This document shows positions 1 through 64,000 of a stretch of DNA of 64,000 nucleotides, piece after piece; the stretch's first letter is position 1; the number at the start of each line of letters is the position of its first letter. A model generated the notes under the pieces. The model was not told the DNA's origin. It searched no databases and saw only the letters and a list, made by a program, of their open reading frames with translations. Origin of the DNA: Amoebophrya sp. A120 (Eukaryota; Protista; Dinoflagellata); NCBI GenBank assembly GCA_905178155.1, contig CAJINV010000013.1:1512392-1576391 (forward strand), in the 5' to 3' direction. The translations under genes and the position numbers were made by a program.

Positions 1-446
1 TTCGGAACTCGTCTCTACTTGTCCTGATGAATAACGACCTCGCATCAAGGTCCTGGTTTCACAAGAACAGTCTCAACGGTGCTTCCGCAAGCCGCTGAGA
101 TGACTGACAAGCTTTTCATTTTATCGATTTCATTCATGTTCGGGAGAAAAAACATCAACATCTTCACAGAAGTAGATAGCTACAGCAATGAAGCTGCCCC
201 AAGGTGCAAGTAGTCAACATTCCAGTTGTGCACCTACTTCACAGAGGATTCACGCGAGTCCTTGCGTGCTGCTGAACTTTCTCTCCGTCGTCGCCATAAA
301 CAACCAATACCAAAATATTCGACACAACATAGTAGGACCTTTACTAGCTGCGGAACATCAAGTAGCTTTGTTCCCTGCCTCAACATCAAGCAAGAGATCC
401 TCGGAAGAGGATCCTTCCTCAAAGGCGCACCACCACCACATCTTCT

Positions 447-3400
447 TCACCCCAGCTTCATCCTCTCTGGCCCCTCGCCAAACGGCTTGCCCGGGCCTGC
501 GCCTGCTCCGCCTTGGTTCTTCTTCTCTCCCTCCTGCGCCTGGTATTTTCGGATCAGTTCTTGCTTGAACTTCGCGTCGGGGTTGAGTTCCGCCATGTTC
601 TTGCCGTCCGGCGCGCCGTTGTTGTAGCCGTCGTAGTGCTGTCCGAGGCCGCAGAAGATGCCGGGGATGCGGGGCCGCACCATTTCGGAGGCCGCCTCCA
701 CGATGTTGTCCCCGATGCGGTCGCCGAACACGCGCCGCTTCCGCGGTCGGCCCTCCAACTCCGCGTTCTCCCGCACGGCCTGCATGCTGAACCGCGGCAT
801 GTACCACCCCGCGGTGTGCTCTTCCACCTTTTCGTAGATGTAGGAGGCCATAAACTTGTCCTTCAGCTCCGGGTCGTGGGAGAGCAGGGGGTTCTCCCGC
901 ACGCGGCACCAGTCGCAGTCCTCCGGTAGGGTTTGGAAGTGCTCGTAGTCGCCCTTCTTCACCCGTTTCACGTTGTACTTCGCGATGCGCGCCGCTTTTT
1001 CCTCGTCGTCCTCGGACTCGGATTCCTCCCCCGCGCGCTTCCGCTTTTTCGAAAGGGCTTTCGCGGCCATCTCGTATCCTCGGCAAAAACGTCCCCACCC
1101 CATAGTCAAGTTGGGAATCTAGCGACACAAATCTCCAAGTTTTGGGAGCTGTGCATGACAAGTTTCCCTCAGCAGTGTAGTGCTGGTTGGCAAGGGAAGC
1201 CGCATCAGAAAGCCATTTTCTCATGCTGTTGCCAGCATTACATTACAAATTCCAAAACACGATTGGAAATGCTTCTCGTGTTCGTGAGGATGCGCATTAC
1301 AAATTTTCCAGGGATCGCAAATCTGCATGACAACTATGGTGTGGGGACGTTTTTCCTCAGGATATCTCGTCCGCCTTCATCTTCGCCAGCGGGTCCTCCA
1401 CGACCTTCTCCCCGTCGGCGTTTATCCTGTGTAAAAACGTACCCACACCATAGTTGTCATGCTACTCTGCATGCTTAAAATGTTTCTCATGCGGAGCCCC
1501 ATGAGAAGCATTTTCTAATGCGGTTTGGAAATCTGTAATGCGCCAATCAGCATGAGATACTAGATCTGTAATCCTGCTTAGCTAGCTCAAACAGCACTAC
1601 ACTACGCGTCCAAATTTGTCATGCGAAACAGCCAAAGCTTATGGATTTGTCTAGCGGATTTCCCATCTTGACTCTGGTGTGGGGACATTTTTACTCAGGA
1701 TAGCGTTCTCGGCGTCCTCGTGCATGGTGCCCTTGTCCTTGTCGTACAGATGCGACCGGTCCACGTTGACCGCCTCGGCCCACAAGTCCTTCTCCTTTTT
1801 CACCTTCGCGTTCTGTAACACGATGTCGCAGAGGAGGAAGGATTCTTGCGTGTTGTCCTCCAGCAGACAAACCACCCGGCTGCGGATACCCTTCCGCCAG
1901 TCGACAGACAACACCGTGCCCTTCAGCCAGTCCGTCTGGTTCGACCACGCGTACACCTTGGTCCCCGGCGGGAGCAGCATGTCCCGGTCCTCGAAAAACT
2001 TCGACACCTTGTCACTGGTCTGCTGTTTTTGCACCAGTTTTCCGAACCGGGAGTTGTTCCGCATCCCGGTCATTTGTTCCTGTTCCTTCTGCAGCAGCAT
2101 GTTGTTCACGGTGAACGCGTCGAAGTACATCCGCGCCCGTCTGCGCCAGATCTCCAGCTGCGTCGCGAACATCACCTGGAACTTCTTCCGTTCCGGGATC
2201 GGGCACCGGGGCAGCACGGTGGAGTAGTACCGGTCGCCGTTCAACAACTCTTCCACGTACTCCCCCAGCGAGATCTCGTAATCCGGGTAGTGCTGACTCG
2301 GTGTCAACAGCGGAATCTGGATCTCACTGTCCTTGTTTGCCTGTTTCTGTTCCTCGATGCGCTTCCTCGCCAGCTCCGCGGCCTTCTCCTCCTTGGTCGT
2401 CAGGCCCTTCGCGTCGTCGACGATCTTCGCGTTTTCGATCGCGCGCTGGTTGTTGGACTCCTCCGTGTCGACGTACAGGAGTAAATACTCCCGGAGACAC
2501 CGGTACATGTCCTTTCCGGGCAGGGTGTGGCGCAAAACCAAGATGCCGCACACCCGGACGAACACGTTCTCGTGCTCGAGAATCCGCATCAGCTCCTCCT
2601 CGGTGACGCCGTACCGGACCATCGCGAAGGCGATGCAGAACAGAAAACTCGCCTCGGACTCGTGTCGGCCGTGCGGCTCCACGCTGGTCACCTGGTCCAC
2701 CACCTCCGAGACCAGCGCGTCGACTTCGAGGGGCAAGTGCCCGCCCAGTACGAAGTTCCCGCTGTTCCCGATTTGCATGGCGATCCGCCCCGTCGCCTTG
2801 TCCCCGATCTTGGACTTCTCCTGCACGTCCAATTTCCCGAAAAACCGGACGTCCTCGCACCCGCGCAAGACTGCGTAGTACGGGGACCGACAAATCTGGT
2901 CGCGCATCATCACGTTCCACCCGTAGTACGGCTCGCCGGCGAATTTGATGCGGTTCTCGTTGGCTGGGTCCACGTCGTACGCCCCGTGAAACTTCTTCTT
3001 GCTCTGCTCAAGCCGGGCCGCTTGTGCCGCGGCGCCGGAGGCGACGATTTGGGTGGACGCAGCCGGGGCACCTGATGCCGGATCCGGAACCGCGGTGGTC
3101 TGTTTTTTTAGATACTTACAACATACAGATGGTATTACGACTTATTCAACGTCGCTGTTCGCATCACAAAAACGAAAGAGGACATTGCAGTCCTCCGCTG
3201 GTCTCCTGTTTATTTGAGAAGAAGCTGAAGTTCGTTGAGTTGTATGACACTGAAATCGAAAAATAAAGCCGCGTCGACATGATCGTGACAGAAGTCATGT
3301 CAATTGTATAAAAGTACATATAAGAACTTAAGTACCCCCGCAAACCCGGTCGTCTGCTGTGCGGTGGCGTTGTAAAACTCTGGATTCAGCAGCATGTCCT

Positions 3401-4025
3401 GCCTCTTCTGCTTCAGCTTCTCGATTTCCAAGTGACTGTTTTTGAACTTCTGGCACAGCTTGCAACTCCGCATGTCCTTGCTGTGCAGGTGGCACTTTCG
3501 GACGGCTTCCAGCTGTCGAATCTGTTGGTCTAGCTGGAAAACCGCTACGGACAAAGGGGCGCGCCCCTCCTGCTGCCGCTGCATCTGCTGCTGCTGGTAC
3601 GCGGCCTGTTTTTGGTACAATGAAACAGTTCTTGAGTTGTTGGATCATTCTCCAAAAACAAACTCATGGATTTATAAACTGATGCTAATCTCGTCGTGGT
3701 CCTCGCACAGTAGTAGATGAAAATAGACAAGGCAATAAGCGATAAGCCAGAGCTGTACCTGCTGCTGCGCCGCTACGACGCTGGGCGGTGGTCCCGCGTG
3801 CTTGGCCACCAGCGCCCCTGCCTTGGGGACCGCCGCATTTCCAACCCCGGCAGCGCCGCCGCCGAACTTTGGGATGGGTACTTTTTGGGCCGGGACCGCC
3901 GTTTGTCGCTCGTTGGGGGGGATAGCGGTCGTGGGGTCGTACTGCACGACGAGGTGCTCGATTTTCTTGTTGGGGGGTGCGCGAAGCAACTGCGCGTGAA
4001 TGGAATTGTGGCCCGTGTAATTCAT
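447..4025 (-). CDS. PRP38: PRP38-family (PRP38B-like) pre-mRNA splicing factor, ~869 aa, 5 exons (2 GT-AG introns, 2 introners)
   Basis: Motifs GWNVMMRDQICRSPYY, ASFLFCIAF...EHENVFVRVCGILVLR and ISLGEYVEELLNGDRYYSTVLPRCP resemble PRP38B. ORFs join in frame across GT-AG introns 3606-3758 and 3100-3335 and after removing the 1423-1702 and 1075-1364 elements plus one TSD each (HEDAENADGEK...MKADEMAAKAL). Spliced length 2610 nt = 870 codons. Confidence 0.75.
1075..1364. mobile_element. Introner/MITE, family A (TIR TATCCTGAGTAAAAACGTMCCCACACC)
   Basis: ~31-bp imperfect TIR, TSD TCTCG at 1070-1074 and 1365-1369; removal restores the frame. Confidence 0.95.
1423..1702. mobile_element. Introner/MITE, family A
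   Basis: TIR TATCCTGTGTAAAAACGTACCCAC / GTGGGGACATTTTTACTCAGGATA, TSD GCGTT; frame restored. Confidence 0.95.
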
Positions 4026-6655
4026 CTTGGATACTGGACGTGTCGCCGAGTTTACTTGAGAAAAGACCAAAACAAAAACAAAATCGAGCTACGCACTTCT
4101 GTGGGCGCTGAGTAAAACCGTCATCGTCGAACAAGCGTCATTTTGTCTTTCCGACTAGCAGTACGGAAGCAAGTCCTTTGTTTCCTATAGGAAGTCGCCC
4201 CTTTCCTTTTCTCAACAACACTTGAGCTAGGTTCGCTAAGGAGGTCAAGGAGCTGATATTCTTCTCACTTATGCGCCGGGGGGCGACGGGTCGTCGACAT
4301 GAAAGTTGAGGTGTGAGGTGTTAATACGGGGATATTAAGTGGTGCTCTCGAAACGAGGTGGTGCCTGTGCGAAGCTGAACTCCGAAAAATCCGTTAAAAT
4401 GGAGAAAATGACAGATCACTAGTATGGCATTCTTTGCGAAAGCGAAGGCGAGATAAAAGATCTTGAAGATCTTCCACGTGCATGGAAAAAAAGTGACGTG
4501 GCTTCTTCCATATTGATATTCCATTATAGTTATACGAGCATCAAAAACGGATCCTGCCGAGTGCAGATTGCGAGTTTGCAACGAATCATTTTGCATTGTA
4601 TGATGTTATAACATCGCTCGGTTTTTCTGAATTGTACCAATGCAATTTGCGTCTGTCATGAATCTCCTTCATTTGTGAACCTGAACACTGTCGTCTTAGC
4701 GCAAGATCATGTAACAAGGATAGGCACGCCGTATCATTTCCCAGCATGCGTAGCAGCTTCAATAGGCTGCTGTCGCGGTCACGTCAATTGGTAACTGCTG
4801 TAGTCACTCTCAGCAAGCACGATGATCGTAAGTAGCACGTCGAGGACATCTTTCTTCTACAACATCTTGGCCTTCCTGGTCAAAAATTTTATCTTGAACC
4901 CCCCCGAGCTGCAGGAACTTTTAGTTTTACTACACACCGCGCGGAGACATTAACATTGTCGTTGTAGTCTTTTCCTTGTGTTGTTTTCGTCTTGAGTCTC
5001 CTATTCCTGCGCTTTCTCGTTTTATGCGAAGTAGATGCCTCTTCGTACCTACAACTTGCTTCTACTTCCAGAAGCACATCGCTGGATGCTCTACTAGTAG
5101 CGTCACCATGTAGTTGACAATGACATGTTTGTTGCTCAAAGAACTCTGCTTGTTTGGAGGTAGCAAGAAACATCGACGGAGTCGCTAGGTTTTAGCCCAG
5201 GTGTATCTTCCTTCTATGTATTTTGTCGCACTAAGTACCTCGTCGCTCGTCCTGGTCGATGTTTCATTGCTACACTGGGCTTGATGTTGTAGTTGTTAAA
5301 AATTGTAGTTGTGTTTCATCGGTATGATCATGTGGTTTGCAGAAGGTGTACTCGTACTGCTGTACTTCTTCTCCTGCTTAGTACTCCTTGCTCATCATCA
5401 GCCCCTTCTCCACAAACTTGCTTGGGGTCTGTTTTGGGTTTTTATTTTGCATGAGAAAGAAGTGACTACAGATGCGCAACATCACCAGACGATATAGTAG
5501 AGGTACGGCTACTCAAAATAGAATTCGTTCATATATCATCTTTGGCATGAGGTGGACACAGGCAAGTGTAGCAAGTAGTTACCTCGACGCTGAACAGCGC
5601 GCAGAACCCGGTCAAAAAAATCATGATCCACAGCAGCAAGGCGAAGAAGGCGGCGAGCACATTTGGTGATGGCGTCGGAAAGAAGGTGTAGCCAGTCAAC
5701 TAAGGATTTATTTTGTTTCAGTGTTTCTTGAATGAATCAATGCACTGCTTTAGTTTGTTTCTCATGCGCAGGGAGGACGAGGAGGCAAAAAAAAATGGTT
5801 TTAGCATGATAATCTGCATCCATTTGGAGGCTGCAACACGAACGGAAACGCTTCTACCCCAACGACCGCAACTTTCGCTGCTGTTCCAGCTGCTGAGGGT
5901 GCGCTAACCAGCATTTCGGCCGCCGGTACCCCCTTGCTCACATCGAGTGCTGGTGCGGCCTGGTATAATTTGACGTTGTGTTTTGGTCTTTGTGATGCGA
6001 AACTATCATCGGAATCCACACTTATGCTTATTTCCCTGTCTCATGCATAACATATCTACTTAATTGAAAAAAGATGGAGCAGGCCTGCTTTATACCGAAT
6101 CCTGGATGCTGGTTGCCTCCTGCGCCACTACCACAATGGCCAAGAGAAACACACTTCTGAGTAGTTGCTGCCACATCTTTATCTTTTGTTTATTTTCGGC
6201 CCCAGGAATCAACTCAGGCACCTTTTTCTTTGATCCCTTCACACTAAAGCAACATGGGGTTCTCCTCGTTACATCATAACAATATTCTCAAAACGAGAAA
6301 GGTAGGACTAGTGGCACGTTAAGCTGTGCTACGAAAGCAACAGAACAAAGAGTTTCTGTCGAAAGGAATCCATGGCTTCCTCCGCAGCCGGGGGCCGCTA
6401 GTTTTGTTCGTCGAAAAAAAAGACGGAGACGCGCGGGGTCTCTTTTTAGTCGCGCACTACTACAGGAGTTTGTACAGCCACAGCAGTCAAAATGGTAGAA
6501 TGAAGCATCGTTCAAAAAAGAACACGCCTTTTTTATTGATCGATTTAATTCTAATTCCTCCATCGATTGGAAGTAGCAGGTCGACTATTTTCGTTGTGTT
6601 TCTCTGCGTCAGCATGCTGTCGCCTCGGTGGTAGAATTAAAATCTTAATCTACTA

Positions 6656-7678
6656 TCACGCTTTTTTCATCACTGGCACGATAACTGGAAAATCTGTCAG
6701 CTTCATCACTGCGTCAATCAGTGTGTCTTTCTTCCTGACCATTCTTGCCACCGCACTATTGTTTGACGATTGCAACGCTTTTTCGCCTGAAATGGTACTG
6801 GCAGCGGATGTTGACAGGAGAAATCCTAGACTCAGCCCACAGGCTAATGTGCACAGATTCTTCACGAGTTTCGCAGACGAAGACGAGATGAATAGAGTGG
6901 AAGCAGTGCTATCGTCTTTTTTTGCTTGTTGTACTGCCTCAACCTCTTCACCAGGACTACAAAAGAGCGCTTTCTTGCACCACGTAGTTATAGAGGCTGA
7001 GCTGCTTGAAGATGAGAATATCTCTAATCCCCAGCTCAGCCAACCCCTCTTCCTCTTCTTCACATTGCCCATGAACTCCCGAAAACTCACGGCCTTCACG
7101 TTTGCCATGTGCAGCATTTTCCTGGCGGCAACCCAGCTGTCCTTGTCGTGGTATTTATCATCCCCGTAGACCACCCGTTTTATTCCCGTCTGAGCGATCA
7201 GCTTGCAGCACTCGTCGTTCGGGAACAAGGTTGTGTACAGTGTGCACTCTTGCTCCAGATTCGACTGCGAATTCAAAATTGCGTTGATCGCGGCATGGCA
7301 AATGAAGGGGTATTTCGTGTCCAGCCAGGGTGTGAGTGGTTGCAGATCTTCCGCTCCTTCATTTTCCGTGTCTGGCTGCGCTTCTGGTCCTAGTTCGCCG
7401 CTGCTTTTTGTTGCCTTATTTGTTGTAGCGGTGGTACTACTCCTTCCCGAAACCCACGGGAGGTCCTTATCAGAGCAGCCGGTCGGGAAACCATTGTAGC
7501 CGATGCCGATGATGCGATTTTTGTTATCCACGATGCACGCGCCGACCTTGGTGCTGGGGTCTTTGCTACGGAGGGACGAAAGGTAGGCAATGCTCATGAA
7601 ATATTCCTCCCAGGAGAGGTAGTCTGAACGCGGACCGTCGACCGGCTTCGGGATGGTTGCACTGGAGGTAGTGGTCAT
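6656..7678 (-). CDS. dCMP deaminase-like protein with degenerate active-site motifs
   Basis: DYLSWEEYFMSIAYLSSLRSKDPSTKVGACIV, IIGIGYNGFP and TKYPFICH match the dCMP deaminase family, but HAE is HAA and PCxxC is PNDEC. ATG at 7678 chosen. Confidence 0.85.
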   Translation of the reverse strand: MTTTSSATIPKPVDGPRSDYLSWEEYFMSIAYLSSLRSKDPSTKVGACIVDNKNRIIGIGYNGFPTGCSDKDLPWVSGRSSTTATTNKATKSSGELGPEAQPDTENEGAEDLQPLTPWLDTKYPFICHAAINAILNSQSNLEQECTLYTTLFPNDECCKLIAQTGIKRVVYGDDKYHDKDSWVAARKMLHMANVKAVSFREFMGNVKKRKRGWLSWGLEIFSSSSSSASITTWCKKALFCSPGEEVEAVQQAKKDDSTASTLFISSSSAKLVKNLCTLACGLSLGFLLSTSAASTISGEKALQSSNNSAVARMVRKKDTLIDAVMKLTDFPVIVPVMKKA

Positions 7679-8185
7679 TTTTTGCTTCCAATGCCTACAG
7701 CGCGTTGGCTCGGTATCTGTTCTTGCTCTGAAAGTTACGCTAAGGCATGCAAGTAGGGAACAAGCTAGAGACCCAGACGAAAAGATCAAAAGGTCATAGA
7801 AGTAAAACTGAATCAAGACCACGAGCCACACACGAATATACTAGGGTTTAACTACATTTCGACTAGGCGTGCAGCTACTTCCTGATGAAGCTTTATTCAT
7901 TGGGAGCTGAGAATACAGCTAGAGGTAGAGTGGACCACGTAAAAAATATTTGGATCTTTCGTCTAGACCAAACTCACCTGTTGCTGCAAATACATAGTGC
8001 AGGGAACAATGTACTAAGTAGTGCAGTAAGTACGACTTGTGTAGTCCGTACTTAGTTGTACAAGACGAGGCATCCTCAAAGCCCAGACCCGGGAGGATCA
8101 CTAAAACTAGAATGAAAGAAGTCATCGATTGTAAAGAGTTCGACGGTGATGTTCATCGGCGGCCTGGGGCCAGAGTGATCTTCTG

Positions 8186-8491
8186 TCAGAATCTCCTTCG
8201 CAATAGAATTGATGGCTGCGCCCCGGCTCCCTGAAACAAAGTCTTTAGCAACATTGATTCCCCACGCAGCTCCTTGTCTGCTATCATCGCTGCGGCGCAA
8301 CTCACGGCCTTCGACATTTTCTCGCGGTCTTCGGTTGTGACGTTAATGTAGAGCAGTTGTTTTTCTTCCGGCAAATTGCTCGTCGCAGGATGTTCGGAAA
8401 TTTTTTGCTTCAAAATCTTCAAGGTGTCTTTCTCCAGGTTGATGTTTTCCAGCGTGAACGTGGTGTCTTTGTAGGAGATGGTCAGCTTCAT
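8186..8491 (-). CDS. Small ubiquitin-like domain protein (101 aa)
   Basis: MKLTISYK..TFTLE....DTLKILKQKISE...LPEEKQLLY resembles the ubiquitin-like fold pattern; no C-terminal GG. Confidence 0.5.
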   Translation of the reverse strand: MKLTISYKDTTFTLENINLEKDTLKILKQKISEHPATSNLPEEKQLLYINVTTEDREKMSKAVSCAAAMIADKELRGESMLLKTLFQGAGAQPSILLRRRF

Positions 8492-9055
8492 TTTATACTC
8501 TTTATTGGTAAAAATGATATCGACCTCTGGGCGGTTGACAGCACAGATTTGATTTTGCAGAAGTTGTAGACATTTTGCGATTGCTGTTGAAGACACCTTA
8601 GAGAATTAATTTGAAGCGACAATGAGCACGACGCCACGCCAGCGCCAGCATGCGTTGACCGCATGAAGCAAGAGGAAGAGATAGCAAAAAACTCAAAACC
8701 GAATCAAAATGTAAGAACATGATTGATGACTGCGTTTCGCGCCTGCAGGAAAGACCGACGTAGCAGGCCAGAACGAACCAACTAGCTACCACAGAATTTC
8801 AGTTGTTGCCGGGAAAATCCATACCTTCTTGGTTATCGCAGCGGTAGCCTCACGGTGAAATCAGTTTCTCAATGAAGTCTTTATTCTCATGCAACTACAC
8901 GAGCGCTTCTACATTGATTTGTGTATAGCCGCTTTCGGGACGAGAGCCGAAAATTTACTGCATTCAGATTTTACAGATAAGCTCAAGAACTTGTCCTCAA
9001 CAGTGCGATCATACAAGTCAGTACGTTTCTACACGAGGAAACCAAGAACCGCACC

Positions 9056-10465
9056 TCACGCCTGGCCTTTCCCACCACCGCCCAGCACCCCGCCCGCACA
9101 GTCCCCTCCGCAAATATCCTGCTTCGTCCCGCTGTGCGCCAATTCCGGCAGGAACGCACACGCTGCACACTTCAATCCGGGTGTGGCGTGGGAGATTGTG
9201 GATTCGATTTTCCCGGCCTTGTCAATCATCTCCTTCTCCTGCACGTACAACTTGTTTAAGGTGTTCAATTTCTTGGAAACCTGCTTCAGATCGTCCATCC
9301 GGCTGGAATACACGCTCAGCAATTCCTTCACGTACTTTTTCTGTTCCGGTTCCGGTCTTTTCGCAAAGCTCTTTCCACCGCCGCCGTCAAACTTTTTCAA
9401 ACTGCGACCCGGAGCCGCTATCGATTCTAGCGGCTGCGGATCCATCGCCAGCCGCTTCGCCGCCTCCTCCTGCTCTTCGACCGCCTTTTGGTCCAGTTTC
9501 TTCGTCAGAACGCCGTCTTTGCGCACGTCCTCGGCGGCGGATTGCTTCGAGTCCAGCGGGCTGGTTGCCTGCCCATTCTCGGCCTTGGTGTCGTCCTTGG
9601 ATTCGGTATCGTTTTCCTCGGGGGCGGCGCCCAAATCCTTGGTGGTTTGAGCGTCGTCCGTGGCCGGAGGAGCCATTTCTGGTGAGGGAGGTGGGGGAGG
9701 AGAGTCAACCTCTGCGACGTCTTTCTTGTGTTCTTCATCTCCCTGCGCAGCGGGTCCGGGTGGCTGATCTTTATGCTCTTCTGATGGTCCTGGTCCGGCC
9801 GCAGGAGCCTGTCCTTCGTTGTCTTTCCCAGTATGCTGCTCACCAGCTGCTTGTTCTCCCCCGGGTGCAGAAGATGGTGTAGCATCACCTGGCTCTTCGC
9901 TTTTCACGGCACCCTCTTCCGCTCCTTCCACCCCCTTCTCCCCGGCGGGTGGTTGTGCTGCTGCATCTTCTTTCTTTGGTTCATCTGCAGCGCCCGCATC
10001 CGGACCGCCACCACCTGCTCCGGCCTCGGGGTTTTCCCCTCCCGTCGCTGGCGGCGATGCAGTATCGTCTCCAGCAGGCGCATCATGTGCAGGAACTTTA
10101 TCACCCGCGGCTCCAGGAGGAGGATCACCGGGAGCATCTTTACCAGCTGGTTCTCCTTTAATATCTTCTTCAGGAAAAGCAGTGCGCAGCTTCGAAACAA
10201 CCGATTCTTGGGTGTTAGCGCGTTTTGCAGGCCTCAGCAAGCTGGGATGCACGTGAGAAGCGCTGACATCAGTGTTGGCTTTCAGAAAAGCTGTGCTCGT
10301 CGCCTTGATTGAATTGGTGGAATATCTCCTTGTCACTCCCGCAGACGTGGTGATCGAGGTAGGCAGGTTGCTCCAGGAGTTCTCACATGTAGGACGGCTC
10401 TTCGACGAAGGAACAGGCGCAGGCCATATTAGTTCGGCTAGAAAATAGTTTACTCCGAGACCCAT
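9056..10465 (-). CDS. Hypothetical protein, Pro/Ala/Gly/Glu-rich middle, coiled-coil and Cys-containing C-terminus
   Basis: 469-aa ATG-initiated ORF on the same strand as neighbouring genes, GC3-rich 3' half. Confidence 0.65.
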   Translation of the reverse strand: MGLGVNYFLAELIWPAPVPSSKSRPTCENSWSNLPTSITTSAGVTRRYSTNSIKATSTAFLKANTDVSASHVHPSLLRPAKRANTQESVVSKLRTAFPEEDIKGEPAGKDAPGDPPPGAAGDKVPAHDAPAGDDTASPPATGGENPEAGAGGGGPDAGAADEPKKEDAAAQPPAGEKGVEGAEEGAVKSEEPGDATPSSAPGGEQAAGEQHTGKDNEGQAPAAGPGPSEEHKDQPPGPAAQGDEEHKKDVAEVDSPPPPPSPEMAPPATDDAQTTKDLGAAPEENDTESKDDTKAENGQATSPLDSKQSAAEDVRKDGVLTKKLDQKAVEEQEEAAKRLAMDPQPLESIAAPGRSLKKFDGGGGKSFAKRPEPEQKKYVKELLSVYSSRMDDLKQVSKKLNTLNKLYVQEKEMIDKAGKIESTISHATPGLKCAACAFLPELAHSGTKQDICGGDCAGGVLGGGGKGQA

Positions 10466-12717
10466 GATTTTGAGCTGTTTCTAGCTACTGGCACCGGATA
10501 CGTTAACGTTTTTCTTCGGTTCTTCGTATTTGATACCATCATGCACCTACAGATTTTCGCATTACTGATGCCATACTTAGTTTTCCATCAGTGGAGTAGT
10601 ACAGTTTAGCTACTTAGTTACAACTCACACAACATTGGGATCAACGTAGCGCCGTCGCCCTCACACGACTGCCCACACTCGAGCACAATCAGGGTAGTGG
10701 TTGTCTTTGTAAGTACTATCAATTCGTGATTTATAAACGACTGCGACACCATTCAGCTAGACTCTGCTCTCCATTTACATCACTCAAACTACTCTTCCCT
10801 GGGCCTCGCCGCTCGTCACTCGAACGATATATGAACATGATGAACACACACCACATACACGGAAAGTCAGCGAGCAGCTTCAGGTGTGTACAGCGATGCC
10901 TTCATGCGCCGATGGCGTTCGCCACCGCGCTGCCGCTATCACGTCAGCGATACCTACGAGAGGACACAAAGCGCGTTCTGCGCAGGCCGACCCCATACTG
11001 CGGCAAGATGGGTCCACAAGATTGCCGACACTGCGAACAACGGCTAAGACTGAAGGAGGCGTTTGTATGGCAGCGCCGAAAGCGAGCGCGCCAAGCCAAA
11101 AATCAGACCGCCCTGCGCGCCACCGAATGCGCGGAGGGGCGCAGGGCCGCTTGCGGGCCTCCATCCAAACTCAACTATACCCGCGCCCGGTCTTTCTATC
11201 TGCACCACTGGCACAAGCGGCCGGCACCTGCGGAGGCCCATACGCCACGGCGCCAAAGGCCACAATGGGGGCACGCCGAGGCCCGCCTAGCCCGGCACTG
11301 GGGCGAGCGGCACCGCCCCCACACGCGGAGCCCTTCGACGCCGCGCGGGCTACCAAGGGGCGGGGGCGGCGGGCGCGGCGCCGTTAGCTTTCGGCCCCCC
11401 CCCACACAGTACTGGCCACCCGGCTGGGTGGCTCCGAAGACAGTGACGAACGTGGCACAGTCGTGCACCAATTCGGCCCGCCGGCGTTCCACTGGCCCCG
11501 CCCCTCGCGAACCTCGGGCGCTTTTCCCTCCCCTAAGACCACAACGATGGCGGCACTGCTTCCACCCTCGTACGCATCCACCGCGCGCAGGGTGTTCGCG
11601 CCGGGTGGGCGAGGGGGGGCGGGGGCCACCCGCCCCGGCGGAGGGCGGGGGCGCCAGCGGGGGCGCGGCCAGTGCGGGCGCGGCCGGGCGCTTTGCTTCA
11701 TTCCATCCGATTCGGCCGCGCCTGCCGGGGCCCCCGCCTTGGCGGCTTCGCGAGCTAGCCGCAACAGGAACGCCGGCGGTAGCGCAGGCCTGGATCATGA
11801 TGCCAACGCGCCGCCCGCCCCGCTGCGCCCGCGGGCGCACTTCGCTGCAACTCTTGCCCATTCGCGCACGTCCGTGTTTCCACTTTGCGGCCTGTTCCTC
11901 GACAAACTTCCGCGCGAGCACCCACTCCGCAGCCACGTAATCTGTCTGCGTTAGTGCTTACAGGTTCAAGGTTCAAGTGTCGCCCTCCGGGCTCTGATCG
12001 CGCCCCGCGCGCGCGCCCTCCCTGCGCACCGGCCCGGGGGCGCGGCAAGGCCGACAAGACGCCCCGACGCGCGCCCCGGGCCTCGCCGAATACGCAGCGC
12101 ACCGCTGGAGTGCGCTCGGGGGCACAATTCCCAGGGCTGCAACCCGTGGTGGAGTTGTGTAGTTGAATGGGTAGACTTCACATCCAAAGCGGGCTCCGCC
12201 ATCTTGCTCCTCGATTAGAGCCAGACAATCGTCAGAACATTTGAGATCCTCTTGAAACAGCCGAGCGAACACACGGATTAAACAATTCGAGTGCGGTACT
12301 TCGGCGTACCACGGCACAAGACGGATGCTCAGGTTATGTGCCGTAATTGCAATTCATTGCACCTCACGGGGACACCGTGATTTACTACAATTTGAGTCGA
12401 ATTTCGATTTCCGGAACTTATGCGGCAGTGAAAAATTATAGCTGAGCGTCTGCATACCGCAGGGATGCGCACAGAACTTTGTAGTAGCTCAAAAACCACA
12501 AAAATGATTTACTTAGCATTGACTGGGTGCGCTTCTACTCGTTTTTGTTCTTGTAGACAAACGGCACAAATACCTCACGGAACAGGGGTGGGTAGAAAAT
12601 TACAGTGCAGTAAGCACATACAAGCCTCTGGAGCTTCACGATACCGTGCTCCTAAAGAATTTTGGTTTTGCTACGAACAAGTGGATGCGAATTCATAGAA
12701 ATAGATCCTGAAAATAC

Positions 12718-15700
12718 TTAAATCCTCCTGAGATCCTCGAAGACCCCGTTCAGGCTTTTAAGCAAAATCGGCTCCGCGTTCTCACTGGACAGCATGACCG
12801 CCCGGGTCATGCGCATCTTCTGGATCACGGACTTCTCCTTCTGCCGCAGCGTTGAAGCCGTGGCGTTCGTGGCACTCATTCTCGCCGACGGTTTATTTCT
12901 CTGCGACGCGGAGCCTCTCGCCTTTGTTTGACTGTCGTCGCCACCAGACGTGTCCTTCACGAAGTAGTCGCTGAGAAAAGTTGCGTTCACACTGGGCCAC
13001 TGCACGAAAATGTTCTGGTCGCGAGATTTCAGAAACATCTTCTCTTCTTCGGTAAGAGATTTCATCTTCGCAGCGGTAGAAGGAGCGCCAGGAGCTGCAT
13101 CTTTGGGAGTAGGTGCAGTTGCTTGCGCAGCACCAGCAATGGGACGCTTCGGTTCCTCGGCTCCTGCGTCCCTTGTCAACGGCACAACAGGCGCAGTTTC
13201 TCCCTCGACCTTTCGTCGCTGGTGACCACTAGTACTTCCCGCTTGTTGACCAAGAAGAGCTCCCATACCGCCGCCACCCTTCCTCCCTCTCATTGTCTCC
13301 CCGTTTCGGAAGGGGCTCAACCCGCGGTTTTTCGGGGGCAGACTGGTAGTGCCGTAGCGTCCTCCCCGGTTCGCCATGGCGGACTCCTCGTGCGTGGTCC
13401 ACAGCCACTGGGACTTTCTCCCACTCAGCACCGTACATTCCAAGTCCAAAAACCCCGGAAAGGGGCGCTTCGTCCCGAACCTCTCTGCGAACCGCCAGTC
13501 CGCGGCCGACCACAGCACGTGGACGCGCTCCGGATCGTAAGTGTTTAATACTTGGTTCTCGTCTTCTTGCTGCTGGTTTGGAATTACTGAGGAGGAAATC
13601 CGCGTGCCGTCCATCGAGAAATCGTAATCTTCGACCTGCGATAAGTAAAACCCGGGGGAAAGCTTTTTCGAGCGGTACAGAATGCCACCAGTTTGCTCCT
13701 CGTCCTGGTAGTTGTTCTCGCTGTCTTCAGAGTCGTTGTATCCTGTATTTTTTCCTCTTGACCCTTGGTTCACCCTGGTAACCGGCACAAACTTCTTCGT
13801 CATGGCATTCCTCTGCATTTCGAAGTTTTCCGAGTTCAGCTGGAAGGTCTTGGTGTTGTTTGCGTTGCTGCTATAATCAACGCCGGCGATGTTGATGTTC
13901 TCAGAACCAACGACCTGCTGGGATGATTTTTGGATGGCTTTGCTGGTCGTCGCTGTTGTTCCCTCGAGCAATTCCTGTAGCTGACCTTGCATGGCGAGCT
14001 CGCTATTCACTGCAGCATTCAGCAAGTCCGTCAATGCGTCGTCCAACATGGGAACGCCCGATGTGGTCGCCTGTTTGGAACTCGACTTGGAGCTTACACC
14101 AGATGGCTGGCCCAATTGAACCGCGGTCGGCTCGGGGTAATAGAAACGAAGAAGCTTTTGCTGTTGCCGCTGCTCCACTGGTGATCCAGCAGGACGAGCG
14201 TTGTTGGCCATCTTTTCTGCCGCGGAACGCTGCTCGTCCAAAGATTCTGCTGTTCGCTCCGCAACACCAGGAGTGCGACTTTTCGCAACTTTCGTTCTGC
14301 GCTCCTTGACCGCCCTCTTTACCTTCATTGCAGAGTCCAGCTGCGCCGTTCTACTTGCACTAATAGGGTTTTTCGCGGCCGCAGTAGCGCCTTTCCCCGT
14401 CTTATGTAGTACCTTTGTTCCCTGTTTTCCTGACAGCAACAAGGCAGCCCCGTTTTTCCGACTTGCCTTTGGGTGCGGAACTGGGGGCTGGTCTTCGGTT
14501 CCTGATATGGAAGACCGACTTCTGGAAATTTCGTCATCTCTTAAGCTGGTTCTAATGCGGCGACGTGAGCAGGAGCTCCGCTTTCGACGATTACTACTAC
14601 TTGCCGGTCGATTTTGAACATTTCTTGCAGCTTTTCTAGCACGACCGCTATGTCGCTCATCTGAGGCGTTTTTGCTTGTCGCTCTACCAAAGCCCGCACC
14701 CGCTGGAGCCCTGCGCGATCGCGGCCGAAACTCGCGCTCTCCTTGACAGTCTGCTGTCTGGGAACTCTGGCGTCGCCTACTAGTAGGAATGTTCTTGCCA
14801 CGAACTACTACAGGACCACCTTCTGCTCCATGCAGTCGGTCCTCCTGATAAAACGCGAACTGCAACTTTTCTTCATTTCCGGAAGTTGTATTTGTGTTGC
14901 TGTTCTTGTTGGCACCAGTGCGAAGAATTCTACTTCTCTCCTCGTCCCTACCGCCAATCTGATGATCCGGGACGTCCTGCAAGGAAAACATCTTGCCGTC
15001 CTTCGAGAAGGCCTCATCGTGGACCACCACCGGGTGCTCGAAGTTCACCACCACGTGCTGTCCGGATTTCACTTTCTCGACGTCTAACTTCCATGCGTCT
15101 TCCCGTTTCTCGTTCTCCGGCTCCCAAATCCACCCGCACTCGGCAACCTGGTAGGTGGTGGACCGTTCGGGAGGCGGGGGCGGCGCTGCATGATCTTTAG
15201 TATCCGAAGAAGTAGACAGCGAAACCCGATGCGCAGGGGAGAAGCCGATGAAGCGCACCCGCGCGTGCCTCTCCAGTTGCCGTCCGCGGGAATCGGTGCA
15301 GGGCGACTTTTGCATCGCCTCCTTCAACAGTTCTTCGTCGAAAAACGCGGCGCCGCGGACGGCGGAAACAATCGTTGCAGAAGATGAAGAGCCGGCACTG
15401 TTGTTCGGGAAGAAGCTGTGCTGTTTCAACCTTTTTTCCATTTCCCGCTGAATCTGCAAAAGCTGCGCCTCCGTCCGAATTCGCGGCGCGTGCGCTTGGC
15501 GGTCCAGCGCCGACGTTGTAGTTCCCTTCTTGAAAACGTTCAACTCCCCATCCAGACTGTGGTAGTCCTGCTCCAAAAAACAGCCGAAAAAGTCCAAAAC
15601 CGACTGCGCGGCGTAGCTGCCCTCCTGTCAAATGTAAAAATGTCTGGGTCTGGAAGATTCTGAGACTTGGTTGGTTGGTTGGTTGGATAGCGCCTGTCGC

Positions 15701-16292
15701 CGGTGCAGGTCCCGCCCTCCATCGATTGCGATCCGGAGTAGCCAGAACACAAGGCCCTAGTGGCACCATGTTTTGCCTGGGCCATGATGTCTGTGATGCA
15801 TGCCCTAGCATCACAGATTTTTTGAGGGCTTCGCGATGCCTATTCCGCATGACAAATGCCCTCTCCGCGTAGCAAAAATTACACTCCCTTTGCTGCTCAT
15901 GCAATACAGATTTTTGTGGAATTCAAATTCAGCATCACAAGTTGCATTCTTCCAGACCCACACATTTTTACATTTGATACCTCCTTCCAATGAACCACTT
16001 GTTGCTCGTTTTTGAACTGCGAAACCTCGTAAACCCCGAGCATGTGGTCGAACTCCGTGTGGTAGTTGGAACTGTTCACCGTTGGGCTCGCGTGGAGAGA
16101 TACAGCTACGCGGTTCGCGTGCAGCAGGTGAAGCTGGAACGCGTAGTGCAGATCAGAAGTATCGGTAGGATGATCTTCGGTTTGGTTAAGAGATGCTGAT
16201 CCGTCTAAATTCTTGGACTGCTGCTCATGATCCAATTTCAACAGTCTGCGACTTTGGTCCTCAGGGTAATAGAAGAAACGAGGGCTGCTCAT
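12718..16292 (-). CDS. Hypothetical protein ~1071 aa, 2 exons
   Basis: ORFs 15897-16391 and 12718-15597 join in frame (VVHWKE-GSYAAQSVLDFF) after removing 15626-15979 plus one TSD; 3216 nt. Confidence 0.75.
15626..15979. mobile_element. Introner/MITE, family B (TIR TATCAAATGTAAAAATGTCTGGGTCTGGAA), carrying a ~97-bp insert
   Basis: ~30-bp TIR, TSD CCTCC; frame restored. Confidence 0.95.
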
Positions 16293-16559
16293 TTTGGTGC
16301 CCACTAACTCGGCGCTTGGACTTGTGTCCGTTGTGACCACGGGAGATGGATCCTGTATGAAGGTGGTAGTTGTAGGTGCTATTTGGATCAAGTGAATTTT
16401 ATTGCTAGATTCAACACAATCTGATTGTGTTTAATAGATTTGGATCCGGTTGTTCCTGCTGCAGTACCACTACCAATAATCTTCGTGGGCATCGCATGAA
16501 GCGGAATCAGGCGAACCTATGCCCAGCGGCAGCAAGCGGCTGCTAGTATTCCTTGTCCT

Positions 16560-19500
16560 TCACACAATAAAGGACGATGCAAATTCTATGTCAAAACAAG
16601 GCGTTATTCTTACCGCGTCCTCTCCCCGTCCAGCTTCAGCATCCTTTCCGAGGAGTTCTTCCAAAAACAAATCCAACTTCTCACAGATTTCCTTCACGCC
16701 CGGCACTCCCTGCGACTTGTCTTTGTCATGCTGAGTAGCATCGATAGAATCATCAACACTCCCGTCCTCCTCGTCATCCGTAGGCTCCTGCGATTGGTGT
16801 GCGCCGTCGAAATACTTCATCTGGTTTATCGGGTTGTTGGCAATGCTGTTCTGCAGAGAGCGCTCGTCTAATTCCTCTTGCTTCGTTTGCATCGCACCGA
16901 TGTTTTTATTGGGAAGATTCAGATCCCTCGTGCTACTCCCGGTAGACGAGATGATCTTTTTCCCATTAACGTGGTGATGCACTTCCAGATGCAGCTCATC
17001 CTCGGACGAGCTTGGAAAGGCGGCACGCTGAGAAAAATGGTTCTGGCTTTGGCAAAACTGAATCTTTCTGTTTGTGGTGCTGGTTATTTCCACGTTCTGC
17101 TTCTCCTGCTCCTTGTGTAGCATGACAGGCGGAGAGTCCAGAGCTTGTTTCGGAAAATGGTGCGCGACGTCCAAGTGGAGCTCGTCTTCGGAAGAGGAGT
17201 GCTGTACTGTCTGCTGGAGGTTTTGCTCTTGCTGTCCGCAGGTCGGTGCTAATGCAGGTGGTGCAAGAAGGTGAGAATGATCCAGATGCAGTTCGTCTTC
17301 CGAGGATGACAAGACACGGCTGGTTCGTGACGAAGTCTTCGACGCGAGTTCTGGAAGTAGATGTTGAAACGACAGGTGTTCTTTCATCTCATCCGCGCCG
17401 GCAAATACGTCTACGTCCAACTGCACGGGCTGGAGTAGGCGGAACGACGAAGGAGGTGCAACTGTATCTGTACCACCAGCGGTTGTAAAAATTTCTTGCA
17501 AGTCCACCTCTTGTTCCCGTTTCTTGACATGATCTCCTTTAGCAAGATGAACTCCTGTGCTTCTAGCAGTCGTACATGGTTCTGCAGCTTCATCATCTTC
17601 CGGTTCATTTACTAGCACTTCATCCAGCTGCGTGTTTGCCACCTCCCGTTCTGATACCATTTGTTCGCGGAAATCCTCCTCCGGCTGCACGACGGTGGAA
17701 AGACCCGTAGACGGAAAAGAGTACATCAGCTCATCGTGATACAGGTGGTCATTTAGCAGCTGCTGCTCCAGTCTCTGTTGCTGCTGTTGCTGGAGGAGGG
17801 CACGAGCGCGGTCTTCCTGCACTTCTTGTTGCTGCACTGGCTCTCGTACGCCTTGCTGCATTTGTTCCTCAGGACGATCCTGGTAAGAACTTCCCTCTGC
17901 CGCAACCGCAGCAGCACTCTGAAAGGACGAAAAAGAAAACATCAAGTGGGTCGGAGATTGTTGTTCTTGACCTTGAGCGGTCTGCTGCTCTTGCAGCCAC
18001 CGCATGAAACTACTACTGTGTTGAAGTTGATCTACTACTGCTTCATCGGGCGCTGCTGATGTTGTGAGGCGGGTCGCTTCGTGCTGTTCAACGTGTTCAT
18101 GTCCTAGCCCTACATGATGACCTGAAGTCGCACGACGAGAAAAATCCTCCTCCTCCTGATCGGACACCAACTGGTGTTCCAGTTCGTGTTCCTCCATTTT
18201 TCGGGCTTTTTTCGTAACCAGATCCACCTCTTCCTCCTCGAAGTCGTCTTCGCACGAACAGAACAGGTCGAGATGTGGAGGTAGTCGTGGCGGCCCGACA
18301 TTGTTATCAAACAACTGCTGTTGTTGATGCTGCTCTAGCTCTTCTTGTCCTACTCCCAGTCCTCCTGCATCTCTACTCCGATCTGCTCCCAGCTGCAACA
18401 GGTCATCTGCCAAAAATGCGGGCCGTTTGCTCAGAAAATAGGTGGACGCTGCACTATGGTTACCACTGCTTTGCTGGCCACTCTGACTCTGAGCCGGAAC
18501 TTCTACAGGCCGCGCTGCGTTTGTAGTTCCCCACTGGGGATTTTCCTCTTCGTAGAAGCAAATCGCGAGATGAAAGGGATTCGAATTTCCCTGAAGAAGG
18601 TGCTCCGACGTCGTGAAGAAAGGACTTTCGTCGGTGCGGCCTGTGGTTGCAACACCATGATTTATTCCGCGAGCGCGTTTCCGCTTGTTCGTGGGGCTGG
18701 ACGGAGGTGTTGCGAGATAGGTCGGGGTTGTGTAGTAAGCTTCACGACCTCCATAGTCGTGGTGTGCGAGTCCACCTGGAAGAGGCAACGACACAGGAGG
18801 TTCTTGTACTTCGCCTGCGGAGGACGAGAGGAGTCTCAAATTGTCCTCCTCCGCTCCTTCCCTCTCTACCTCCTCGTCTACCACCTCTACTGCGGCGCTG
18901 TGAACCTTCAAAAAGTCCAAGTTCAAAGGCACCGGAGCCGGACAAGCTTCCCGCGGCTTTTCGTGGTCGTAGTTGTTGTTTGTAGTTGCGACCAGGACCT
19001 CGTCACCCTCAGTTGTTGTAGTGGCGGTGGTCACTTCCTTGTCTTCTCGCACGTCGGAGCGAGAAGCAGGGTCACGCTTTGCGTAGTTATCGATATCTTG
19101 ATCTCGGGACAACGTCGAGTTCTTCTTGTCTTCTACGTCTACCGCGAAGATCACGCCTGCGGCCGAACACGGTTGTACAACCTCCTCTTCCGCCGTACTG
19201 CTTGTACAGGAACAAGAACTGGACGACCCACTAGACGCGGACGAGTTCGCCAAAGAGTTTGTCGCGGTTAGAGAGACTAGCTCCTCAGACTTGTTCGGTT
19301 TTTTCACGCTCGATCCTTGCTGCAGCAGCCCCTCGTCCGTCAAAACCGGGAGAAAATTCTCCTCTTTGATCAGGGAAAATTTTTCCAGCACAAACCAGTC
19401 GTGCTTGAAAACGACCACGTAGGAGTTGAGGAAAAAGCTGCAGGAGTGGGCCGTCGGTGATGATGTGGCGGTTGTTGTAATAGGGACAAATGCCCCGTTG

Positions 19501-19880
19501 GCGATGAGTAGCGGCAGGTCCTCCATGTAGTACGTCGGACCGTCGGGGTAGGCGGTAGGCTCCCAATTCCTCCGCCTAGAAGTTGTGATTTTTTCCTTGT
19601 ACATCTGCAGGGCGTTGACGTATCGCGTTACGAGGGGGGCGAGGGGATTTATTTTCGATACAGAAGGTGCCGTGGACGACGATGGCACCACTGGTTGCAC
19701 CACTGGAAGCTCCTGCTGCAAAGTTGCTGTGTCGTCACTGCTGCATGCCACGACTGTTCTTGGGCGCTTCTCGTTCTCGTTGCCAACTTCCGTCGCTGTG
19801 GTTTTATCGTGAAGCATATTTCTTCTCCCATCATGGTCGCTCGCGCCGGGAGCGAACCTGGAGAACAAACTTCGTATCAT
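16560..19880 (-). CDS. Hypothetical low-complexity (Q/E/S-rich) protein ~1106 aa
   Basis: Uninterrupted 3.3-kb ORF; no recognisable domain. Confidence 0.7.
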   Translation of the reverse strand: MIRSLFSRFAPGASDHDGRRNMLHDKTTATEVGNENEKRPRTVVACSSDDTATLQQELPVVQPVVPSSSTAPSVSKINPLAPLVTRYVNALQMYKEKITTSRRRNWEPTAYPDGPTYYMEDLPLLIANGAFVPITTTATSSPTAHSCSFFLNSYVVVFKHDWFVLEKFSLIKEENFLPVLTDEGLLQQGSSVKKPNKSEELVSLTATNSLANSSASSGSSSSCSCTSSTAEEEVVQPCSAAGVIFAVDVEDKKNSTLSRDQDIDNYAKRDPASRSDVREDKEVTTATTTTEGDEVLVATTNNNYDHEKPREACPAPVPLNLDFLKVHSAAVEVVDEEVEREGAEEDNLRLLSSSAGEVQEPPVSLPLPGGLAHHDYGGREAYYTTPTYLATPPSSPTNKRKRARGINHGVATTGRTDESPFFTTSEHLLQGNSNPFHLAICFYEEENPQWGTTNAARPVEVPAQSQSGQQSSGNHSAASTYFLSKRPAFLADDLLQLGADRSRDAGGLGVGQEELEQHQQQQLFDNNVGPPRLPPHLDLFCSCEDDFEEEEVDLVTKKARKMEEHELEHQLVSDQEEEDFSRRATSGHHVGLGHEHVEQHEATRLTTSAAPDEAVVDQLQHSSSFMRWLQEQQTAQGQEQQSPTHLMFSFSSFQSAAAVAAEGSSYQDRPEEQMQQGVREPVQQQEVQEDRARALLQQQQQQRLEQQLLNDHLYHDELMYSFPSTGLSTVVQPEEDFREQMVSEREVANTQLDEVLVNEPEDDEAAEPCTTARSTGVHLAKGDHVKKREQEVDLQEIFTTAGGTDTVAPPSSFRLLQPVQLDVDVFAGADEMKEHLSFQHLLPELASKTSSRTSRVLSSSEDELHLDHSHLLAPPALAPTCGQQEQNLQQTVQHSSSEDELHLDVAHHFPKQALDSPPVMLHKEQEKQNVEITSTTNRKIQFCQSQNHFSQRAAFPSSSEDELHLEVHHHVNGKKIISSTGSSTRDLNLPNKNIGAMQTKQEELDERSLQNSIANNPINQMKYFDGAHQSQEPTDDEEDGSVDDSIDATQHDKDKSQGVPGVKEICEKLDLFLEELLGKDAEAGRGEDAVRITPCFDIEFASSFIV

Positions 19881-20633
19881 TTTCCACAAACACCGACTTT
19901 GACTTTCAGAACGTACCTACTAACGTCGAGGTCGAATATTCTACTTTCATAAATTTGCGAAGCAAATCGGGAAAATCGTGCCACGGGGTGCAGCAAAAAA
20001 GGACTAGCACTTCCGGGGTTGAAGTTGTCCAGGTATCCTTGTTCGGATTCGTAAAAGCAAGAGGAATGTCGACTTCACACGACACTACACACAAAACCGA
20101 TATAGAAGACGAACGAAAAGGAAAAAGGTTCAACGAAACAAAAAAGAAGCACGATTAGGACGAAGAAGAAAGTCGAACAAGATGTTTTCTAACACGAAAC
20201 GGCAAACGAATGGGCAGTGAACGATAGACCGTTTTTACGATTGTGGACGAGGTGGACTGCGTCAGGAACTAGGTCAGTAGGCACCAACTAAACCAGCTGC
20301 CTGCGCGGGCGAGGTACGAAATCCAAAAAGCAAACTGTTACAACGATACACGAATTACATATTTACGAAACAAAACAAGGCTCGTTGGTGTACGTGTACT
20401 CTGTAATCACTACGTACAGAACATCTTCACTTGAGTGTACTTCTTGGCGTTTAGCTCTGCAATGTCGCAACAAACACCAGCGTCTGGTGTCTGCAGTCCA
20501 ATCGTCGTCGCAATTCTCGACTAAAAGTTGAGTTTTCATGCACGCTACTTGGTAGATGAGAAACGCTCCCGGGCGTCAGCCGTTCCGCTGACACGTCAAA
20601 TAATTTTGGTGCAATTATAGTTACTGGCACAAA

Positions 20634-21523
20634 TCACTTTTTCGCTACTGCCGCTGTTTGATCAGTTTCGCCTTCACGAGGGCTCACATCATCCCTATCA
20701 ACTGTAAAAATGTCTGGGTCTGGAAGAATTCATGTTTGTCATGCTTGTCTGGCATGACTCTTAAATCTGTCATGCACGTGACCCAACAGCTCCGTTTTTC
20801 TGTGATGCAGAAGAACAATTTGTCATGCAGAATAGGCAACACCTAGAAGCTCAGAAACTTGTCATGCTGAGCCAGCACTTGTGGCATGATCATGAGACGC
20901 CGCCCAGCATCACAAGTTTCCAGACCCAGACATATTTGCATTTGATAATCCCCCCGATCGAACCAGTAGACCGGAATTTCGTCGTCTTCATCATCGTTCG
21001 CCAGGTCTTCCAGTTCTTTCTCCTTGCTCCTATCGTCTTTCGAAGCAGAAGCAGTACCACCAGGCTGCACATCCGCTGTATCCTCGTCCGGGTAGAACAC
21101 GACCAGAAACCCGCTTTTCTTTACCAGCCCGTCCGTCGTGTTGTCCGGACCCACCGCTGGGCCTGCTTCAGCGCTGCAAGACGAGGAGGAAGATGACGCC
21201 GTTTGTTTCCTCGTTTTCACTTTGCTTGTCGCCGGCTTCTTATCTCCATCCTTTTGTGCTGACTTTATACTCCCCCTCGACTTCCCGCTGCTTGCCTTCT
21301 GGTCCACAATTTCCCGGCGGATACTTGGGAAAGTCTTCAGCTTTTCGTTCTTTGGCAAGAAGGAGGTTGCGGACTCTTCGAGAATCTTCGCAATTTCCTC
21401 CTCCTCGCCGGGCTCCGTCACGACCAAGGCTTTGCGGGTTGTTGCAATTTTGGACGTCGTCGAAGTATTCGTCGCGTTTGAACGCTTGCTGCTCTGAGGA
21501 CTAGCGCCCGGCGCGCCCGACAT
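20634..21523 (-). CDS. Hypothetical protein ~210 aa, 2 exons
   Basis: ATG 21523; after element removal reads YWFDRGD-DVSPREGETDQTAAVAKK* (TGA at 20634-20636); 633 nt. Confidence 0.6.
20696..20947. mobile_element. Introner/MITE, family B (252 bp)
   Basis: Family B TIRs, TSD ATCCC. Confidence 0.95.
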
Positions 21524-22099
21524 CTTTATATCTTTGAGGATAGTGATGACTTTGACTCTCAATCGCCGATCTTAAACTTGATGATGGCGCTTCAACTCCC
21601 TCCCACAAACCTACCATGTTTGTAGTTGCTGGCTCTCTTTTCCGATATACCTCCATTTGAAGTTCTGCCCCGAGAACTCGGTGCGGGTGCATTCTCTCCC
21701 CGTTTCTTGAAAACAAACTTCACCGTTTCGAGTTCGACATCGACATCGACTTCTCTCATTTGCAACATTACTATGCGTGCTCCTGCCGGTCTTTTCTATT
21801 CTCTCGTGATCGAAGCACTGCGTTCCTGTCGACGAGAAGCAACATCAAGGATAAGGAGGACCCAGCGCGGTTCCTCGCACTCGCAGAAACACTTCTTATT
21901 GATTACGAGGAAAAGGAATGATCGTGATCTTGTTCGTTGTTCATCAATTTCAGCACCGGTGGTCGTGGTGTGCAAGTCCGTGCATTGTCGCTGTACTTGG
22001 GTGAGCAACGCGCAGGTCGTGGCCTTTCCCTTGTAGCAGGCACTGCATATTAGCCATGAAAACGTCTGTATCTCATCTCGCTGTGCGGTTCGTCGCACA

Positions 22100-23371
22100 T
22101 CACTGAGCCTTTTTGTTTTCCACCGCCGGTTCAGGTTCTACCTCTCGTTCTTCCCGCAGCACTGGAAAAAAACCTCCACGTATCCACTGCAGCCCTACTG
22201 CACGACGGGGCAACATCTTCAAAACAGCGGTCGTGTCCTGCTCGACCGCAGCATGCGTCTCCAACGTTCCATGCTTGTTTTCGTTTGTTCCACGAACCTT
22301 GTTTCCCCTTTCTGTTTCCAACGCACGTTCATCTCCAAGACGTCGAGCAGGTGCAGTTTCAGTTTGTGTTTGTTCAAAAGCAAAGTGATACGCTTCATTT
22401 CTCTTTTTCAGTTCCAGCGCGAGAACGCTCAGATTGAAACCGACGGCCACGAGCAAGTGCCATGCCCAGGCGTGGGTGTGGAACGGGCGCACGAACGGGC
22501 ACAGAGTCATCTCCAGGGACCAAAACACGATGGCAGTCACGTACGCACACAGCCCGGGCACGGCCAGCTGCCGGAATTGTGCTTTCCATGAAGGAGATGA
22601 ATCACTCGTTCTGTACCTTCGACAGAGCCACGCGCACCTTCCCAGGGCGTAAAATTCGATGGGCGTGAAGAGAAGGTGAAAGACGACAAACAGCTCAAAA
22701 GCGTCGTACAGGAGGTAGAGAAGAATTCCGGTCGCGATAAGGCTCGAGGCTAACTTCCGATTCCACAGTTGATTGATTTCATTCGTCTGACTTGAGGAGG
22801 ACACTAATGTGGCAGTTTTCTTGGCCGTCGTGATGGAATCACTTGTGCCTCCCCCTTGCTGATTACTTTGTCCTTCATAATGGGTAACGTCACCTCCATC
22901 ATGATGAGAAACTTTTACGTTATCCGAAGTAGACAGAATCGGTTTACATTCCAATGCGTAAACGCAGCTGAGGGCGCAGATGGCCATGGGCACTTCGTCC
23001 AGCTTTTGCCACCTGCGGTCCAGAAAAGCGTGCAGGCCGGCGGAGCCGATGCTCTGGACGCAGAACGCAGCGTAAGTCATCTTCGTGCTAATTGAAGTGC
23101 GAGTACTTGCGATAGTTCTTTGCGGGCCTGCCAAGCTCCGCTGTTCAATTTCCAACTTCTTCGTGCGCTCAAGGAAATCGAAATCACTTTTCGGCAACGC
23201 GAAAAAATAAAACGAGAGACCGAGCGCAAGCATGCCCAACGCGGAAACGGTGTTCCAAAACTCCGCCACATATTCCGTGTAGACGTAATTGGGCTCGCAA
23301 AAATCAATCAAGGCGGAATGCGGTTCCCAGTAGCCCCGCTGGCCACTAAAGTCCCGGTCGAGGTCGTTCAT
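22100..23371 (-). CDS. Alkaline ceramidase family (CREST superfamily) membrane protein
   Basis: N-terminal GYW...IDFCEPNYVYTEYVAEFWNTVS, GSAGLH (SxxxH), KLDEVPM, HAWAWH and several hydrophobic segments. Confidence 0.88.
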   Translation of the reverse strand: MNDLDRDFSGQRGYWEPHSALIDFCEPNYVYTEYVAEFWNTVSALGMLALGLSFYFFALPKSDFDFLERTKKLEIEQRSLAGPQRTIASTRTSISTKMTYAAFCVQSIGSAGLHAFLDRRWQKLDEVPMAICALSCVYALECKPILSTSDNVKVSHHDGGDVTHYEGQSNQQGGGTSDSITTAKKTATLVSSSSQTNEINQLWNRKLASSLIATGILLYLLYDAFELFVVFHLLFTPIEFYALGRCAWLCRRYRTSDSSPSWKAQFRQLAVPGLCAYVTAIVFWSLEMTLCPFVRPFHTHAWAWHLLVAVGFNLSVLALELKKRNEAYHFAFEQTQTETAPARRLGDERALETERGNKVRGTNENKHGTLETHAAVEQDTTAVLKMLPRRAVGLQWIRGGFFPVLREEREVEPEPAVENKKAQ

Positions 23372-24304
23372 GTTCTGTTAATGGGATAACAAGTTTCTTC
23401 ATCCATCAGACTGCACGGGGTAAGTAATCGTAGTCTGCTGAGGCTCGTCCAGAATCAAATATTGTACAACATAGACATACTGAAATGAACTTTGGCCCTG
23501 AAACGACATTCATGTAACTTGCTCTCAAAAAGATCACAAGCAGACGATGGTCAGAAGAATCTATCAGAAGCGGCCAGGTCTTTCTTCGTTACCGATGGGT
23601 GGTGCGCGCATGTGGTAAGGCTTACATGATCCCGTTGCAGATTTATCGTCGGATCCAGTTCCTTGGGAACAATTTGTACTGTTCGAACGACTTTGAACCT
23701 GTCACCTCTAGAGCGAAAGAAGAATTATGCGGCGAGCAAGAGTGTAAGAAAGTGTAACGAAACGAACCTCCGCAACCTGAATTTGAAAAGATTCTCCGAA
23801 CTACAGTTCGAGAGGTCGACGTGAACAGCAGACCCGGGTTGGCGCCTGGACCATCGTCTGGCGCCCTAGCGCGCTTGCCGGCGGGGTTATTTTCTTTGTT
23901 CCTGATGGTGTATGTCATGTGGGATAGAAAAATTTACCTTATGCTAGTCTTTGGCTACTTCCAGAAACGCTTGGAAGTTGGTAAGGGTGGTTGATACGTG
24001 TGGGTAGACAAAAGCAAAAGCGATGAGCGCAAGCTTCTTGGACTTGACGCAAATGAGAAAAAACCAAAGGCGGCGCCACAACGGCGTGCAATTGGAAGAT
24101 GAAGATGAAGAGAATTTGTATTTTGAATGGCATGAGATTAGAGGCCGCAAAAAAATAGACATAAGTGAGAGAGAAAGGAGTGGAAAGATGAACACGACAT
24201 CTATGTACTTAAGTACTCACAGAAGTACCTTCGCGCACCAGTGTAGAAAACTTCCTGGCGCGGTCCACCACAGTAGAAATTCGTTACATCAACTGTATAG
24301 CCCT

Positions 24305-27300
24305 CTATTCTTTCCGTCCTTCCGCATCCCCCGTGCGTTTTGCATCTAACAGCTCCTGCTCCCGCGCGAACTTCAAAAAGACCTGTTCCAACGTGGGCTC
24401 CCCAAACCCGTAGTCCTCGATGTACTTTTTCATGCTGTTTTCCAAGCACCAGCGAAACACGCTGGCGAGATGGGGCTTTTTCCCGCCCCCGCCGAGCGTA
24501 AAGATGAGGCGGACGCGAATGTCGCTAAACGGCACCTTCTCGAGCAGCCGGATATCCTCCCGGGCCAGCGACAGGTCCGCGCACTCGGCCAGCAGACTGT
24601 CGACCACGAAGCACTCGCAGTCCTCCATCGTCATGGTCGCTAGTGGTTTGCCCTTCGCGCTCGTTACCTTCCCGTGTTCGGACTTGGAAAGTTTCACCTG
24701 CTGGTCGAAGCTCAGAACCTCCACTTCCGCTCCACCTGCCGGCTTTGTTTCATTTTTCGCTTCATCAACATCCGCAGTCGGAGGTGCTAGTACTTCTCCT
24801 ATTGCAGTACTACTATCAGAAGCTGCTTCTGCCGCGGAGGTCCTCACATTTTTCGCGGCAGCGGCGGTTGAATTGCGCGAGCTCCGCTCACTGATTGCGT
24901 TGCTGTGCCCGGATTCGTCGAGATGCAGCACTGGGTCGACGGTGGCCACTTGGACCGACTCGATGCCCACATTCAGGAAGGTCTTGTCGTCCGCCGCGTC
25001 AGAGTCCCTCGACTTTCGATTTCCGCTTTTCAAGAAGGACGCGTTCGTGACTTGCAGGGGAGTCAGACTCGCAGTCCCCATCGAAGACAGGAGCCCGGAC
25101 TGCTGGGACTGCAGCTTCATACTACCTGTTTCGGCGACGTCGTTGCCTTCCTCTAATACCGGACTGGGCCGCAATAGGCTTTCCAGCTCGTCCATCGGGT
25201 CTATCTCCTCCGCTTCGGCTTGTAGTTCCCCCTGCTGCACCTGTGATTCGCCTTCTGGTCGGTGTCCTGGTCCAGCGGCTTTTTTACCGCCCATGGTACT
25301 AGCTGTTGTGCCGACATTCGACCCCACACTGGATGTCGTGCTCTTCAACAGCTTACTATTTCCGCTCGCTGCGAGCTCGCGCGCCGCGGCGTCGATGGCG
25401 TTGTGCGCCGCGATCTCGCCGGCGCTGAGTTGTTCGGTGGTGCGCGTTCCGGGCTCCTTGTGTGCGACCTGCGCGAGCACCTGAGGATAGTCAGCCACCT
25501 GTTCGGTCGTCCGCGTCCCCGGTTCGTGGTGCTGCGCCGCGAGGAGGTGGTGGTGTGAAGAAACTTGTTCTGGGTACAACTGGCTCTTCTTCGACACACG
25601 AGTTCCAGATGTTGATGGTTTTTTACCAGCATTTGCTACCTCGTCCCCTGGGGCTGCTGGAAAGATCCTCGCGGCCGCAGCTGTGCCGCCGCTCAAGTCG
25701 AGGATGAGTTCCAGGTGGTAGCCGTCCCCATACAGGGACTTGATGCGGCTGGTGGACCCCAAGCACTTCAGCCTGCCGCCGACCAGAATGCCGATCCGCT
25801 CGGACGTGGCATCGGCCTCCATCATAGAATGCGTGGTGGATATCAAGTGCAAAAGTGTCTGGGTCTGGAAGAATGCAAGTTTGTCATGCTTGTCTCACAT
25901 GACTCTAAAATTTGTCACGCATATTACCCAAGAGCCCCATTTTTCTGCCATGCAGAAACGCAGCTTGTCATGCAGAATAGGCAACACCTAGAAGCTCAGA
26001 AACTTGTCATGCTGAGCCAGCACTTGTGGCCTCCTCACGATACGCCACCCAGCATCACAAGTTTTCAGACCCAGACATTTTTGCCCTTGATAGTGGAAAT
26101 GATCGTCTGATTCTTCGGCCGATTGATCAGCTTGTCCCACAAGCTCCGCTGCGCCACAATGTCCACGCCCGCCGACATCTCGTCCAGAAAGACGATCGAT
26201 GGGTCGGTGATCATGGTCATCGCCACGGAGAGCTTGCGTTTCATCCCGCCACTGTACTCCTCGGCCGGCCGGTCGGCGTCCTTCTCCGACAAGGACACTT
26301 CGCGCAGGAGCCGCGAAATCCTCGCTTCGCCGAAGTCGTGCAAGGGCGACACTTGCTTCCACAAAGGATTCGACGACGTTCGTCCTTGGTCTACATTATT
26401 TTCCACGGAGGAATTTTTCTCCTGCTCTCCCTTTATTTGGTCGCCGTGGTTCTCTTTCTTGTTTTCGACAGGAGTTCTTACGAGATGATCTTCTTTCGCT
26501 GGCGGGTAGTAGAAGCCCGTGCATTTGGCAAACAGCCGCAGATGCGCGCGGCCGGACACGTGCGGCCAGAGCTTGTCGAATTGCGGCGCCAGGCCCGTGA
26601 CTTGGTTGGCGCTCGCGAACCCGTCGGTGCTCGTGTCCTTGCGCAGGATTGAGATGGTCCCCAGGTCCGCCCCGCCGATGTCGTCGTTGCCCGAGATCAA
26701 ACTGAACAGCGTGGTTTTCCCCGCGCCGTTGGGGCCGAGCAGCCCGAAGCACTCGCCCTCCTTCACGCGCAATGTGACACCGTTGGTGGCCCAGTTCAGC
26801 TTGCTCGAGGTTTGGTCCCGAAACTGCTTGTACACGCTGGTGACGTCTAGCGCAAAATCCTCGCTGTCCCGCTCCTGTTTCGTCATCTTTTCCTCTGCGA
26901 CCACGTCCTGGTCGCGTTGCGCGTCCGGCTCCTGGGGCGGCACCTTTTCCCCGCAGGCCCGTTCCAGCTCGGCGACCGATTGGTACTGCAAGCCCACCAT
27001 TTTGTTGGGCAGATACCAGAGCTCGTAAAGCAGAAAGAGCAGGGAGTAAAAGACCAAACAGTACAACGGCTGCAAAACCTCCGCGTGCAGCACCGTCGCG
27101 AAGTATGGGGCGCCGCACTGGGCCGGGTGATCCGAAAGTGGCGTTTCGTGCACCAGCTCCTCCAGTGTTGGTTTGTAACTTTCGCTTTGCAGCTTCTCGA
27201 AAACCTGCACCGGCTCTTCCCAAAACGCGGGATTTACAGACAATAAACGAACGTTCTCCGGGAGAACCCCGAAGAGGTAGAAGCTGAGCCCAAAACTGGT

Positions 27301-30300
27301 CGAGGAGGTGGACAACTGCTGTTCTTGACCGGCCGTGCCGTTCGGGTAGAGGATGTCCAGCAAAGTTGCCATCTCGAACCCGACCTGGTTCAGCATGAAC
27401 TCAAACGCGCCCCAGATCGCGTAGATCGCGTCCTTGGTCTGCCGCTCGTTGATGGTCACGGTTTGGTCCAGGCCCCAGAGCTTCTGCAGCCCCAAAACCG
27501 AGTTCTCGAAGGCCACATTGGGGAACAAAATCCCCAGGAACAGGAAGAACAGCGGCCAACTGGTCGGAAACCCGAACTTCGTGGCCTGGTCCGGCAGTCC
27601 GGAGCCACTGGTGTACTGATTGCTGAAAGTGGTGCACAGCGCCGCCTGCGATTTCCGAAACTCCTCGCCGCCCTCCAGCCGGTCCGCCAGCGAGGCAAGG
27701 GAGAAGGTGTCAGTCAACACGCCCTCGAGCACTTGCTTCAGAAATCCGGCCTGGAACACCATCATTTGGTAGAAAATCAGAAACCCCGGACTGCAGGTCG
27801 ACGCGAGGTAGAGCGGGACGAGAACGGTGGAGATGACTGTCGGGATTAGGGCGTGAAAAACGAACGCCAGGATGATGCCCGTATTGGCGGCGTACACCGC
27901 ATCGATCAGTGTCCAGAACGAGACGGCCAAGGCTACGTAGCACGGACCCGTCAGGGTGCAGAGAAAGTACAGCGCCGAGCCAGCGTGGTAGGCGCTCCGC
28001 TTCACGCCGTGCATGGACAAGTGGCGGGCGAGCCCGAGCTGTTTCTCCGGGCTGTACGCATTCTTCGCCATGTTGAATCCGAAGAACAGGAACGCGAAAG
28101 GGAGGAGAATCCCTCCGGCAAAATTGAGAACCATTCCAAAGGTGGACTGCTTCGGTTTCAGTGGTGGGAGAAGGTCAACATCTTCACCGGCGTCGCTGCT
28201 ACTACTACTGTCGTCCTCATCGACCATAAACTTGAGCAGCCCTGCGAATGTGTACCAGAAGCCGAGAAACAGCACGGCGGACAGATAGCCGCCGAGATTC
28301 CGCGCACTCTCCTCGCGCAGCCGAAACTGGAAAATCGCCCTGGTTTGCGGCCAGAAGTTCAGTTGCCGGGGCAGCAGGGGCTGCCGGGAGATTTCCTTGT
28401 CTTTCTCCCGTTCCCGGCGGGCGGCTTCCAGTTGGTTGCGCTCTTCCACGGAGAGATTCTCCAGCTCGCCCTTCTCCCCCGCGAGCGAAAACACCTCCTC
28501 CATGGTGGTCTGCTCCACCGTGAACGTGACCGCGCTTTCGTGGCCACCCGCCGCCTATCAAGTGCAAAAATGTCTGGGTCTGGAACATTCTAAACTTGTG
28601 TCTGTGGATTCTGAAAAAATTTGTCTTGCATGACCTTCTTTACCCCTCAACCACTGTACCCCCTTTACGATCGCTGCCTCTGGGCAGGACCTCGGGGGGA
28701 TAGGGCACTAATCATAATTTGTCTTGCATGACCAGCAAGAGGACTCCAGTTTGTGCTACGCGGAGAGGGCATTTCTAATGCGGTAGAGGTATCACAAAGC
28801 GCTCCAAAAATCTGTGATGCTACGGCATGCATCACAGACATCACGGGTCATGGCAAATATGCATGACAAATCTAGAAATCTTTCAGACCCAGACATTTTT
28901 ACATTTGATACCGCCGCCGCCTTCGCCAACGCCTCGAGCACCGCGGGCATTTTCGGGGCCTGGGCCCAGGGGATGGAGTAGGCCAGGAAGAAGGCGCTCA
29001 TCTTCTCGTTCTTGGTCTTCACCTCTGTTTTTATTTCGGCTGCTTCTAGCGCGTTCTGGATCACGGGGACGAACCCCTGCAGGATACTTTTCGCGGTTTC
29101 GCTGTCCTTTACCTGCGTCTTGTCGACCATCCCGAGCACCCAGTACCCGCAGCCCCACTGCCGCTTCAACTCGGGGCTCGTGCCCAGTGCCATCACCCGG
29201 CCGGCGGCCAGGATGAGTTTCCGCTCCGCGAGCAGGTCCGCCTCCTCTAGGTAGTGGGTGGAAAACACGATGGCGCGGTTCTCCTCCTTCGCGATCTTCT
29301 TCAGCAGCACCCAGAAATCCCGTCGGGCCTGCGGGTCCATGCCGGACGTGGCCTCGTCCAGCAGCACCAGCGGCGCGGACCCCAGCAGCGCACACATCAC
29401 CCACAGCCGCCGCTTCTGCCCGCCCGACAGCTTCTCGCAGTTCGTGTTCAGCTTCTTGTCCAGGCCCAGCATCGTCGCGTACTTCGCCAGCGTCCTCTGC
29501 GTCTGCGCGGGCGGGAGGTTCCGCAGCGCGGCGAAGAACTCCACGTGCTGCCGCAGCGTGTAGGCGTCCCACATGGGGTTCACCTGCGGACAGAAGGCGA
29601 TGCGCTGCCGCACCGCGGCCACGTCCGCCTTCACCGATTTGCCATCCACGACAATGTCGCCGGAGGTCGTGGGGATCAGGCACGTGATTTGGCTCTATCC
29701 TGAGTAAAAACGTCCCCACACCAGAGTCAAGATGGGAAATCTGCTAGACAAATGAGCCAGCTTTGGTTGTTTCGCATGACAAGTTTGTCCTCGTAGTGTA
29801 ATCCTGTTTAGGTACTTCAGAAGCATCACAGATCTAGCATATCATGCTGATTGTAGCATCACAAAATCCGAAACACAGCCGGAAAATGGTTCTCATGTGG
29901 CTCCGCATGACAAACTTTTTTGGCATGCAGATTTGCATGACAACTCTGGGGTGGGGACGTTTTTGCACAGGATAGGCTCAGCATGGTCGTCTTCCCGGCG
30001 CCGTTGTGTATCAAATGTAAAAATGTCTGGGTCTGGAAGGTCGGAACTTGTAATGCGTATTTCAGAACGCAGAAAAGTCTCTCATGCATACGTAGCAAAA
30101 GCTGCCCACCTTCTGTCAGCAAAATAGGCAATTTGTCATGCGGATTCGGCATTGCGGAAGCTTCTCGAAACCTGTGATGCTAGAGCTTTCATGCCAGACC
30201 TTCTGTGTCATGCAAAAACAGCATGACTTTTCATCCAGACCCAGACATTTTTACATTTGATATTGTGGCCGAGCAGACCAAAGATTTCGCCCCGCTTCAC

Positions 30301-33300
30301 GGAATACGTCACGTCGTTGTTCGCGATCTTTCTTCCCCGGTCGAACGTCTTCACCAAGTTCCGGACCTCCAGTGCGGCCGGAAGTTCTTGAAGATGATCC
30401 TGATGTACAAGGACGTCCTTCTGATTTTCATCCTTTATCATTTTTCCGTTGTTTTGCATTTGCATTTGCATTTGCTTTGCCTTTGCCTCCTCCTGCGCAG
30501 CAGCAGCATCAGCAGCAGCGCGTCCTGTTCCCGCCGCCAACTTCTTCCCGTCGCCGGATTCCTGTTTTTCCCGTCGTTTTTCACACACATAGAGGAGGCA
30601 AAAAGCGAAGACCAAGTTCAAGAACACGGCCACGTAATCGATCAAAACCACTTTCCAGTACTCAGTCCCCAAGGTTTCCGCCAAGTCCGCCGCCCCCGCG
30701 CGGTTCGCCGCGCGGAGCAAGGCGTGGCCGTTCTCATAGTTCCACGCGCCGGCCTTCAGCTTCGCGGCGGTGCGAAACAGGTAGAAACTCGGCTGCGAGT
30801 CGTCGGGAAGTACTAGGTACCGCAAGGACGTCGATGCTGCTCCGGGCGCTTCCTTCTGCAGGTCGATCCACTCCGCGGGAGGGAAGGGGGTGTTGTCCCG
30901 GGCGCAGTAGTAGGCGGAACTGGCCTGCAGCTGCGGGGTGCCGAACGCCTCCGGGAAGGGGATGACGTTGAACAAGCTGTCGCCGAGCCGCCCGTCCACG
31001 GCCTTCACTTTCTCCGCCAAGCTTGCCTGCTCGAAGAAGCCGCTGGCCGCGCTCGAGTGGCGCATGATATCCCGCGAAAAAAGTGTTACAGTTACACATT
31101 TGTAGTCAATTCAGCAACACAAATTTCTCTGCCTGAGAGAGAAAACTTGTAATGCAGAAATCCTACGGGAAAACACCTATGAAACGAGGCTTCTATGCGT
31201 ATCCGGCATGGCAGAGCTTGTCTGCCTTGCTTGGCCTGCAACACAATGTGTAACTGTAACACTTTTTTCTTGCGATACATGAAGGTGAGGATGTAGTACA
31301 GCTCGTACCGCCGCATCAAAATCTTCATGGCCGAAAACCCCGGGACCAGCACCCCGACCACGCCCGAGTATCCTGAGTAAAAACGTACCCACACCAGAGT
31401 CAGGATGGGGAATCTGCTAGACAAATCAGCCAGCTTTGGTTGTTTGGCATGACAAGTTTGTCCGCGTAGTGTAGTGCTGTTTGAGCTAGTTTAGCAGCAT
31501 TACAGATCTAGTATCTCGTGCTGATTGGAGCATGACAAATTTCAGAACCGCACTAGAAAATGCTTCTCATGGGGCTCCGCATGAGAAACATTTTAAGCAT
31601 GCAGAGTTGCATTACAACTCTGGTGTGGGTACGTTTTTACTCAGGATACCGAGACGGCCAGGTTCACGGTGGCGAGGTCGTAGTTCGGGCAGTTGACGTG
31701 GTCCGCGCGCAGCGCCGCCCGCTCGGCCGGACCCGAGAAGGCCGGGTCCCCGTGCCACTGCGGCGTCCCGCGGTTGCTGAACATGGCCTCGATCCCCTGC
31801 GCCCAGAACGACAGCCGGGTGGGCAAAAACATCTCGCACACGATGTACACCGCGACCAGGAGAAGATTTACCAGTCCGGTAAAGAAGCCCAACATGCCCT
31901 CGAACTGCTCGCGCTTCTCGCACAACACGGTAAACGCGCTCGCGTACAGCATGATGGACAGCGTCACGGCGAAGGGCGCGAGCAGAATCCACAACGCCTC
32001 CGCGCGGGCGTGAAACGGGCCGTACAGCTCGTTCTGCGGCGTGAGGCCCGCGTACACGCTCGCGTCAAAGTACCACAGGAGCGCGTAGAGCCAGAAGAAC
32101 AGGACGTAGAAAAAAGAGATGTTCGCCAGCCAGTAGGTCCTTTTCGGAAGGCCGTAGATCAGCTGCATGTCCATCATCTTGGTTTCCCGCTCCAGAAAGG
32201 CTGCGTTGCCGAAGATGTTGTACACGAAGCTGAGCGGGATGAGGCCGGATACCCAGAACCCAAACAACGCGGACAAAACCAGGACGAGAAACAGGAAGGC
32301 CGCCTTTGGCGCGCCATCGGTTTCCCAGTGGAGCTTCGTGTCTCTTTCCTCCAGTGGGAGCGCGTACCCCTTTGCTGGATCCTCGTTCATCGTGTAGGGC
32401 TTCCCGGCGCCTGGGGTAGCCAGCACTTCCTCGGCGGCAAAGGGGTTCTGGTGCAGCTCCGTGAGAGGCCGGGTCATCAGTCCGTTGTCGGGGATGGCAC
32501 CGTTCTCCGCCTCTTCGACATAAAAAGACGTCATCCAGCCGAGCCGCGCCAGCACGACGCGGTCCATTTGCGCGACAAACGGCTGCAGAAGGCCAGCGGT
32601 TTCAGTAGAGTTTGAGTTGCTTGCTCTTCTTGAGGAAGCTGCAGTCGTTCCTTCACGTGTAGTAGTACCTTCTTTATTGACGAGGTGTTGTTCATAATGT
32701 CTGTACGAAGTGGAAGTTTCACGACCGCGACGTGTCGTGCTGTGGGACGCGACGTCGAGGGTTTGTTGCTCGCTTTGATGCTGTTGCTCCCCCGTCCTCG
32801 CAGTTATTTTTGAGTAAGTTTTCTGGTGCAACAACTTTGTTGCCCGCTTCGCAGCCTTCTCCTGCGAAGAAACTTTGCTTTGTAGCTGCAACAGCGCCGT
32901 CGCTTTTGGAGATGTTGTTGAGGGTGGTGAACTTCTTGAAATAACCGGCGAAGTGGAAGTAGACACGACATCAAGGTCCTCCGTGGATTGTCCAAGGAGA
33001 AAGCTCACACCCTCGAGGAAAACAAGCTCGTCGTCCGGGTCCTGATTTACTGCGTCATCTTCAGTAGCACTAACGTCTGAGCTGTGCCGCGATGCTTGTA
33101 CTTCCTCGTCTTGTACTAGTTCTTGCACCAAAGGAAGATCGTTTATTTTTCCCCGTATTATTTGTGATCCACCACTCTGCACGACACGAGGGGGCAATAA
33201 CTCCCCGTGCTGGATATGATCCCCTTGTGCTCGTTCACGTCCTGCTCCTGCTACTCGACCAGCACGTTGTTCACTGATAATATCCGGGTTCTTTTCCACA

Positions 33301-36108
33301 TCACCGGCCGTCGTCAAAAACGACGAAGCAGGAGATGCTGTGCCATTGTTCGCTGCTGCCGCGTCGGAGGACGACGACGGGGACGTGGTGCTAGCAGTTT
33401 GATGCTCCACTTCTTGTGCAGCCGTCGAACGGACTAAAAATTGCAGGAGTTCGTCCTTGCCCACTTGCATCATGGTGCCTGCTTTCTCCTTTAATGCCGC
33501 AAAGGTCGCGGCGTCGGCCCCGGTAAGGATGGAGTCAAGCTGCTCGATTACCAGCGGCTGGACCTTGGTGGTGATCTCCTCCAATGCGGCCGGAGAGAGC
33601 TGGAGCAGGACACTCAGGTTGTCCATCTTGAATAAATTCTGCAGCAAAATGTAGTGGAGCTGTTTCTCGGTGACACCGTGCTGGACGAGTACCTCATTGG
33701 TGGTAAATTTCAGCCCCAGCCCCTTAACCGCCGCCAGCTCGGCCTCCGAAAATCGAGTCGCCGCAGAACTGGACGCGAAGGGCAGGATCGCGAACTCCAA
33801 AATCTCCGGCACCGAAATCTGGCCCGCACGCCACTTCTGTGCCACAGTCGGAGAGAACTTTTCCAAAACCTTCAGCAAATCGAAGTAGTGCAGGTAATTT
33901 TCAAATTCTCGCCCCAGGACCGCGTCCACCGATTTCCCTAAGGCTTGGTGCCCTTCAATTGTAGCCACCGGGTGCAGCAGGCTGTACAACGTAAACTCGA
34001 CGAGGTGCTGCGCCCCGATGGCGTACAACCGCTTCAGCTCCGCCTGCCGCTCCTGCAACTGCCGGAAGGCGGCGGCACTTCCGAGGGTGGCGGCATCGCT
34101 GTCAGGCGCGGCGAGCTGTTGCGGTCGTTCTTGTGTGCTGCCGTTTGCATCTTGATGTTGTTGTAATAGTTCCTGTCCGCTTTCTTGTTTTAGTACTTTC
34201 CTGCTCGACGTCTTCTTGGTTTTGCCGACGGACAAAAAGGCACTGGAGGCCGTTGCGGTACTACTAGACTCCACATCAACCTCCCCGGACGCGGTCCGAA
34301 TCACGCCGAGGGTCTCATAGTGCGCCTTCGCTTCTTGTTCCTTCAGCTCTAGGTACTTCCAGCCCCCCTGCAACGAATTCGCCAGCATCGTGAACACCTG
34401 CCCGGCCGTGTATTTCTCGGTTCCCAGAGGGTCATCAGCGGCACTTGTCGAGTTGGTCTGTTGCTGTTGCAGCTCTTGTTCTACTACGTCGAAGTAGATA
34501 TTGTCGAAAAAGTAGGTTCTGTCGTTAAAGTCGTTTGCAAACGCGAAGGTCTCCCGCGACGCCCATGGCTTCTCGCTGTTGGTGCTGGCCAAGTGGGGCA
34601 CCAGCACCTGGGAGAGGAAAAATACCACCTTGGCCGCGTCGTTCACCGCGAAATTGTACTGCGCCACCTCGTATCAAATGCAAACATGTCCGGGCCTGGA
34701 AGAAAGCAGACACTTGTCAAGCAGTTTTGGCATATGCAATAAGTATAGTAAGTCTCTGATGCGTTCTCGTCGCACAGAGCGTGAAAAATTGAATGATTCT
34801 GCGGAGACTTGGACTTCTCCATGGCTAATCTGCATGAAAAATCGCTCCCTCCTGGGCTGCTCAAAAATCCCGTTATGTTTTGCTGACTTTAGTACAACAC
34901 AGCTTTTATTTTGTATCTTCCACAATGCGCAGCGCAACAAGTTCACACTTTATTTCCAGACCCAGACAAATATCTGCAATGCATACGTCGACTAGCCGCG
35001 CGTTGGGGGTCTTCTCGCTGACCGGAGGAGCGAGGGGTCCCGTGAGAATGTCCTGCTCAAACGTTTTTTGGTCAGTGAAGTGAAAAATGGTGGCATAGGG
35101 GTTCTTAGTAGACGTCGAGGAGGCCGGTGCCCCCGCACTGAGATCGTAAAGACCGGTGTCATCTGTCCACTTGGACGCCACACGCTTGTAAAAGTCCTCC
35201 AGGATCAGATTCAATCCCGGCACAGGAGCGTACTCGACGTCAGCGCTGCCACTCGTAGAAGTGCTGGCATAATCCGTGAATGGGCGCATCTTATCTTGCA
35301 CCAGTATCGGCTTATACTCCTCCCAGAGGGTCTGTGCAGTTTCGTTCGACCGCAAAAACTGCAGAAACTGGCGCTGCTGACGGTCAAAGTCCTGCTTCGT
35401 GGTCTTCGGATACCACGCGGTGGCCCAGGAGGTGGACAGCTGCTCCACGTCCTGGCCGTAGTTCTCCTCTGTGGGGCTTGGGGGGAAGCCGTGAAGCAGG
35501 TTGGGCGGGGGACGCGGGAAGGATTCCACCGTTGGGTGTAGGTATTCCGTCCGCAAAGGGATTCGCATGTCGTTGGGGCGGAAGAACATCTGCAGCAATT
35601 GAAAACACCCCAAAGCGAGAATGAGGAGGTAAGACCGGCAGAACGTGAGCCACCGCAGGTTCAGCCAGTGCACGTCGCAATTCTTCTGCCACAGCAGCCC
35701 GCAGTTGCCGCACCACCGCTTTTGGCAGCAGCAGCAGTAGCACCGGCAAGGCGCGGGCGCAACAATGGGATGCAGCACCTCTCTGTGGTCTCTTTTTTCT
35801 TTCCTCGGACCGCGCTGCTGTTGTTCATGTTCTACTTGCGTGCCACTGCCACCTTTCTTCCTACTTTCCCGCAGAGCAGCTCCGGAAAGGGGCGAGCGAC
35901 TGGTTCTGTTGATGGTACCACTTTCCTCCTCGGCAGCCCCCGCAGCGGCGGCGACAGGGGCGCCCACCACGAGTTCTTGTGAGGATTTTGTAGTAGGCTT
36001 CTCCCCATCGGCAGCGTCTCCCGGAACAGGGGGATCAACATCGCCCACTGTCTTAATACTTCTTATCATCGATACCTTCGACTTGGGCCGGTCGACGATC
36101 TGCGACAT
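24305..36108 (-). CDS. ABCA: Full-size ABCA-subfamily transporter, ~3274 aa, 8 exons separated by 7 introners
   Basis: Two NBDs: [16 protein letters not shown] (reconstructed), [30 protein letters not shown]; and [46 protein letters not shown]; two TM blocks; C-terminal TLEQVFL. All seven junctions are in frame; 9825 nt. The start ATG is a choice. Confidence 0.92.
25841..26092. mobile_element. Introner/MITE, family B (252 bp)
   Basis: TSD GTGGA; removal restores the H-loop QTIISTTHSM. Confidence 0.95.
28556..28910. mobile_element. Introner/MITE, family B, carrying an 80-bp insert with 18-bp direct repeats
   Basis: TSD CCGCC; frame restored ([26 protein letters not shown]). Confidence 0.95.
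29696..29974. mobile_element. Introner/MITE, family A (279 bp)
   Basis: TSD GGCTC; removal restores [19 protein letters not shown]. Confidence 0.95.
30009..30262. mobile_element. Introner/MITE, family B (254 bp), inside Walker A
   Basis: TSD TTGTG; removal restores [11 protein letters not shown]. Confidence 0.95.
31068..31277. mobile_element. Introner/MITE, family C (TIR TATCSCRMGAAAAAAGTGTTACAGTTACACATT, 210 bp)
   Basis: 33-bp imperfect TIR, TSD CATGA; frame restored (ILTFMRHSS). Confidence 0.93.
31369..31648. mobile_element. Introner/MITE, family A (280 bp)
   Basis: TSD CCGAG; frame restored (NLAVSGVVGVL). Confidence 0.95.
34672..34985. mobile_element. Diverged family B introner (314 bp)
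   Basis: Degenerate B TIRs, TSD CCTCG/CGTCG; frame restored (ARLV[D/E]VAQYNF). Confidence 0.88.
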
Positions 36109-37445
36109 CGCTTCTACTTCTTCAAGATCCACTTCTTCAAGATCAAGATGCGATGTAGAGATCAGGTCATAGCGAAACAGGTGCTGAGGGGCTAGACTTA
36201 AATAGGATGTGCGTGGCTTTCTAAAAACGTCGCGACGGCAGGGTAGTACTTGGGGAACCAAAACAAAAAGAAAAAATTCCTAAGCAAGGAGACATCACAA
36301 CGAAGCATTGGGGAAAGAAACCGAACTACCGTTGAGATGAGACTTACTAATGCTGGTCTGGATAGTAGTGCTGGTGGAATTCAGCTGGGGCAAAAATCGT
36401 GCAGATGTTTTTACTTCATCAAACTCCGAACTTCATGCAAGAAGAACGAAAATGAGGAACGAAAGACGCACGATAGCACAATGAAACGCGAGTAGATAAG
36501 AACCATCGACTGAAGGTGCACGGCGGAGAACGTAACTGAGGACGTACAAGGCTGCGAATTTGAGCAGAATCAGTCGTTTCAACATGAAGAACGATTTAAA
36601 GACGATGAATACGAATTTCAACATACGAAAATCAAGTACAAAGACGATGACATTATAGCCTGTGGCAATTTGACATGAAAATCAATGCACGGAATCTTTA
36701 CACTGTCAGTCTTGAGAACCTCCTTCTATGCTATCGGACGCGATGCTTGTGTTTGTGAGGAGCAGGATGAGTAAAAAGCTGCAGAACATTGTTGTTGAAC
36801 CACACAGGAAGTTGTTTTTGTTGCCTACCTGCCGGCGTGCCTGTGCCTACCTGCTCAACATACTAGCTGCAACGACAAAAAATATCGCCTCCTGAAAGCG
36901 CAAATAAACAACCGGTCTCAAATTTATTTCAAAAACAGCCTCCGCGAACGGACATAGTCTGCAATCATTCAAAGTGAAAACGTACACGGTGCGACAGCAG
37001 CGCAAGCCAACAAGAACTGAAACATTTCGTTAAGGTACAGTGAATTAGGGCCTTAGCCTGTTTTCTTTATGCATAGTAAAAAGTTAAAGCTAACAACGAG
37101 CGAGCACGATGATGTTTGAAGTTGGTATAATCGGAAACACATAACATATTCTGGATAAGTAGTTTCTTCGTGCGAATAAGTCTCTGTCTGATTGTGGCTG
37201 GATTTTATTTGGAAAAATTGCTCCACCTGATAGCATCTTCCAGCACCATCTCACTGGAGATTGTTTACTTCAGGTAAAATTCATCGTGAGAAAATGTTCT
37301 ACTTTTACATATACAGAACTGGAGAACAAGAAGTTGTGATGTACTGATTTTGGAGATGCTGTCGTCTCAATTTCTACTGCTGTCCTGCAACGGTGGACGA
37401 GATCTTTTTATCAATTTTCGACAAGACCTCGAAACAAGGACCTCC

Positions 37446-40400
37446 TCACCGCGCAACCCAAGTGCGCGCATTGGCCAGCGCCATGTTGAATCGGTCCCAG
37501 CCACTGGACCTGGCCCCGTTGCTCCGGCTAGTGCCTGCATTGGTGGTGGTGGGAGATGACCGCAGAAAGTTGCTCCACCGCCTCGCTGATGTATCTCCGT
37601 CATCGCTCTTCAGTTTTGCGTCCTCCTTGTCATTCCGCAGCTTCTCCGCAAACACCACACTGAAATACTTGTACTGCATATCCTCAGTAAAAACGTACCC
37701 ACGCCAGAGTTGTAATGCAGATTTGCAAAGACAGGAAGACTTGTAATGCGCATCCCCATGCGAGCCATTTCCAATCGTATTTTGGAACTTGTGATGCTGT
37801 TAACAGGATGAGCAGATGAATCTGTGATGCGGCTGCACTTGCTAACCTGCACTACGCTGCATAGTGCAACTTGTCATGCGTGACTCACAAAACTCCTAGG
37901 CTTGTGTTGCAAAATCCCCATCCTGACTCTGGTGTGGGTACGTTTTTACTCAGGATACTGCAGCAGTTCTTTTTGCTGCGGGTCTGTCAGATACGTCTGC
38001 TTGAACACATTGCTGTTCTCGATGGCTCTCCCGAGTACTTGCCCCGTCGCTTGTTTCATGAGGTACCGCATGAGCAGTTCCATCGGTGGCGAGGACGGCG
38101 GAAGAGGATCGGTTTTGGGTAGTTGGTCTTGTTCCGCCCCATACGCATTTTCAATATTTGTTGTTCGTCCAGAGGAGGCACTACTAGTTGTACTAGCGAC
38201 CCCCTCCTTCTGGAACCTTTTCTTGTTATAACTGCCGCTCGACACGGCTAGCGCAGATGTTGAAGTGCCACCCTGTTGCCGTAGATCCGCCTCGACTACC
38301 TCCTCCTCTTTCAGATTGAAAACTTGCAAGAACTCGTTCAGCGGCAAGATGGCTTGCAGCCGCGTCTTCAGCTCCTCGAGGCCGTCGAACCACTGCCACA
38401 GCGCAAACAGAAAGGGGTAGAAATTCGCTTCGTCAAAGTCAAAGCAGTGAAAGTATTCGAGAATGACCTTCTGGAACACATCCCGAAAGACCCGCTGCTC
38501 CAGTTCATTCTTCAAGTTGATGCGGTTTTGCAGCGCGAAACTGTACGTCAACAGATGGCTCTGCTTCTCCTGGCTGTGCTCGCTGGCCCAGGTGGTGATG
38601 GCGGCCTTGCCCACGTCAAAGTACTCGTTCATGATTTTCGTCTGCAGGCGTTCATCGCACACAAAATGGCTTTTTTTCTTATTGCCCTTGCCCTGTTCAT
38701 CAACATCATTCCGCAGCTTAAAGTAAATCCCAACGACGTGCTCCACGTTCTCGGCCCAGATCCGCAGGCGGCTGTCGTCCGCGTCGCTGACGTCTATGGG
38801 TCTGGCACTGGCCAAATCCGGGACCGGATCTTCGAACGCCCCCAGCAGCGCAGCCTGCTTCAAGGCGTGCGTTTTTGCGCACAGCAGGTCGTTGTGCAAA
38901 TCCGCACTCTTGCTGGAAAATTTCCCGAAAAAGCGCGAAAGAATCGACTGCTTCAAGCGTCGCGCCTTCACGACCTCCTGCTGTGTCTTTCTGTCATCAT
39001 CTTGCAGTTTCTCTTTAGTACCTTCCGACGATGCAACAAGGGACGACGCAGATGAACCCGACCTCGAAACAGGTGCTGGTTTCCGCTTGTTGCGCCAGTA
39101 AATTTCAGGATCCGCAAAGGTGACGCTAACAACCCGCTTCTTGGTGGGCTTGGAATTAGTGTCTGAGTGCGCCGCCCACATCTTCTTATTGCTGCCTCTC
39201 GACGCAGGAGTTGCACCAGAGTCCTCGTAGAAGTGAAAAAGCAAATTGGACAAATCCGGGCGGCCGTGGAATGCCCCCGCTTTATCCTTCATCTCGCGGC
39301 CGGGGCAGGCTTCGTGAATCCAGAGCCGGAACGCTTGCGTGAAGGCGTGCACAGCCGACGAGTAAAAGCGGATGCGCAACCGGTGGTACACTCTCTGCGC
39401 ACCGAACCCGGCCGCCGCACTGCGGGTGCTTTCAACAAGGTTGGGATTCGAGGCGAGACTGAACCTTGCCATCATAGCAGTCTGCTGGTTCTGGTGTACG
39501 ACCGCGGCCCGCGGAACAGATGCACCATCTTCCACGGTACCACTACCGGTCTCGTCGAGCGCGGAGGGGTCGGAGATTCGAGCGTAGGTCAGGAACTCGC
39601 TGCCATCGACGGTCTGGTGTTCCCCATGGTCGTCGTCGAGGGATTCAGCATCCTCGTCCGGGGGGCGGACCAGCAGCTGGCTGTAGTGCGACCTGAGCAC
39701 GGAGACAATGGGGTCGTAGTACCGATCATCCAGCTGAATGCGGCCTCCGGCCTCGAGGATCTCCTGCTTCGTCTATTACAATGAAAAATGCAGCCCCCAC
39801 CCCAGAACTTGCAAAAGTTTCTGATGCAAAGTTTCCAAGTGAAAACTCTCTGTCTTGCATGGAAGGACTGCGAGTCTTTCTGATGCAGAATCTAGGTGCG
39901 CAAGGTATCTTTTGCATAAGAGATCCGGCTGCTGCTGGGCTCTTTGCAATACAAATTCATTGAGCTATTCACCATGGAAAATTTGTGACGCTGCTATATG
40001 CAAGACGAAGACGGGAAATGTGTCTATTGGAAAAGTTTGCAATACAAATGCTGCCAAGTAGTTCTGATTCGGGGCATTTTTCGTTTGCATATCGTCCGCG
40101 GCTTCCTCACCTTCCGCATCGCCCCGGTCAACTCCGCCCCGAAATGGTCCAGCTCCGTGGGTGGTTCCACGCCCGCGCCGGAGGCCTCCACCGCGAGCGG
40201 GTTGGAAGAAAACATCTTCAACGCCTTCCCCTGCCGCTCTGCAGCCGCGTCGAGAGTCGCCAGATGTGGGAAGGGCATTTGGAAGTCGTACTCGAGCGAC
40301 TGACCCTTGTGCCAGGGAGTGCGCACCCGCAGCGCAAACCGCATCTGCTGCAGAACCGCCCTTTCGCTCTTCATCCGAAGCCGCAGCAACACCCCTACGG

Positions 40401-43172
40401 CGTCTCGAAAGGATCGGAACCCGTTAGCCAGTACGAACACCGCCTGTCCGTACCGCGTCCGTGCCTCGCTAATTACGTGCTCGCGGCGCTTGGTCGTTTT
40501 CAAATGATTGGCCTCGGCAATCTGCGAGGGCACGCCAAGGATTTCTGGCAGATACAGTCCCTTCTGGAGCAGGTTTTGCCGCTGGTCCTGCTCCTGCTCT
40601 TCCACAGCAAACAACTCATGTAGATAGGCACGCTCTGCCCGCAATTTCTCGCGGAACACCCCGGGGCGAAGCATCTTTAAGACCAGATGTTCCGGCGGTA
40701 GCACGACACTGGACTCCCAGGATCCGTCGCCACCATCGGGCATGCGATCCCCACCAAGTAGATCATGATCATGATCAAAAAAATAGTGCATGTAGCCAGA
40801 TCTTCTTTGACTTTGTACTAAGAACGAGCTGCTGCTCGTCGCTTCTGTCACTTCACCACGTGGCCCGTCCGTGGGCCGGGGCGACGTCCTCGCCGTCTCA
40901 TCTCCACCTGCTGCGCCCTCTTCTGGCTGTTGTTGAATCAGGTGAAAGCTTTCCCCGAAAGCAGAAGCAAGGTCGGAAATGCGCAGCGGCCGTTGATCCT
41001 TGTGGGATTTTTTGCCCGTGATCAGCTCTTGCAAATTCACCACGAAAGTGTTATCGCTTGTCTCCTCCACGACACAATCCTCGAAGAGCGATTGAAAAGT
41101 GACTTCCGTGTGATACAGTCGCCCAAAAATGGCCCCCGCCGACGTGTCTGCATCACTCGCGGTGCCACTTTCACTCAAAGCGCCACTTCTTGTTGCCCCC
41201 TGAGGAATATAGAGACGGTAGTCATAGTCCTCGTACATCAAACAGCCGTCTTCGTCCTTCTTGTCGCTCTGCTTGTACCTGGGTGCTGGGGCTCCTGTTC
41301 GTGATGTTGGCTGTACTTTTTCGTGCAGTTGCCCCAGCCGTGCTGCCAGCGTGCTTTGCACAACATCAAGGGGAGACGGCGTAACTTCTTGCCCACGAAA
41401 CTCCCGGTTTACCACATTCGTGTACTTCCAAAGGCTCCGGCCGTGATTCACCTTGACACCAAACTGGTGAAAAGTAGACAACAACACCGGGCCGGAATCC
41501 TCAAAAATGCGCACCAGCTCGAAGCAGGAGTTTGCTTCTAGGAGCCGCACGCAACCCTGCGGGGGCTGTCCGGGCGACGACTCCGCGCACGCCCCAAGCG
41601 CCACCGAGGTCGCCTCTGGGGCGGTTTTCTCAAAGTAGTACTCCAGGTAGGAAAACAGGATCGGAATCTTCACGGACAGGTGAATTTTCTCGAAATAGTT
41701 TTCTACGAACGTCGGGACGATCGTCTCAGTAAGCGGATCAGCAAGCAAGACGTTCTGGCCTTTCTCTTTTTCGCGAAAAAACTGCTCGCTGTAGATGTTT
41801 TTTTCTAGTTCCTGCTGGAAGAGACCGGGAAATGTTTCCGCGCACGGCACCACGGTGGGCTTGTGATGATTTTTCATTTCCGCCGGAAGAACATACGGCG
41901 CCGCATAACTCGCGACGGAAACCGGTGCGGCTTGCAGCAAATCGCTCAGCGTCAGTTTCTTCAACCGCGCCACACTATGGAACTGTCAGAATCGAAATCG
42001 ACAAAGTTGAAATGATTTGTCATGCATAAAATGGATGCCAGTTGGAGCCCAGTTTTCAAGTGGCGCATGACAAATTTTGGTGGTTCCTAAATCCAGTTTG
42101 TAATGCTGTTTGGGTAAGGAAGACGCCTTTTGTCATGCTACTTCCGCAGCTCTATTTCTCCCCCTCAAGAGGCTGACAATCTGCCTCCGTTGCCTACTCT
42201 GCAAGACAGACACTTTGTGGGTTGCATTTTATGCATCACAAATTTTTTCAACTTTGACGATTTCAATCCTGACGCTTCCATACACACTTTCCGCACCGTA
42301 GAATTCCGCCAGCCTCTTTTCTATCAAATGTAAAAATGTCTGGGTCTGGAAACTTGTGATGCTGGGGGGCGTCTCATGATGAGGCCACAAGTACTGGCTC
42401 AGCATGACAAGTTTCTGAGCTTCTAGGTATTGCCTATTCTGCATGACAAACTGCGTTTCTGCATCACAGAAAAGTGTAGCTCTTGAGCAACGTGCATGAC
42501 AGATTTAAGAGTCATGCCAGACAAGCATGACAAACACGCATTCTTCCAGACCCAGACATTTTTACATTTCATATCTTCTACGTTGGCGCAACTGGTGTCT
42601 GGGCCGCAGATTTTCTCAAGCAAAAGTCGCGGCTTCGCGTCGCCGGCGAGAAACGCGGCGGGAAGGAGCGCGGTTGTACTATCAGCGGCCGTGCTTTCCT
42701 CTCCTTTTCCAACCTGGAGCAGTTGACTGCTGCTGCGCGAGGACGAGGATCCTTGTTCCCAAGAAGAACTCCCTCTCCACCTCGAGTTCGTGCCACCAAC
42801 GGTCGGCGCGTATGTCGTACCATCTCCGTCGACGTCCTCCACATCCTCGTCTGCCCCAAAAGTTATTTGATCCTCGTCGTCTTCGTTTCGGTTGTAGTTC
42901 CCCCCGTCGGGATGGATAAGAACCGCAGAAAAAGTAGGCCCACGGTGAAGACGTCGATGCTCTTCGTCTTCTGCTGCAGAAGTAGATGCTGTTGTACCTG
43001 TAACTGTCTGCTCGGTCATCTCCTGCTGTTCCTCTTCTGCCGGTTTTGAAAACACTGCACTTGTTATTTTACTGCCATCTAGTAAAGCGAGTAGGAGACT
43101 GAGAAAACACGTTCTTGACGCCGCCGCCACCGACGTCCAGCGCGGGGAGGTGGTCCACGCGACGTGCTCCAT
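37446..43172 (-). CDS. Hypothetical, probably secreted protein ~1516 aa, 5 exons separated by 4 introners
   Basis: Hydrophobic N-terminal CFLSLLLALL; four junctions all in frame; 4551 nt. Confidence 0.75.
37679..37957. mobile_element. Introner/MITE, family A (279 bp)
   Basis: TSD CTGCA; frame restored (KELLQYKYFSV). Confidence 0.95.
39774..40091. mobile_element. Diverged introner, family D (318 bp)
   Basis: Ends TATTACAATGAAAAATGC / GCATTTTTCGTTTGCATA, TSD TCGTC; frame restored (KPRTKQEILEAGG). Confidence 0.85.
41976..42282. mobile_element. Introner/MITE, family E (TIR TATGGAAGYGTCAGGATTGAAATCGTCAAAGTTGAAA, 307 bp)
   Basis: 37-bp imperfect TIR, TSD CACAC; frame restored (YGAESVARLKK). Confidence 0.93.
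42322..42573. mobile_element. Introner/MITE, family B (252 bp), inverted relative to the 20696 and 25841 copies
   Basis: TSD TTTTC/TCTTC; frame restored (ANVE[E/K]RLAEF). Confidence 0.93.
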
Positions 43173-44344
43173 GTTCAATACACGTGGACGAGAGGACGCC
43201 ACTTTCCTTCTTTCAAAAACTTACTGCACTTTCTTTTTCCTTTATATAGGCAAAAAAAAACCTCCACCTCCTTGCGGAAAGGAAAACAACATAAAATTCA
43301 TTGGATTCATTCTGTGCTGGCATTTATACAAAATGGCACACACTGCTCCTCTTCGTAGATTTAGGCTTGAGGGTTTATTTTCTTTTTGTTTACCACGACC
43401 CGGCTTTCAAATACGATTCGGACTCCCACGAAGCAATATATTTGTATTTAGCACGACAAAAACAGAATCTGCACGAGCGGATCTATGTATCACAGTACCA
43501 CAGCCATGTGCGCGCTGGCATAGTACCTGAAACAGAAACTTTTGCCAATTGTTCTTCCGCGCAACCATTTACGAGCATGAGCACCACGCTCTCCCCTATA
43601 TATAAATCTCCTGACAAGTGATGAACAACATCATCAAGTCGTCAATGATAGATCAACACCGACATCACTAAGAGCACCAGTGCACTTTACGACGAAGGGA
43701 AAAGAGTCGAACTAGATTATCCTCGGGTATAGATAATACCGTGTAGTATACGATAAACGTACAGCGCCCCGCCTGCACAAGAAGAATTTCACTTACTTCC
43801 GCCTGCAACACGACACGAGCAAAGAAGATGGCAGCCACCAGAGTGGAAGTTGAACTAATTTAGTAGAACAACAGGGGATCGATGGCGATGGAATCTTGTT
43901 GCGGCTTTTCCTCCGGACGAAACTATCGGGCGGCCGTGTATGATTTGTTCCTAGGAAGTCGCTTAAAGTTGTTGCTCAAATAAAATCTGTTTTCAAATAA
44001 AATCATCAAAAGATTTTATTTTCATTATTTCCACACGGAGGAACGGGTGGTCGTGACTACACACGAAGTCGCTACACTTTTACTATTGTACTCACTTACT
44101 TCAATCACAGTCGTTGATGTCATTGTCGCTTTTTGAAAAAATCTCTTTCGCAGGAGCTACTCACGAGTCATATTGCGCTCCTCGTCCTGTAGGTGCAAGA
44201 ATTAACATTTCCTGTCCTTCTAAAAGCAAAACGTAGCCTACGTCGTGTGAAATAAAGATAAACCAACTTTCATCTGCTTCTTGACGGGCGGCAAAGAGCT
44301 GGCATTTTTGCGGTGCTCTGATTTTTTCAGCTGTGGTCTCCTCG

Positions 44345-47300
44345 TCAATGCTTCTTCTCCGCTGCCGCCGCAGGTCGGACGCCGCCACTCGACGAGGACG
44401 CAGAATTTGTTCGCGTCTTGATCTTTTTTCTTCGGGAAGCATGATAGAGGTCGCTCGTAAAGTCGTAGGGAATGGAAATCGCAAAGTTAGAACAACTCGA
44501 AGAGGACACTGTGTTGGTTGTACAACTCATCGACGCCCTCTTGTTCACGTCCTCGACGTCGGTGCTCCTTGTTGACGTTGAAAAGGCAGCGGCATTGGAA
44601 AGCACCTTCCGACGCTTCAACGCTTTTCCTTCAGTGTCCTCGTCCACCGCAACACAAGAACTGCTAGTGAAAGAAGAACCAGCAGCCGTCTGGCCATCTT
44701 CCACTTGACAGTCTGCTTTGTCCTGTACTAGTCCATCATTCAGATGACGACACAGACGGTCTTCACAATCAGCTGGTTCATCTCCGTCCGCAAGGATGAA
44801 GGACTCTGTCGCTGTACTAGTGTCAAACAGTGCAGCCCGGCGTCCCTTGCTTCTCTCCAAGAAGGCTTCCATTTTCGAGACCACCTCGTAGATGCGCTTC
44901 GGGAATTTGTTGCGAAAGTACTCGTCGCGCAGGCAGAGATTCACCGTCTCGATGAAGGCATACTGCAGCCTGCGCAACAGATCGGATTTCCGCAACCGCT
45001 TCCAAATCTCGTCCACGTCCGCGCCCAGCGACGGAAAAAAGGTCAGGTCCGACAAATTTTTTCGCAACAAAGCCGTTCTGATGATCTTGGAATTCTGCAC
45101 GCCTCCTCCAGTTGTTGATGTTGTCTTCGCGGTAGTTGTTGGCGCACTAGCACTGAGTGGTCCTTGATGTTTCATGTGCGCTGCGCCAGCTGCCCGTGCT
45201 TTCCGTTCCAAAAAGTCCTGCTCCTCCTTTTCCAAAACCGACGCGACACTATCCAAGGGAAAAAGTAAAAGTGTTAGTTACTTACTAGTACTACACCAGT
45301 GCAAAATAAACAGTCTGCATAGAATAAGCATTCATGCGACCGATTTGGCATAGAAGATTCTGCAGTGTGTAACTACAACACTTTTTTCTTTGCATAAGTG
45401 ACTACGTTCATGTAGTTCGGAAACTCCTCAGCCCAGAAATAGGCGCCCTCGATCACAAACTTTTCGAACGGGTCGATCTTCGTGCCTGTCCTCTTTGTCA
45501 TGCTGTTAGTGAGGTCGTTGATAATTTCATCTTCGTCGCCTTCACCACCACAGGAGCTGCTGATATTTTTACAACTACCTGCATCTTTATACAAACCACG
45601 TTCCATGTCGGCCACAACATCGTAGTGCCTCGAGGAGGACGTCGTTTTATTGTCGTCCAAAAATTGTGGTCTCTTATCGCGGAGGTAGATGTGGCAGTCC
45701 TCGAGGTAGTCGACCGAATCGATCCACCGGTCCGCGATGTCGGTCAGCCGCTCCACCATGTCGTCCTTCACGTCCTCCAGTTCGTTCTCGGGCATCGCCA
45801 TGTCCTCGTACTTTTCCATGCCGACCGTGTCGAATCCCTTCCACTTGTTGCTCATGGACAGGAAATGCGCCACGTGCGTCTTGTTCAGTGTGATAATGTA
45901 TCAAATATAAAAATGTCTGGGTCTGGAAGATTGCAACTTGTCATGCTAAATCTGCAGCATGCAAAAATCTGTGTTGCATGCTTACCAAAAGTCGCCCAAT
46001 TTTGACCAAGTCGGGAGGTAGTTTCTCATGCAGGATAGGCATTAGAAAGTTCTCGCAGAATCTGTCATGCTAGCTCCGGCATTCCAGACCTCATGAGTCA
46101 TGGAAAAGCAGCATGACAAATCGCGCATTCTTCCAGACCCAGACATTTTTACACTTGATATAATGGATTCGTACGCGCAGATGTTCAGTTGGTGGGTGAT
46201 CGTCGGTGTCGGTGACAAAGAAGTCGGTGGACAACGGCTATGAAGTAGACCTTGGTGGTCCTTCTTGTTTTTGTTCGCCCCTGCAGCTTCGCCCTGCTCT
46301 ATTTGAAGATGTCTTTGTTCATCATCAGGCCAGCACCGTGTTTGCCCTTGTTCCACCACCGGGGCGGGGGGCTCCGTGACCGACAGCGTGACGTGCGGAA
46401 CGCCGCCGGTGAAGTAAAACACATCGCCCGGCTTGATCAGACAGACCGCCGCGGCCTTCTGCAGCAAGGACAGTTCCAGGTCCGGCAGTTTCATCTTGAT
46501 GTTGTTGACTTTTACTTGTTTTTCCGTTTGTTCTGTAGTGTTGGTCCGCTTGTCCTTCAGTTTTTTAGTACCTGCATCCTCTTCTGCTCCTTCGTCCATC
46601 ACCCGTGGATCCTCTTGTTCGCCACAGCTTGATGTTCTTTCAACTTGTTCAACTACGGGGACCCGGGGTAGAAACAGGCAGTCGGACACCTTTGTCAGCA
46701 GCTCACTGGTGGTCTGCACCGGCCACGCGGCCAGCAGCTTGTAGCCGGTCCAGTTTTTGCCGATGTTCTGCCACAGAATCTGGTCGATGTGCAGCGCCTT
46801 GCCACTGCGGTCGCCGCCGAGAAACACACCCTCGTCGTACCGGTCCCAATACAGCGTGTAGTCGCCGTACTCCGCGCACACGTCGCGCATGTCCCGCTTC
46901 AGACTCGTGCGCACCTTCTCCTTCCGCTGCAGCGGGTGGTAGATCTCGTGGTTGTACCGCAACTCGGTCATGTACAACGTGTTCTCAATCTTCCCCGCAG
47001 GTTTTGCGGACGTCGGTGGCGACGTAGTAGACGTACTAGCAGTGCCAGCATCATGATCCGTACTAGTAGTTTTACTACTTTCTCGTTCTCGCTGCAGCAA
47101 ACTTTCCAGTGCGGTAATCTGCGAACTCAGGTCCTTGGCCTTGCAGACCTCCTTCTGGTACAGAAGCTTGCATGAAGATGTTGATGAGGCACAATTAGAA
47201 GTAGAGGTAGCAGGAGCAGTAGTAGTTTTATCTGCCTGCAGTCCATCTGTGCTTCTGCTTTTCGGAAGCTGCAGGCTCTTGCACTGCTCTGGCGGGTCCT

Positions 47301-48623
47301 CCCGGTCGTGCTGGTAACTCTGACACGTCGTAGGTTCTGTCTCCGCCGGGCTCGCTTCCCCCTCAGTGGTGGAGGTCGGGGACGGAGCGATAAACGATCC
47401 CGCTGTGGCCGTGGTCGCGGCACACGAGTACAACAAGTTCTTCTCCGCGAAAACGTTTTTAGTACTCGCATCTGTTGTAGTTCCCTCCGTGGTTCCTTCG
47501 CCCCCTCTTGCAGGAGGAACTCCTCCTGCGTCAGCACCACCATCATCCTCACAGACGGTGACTGGTTCTACTTTGACGTCCTTCTCCACCAGGTACTGCA
47601 CGCGGGCCTTGTACTTTTCCTCCAACCCGCGCTTCCGAATCTCGAGCAGGAATTCGCGCACATTTCCCGCCTGCAGCAGGCACTCCGCGAGCTCGGGCTC
47701 GAAACAGTCCTTAATCTCCAGCTGCAGCTTCCGACAACCGTCGCCTGTGTTGAGCACGACCGAGGAGTTGGGTAAAGATGCAAATAGGATAAACCAAGTA
47801 GAAGTACACAACTAGACTGCATGATATAATGGAAGCAATATCAAAAACTCTTCCACGTCGGGCATCTAATGATGAGCAAAACCAAAAAGTCCTTCGTTCG
47901 TAGTTCATGTGTAAATAGCGCAGAAAAACTTTAAATATAGCAATACGCAAAACGCAGACACCGTGCAGGAAGTCTCCGGTGAGCAAGTGGTCGATGAATT
48001 CCACGGGATCGTCAAAATAACGGGGTCTGTATTTTTCGAACAATTCCAACGGCCATAGGGAGGCCAACCGCTCCTCTGTTTTTCCGGATTAGGATGAAAA
48101 CATTTTGAAAGTAAAATTTCTTTTCATGCTTTTACCCGAGCCCGACTACGTGAAAAAACTAAAACAACCTAATCTGAAAACGTTAAGGTTAACAGCACGA
48201 CAACATATTGTCGTGCTCGATTTAAGGTTTAAATGGAGTTTGATGTTTACTGCCGCACTATCTACAGCATCTCGTCTCTTCAAGGAAACTACAGTATCAA
48301 CTCGTGAAGTAAGTACCCTGTTCGTTTGCAAATACGGAGTCCGTCCGCGGCGGCGCGGCGGGTGGAGCGCTAGCATCCCCCCCGGAAGCGGCTATCGATG
48401 ATGCGGTCCTCCCATGCAAAGCTGCCATCGCTGACGCTCGAGAAGAAGATGGCGACGCCGAGGATGTTGGGGCGGAAATAGTACTTTTGTCGGCCAACAC
48501 GTGGATTCCAGTCCCGGTGTCCACCTCCTCACCGATCAGCGCTGAAGCTCCTGTTCCTGCTCCTTCATCTCCTTCCAGTACCTCGGGTCTCATTTCCAGT
48601 GTCGAGCAGGAAGTACCGGCCAT
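44345..48623 (-). CDS. JmjC/cupin-like 2OG-Fe(II) oxygenase domain protein, ~1133 aa (last exon tentative)
   Basis: VFLGGDRSGKALHIDQ...GYKLLAAWP...LIKPGDVFYFTGGVPHVT gives an HxD...H triad. In-frame GT-AG introns 48076-48316 and 47745-47961, introner 45899-46160. Joining to the 44345 ORF needs the degenerate 45250-45396 element removed; otherwise the stop is at 45373. Confidence 0.7.
45250..45396. mobile_element. Degenerate family C introner relic (147 bp)
   Basis: Right end GTGTAACTACAACACTTTTTTCTTTGCATA matches family C; left end TATCCAAGGGAAAAAGT. TSD not recognisable, but removing element+5 nt keeps the frame. Confidence 0.6.
45899..46160. mobile_element. Introner/MITE, family B (262 bp)
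   Basis: TSD TAATG; frame restored (AYESIITLNKTHVAHF). Confidence 0.95.
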
Positions 48624-50017
48624 CTTTGGGGTACGAAATCTGCTGGGACGTAGGTCTTGTAGTTCTAGCTACAAATGGCGGAGGTCCTAATTACTTTAGT
48701 ACGTTGCTGGTCGTCTCAAACTTGTGGAATTATATCTTACTGCAAGGCGACCTAAAATGTTCTTCAATTTAGCTGTCGATCACACTCGCCCGCAATGAAG
48801 GCACAAATGAAAATCAGCGGGACCGTAAGACATGGATGAAGAGCGGGTGATACAGACATGAACATATCCATGAAGATGAGCCGCAGGCACCTGTTTCAAT
48901 ATCAATTCTTTGGTAACTTGTTTTACTCTTCAACTTCAAACAGAAATTGAAAGCTGCTTTGCCAGTGCTTGATCCCGGTTCTTTTTGCGATCGCCCAACC
49001 ATCAAAACGAGCACCATGATAGAACATGTACATGCCATGGGAAAACAACTTCTACAACAACTACAACACTGAGTCATATTTATAACTTCTCCTCGTCTTG
49101 GACTGGCTGCATCCAGCCTCGTGGCATCAAACACATTTCTGGAATAAGACACGAACTACTTTGTCGATATCGGATTTTTCGTCTTCATTTTTTTGTACAT
49201 CGATCTCGCGTTCTTGATTTCGAAAGAATTTTAATTTTCTCCCATGCATGGAAAGAAAACAAGATGCAAAAATTTATAATTAATAGAATAAATCAGGCAT
49301 CTCTAGTTTGTCCCGTTTGTGAAAAGCCTTTCTTGTTTATCTTGTACAGAGGGACCAGCTTGTCATGATGGCTTGGCTTAATGCACATTAATTTTGATTT
49401 ATGTTGAAGTTTATCATTTACCCGCTGCAGTATGCAGATTCTTTGTCGTCTCTCTGGCTGCTTGATGCTTGTGGTACAACATGATCGGGCAAGAAAAAAC
49501 AACAAGAGTATTTTGTCTGGTGTGGACCACAGTGGTTTTTCAATTTACATTATGTCTTTGGTTTTTCAATCATACGTGTTCATCTAAGATCGATTATACA
49601 GTTTTCTCCAACATATTAAGTATGTTCTGACAAGGCACGAAAGCTACAACCCTTTGCCCTCCAGTCCCTCCCTCCTCGTTCTTGTGCGTGCCGTCACAAG
49701 TTCACTGATCCTCGCTTCCCTGTTCCGCCGGACCGACCGACAACGCCGCATGATTCGCCGTGGATTCCTCCTGATTCGCGTCCGTCCTGGCCCCGTCGTT
49801 CACCACGATTTTTCCGTCCGTGTCCTCGTGGTATTCCTGGTCGTCACTGCCCATGCCGCCGGCTTGCTCGTCCAGAGTCATGACATGTCTCTCCCCCGGC
49901 GCAGACAGCTGCAGCTTTGATGTGAGCCCCTCGGCACGACCTGACAGATGCACATAATTTTCTTGCCGAATCCGCATGCCCATGCGTGCCGTCAGCACAG
50001 CCGACACTGACACTGTT

Positions 50018-50940
50018 CAAACTTTCCAAAGCTGTCGCGATTTGCGAGACCGCTCACCGCCCAACGGCCAACGGCAGCCGGCCAAATCGCAAACGGCCAA
50101 CGGCCAAATCGCACGCGGCCAATGGCCAACGGCCAACGGCCAAATCGCAAACGGCCAACGGCCAAGGGCCAACGGCCAAATCGCAAACGGCCAACGGCCA
50201 ACGGCCAAATCGCAAACGGCCAAATCGCAAACGGCCAACGGCCAACGGTTAACGGCCAAATCGCAAACGGCCAACGGTTAACGGCCAAATCGCAAACGGC
50301 CAACGGCCAACGGTTAACGGCCAAATCGCAAACGGCCAACGGTTAACGGCCAAATCGCAAACGGCCAACGGTTAACGGCCAAATCGCAAACGGCCAACGG
50401 CCAAATCGCAAACGGCCAACGGCCAAATCGCAAACGGCCAACGGCCAGCGGTCATATCGCAAACGGCCAGCGGCCAGGCCGCAACTCGCAAAATAGTTTG
50501 CAACGCGACGCCAAGTATTCTGTAGCTTCAAAGATTTTGCGACAGACTCAAAATAATTCGCGAGTCCAAATATTTTGCAACGCAAAAAGTGTCTCAATGA
50601 GCTGCGCGCGTTAAAACTTTGCGACGGGGAGGAAAATCGCCCACGCCGGCAATTTTTTGAAAGTTTTGAAACTTTCCAAAGCTGTCGCGATTTGCGAAAT
50701 CGCTCACCGCCCAACGGCCAACGGCAACCGGCCAAATCGCAAACGGCCAACGGCCAAATCGCACACGGCCAATGGCCAACGGCCAACGGCCAAATCGCAA
50801 ACGGCCAATGGCCAGCGGCCAAATCACAAACGGCCGCCGCTTAGCGGCCAAATCGCAAACGGCCAACGGTTAACGGCCACCGGCCAAATCGCAAACGGCC
50901 AGCGGTCAAATCGCAAACGGCCAGCGGCCAAGCCGCAACT
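50018..50940. repeat. Two copies (starts ~650 bp apart) of a compound minisatellite built from AACGGCC and AAATCGCAAACGGCC
   Basis: Header AAACTTTCCAAAGCTGTCGCGATTTGCGA at ~50019 and ~50669, each followed by the repeat array. Confidence 0.9.
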
Positions 50941-51197
50941 CGCGAAATATTTTGCAACTCCAAACATTCTGTAGCTCCAGAGATTTTGCGACAGAAAAAA
51001 AATACTCCGCAAGTCCAAACATTTTGCACAGCACAACACTTCTCAACCCAAAACATTTCGCGACTCCAGAGATTCTGTAGCTTCAAAGATTTTGCGACTC
51101 AGAATATTTCGCAAGTCCAAATATTTTGCAACGCAAAACATTTCTCAACCCAAAACATTTCGCAACTCCAAACATTTTGCAAGTTCAAATATTCTAT

Positions 51198-51435
51198 CGC
51201 CAACGGGAAACGGCCAACGGGAAGCGGCCAACGGGAAGCGGCCAACTGGAAACGGCCAACGGGAACCGGCCAACGGGAACCGGCCAACGGGAAACGGCCA
51301 ACGGGAAACGAAACGGCCAACGGGAAACGGCCAACGGGAAACGTACGGCCAACGGGAAACGTACGGCCAACGGGAAACGGCCAACGGGAAACGGCCAGCG
51401 GGAAACGGCCAGCGGGAAACGGCCAACGGGAAACG
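51198..51435. repeat. Minisatellite, ~14-bp unit CAACGGGAAACGGC
   Basis: Visible tandem array with variants. Confidence 0.9.
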
Positions 51436-51719
51436 TGTCGCAAAGGAAGCGAAATACTTTGCGGCGCAAAATATTTCGCAACGCAAAACATTTCACAACT
51501 CGAAAAATTTCCCAACGAAAAATATTTTGCCAGCCAAAAACCTCGCAAGCCGGAAAATTTTGCAACTCGAAATATTTCGCAAGCCCAAAAATTTTGCGCG
51601 TCGAAATATTTTGCACGCCCGAAAATTTTGCAAGCCCAAAAATAAACTTCGCAAGCCCAAAAATAAACTTCGCAACAACCTTCCAACCAAACCGCCTCTC
51701 CCATTTTTGCAGCTTTGAA

Positions 51720-51997
51720 GGCGGGGGGCACGGGGGGAGCGGGGAACACGGGGAAAACGGGAAGCACGGGGAAGACTGGAAACACAGGAAAAGCGCGCGG
51801 GAAGCCCGGGGGAAGCGGATGGAAAGCACGGGGAAGGCGGGAAGCGCGGCGAAAGCGGCCGGGAAGCACGGGGAAGGTGGGGAGCATGGGGAAAGCGGAA
51901 AGCACGGGGAAAGCGGGAAGCACGGGGAAAGCGGGAAGCACGGGGAAAGCGGGAAGCACGGGGAAAGCGGGAAGCACGGGGAAAGCGGGAGGCACGG
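51720..51997. repeat. Purine-rich minisatellite, 18-bp unit GCGGGAAGCACGGGGAAA
   Basis: Visible tandem array, most regular at 51895-51990. Confidence 0.9.
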
Positions 51998-53568
51998 GGG
52001 GCGGGGCCGCGGAGCATCGGCCCAAGGGGACAGCCGCCCGCGCCCCAGCACCAGGCCCACACGCGAGCAGCTGCCCACCACCCTCCCCCGGCGCCCCCCC
52101 TCTGCTCACGAGGAGACTGGGAGAGGGCGCCACCGTCCGCCTCTCTGCCTGCCCGCCTCTCTTGGATGGAGGCTCGCTCGCTCGCTGCGCGCGAGGGGAG
52201 GCGGGGGCGGAACAGATTGCGCGCAAGCTAGCGCGTGGGGCGCCGTTGTTGCCCAGGGGTGCGGGGGGGGGGCGGTGGGCCCCTACGCCTGGAAAGCAAT
52301 GAATGCCCTGCCCCGGCGCCCGTCCTCGCTGACTCTACCCAAGCGCGCAACAGGGGCCCCAACAAGCACCGGCCCTGCAAGACCGCGCGCGGGAGAAGGG
52401 CGGGGGGGGCACCAACGCGCAAAGGAGCAGGGCGCACCGGCAGGCGTCACAGACGGGCCACAAAGCAGACGCGCGGGCGGGGCGTGACGCGCCAGAGCCG
52501 CGCATGGCGCGGGCTGTGCTCCTGCCTCCTACCTTCCCCCGCCCACTGGCGCCCGCCCGCTGCCGCGCTTTGCGTTGTTGTGCCTAGGGCTTGCCGTCAG
52601 AAACGCGGGCCCAATACGGGCGGGGCCCTCGCACTCACACAACGACGGAGACCACGGGCGCGATGGCGCACCGCCTTCGTTCTTACTTTGAACACGAAGC
52701 GGCGCAGAGGCTTGGCCCCGCCCTGCATCAAAATTTTTTCCCCTTGCCCCCCCTCTGGCGTTTTTCTTTCCCCCCTTTCAACTCGTTCACCCTCCCACTG
52801 CGCGACATAAGCTGCGGCCTTGTAAGACATGTTGGTGCTCAGCACTCCTTTACAGTCGACAATAACCGTCGTGCACGACGCAACTACGCACTGGTGATAC
52901 CCTGTACAGCACGACCACAATCATCGAAACAAAAAGCTGTGCCAGATTTACAATCTACCTATACCTGGAGACACCGGTCCCGCCCCGCTGATCGATAGAA
53001 ACGAGAGGAATTGCTCTTCGTGCACCGGCGCGTTGGTATAGCCGCGTGGAGGAGCCACGGCGATTTCGCCCGAAGCAAGTAGCACATCAGAGGACTGGTG
53101 GACGCGACCGGACTTTCCACCACGATGCAGATGGAGTTGACTGGCAGCCTTCGCGTCCCCCGCGTCCGGACGATTCTCTGCAGTCGTTGCGTCCGATGTT
53201 GAAACACCTTCCCCAAGAAAGCTGCTGCTGCTGCTGGACACTCGGTATACACCAGGCACCCCTTTCTTGATTCGGTCGGCGTCAATATCGGCTTGCTTTG
53301 CTCGAATATCCTCAGCATCAAGACTTTGACGCACCGCGGTAACCCCCTCAGTAGCAATCCGTTGATGCAGCGCGGTCCTCCTTCGCTCCTCGTCTTGACG
53401 CCTTTCTTGCAGAGCGGCGTACTGCGGACTTTGCTGATATTCTTGAACAAGAGTCGCAATTTCGTTTTGGAACGACGCTTGGCTGACCGCAATCGGACAG
53501 CCATTAAAAGGGTTCCAGGACTTCGGTGTGCGCGTGCACCGCGAAAACTCAGAAAGCCCCAGTGTCTC

Positions 53569-53931
53569 TATGTATGGGAGTGTCAGGATTGAAATCGTCA
53601 AAGTTGAAATATTTTGTCTTCATGCTAAACCGACCGAAACCACTACACAAATAATCGTTTGTCATGCATAAAACGCAGCCCACAAAGTGCCTGTCTTGCA
53701 GAGTAGACAAGTGAGGCAGATTGCGAAAAGCCTGCTGAGGAGCAGTAGAAATAGAGCTGCTAAAGTAGCACGACAAAAGGCGTCTTCCTTACCCAAACAG
53801 CATGACAAACTGGATTTCGGCTCTGCCCAAATTTGTCAGGCGCCACTTGGAAACTGGGTTACAACTGGCATCCATTTTATGCCATGCCAAATCATTTCAA
53901 TTTTGTAGATTTCAAACCTGACGCTTCCATA
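53569..53931. mobile_element. Introner/MITE, family E, inverted relative to 41976, with a terminal TATG duplication
   Basis: TIR from 53573, TSD GTCTC/CTCTC; frame restored (CCTFWRE[T/R]LGLSEFSRC). Confidence 0.88.
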
Positions 53932-56900
53932 CTCTCCCTCCAAAACGTACAGCATTCACTGCTCGCTGGCCTGGCGTAGTCGCCATTGTAGTGGCAGCCA
54001 CCTTGGTCGCGAGGCAAGCCGTACCTTTCGTAGCTTAGGTGAGCGCAGGTAAAAAAGACTCCTGGTCCTCCTCCTTCATACGTCTGCATCAAGCCGGAGG
54101 TGCTGCTCACGTCGGCGCTAGACTGGATGGGTATCGCGTCGACAACAGGCAACCGGTCATCTGGTTCGACCTCCGCGACGTCGGTCTCCTCCGTTTCCTC
54201 CACCAGCTCCGCGGTGTCCAGAACGTCCACGTCCAGATCGTCACTGCCCATGCCGCCGGCTAGGCCGTTGAGAGTCATGATCTGCCTCTCCCCCGGCGCA
54301 GACAGTTGCAGCTTGGATGTGAGCCCCTCGGCCTCGGCACGACCTGAAAGGTGCACATACTTTTTTTGCCGCATGCGCATGCCTATGCGTGCTATTAGCA
54401 CAACCGACACTGTTATCTCAATACTCCTGCTGGTGGTCAGCACTCCTTTTCAGTCGAAAATAATCATCGTGCACGACGCAAGAACTAGGCACTGGTGATA
54501 CCCTGTACAGGAAGAGCAGCAGCAGCAACACGATCATCGAAACAAGAAAAACAGACTGTGCCAGATTTACAACCTATACCTGCAGACACCGTTCCCGCCC
54601 CGCTGATCGATAGCAACGAGAAGTGTCCCCCGGATGTCGCGTCGTGGACCGCAGCGCCAGTGTCGCTGGCTGGAGCCGCCGCCTCGGCGTCGCCAAATGT
54701 TGCAGCAGATGCGAGGCTCTTGAAGCCATCCTCGGTACGCCCGGAAATGTCGCCACGGCTAAGTAGTTGCTGCCCAGTAGATCCCGTCGCGTCTGTGGCT
54801 GCAACCTGTGGTGCGGCATCGCCGTCCACGAGAAAACTGCTCTGTGCGCCCCCACGGAGCCGGGGCGGGTTGGCACGGGGGGGGGGATTGGCACGGGGCT
54901 CTTGGACGAGGCCGTCACCACGTCGAGACGGCGCCCTCGCTTGCATTTCCTCGAAGTCGAACAAGACCCCTTGTTGTAAATCTTCCTGCGATCCATCCGG
55001 CGCGACGGGACGTCCCAGAACTAGGTCCTCCTGGTGTGTGCCAGCGAAGCAGCCATCCCTTACTGTACAGTACGTGGCTACTCGGCGTATTGGTCGTCTT
55101 TGCAGGCCTCGCCGTTGTGCGTCGGCCACCGCTGCATTCAGAACGTCTGCGGAGTCCAGCGTGTAATCTGAGCCGCCGTCAACTATCGAGTACTGCCATC
55201 GGAAATCACGGAAGTCTGTAACTGGGATCGGACAGTGGCGCAAAACTTGCCACGTCGACGGCGCCCTCTTGCAGGTTGGTTTCGAGTACACATCTTTCGG
55301 CTCCACCACTACACAACACTGCGCGCTCGCCATCCTCTGCAGGTTGCCTTCGTAGTAACAACCGCCGTCGGGTTTTCCAAATTTCATGTACCAACAGGTA
55401 AACAAAAATTTCGGTTCAGTGGTCTGCATCAAGCCGGAGGACGCGTCGGCGCTAGGCTGGACCACGTTCTTCGTGACGACATCAACAGGCAGCCGCTCAT
55501 CTCGCTCGACTTCGATCTCCGCGCCGTCAAGAAAGTCCGTTCCTTCCATTTCCTCCACCAGCTCCGCGGTGTCCAGAACGTCCACGTCCAGACTCGTCGG
55601 CTCCTGCTTGGCGGTGTTGACTCGTCCCAGCGACCGCGGAGGGAGCTGCCCATGCGCAGCCGCACGTGTAGGCGAGTGCTCGCCCTGTTGTACCGCCCGC
55701 ACCGCCTTTGGTTCTCCCGCTGCGACTTGGTGGTCTTCACCGGCTTCGTTTCGGGTCGTCGGACCAGTTTGTGCGGAAGCGAACACGAAGAGAAAACCTG
55801 AAAATTTTCGTCAGGGTGGAAACCTCGCTTGTATATGTATTCGCGCAGTTGTATTTTGTTTCTGCATCACATGTCCAGCAAAAGTTAAAATATATCCAAA
55901 GCATCATCCTGCATGGACCGACAAACATCAAGATAGGCAACCACCACACGAACTAACTACCTATGGCGCAACACGGATTTTGCACGGCCAATCCGGTCCA
56001 GGTGGAGATCGGTGCAAGAATTGTGACAAATGGCTTCCAGGAAAACAGCATCTTTAGCAAGCCGGTGGGGTACTTGCGAAGCAATGTGGAACCTTCTTCA
56101 CAGAGACGAAGGCGAAATTGCACGTCGTCGAAGGATTCTTTGTCTTTCGAACAAGTCCGGACCTGCTCAAGCCTACTTCAGATTGTAAGTGCGCCCACCG
56201 AGGACGAGAATTTCTCAGCGAAATAAGCTTGACTGGTGATGAGAATGCTCAAAATCCTCCGTGCAGCAGGAGAAGGAGCAGTGTAGGCAGTGGCAGAGTG
56301 ATTTTCGTTCGCAAGATCTATGCACTGTTTCAGATTGATTTGTTCCTATTTTTATCAAATTAGACGAATCTACTTATGATATGAAACGGTGTTCGCCTCA
56401 CGCAGAAAAAAAAATGAATCTCCATCGCTTCCTAAAAGGGTAGTTGGTGGGGTAACCGATTTCCATTCTCAACAATGATTTTCTCAACAATGATTTTTTC
56501 ATTTCAAAGTAGAAGTACGTGTACATACTTGGTTAAATAATGTATTTTGTTCCGCTCTGTGTCTATTTGGGTTCGGCGATGTTGAAGACGACCCGAACGC
56601 GAAATCATACGACAACTAAGCAAGGAAACAACGCGGCCCAAAGCCCAGTTTGGTTTCCGCAGCTTCTACAAGAATAGAAAAGCGAAATAAACGATATCTT
56701 CATGACGTTTGCTCCCTTACGACCGCACGAGGTGAAAGAGACGGAACTACCGAGGCAGACGACATCGACGAGACAAAAGACGGTGCGCATCATCGACCAC
56801 ATAACATTCTATCCGGCACAGGGGGTACTACTTGACGACGTACTGACTCGATGATGCCACGCGGGACTCTTTTTCTGATGTTTTCTTTTACGCGTCTAAT

Positions 56901-57639
56901 TACACCAGCAAATGCAAAAGCCTTCTAAAATAACACTACAGCAAAATTTTTGAGTCAGGTTCAGCAAGCGACGCACCTTCAGGAAAGGACGGAAAAATAT
57001 TCAGGATGTGAACCTTCTTGTACGTAGTTCTGCGAATTTTCAAGCACAACTCCATCGTGATTTCTTGTACTTCGCACTGATTTCATCCCTTTTTCACGAG
57101 AACCTTCAGTCATAACGAGAAAGAACGCACTCATAGCTGTCTTGAGGACCAGCACCACACGTATCTCACAGCCGAGTCAGTGCCTGCTCTGGCTTCAGCT
57201 TCACAAATAAGAACCCGAATCTTCACATAAAAACTAGTAAGTAGAACAAGGCACGAATCACAAAACCGTATATATATTTTCTGCTGAGAATCTTCATCCC
57301 CTGTCGTGCGTGCACTGCGCCAGCACCAGCCCTTGCTTTTCCTCCCCCATGATGCCGCGTGCCCGGGTTTTCAAGTAGCACATTTTCGCGCCACTCGCGA
57401 ACACGAAGGTATCGCACTCCTTATCGGCCTGGCAGGCGGCCTGGTACTATGCTGTGCATAAGTTAGTGCTATCGCGCTTGTAGACGTAGACGTAGTCGTA
57501 CGAATTGCAATCATGCATGACAAATCGAAATCTGCTTCCTGTACCTGTTCCGTACCTGAATCTGCATGACACAGCGCTCTGATTTTCCTGCTTTAGCAGA
57601 ATATTTGTAGCGGCACTTTATTACATCACTAATGCGATA

Positions 57640-59816
57640 CTCATAGGTGCACTTGTGCATTGCATAGACAACTCAGAATGTCGATTTTCGACGTTGCACC
57701 ACCAGAACCGGTGATGTCGTAGCCCTTCACATCCATGTTGTTCGTCTGCTTCCAGTATGCATTGAAAATATGTTGCCAGGGTCTGGAGAAAGATTGATGC
57801 GAGATTCATTTGTAATACTCGGCTGCAGAAGTGCTCGACAGGTTGGTCTCTTATGCAAAAAAGCTCCTTGTCATGCGCAATATCCAAGTAACAAACACAT
57901 CCATGAGCACCTGCAGAACTCTTGTTCACACTCATCTGCGTATTACTGACATCTGCTTTTTAACATTGACAAAATAACACCACAACAAGTTTCTAGACCC
58001 AGCCTGACGTTTTTGCAGTTGATACGAACTCTTTGCAATTTGGCACCTTCCAGCTCGTCTGCTTTAGATGTTGACTGAACTGCTTATCCCAGGAAAAAAC
58101 TGTTGAGTCTCAAGCCTGTGCAGACTTAGCAAAACAAAATCGCAGCCCTCCACGAAGCACAAAGAAAATCTGTCATGCGTCAGGCCCAAGACAATGAGAA
58201 AAAGGCGCTTTTCTTGCCTGTCGATTAAAACAAAAAACTGCATCGAGGAGTTTCTGTGTTACAGGTGGAAACTGGGACAGTTTTTTTCTCGCGATACTGC
58301 TGCACGCCGTTATACAAGATCGGATACCGCATATCGCGAGAAAAAACTGTTTCACGGTGAAGTTGGAAATGCAGAAAATATTTCGCGCAGTATTGTTTGC
58401 CTCGCTACGCATGCAAGATAATGCATCTTCAGCAGTGATTCATGGCAAATGTTCTGTCGTATAGAACAAACTGAAACTCGGAAAGATCAGAAGATGCAAA
58501 ACATGCAAATTCCTTTCCAGTGAAACACACTTTTCGTACGATACTGCAGGTACAGTGGCGCGTCGCTGTTCGTGCGGATCTGCTTCGAGTGCCATGAGAG
58601 CCCGAACTGGAAGGACGTGCTGGCGGCCTCGGAGAAAATCAGCTGGTGACTGGACGTATCCATTGCAAATAGATACATCTGGGCGGTCTGGGACAATCTC
58701 ATGCTCAGCTAAGTGCAAGACTTGCAAGTCTGTCATGTGCGTTGTGCAAGCCCTACACTTCTCTTTCATGCAGAAACGCACTTTTTTATGCAAAACAACT
58801 ATACCCGTAGCAGCTCAAAAATTTGTCATGCTTGGCCCTGAGCTAAAGTCAAACTGTCGTCCTGGCGATTTTTTATCCAGCATCACAACTTTCCCGAGAA
58901 CCCAGACCTTTTTGCAGTGGATAGGACGACCCCGCGTCCTGGAGGGACAGGGCGTGGAATATCAAAAGGAAAAATGCCCCCTCCCCATATCGAAGTGGAA
59001 ATCTGTGACGCAGGATTTGTGTACGCACATCGGATTTGCCTTGGAGTGGAGGACGGCAGGCCCATAGCATGCCAATGCGGAGAGGTTGTGGCCTAGGCAC
59101 TTAGCATGCGGAACGTCTATGCTGTAGGACCAACGGCATTACAAACCGCCTGCATAATGGGGCGGCGCCTATGCCGTTGCTTTCTTGCAAGACAAACACG
59201 ATTTGGGGTCACGAATCAGCATCACAAATTCTGTGAGGCGTTTCTTTTCGTTATGGGGAGGGGGGATTTTTCCGTTTGATATGGAACCCGAAGTAACGGC
59301 TCAGCCGGGACGTGAACGCGTTCCACACGGTGTCGTACGCCATCCCGCTCGGCCCCTCGGCGTTCTATGCATTGCAAATTTGTCTGGGTCTGGAAGAATG
59401 CAAACTTGTGATGCGCATTTTAGAGAATAGAAAAATCTCTCATGCATAGGTAGTAAAAGCTGCCCACGTTATGTCACCAAAGTGGGGGATTTGTCATGCG
59501 GATTAAGCAATGCGGAAGCTTCTGGAAATCTGTGATGCTAGGGCTTCCATGACAGGCATTTTGTGCCATGCAAAAACAGCATGACAAAAATCTGCATTCT
59601 TCCAGACCCAGACATATTTGCAGTTCATACGTTCAGGTTGCTCGCAAAAAGGAAGCTCCCGCACTTCTCGACCAGGAAGTCTAGGCCGCTGAGCCACCGG
59701 AGTACCTCCGGCGCGCGTCCGTAGACAAACGCCGCACTGCCACCGGTAATGGCGTATCCAAAGTAAAATAAAAACAGGTACCCGCCCCGCCTATACTTGT
59801 TGCCATGCGATTGCAC
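57640..59816 (-). CDS. Hypothetical protein segment of micro-exons separated by 6 introners (5' and 3' limits uncertain)
   Basis: After removing each element+5 nt, one GC3-rich frame is open: ...FASNLNAEGPSGMAYDTVWNAFTSRLSRYFGFHALSLQDAGSSSHQLIFSEAASTSFQFGLSWHSKQIRTNSDAPLYLQYPILYNGVQQFSQHLKQTSWKVPNCKEF... Confidence 0.72.
57756..58024. mobile_element. Degenerate family B introner (269 bp)
   Basis: Ends TATGCATTGAAAATATGTTGCCAGGGTCTGGA / TCTAGACCCAGCCTGACGTTTTTGCAGTTGATA. TSD lost; element+5 nt removal keeps the frame. Confidence 0.65.
58085..58296. mobile_element. Family C-like introner (212 bp)
   Basis: TATCCCAGGAAAAAACTG / CAGTTTTTTTCTCGCGATA, TSD CTGCT. Confidence 0.88.
58332..58543. mobile_element. 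Family C-like introner (212 bp)
   Basis: TATCGCGAGAAAAAACTGTTTCAC / GTGAAACACACTTTTCGTACGATA, TSD CCGCA/CTGCA. Confidence 0.85.
58657..58923. mobile_element. Diverged family B introner (267 bp)
   Basis: TATCCATTGCAAA / TTTGCAGTGGATA, TSD GGACG. Confidence 0.88.
58960..59281. mobile_element. Introner/MITE, family D (TIR TATCAAAMGGAAAAATSCCCCCTCCCCATA, 322 bp)
   Basis: ~35-bp TIR, TSD TGGAA. Confidence 0.93.
59366..59629. mobile_element. Introner/MITE, family B (264 bp)
   Basis: B-type TIRs, TSD CGTTC. Confidence 0.93.
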
Positions 59817-60535
59817 ATGCCCAGAAAGTGGTCTCGCCCCATGCGGAACTTTATGTTACTGCGAAGTATTTCTACTTACCGTCATCATCGAAATTCAAAT
59901 TCGTCATGCGCTAAGTACTTAAACTTAATCACGATCATAGCCGCATGCGCATCGATTTTTGAATTTGATATACCTCCTGCATTAACTTACTGCGGCGCTA
60001 TCGTCCCGAAGTTATCTTGTTGCGCCGCAGCAAATCACCAGAATTGATTCTCTTCTTGACAACTATCGGGAGGAGGTGAGTACGTTTTTACAGAGGATAC
60101 AGCGGTCGTCAGGTTTTCGTCATCGCCGACAGCCATTGGTGCCTCACCGCGGGTGGCGTGCTCCACTCTGGTCGCTGGTCCGGACGCTGCTTCGCCGCGA
60201 ACTGACCCTGCGGTCTGGTGAGCTGCATGTCCTTGTCCTGCCAGAGGGTCTAATATATTGCCCGTCGCACTCGCTGTTGAGCCGCTATATCTTGTAACGT
60301 GCGAGAGTTCATGTTGATGTGTCCAGGCAGCACCTTGCGCACTTGCATACAGAAGTTTACGCAGAAGTCGTAGGATTATGAGAATGTCCCACAAGTGCGG
60401 CGGCACGCGACTCTGAGACTCGCCTTCCGCACTTCCGGGACATTGAGAAGCAGGACGAAAACTTCAGATTCCACAAAAAAACAGCCACGTAATACTAGAA
60501 CTTTTGTCCTGCTAGCGCAACCTCCGGTCTTCAGG

Positions 60536-60949
60536 TCATAAGGACTCTCGTTCCGCTACATCCTTATCGCGTTCTTCACACGTCAACATCACAAAATTGC
60601 AATGCATAGCAGTGTCGTGGAAAACATGCAGCGCATCACCCCCGGGGTCGGCTTCCGCAAGACACCGAGCAAACCGGTGCCTCCTGACGTCAAAAACGAA
60701 GCTGCTGTCGGCCAGAACGGCACTGGACGCGGCCGCGGCGCTTTTGCTCTTTGCAGTGGACTGCTCCGTATTTGCACTACTGCTCTTGCTCGGTGAATTT
60801 GAAACCACAGGTGGCGGCTTTCCAACTTTTGACGCACCGTTGAGCGCGTTTGCGGTCACCGTGCTCCAAAGAAACAAGTTATCTTCGTAGTCGGAATAGG
60901 AGAAGGTATGGAAAGTTTGAAATAAATCAGTTCCGACAACATCATCCAT
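60536..60949 (-). CDS. Probable internal exon of a hypothetical protein
   Basis: 137-aa open frame between the 61190 ORF and the micro-exon cluster; splice sites not resolved. Confidence 0.35.
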   Translation of the reverse strand: MDDVVGTDLFQTFHTFSYSDYEDNLFLWSTVTANALNGASKVGKPPPVVSNSPSKSSSANTEQSTAKSKSAAAASSAVLADSSFVFDVRRHRFARCLAEADPGGDALHVFHDTAMHCNFVMLTCEERDKDVAERESL

Positions 60950-61189
60950 CGCAAAGTAGAGAAAGAAAACAGTAACTGGTGAAACAAATGCTGATACAAA
61001 AAAGTATTCCTCCGGTCACAGACCTCTTGCACTGACAACTTACACCAAGTTTAGAACTCGTGAAGTGGTGCTGTGCCGCTGGGATGTGCGCAGACATCGA
61101 CACTACTGTGCTTCTCATGATTTTTCTGCGGTCCTACAAATGCAAATCACGCATACAAAAATTTCCACTTTGACACTCTAAAACAATGT

Positions 61190-64000
61190 CTACTGTCTTC
61201 GCGATGGAGCGAAACGACCTCGTCGCGAGCTTTTTTCCCTGATTCCATAAAAGTGCTCGGAGTGGTAGTAATTAAAAGCCGGGTCTACGCCGTAGTCGTC
61301 GTTAGCAACGGAAAGCTGGGATGTTGAACCACTGGGAGCAGGAACATCACCAGCGGCAGGGTGCCCGTCAGCCTCCCCTGCTGCTTTATTTCCTCCAGTA
61401 GCGTCCACACCGTCGAAGCCCCGGATCCGGCACGTAACCCAGTTGAATTGGTTTGTCCACAAGTTGGACACTTTTCTTTCCAGCAGCTGCTTCCGATTTT
61501 CCTCCGCGATCTGCTTCAACTCCGACCTGGAAAACGCGCTGCTCCCCCGCGGCTTGTTCATCAGCACGGCACTGTTTCCGCCGGCTTTTCTCAGTTGCTC
61601 GGCCAAATCGGCGCCGAGAAATTCCACTTTCTGCTGTTCGCTATCGGAGAGACCACCCAGGTCCTTCGCGACAGGACGATTATATGGCGATGGTTTGGGG
61701 AAGTACTCCTTCATCACGTGTAGGTCTTGCCAAATGTTCTCGGACTGGATGAACATCTTCTCGGTGAGCACGAGTGCGTGGTCGAGATTGGGTAATTTTT
61801 CCTCTATCAGGTTGGGCAGAATCACGTCAGCGTCGTAGACGAACGCGATGTCGCTCAGGTGTCGCGCCCCCGAAAACACCGGCGGCCCGCAGATGTCGAA
61901 CAGAATCAGGTTCGATACCTGCCGCATCTCCTCGAACAGTCGAACCAAATCCTGGTGCTTCTTCAAAAACTGCGGACTGCTCAGGTTCATCTCGCCGTCG
62001 TCCGATTGATGCCCTCGTTGCTGAACTTTCATTGCATTGGATGACCCGCCAGCGAAGCCGGTACTGGCACTTGCTGAAAGCGGAGAGGACTCGGGGGCTC
62101 CCGAAATTGTGCTAGATCCTCCACCCGCACCGGACATTGTGGGCGGCAGCAAGTACACCACGTACTGGACTTGCCCGCTGGGGTCCCGCCAGTTCTGCGC
62201 CGCCTGTTGGAAAAAGCTCGCCAGCTTCTCGTGTTGCGCCTTAGTGCTCGTCGAAGGGGTTGCACTTCCGGAAGGCTGCTGCAGCGGTGCGACGACCGTT
62301 CTTGGCACCTCGACAGCGTCGGGATCTTCCTCGGGACCAGTCTGCTGTTCTCCAGATGTCAAGACTCTGGGGCGCGCCTCCTTCCGGTCCTGAAACACAT
62401 CAGCGCGGATCAGCATATCTTTCTTGTTATCATCTCGTTCCGCGGCGGAGTGTTCTACTTGTTCGGGCAACTGTGACTTTTTCGTCCATTCTTTTTGCCG
62501 GTGCGCGTCGTGGGTCTTTCGGGGCAGCTGCTGGTCTGACTGCTTCACAAGGACCTCGTCAACGTCGTTGTTCTCGGCTCTAGAAGGATCGCTGAAGATT
62601 TGCTCTTTTCTTCTGTTGTCGATCTCGTCACCATGTTGCCGCTCAGCTGGAGTTTTTACGACTTCCCTTTCTTCATCAACCGCTCCTGCTTTTTCATTAT
62701 TTCCCACTCCGGCTGCCCGCGCTGAAGACCAGGAGAAAAGATTGAAAAACTTGCCGAAATGCTTTCGAAAAGATGTAGCCCCGTCAGCAATACAACCAGG
62801 AACAAGGTGCTCGGCTTCAAAGGAGCTGCCAAATGTTGATTTCCTTTCCGTTGGTATCATCGGAAAAAACTTCTGTTTGAATCTCCGAAACCAGTCGCTG
62901 AAAAAACTCCCAACCGGATCCAGCACGGTGGATCGGAGGGGATAGTTGACACGCCTCGACGCGCGACCGATCGTGAACAGTTGATGCAGTTTATCTTCCA
63001 AGTCTAGCGAAGATATCTCTTCGTCATCGCGGCTTTCCTTTTCTGAAAAACTCTGGTTTGCGTTCTCTTCAAGATGAGTATTCATCTGGTGGCTCCTCCG
63101 CGCATTATCATACCGGTCCTCGTGCTCATTTAGATGGTTTTGCTCCGCGACAACGGCCAGATCGTCGTCCATCAGGTCCGCATACTCGTACAGTGCGTCT
63201 TCGTCCTCGCTCGCGTGCATGTTCACTGCAGCGAGGGACGTAATATCAGCGGTGTTCTGGTGGTACAACCCAGCCCCCAACTCGGTGCGCTTTGCATGAT
63301 CTTCGTCGTCGTTTTTTGATATTCTGTCTCTGTAATTATTGCTGTAATGAGAAGCTGGTGGAGGTCTATTTCCTTCGACCGGTGCATCCTGCTGTGCTGG
63401 TGGGCCGCCCCTAGCACTGCCGTTGCTGGTCGCAGTGGCTCCTGCAATAGAAATTCTTCTAGTGCCGTCCCTTATAATTGAAGGGTCAACTACATACTTC
63501 TCCGTTGTTCGCCTCTGCTCGTGCAGCGTTCGGTCGACTCGCGAATCAAAATCTTCTTTTGCGTCGTCCATCCGGAGGTTGCGCTCGTCGACGTCACTCC
63601 CATCTTCCTCTTCCTCTGTGTCCTGGTTCGTCATGGTATCGCCCACAGCTGTCCCTGGCGATGAATTGGTCGTCCGAGGATTCGGATCCGCTTTCGCCAC
63701 CACAAAGGGACTTTCGTCGCGCCTTCCCTGTGGCAACGACCACAGCACCGAGCAGATGTGCTTTACAACTTCCGTGCGGTCGCTATTGGTGGCGGAGATC
63801 AAAGACACGATCAGTTTCTTCTTCTTCGGGTTCGGTGCAACCGTGTTGAACGAAATGCGCTCCTTGCGCGGCCGATGCAGTACCTGCTTGTAGTTCCGGG
63901 TGTTTTTATCTGGTAGTGTCCCCTGGTTCTGGGTCGCCGATGATGTTGAATCTATTTTTATTCCAGCACTACTTTCTGCAGTAGAAGTCTCTTTATCGCC
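61190..64000 (-). CDS. Large hypothetical protein, partial (probably begins beyond the window end)
   Basis: 872-aa ORF 61190-63808 without an ATG start; the frame appears to continue upstream. No recognisable domain. Confidence 0.65.
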   Translation of the reverse strand, partial: GDKETSTAESSAGIKIDSTSSATQNQGTLPDKNTRNYKQVLHRPRKERISFNTVAPNPKKKKLIVSLISATNSDRTEVVKHICSVLWSLPQGRRDESPFVVAKADPNPRTTNSSPGTAVGDTMTNQDTEEEEDGSDVDERNLRMDDAKEDFDSRVDRTLHEQRRTTEKYVVDPSIIRDGTRRISIAGATATSNGSARGGPPAQQDAPVEGNRPPPASHYSNNYRDRISKNDDEDHAKRTELGAGLYHQNTADITSLAAVNMHASEDEDALYEYADLMDDDLAVVAEQNHLNEHEDRYDNARRSHQMNTHLEENANQSFSEKESRDDEEISSLDLEDKLHQLFTIGRASRRVNYPLRSTVLDPVGSFFSDWFRRFKQKFFPMIPTERKSTFGSSFEAEHLVPGCIADGATSFRKHFGKFFNLFSWSSARAAGVGNNEKAGAVDEEREVVKTPAERQHGDEIDNRRKEQIFSDPSRAENNDVDEVLVKQSDQQLPRKTHDAHRQKEWTKKSQLPEQVEHSAAERDDNKKDMLIRADVFQDRKEARPRVLTSGEQQTGPEEDPDAVEVPRTVVAPLQQPSGSATPSTSTKAQHEKLASFFQQAAQNWRDPSGQVQYVVYLLPPTMSGAGGGSSTISGAPESSPLSASASTGFAGGSSNAMKVQQRGHQSDDGEMNLSSPQFLKKHQDLVRLFEEMRQVSNLILFDICGPPVFSGARHLSDIAFVYDADVILPNLIEEKLPNLDHALVLTEKMFIQSENIWQDLHVMKEYFPKPSPYNRPVAKDLGGLSDSEQQKVEFLGADLAEQLRKAGGNSAVLMNKPRGSSAFSRSELKQIAEENRKQLLERKVSNLWTNQFNWVTCRIRGFDGVDATGGNKAAGEADGHPAAGDVPAPSGSTSQLSVANDDYGVDPAFNYYHSEHFYGIREKSSRRGRFAPSRRQ

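Follow-up and report, generated by a model that had tools for sequence, protein, structure and literature searches.

The closest described relatives of the elements reported here are the introners of Amoebophrya sp. A120, a parasitic dinoflagellate. In the available text of Farhat et al. 2021 (PMC7789003), these have inverted repeats consisting of TAT, about seven bases and AAA, direct repeats of 3-5 nt, a length of about 240 nt, a location in co-oriented genes and mostly non-GT-AG ends. All of these features, together with genomic repetition and non-canonical removal, recur in the window, the whole 64,000-nucleotide stretch of A120 DNA analysed here, so the class itself is known, as the initial annotation had held; what is added to that annotation is a fixed offset between element and cut. 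The same text gives no clear end signature and describes splice sites as variable relative to the hairpin, whereas in the window one offset was found at every placeable cut; a comment there about repeats of four nucleotides lying upstream of the 5' end may foreshadow this in part. The A120 families of Gozashti et al. 2025 (PMC12130899) are likewise of the TIR DNA type, about 148-320 bp long, and one of them, family 38, is given there as a Ginger family that has a 5-bp target-site duplication (TSD) and TA/TA termini, a signature that the window elements also carry. In the rows compared from that source (38/58 A120), by description only, splice sites are mixed, automatically called TSD lengths range over 2-6 and no fixed offset is stated. 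Paper searches returned no statement of such an offset in the available text.

Outside Amoebophrya, the non-conventional introns of Euglena, as available from Nomura et al. 2025 (PMC12501133), share a complementary end pair at fixed exon distances and the absence of GT-AG. Their arrangement is N3-CDG...CHG-N5-6 followed by a purine, whereas the window has N1-UAU...AUA-N4, with spacers that sum to the transposon duplication; the Euglena signature was not found in the window elements, where the first exon base is not limited to purines. The non-canonical introns of Fritillaria borealis (PMC13326754, PMC11282704, as far as available) are also transposon-derived, with TIR and TSD, and are attributed to an altered U2-type spliceosome. 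They prefer AG-AC and AG-AT ends and U1 is kept, whereas the window elements show no restriction on end bases and, for Amoebophrya, U1 is reported as not detected. The introners of Micromonas and Aureococcus, in the accessible parts of PMC11282704 and PMC7789003, are MITE-like, and their duplication allows the message to be restored by splicing. One splice site in them is canonical and the duplication supplies the other, whereas the window elements need neither.

Elements and Host Genes

Strict and looser scans combined with RNA junctions yielded 28 TAT...ATA inverted-repeat elements of 147-359 bp within eight genes, all on the minus strand (Table 1), with 25 inside 1075-59629 and three outside (59755, 60293, 60907). 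The strict scan, which required TAT..ATA ends and at least 15/20 complementary terminal bases, found 24 pairs versus 0-2 per shuffle (20 shuffles), and 15 of the 24 had an exact 5-bp direct repeat. Across the full set, the repeat is a perfect 5 bp in 18, matches at 4/5 in three (34672, 42322, 58332) and at 0-3/5 in seven. The transcript 5' end is TAT in every element, one end reads TGT/ACA instead of TAT/ATA in 15626 and 60293, and an A-run lies 6-8 nt along at one or both ends in 23/28. In each of the 28, every one of the three sense frames contains stops. Copies within the window are up to 91% alike, including 41976 and 53573, which are 85% alike in opposite orientations, and DNA depth in element bins is mostly 10^3-10^5 versus 25-34 in flanks, a figure that is not a copy number. 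Coding sequence occupied by transposon makes up 12% of the window. The initial annotation had counted 24 elements of 147-363 bp. This falls short of the full set, whose longest member is 359 bp; the 363-bp element is that one (53573-53931) plus a 4-bp end duplication. Its TAT starts and ATA ends hold apart from the two TGT/ACA exceptions, and its 22 5-bp repeats are reached only if 4/5 matches and the outer 53569 reading are included. Multi-copy families exist, but their number, given as five, depends on the threshold: the two loosest thresholds give four groups and 2-6 singletons.

Table 1. Features of the window. Gap, nucleotides skipped in RNA-type contigs; L, element length; 1/4, one base removed before and four after the element; dinucleotide pairs, intron ends.
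Feature	Position	Strand	Observation
TIR element, group A, PRP38-family gene	1075..1364	-	repeat 5/5; predicted AT-AG
TIR element, group A, orientation opposite to 1075	1423..1702	-	repeat 5/5; predicted CT-CG
TIR element, group B, ACA end in transcript sense	15626..15979	-	repeat 5/5; predicted GT-AG
TIR element, group B, 19 codons upstream of stop	20696..20947	-	predicted TT-GA
ABCA-type transporter gene	24308..36108	-	3274 stop-free codons once seven elements removed
TIR element, group B, H-loop region of second ABC domain	25841..26092	-	predicted CT-CA
TIR element, group B, ABCA-type gene	28556..28910	-	predicted GT-CG
TIR element, group A, ABCA-type gene	29696..29974	-	predicted CT-GC
TIR element, group B, interrupts Walker A motif	30009..30262	-	predicted AT-CA
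TIR element, group C	31068..31277	-	predicted GT-AT
TIR element, group A	31369..31648	-	predicted GT-CG
TIR element, group B, repeat 4/5	34672..34985	-	predicted GT-AG
TIR element, group A	37679..37957	-	gap 284 = L+5; register ambiguous
TIR element	39774..40091	-	gap 323 = L+5; register ambiguous
TIR element, group D	41976..42282	-	gap 312, from piece lengths (34-nt middle exon)
TIR element, group B, repeat 4/5	42322..42573	-	gap 257, from piece lengths; 4 or 5 nt removed past ATA
TIR element, group C, repeat 0/5	45250..45396	-	junction 45245/45398, unambiguous 1/4, TT-GT; intact in DNA contig
TIR element, group B	45899..46160	-	gap 267 = L+5; register ambiguous
4-bp duplication of element end (outer ATA in transcript sense)	53569..53572	-	acts as 4-nt acceptor spacer
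TIR element, group D	53573..53931	-	gap 364; +4 frameshift vs paralogous exon frame
Canonical GT-AG intron, donor GTATAG	54344..54579	-	absent from same contigs (spliced-RNA control)
Canonical GT-AG intron, donor GTAGTT	55798..55960	-	absent from same contigs
Host gene, no Pfam match in scanned part	57297..63634	-	1173 codons once ten elements removed; 10/10 junctions in RNA
Decayed element, repeat 2/5, RNA-found	57448..57666	-	gap 224; 4 or 5 nt past ATA; CT-AC
Decayed element, repeat 1/5	57756..58024	-	junction 57751/58026, unambiguous 1/4, GT-GG; no predicted end stem
TIR element, group C-like	58085..58296	-	gap 217; register ambiguous
TIR element, group C, repeat 4/5	58332..58543	-	gap 217; at least 4 nt past ATA
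TIR element, group B	58657..58923	-	gap 272; register ambiguous
TIR element	58960..59281	-	gap 327; register ambiguous
TIR element, group B	59366..59629	-	gap 269; register ambiguous
Decayed element, group A, repeat 3/5	59755..60099	-	junction 59750/60101, unambiguous 1/4, GT-CC
Decayed element, repeat 1/5, ACA end, RNA-found	60293..60608	-	junction 60288/60610, unambiguous 1/4, CT-AT; no predicted end stem
Decayed element, repeat 3/5, RNA-found	60907..61249	-	gap 348; 1-4 nt past ATA; TT-TT

Removing each element with 5 nt places 28/28 within a minus-strand ORF, and this was the best length at 22/28 sites, two of them narrowly, against all other lengths tested; the exceptions are 1075, 1423, 20696, 53573, 57448 and 58332. 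Restored motifs include the Walker A sequence GHNGAGKT and the H-loop region of the ABC gene, split by 30009 and 25841. In related contigs, 103/315 elements were flanked on either side by 100 or more open codons once L+5 was removed, versus 27-29 for L+3, 4, 6 or 7, so confinement to coding sequence is shown for the window only. The earlier statements on coding location and on the ABC motifs are thus borne out here, while that of a frame restored everywhere fails in RNA at 53573.

Several features point to a transposon origin, as previously proposed. The elements have the TIR, constant TSD length, short size and non-coding content of MITEs, and a 5-bp duplication of unselected sequence flanks 338/411 elements in related contigs (227 distinct), a set in which the scan required at least a 3/5 repeat match. 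Among 475 candidates from an unforced scan, the repeat measured 5 bp in 228, and in 3 it was 7-8 bp long. No transposase was found, nor any autonomous element among 140 loci matched by the group B TIR; no integrase-like ORF lies inside the TIRs of the window elements, which are under 360 bp, and related-contig elements of 631 and 972 bp have no open frame above 90 codons. A search of viral contigs gave 0 matches. A 4208-bp candidate element in L057 proved to be two short elements, each with its own repeats, that happened to pair. The elements are probably moved in trans by an integrase-type (Ginger-like) transposase.

Removal from RNA at a Fixed Offset

Contigs were mapped over 27500-46500 and 52200-64000, which hold 23 of the elements. 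Spliced RNA-type contigs (X1-X4, assembled from one sample and labelled RNA by an automated guess) skip element+5 nt at 17/23, comprising 6/12 in the first interval and 11/11 in the second; for six ABC-gene elements in the first interval, where depth is about 1 or less, there was no spanning contig among those listed. At 57448, 60293, 60907 and 53573 the ends were chosen from the junction, so that L+5 there is by construction. Both orientations are removed, as at 41976 and 53573. DNA-type contigs (X5, one run) enter elements from the flanks among the joints listed, and one runs straight through 45250 at the depth of the flanks. The raw RNA runs X9 and X10 gave 153 and 3 reads at the locus, nearly all partial at element ends. 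A joint at 59397/59598 within element 59366, seen in X2 only with 25 letters on its short side, was set aside as a misfit, probably from another copy. Taken together, we regard removal from RNA as nearly certain. The initial annotation had anticipated precise removal from mRNA with gaps of length+5, on a basis other than GT-AG and with retention in DNA, and on all three points it agrees with these results, the last for a single DNA run.

Perfect duplications leave the exact cut ambiguous, and it is their decay that makes the position placeable. The four junctions that share no letters all have the form exon/N-UAU...AUA-NNNN/exon; the other 13 are compatible with it, five being limited to sets that contain 1/4 and eight uninformative. 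In the seven decayed-repeat elements, 22/35 repeat positions are mismatched versus 1/42 terminal-triplet bases altered. First and last intron bases are free, and the GT/GC-AG ends of U2-type introns occur in only 2/28 window elements and 3/101 oriented elements of related contigs, all of these GT-AG. Among those 101, the +1 base is A23 C26 G31 T21, with no preference for G, TAT is kept in 100 and ATA in 97, and AG at the acceptor in 13 may be a weak lean. GT..AG labels on the plus strand at 57448 and 60907 were rejected, the gene being on the minus strand. Element 53573 offers a natural experiment: RNA removes 364 nt, ending four bases past the inner, in-register ATA, rather than the frame-restoring 368, and the transcript is frameshifted, which indicates that the position of the cut is not set by the direct repeat. 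We therefore consider it highly likely that the offset is fixed at one base before UAU and four after AUA. The two spacers add up to the length of the 5-bp duplication, so that splicing would give back the original message after a new insertion, wherever and in whichever orientation it landed; the variability of published splice sites then seems to stem from the duplication itself.

Candidate Machinery and Alternatives

We lean slightly towards reading the elements as likely non-autonomous DNA transposons removed by a modified spliceosome that measures from UAU/AUA rather than from GU-AG. In this mechanism, the N-U-A-U donor would be read like the host's G-U-A donors through U6-type recognition, with the +1 G dispensable, the acceptor would be set by a ruler from AUA, and the end-to-end stem and a U-run at -15 to -19 would probably assist acceptor choice. 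The available parts of Farhat et al. (PMC7789003) give T at +2 in 9/9 predominant A120 and 9/9 A25 non-canonical motifs (Table S4) and a nearly complete Amoebophrya spliceosome in which U1 and snRNP27 were not detected; elsewhere, SNRNP27K loss is reported to accompany +4 U donors (PMC10581693, in part). The spliceosome as the removing enzyme is a candidate held with the same slight preference. A UAU paired in the stem would need unwinding, which counts against it. Free +1, -2 and -1 bases are also hard to reconcile with the way a spliceosome normally docks an intron's ends, TAT conservation could be explained by the transposase alone, and the exact cutting of 57756 and 60293 without a predicted end stem is a further difficulty. 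A hairpin is somewhat more likely than not to be needed for removal.

Alternatively, the same elements might be removed with the same 1/4 offset by an endonuclease-ligase or Euglena-type machinery that cuts a set distance away from a paired motif at the ends, a route we rate as rather unlikely. It would account for removal in both orientations with neither a +1 G nor a terminal AG, for predicted end stems that are strong in most elements (z -3.6 at 53573), and for the likeness to the paired motif and fixed spacers of Euglena (PMC12501133, as available). Against it stand the U+2 and A+3 shared by element donors, the window's canonical donors (GTATAG, GTAGTT) and published A25 ends, which belong to a different TIR, as well as the nearly complete spliceosome (both from the accessible text of PMC7789003). 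Elements 57756 and 60293, which lack predicted in-register end pairing and are nevertheless cut exactly, also weigh against it, and they suit the unlikely reading that sequence suffices: the spliceosome would recognise UAU at the donor and, starting at a U-run or branch point, scan as far as the first AUA, with the hairpin a mere by-product of transposon symmetry. At 53573 the inner ATA is also the first encountered, so that cut fits first-AUA scanning as well as a stem ruler. In transcript sense, G-U pairs are not in excess over A-C (7:21 in the window, 49:39 in related contigs); the window's A-C excess (21:7, p 0.013) was not replicated in the other 101 elements (39:49), and selection on an RNA hairpin by this measure was discarded. 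However, all four ATA variants in the 101 elements are A-to-G changes that keep a U-G pair, pairing at positions 11-15 is retained at 26/35 in decayed elements, and inspection by eye shows no branch motif shared by every group.

The junctions themselves might be explained away. TA...TA ends with inverted repeats resemble ciliate internal eliminated sequences, and a single DNA-type run was examined, but programmed DNA excision in some life stage is very improbable given that X5 contigs retain the elements among the joints listed, that contigs without elements (52200-64000) also lack the two canonical introns and leave intergenic bins empty, and that the 1/4 asymmetry tracks the host gene and not element orientation. 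Still more improbable are false junctions from reverse-transcriptase template switching. The libraries are presumably cDNA, and hairpins flanked by short direct repeats are a classic substrate for such switching, yet the offset is unchanged at the four junctions without shared letters, the 4-letter repeat at 53573 would favour 368 over the observed 364, and host frames are intact (3274 codons in the ABC gene) despite the stops in every element.

Beyond the offset, it is conceivable, and we put it forward tentatively, that Amoebophrya uses a second splicing code in which a paired-end ruler replaces GU and AG, its 1+4 spacers matching the 5-bp duplication so that insertions are silent either way, and its enzyme being either a spliceosome that no longer recognises the end bases or some RNA cut-and-join machine not yet described.

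Significance

The removal of tens of thousands of Amoebophrya introns that lack apparent splice signals has been a puzzle since 2021. A single offset rule reduces the "highly variable splice sites" to one motif and makes each junction predictable from DNA alone. It would make signal-free splicing directly testable and would also mend gene models whose aligner-placed junctions fall arbitrarily in the duplication. It ties the Amoebophrya case to the Euglena spacer code, a likely convergence, and explains how transposons can fill coding sequence at little cost.

Results

The window's inverted-repeat elements are removed from transcripts at one fixed offset, with free end bases and in either orientation: exon|N-UAU...AUA-NNNN|exon, here the 1/4 register. 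A strict scan of the window returned 24 TAT...ATA inverted-repeat pairs, against 0-2 per shuffle in 20 shuffles, 15 of them flanked by an exact 5-bp direct repeat. Looser scans and RNA junctions raised the total to 28 elements, which measure 147-359 bp and lie in eight minus-strand genes. The initial annotation (24 elements, 147-363 bp, 22 with 5-bp repeats, five families) is confirmed with corrections: 18 of the 28 repeats are perfect, three match at 4/5 positions and seven are decayed, and at the two most permissive thresholds terminal inverted repeats (TIRs) cluster into four multi-copy groups (A-D) plus 2-6 singletons. All 28 elements contain stops in all three sense frames, and removing element length plus 5 nt (L+5) leaves an open frame around every one, in keeping with the claimed location in coding sequence, ABC motifs included; L+5 outperforms the five or six alternative lengths tested at 22 of 28 sites. 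The clearest host, a 3274-codon gene for an ABCA-type transporter, carries seven elements, and one of these lies within the Walker A motif.

Every long gene identified in the window is read from the minus strand. The first encodes a PRP38 domain, a splicing factor itself dependent on such splicing; A120 carries three PRP38B paralogues according to Farhat Table S6 (PMC7789003). The TGTCATGC-type motif, counted in both orientations, has 124 matches in 7.8 kb of elements and 41 in the other 56 kb, and is possibly a site for transposase or RNA-protein binding.

Features of the window and of related metagenome contigs (elements are named by start coordinate)
Feature	Position	Strand	Remarks
PRP38-domain gene	450-2910	-	two elements
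dCMP-deaminase-family gene	6659-7678	-	uninterrupted
GC-rich stretch	11000-12100		unlike surroundings
Ceramidase gene	22103-23371	-	uninterrupted
Unambiguous junctions	45245|45398, 57751|58026, 59750|60101, 60288|60610		no letter-sharing
Gene with repeated Cys-rich exons	about 49800-56400	-	paralogous GT-AG introns between exons
Tandem arrays	50070-52000		several; periods 7-51 and multiples
Putative intron of ~3 kb	donor 52964, acceptor near 49942		
GC-rich stretch	52200-52700		unlike surroundings; first bin lacks RNA contig cover
Duplicated element end	53569-53572		four bases of element 53573 present twice
Arm-to-arm joint	59397-59598		single X2 contig, inside element 59366
Longer group B element	L051 5001-5972		972 bp, 5-bp repeats
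Longer group B element	L034 3862-4492		631 bp, 5-bp repeats

Our run search matched 11 runs. X9, X10 (raw RNA runs), X1 and X5 were compared over 27500-46500, where X9 and X10 do not cover the locus, and X1-X4 over 52200-64000; junction counts take in the 23 of 28 elements inside these intervals. X5 is DNA-like, because its depth is flat (25-34 in unique bins), its contigs pass from flanks into elements and one crosses element 45250 unbroken. X1-X4, contig sets from one sample whose RNA label is the tool's guess, resemble spliced RNA, because intergenic bins are empty and two canonical GT-AG introns are missing. Contigs of this type jump L+5 at 6 of 12 elements in 27500-46500 and at 11 of 11 in 52200-64000, which bears out the claim of precise removal; the six without a skip all lie in the ABC gene and have no RNA cover among the contigs listed. 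Junctions at 41976 and 42322 were derived from piece lengths (a 34-letter gap) rather than a printed alignment. Removal had been assigned to RNA and not DNA, and the X5 contigs, which keep the elements, agree, making programmed DNA excision unlikely. Template switching could make false junctions but is an unlikely source of these jumps. The joint inside element 59366 is probably another, internally deleted copy.

The position of a cut is hidden where the duplication is perfect, and decayed duplications expose it. At all four unambiguous junctions, one base before TAT and four after ATA (or ACA), in transcript sense, are removed. Five more limit the after-ATA count, always with 1/4 included (42322 and 57448, 4 or 5; 58332, at least 4; 53573, 3-5; 60907, 1-4), and eight are uninformative. 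In this register the 28 first bases are A6 C6 G13 T3, followed each time by T-A-T, and the last bases show no preference; GT-AG ends occur in 2/28, consistent with the claim of non-GT-AG removal. Among the seven decayed elements, 22/35 repeat positions are mismatched and 1/42 terminal-triplet bases changed, a contrast suggesting that the triplets have been under selection since the elements inserted. Opposite orientations are both removed: 41976 against 53573, and 42322 against 45899 and 59366 (their orientations inferred via 30009).

At element 53573, the duplicated end creates a second, outer ATA. The ancestral frame, read from a paralogous upstream exon, would need 368 nt removed; X1, X2 and X3 contigs remove 364, and a loose end in X4 is consistent. 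The cut falls four bases past the inner ATA, the copy that the predicted fold pairs in register, and shifts the frame into a stop at about 53552; the claimed restoration of frame at every site fails in RNA here. Direct repeat, outermost ATA and reading frame are thus not the guides of the cut, which fits both a stem ruler and scanning to the first AUA. Contig assembly could have discarded a less abundant product lacking 368 nt. The RNA-supported form of this Cys-rich-exon gene is frameshifted, yet contigs there are the deepest of the stretch; contig depth is a poor measure. The tandem arrays appear to lie inside a putative ~3-kb intron of it, judging from a paralogous exon match.

In metagenome_contigs, at least 143 stretches match the group B TIR; we analysed 140 of them, a set biased to group B by construction and known from DNA alone. 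They carry the same families (best identity 79-95%), and none has a long flank in common with the window. These 140 of at least 143 stretches contain 411 different elements, whereas shuffled sequence gave 9. Reading frame oriented 101 of them (310 were left out): the +1 base is free, with TAT in 100, ATA in 97 and GT-AG in 3. In the same 140, the duplications do not strongly favour any sequence (338 of them comprise 227 different ones), and L+5 removal opens frames at 103/315, about 3.6 times the 27-29/315 for neighbouring lengths. No autonomous element was found in these 140 group B-matching stretches; the two longer elements, with unrelated interiors lacking long frames, are possibly deletion derivatives of one. 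By analogy with A120 family 38, classed as a Ginger with 5-bp TSD and TA/TA termini (PMC12130899), an integrase-type transposase would be the likely mover.

Discussion

Wholly free intron ends fit poorly with normal spliceosomal docking, which counts against a modified spliceosome as the enzyme removing the elements. With modest confidence we nevertheless favour it, because the N-U-A-U donor has U+2 and A+3 in common with the window's canonical donors, the text of PMC7789003 gives T at +2 in 18/18 predominant non-canonical motifs of A120 and A25 and a nearly complete Amoebophrya spliceosome (U1 and snRNP27 undetected), and +4 U donors are described as accompanying SNRNP27K loss in other species (PMC10581693). 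A Euglena-like or endonuclease-ligase route is a less likely alternative. Adenosines at -7 and -22 are candidate branch points for a spliceosomal route, and donors of N-U-A type are predicted for strain A25. An in-register end stem is predicted in most elements; 57756 and 60293 have none predicted, yet are cut exactly, and stem pairs show no G-U excess in window or related-contig elements. An A-run/U-run at +12 to +16 / -15 to -19, the expected polypyrimidine-tract position, is common to the otherwise unrelated TIRs of groups A, B and C; it is missing from group D, each arm of which has CTGAC around -15.

The window elements agree with published A120 introners in TAT + seven bases + AAA and, per the Fig. 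S19 legend, in 5-bp repeats (PMC7789003), so the class was already known, as the initial annotation held. Its reading of them as non-canonical introns is supported by the L+5 RNA skips. The published text describes no clear end signature and splice sites that vary relative to the hairpin (PMC7789003), whereas the window elements have one offset at every placeable cut. A fixed offset was not found stated in the literature searched, which lay outside the PMC7789003 figures and Roy et al. 2023; a four-base-repeat sentence in the PMC7789003 text may partly anticipate the rule. Within a known class of elements, the novelty lies in the fixed 1/4 code and in copy 53573, which is mis-spliced.
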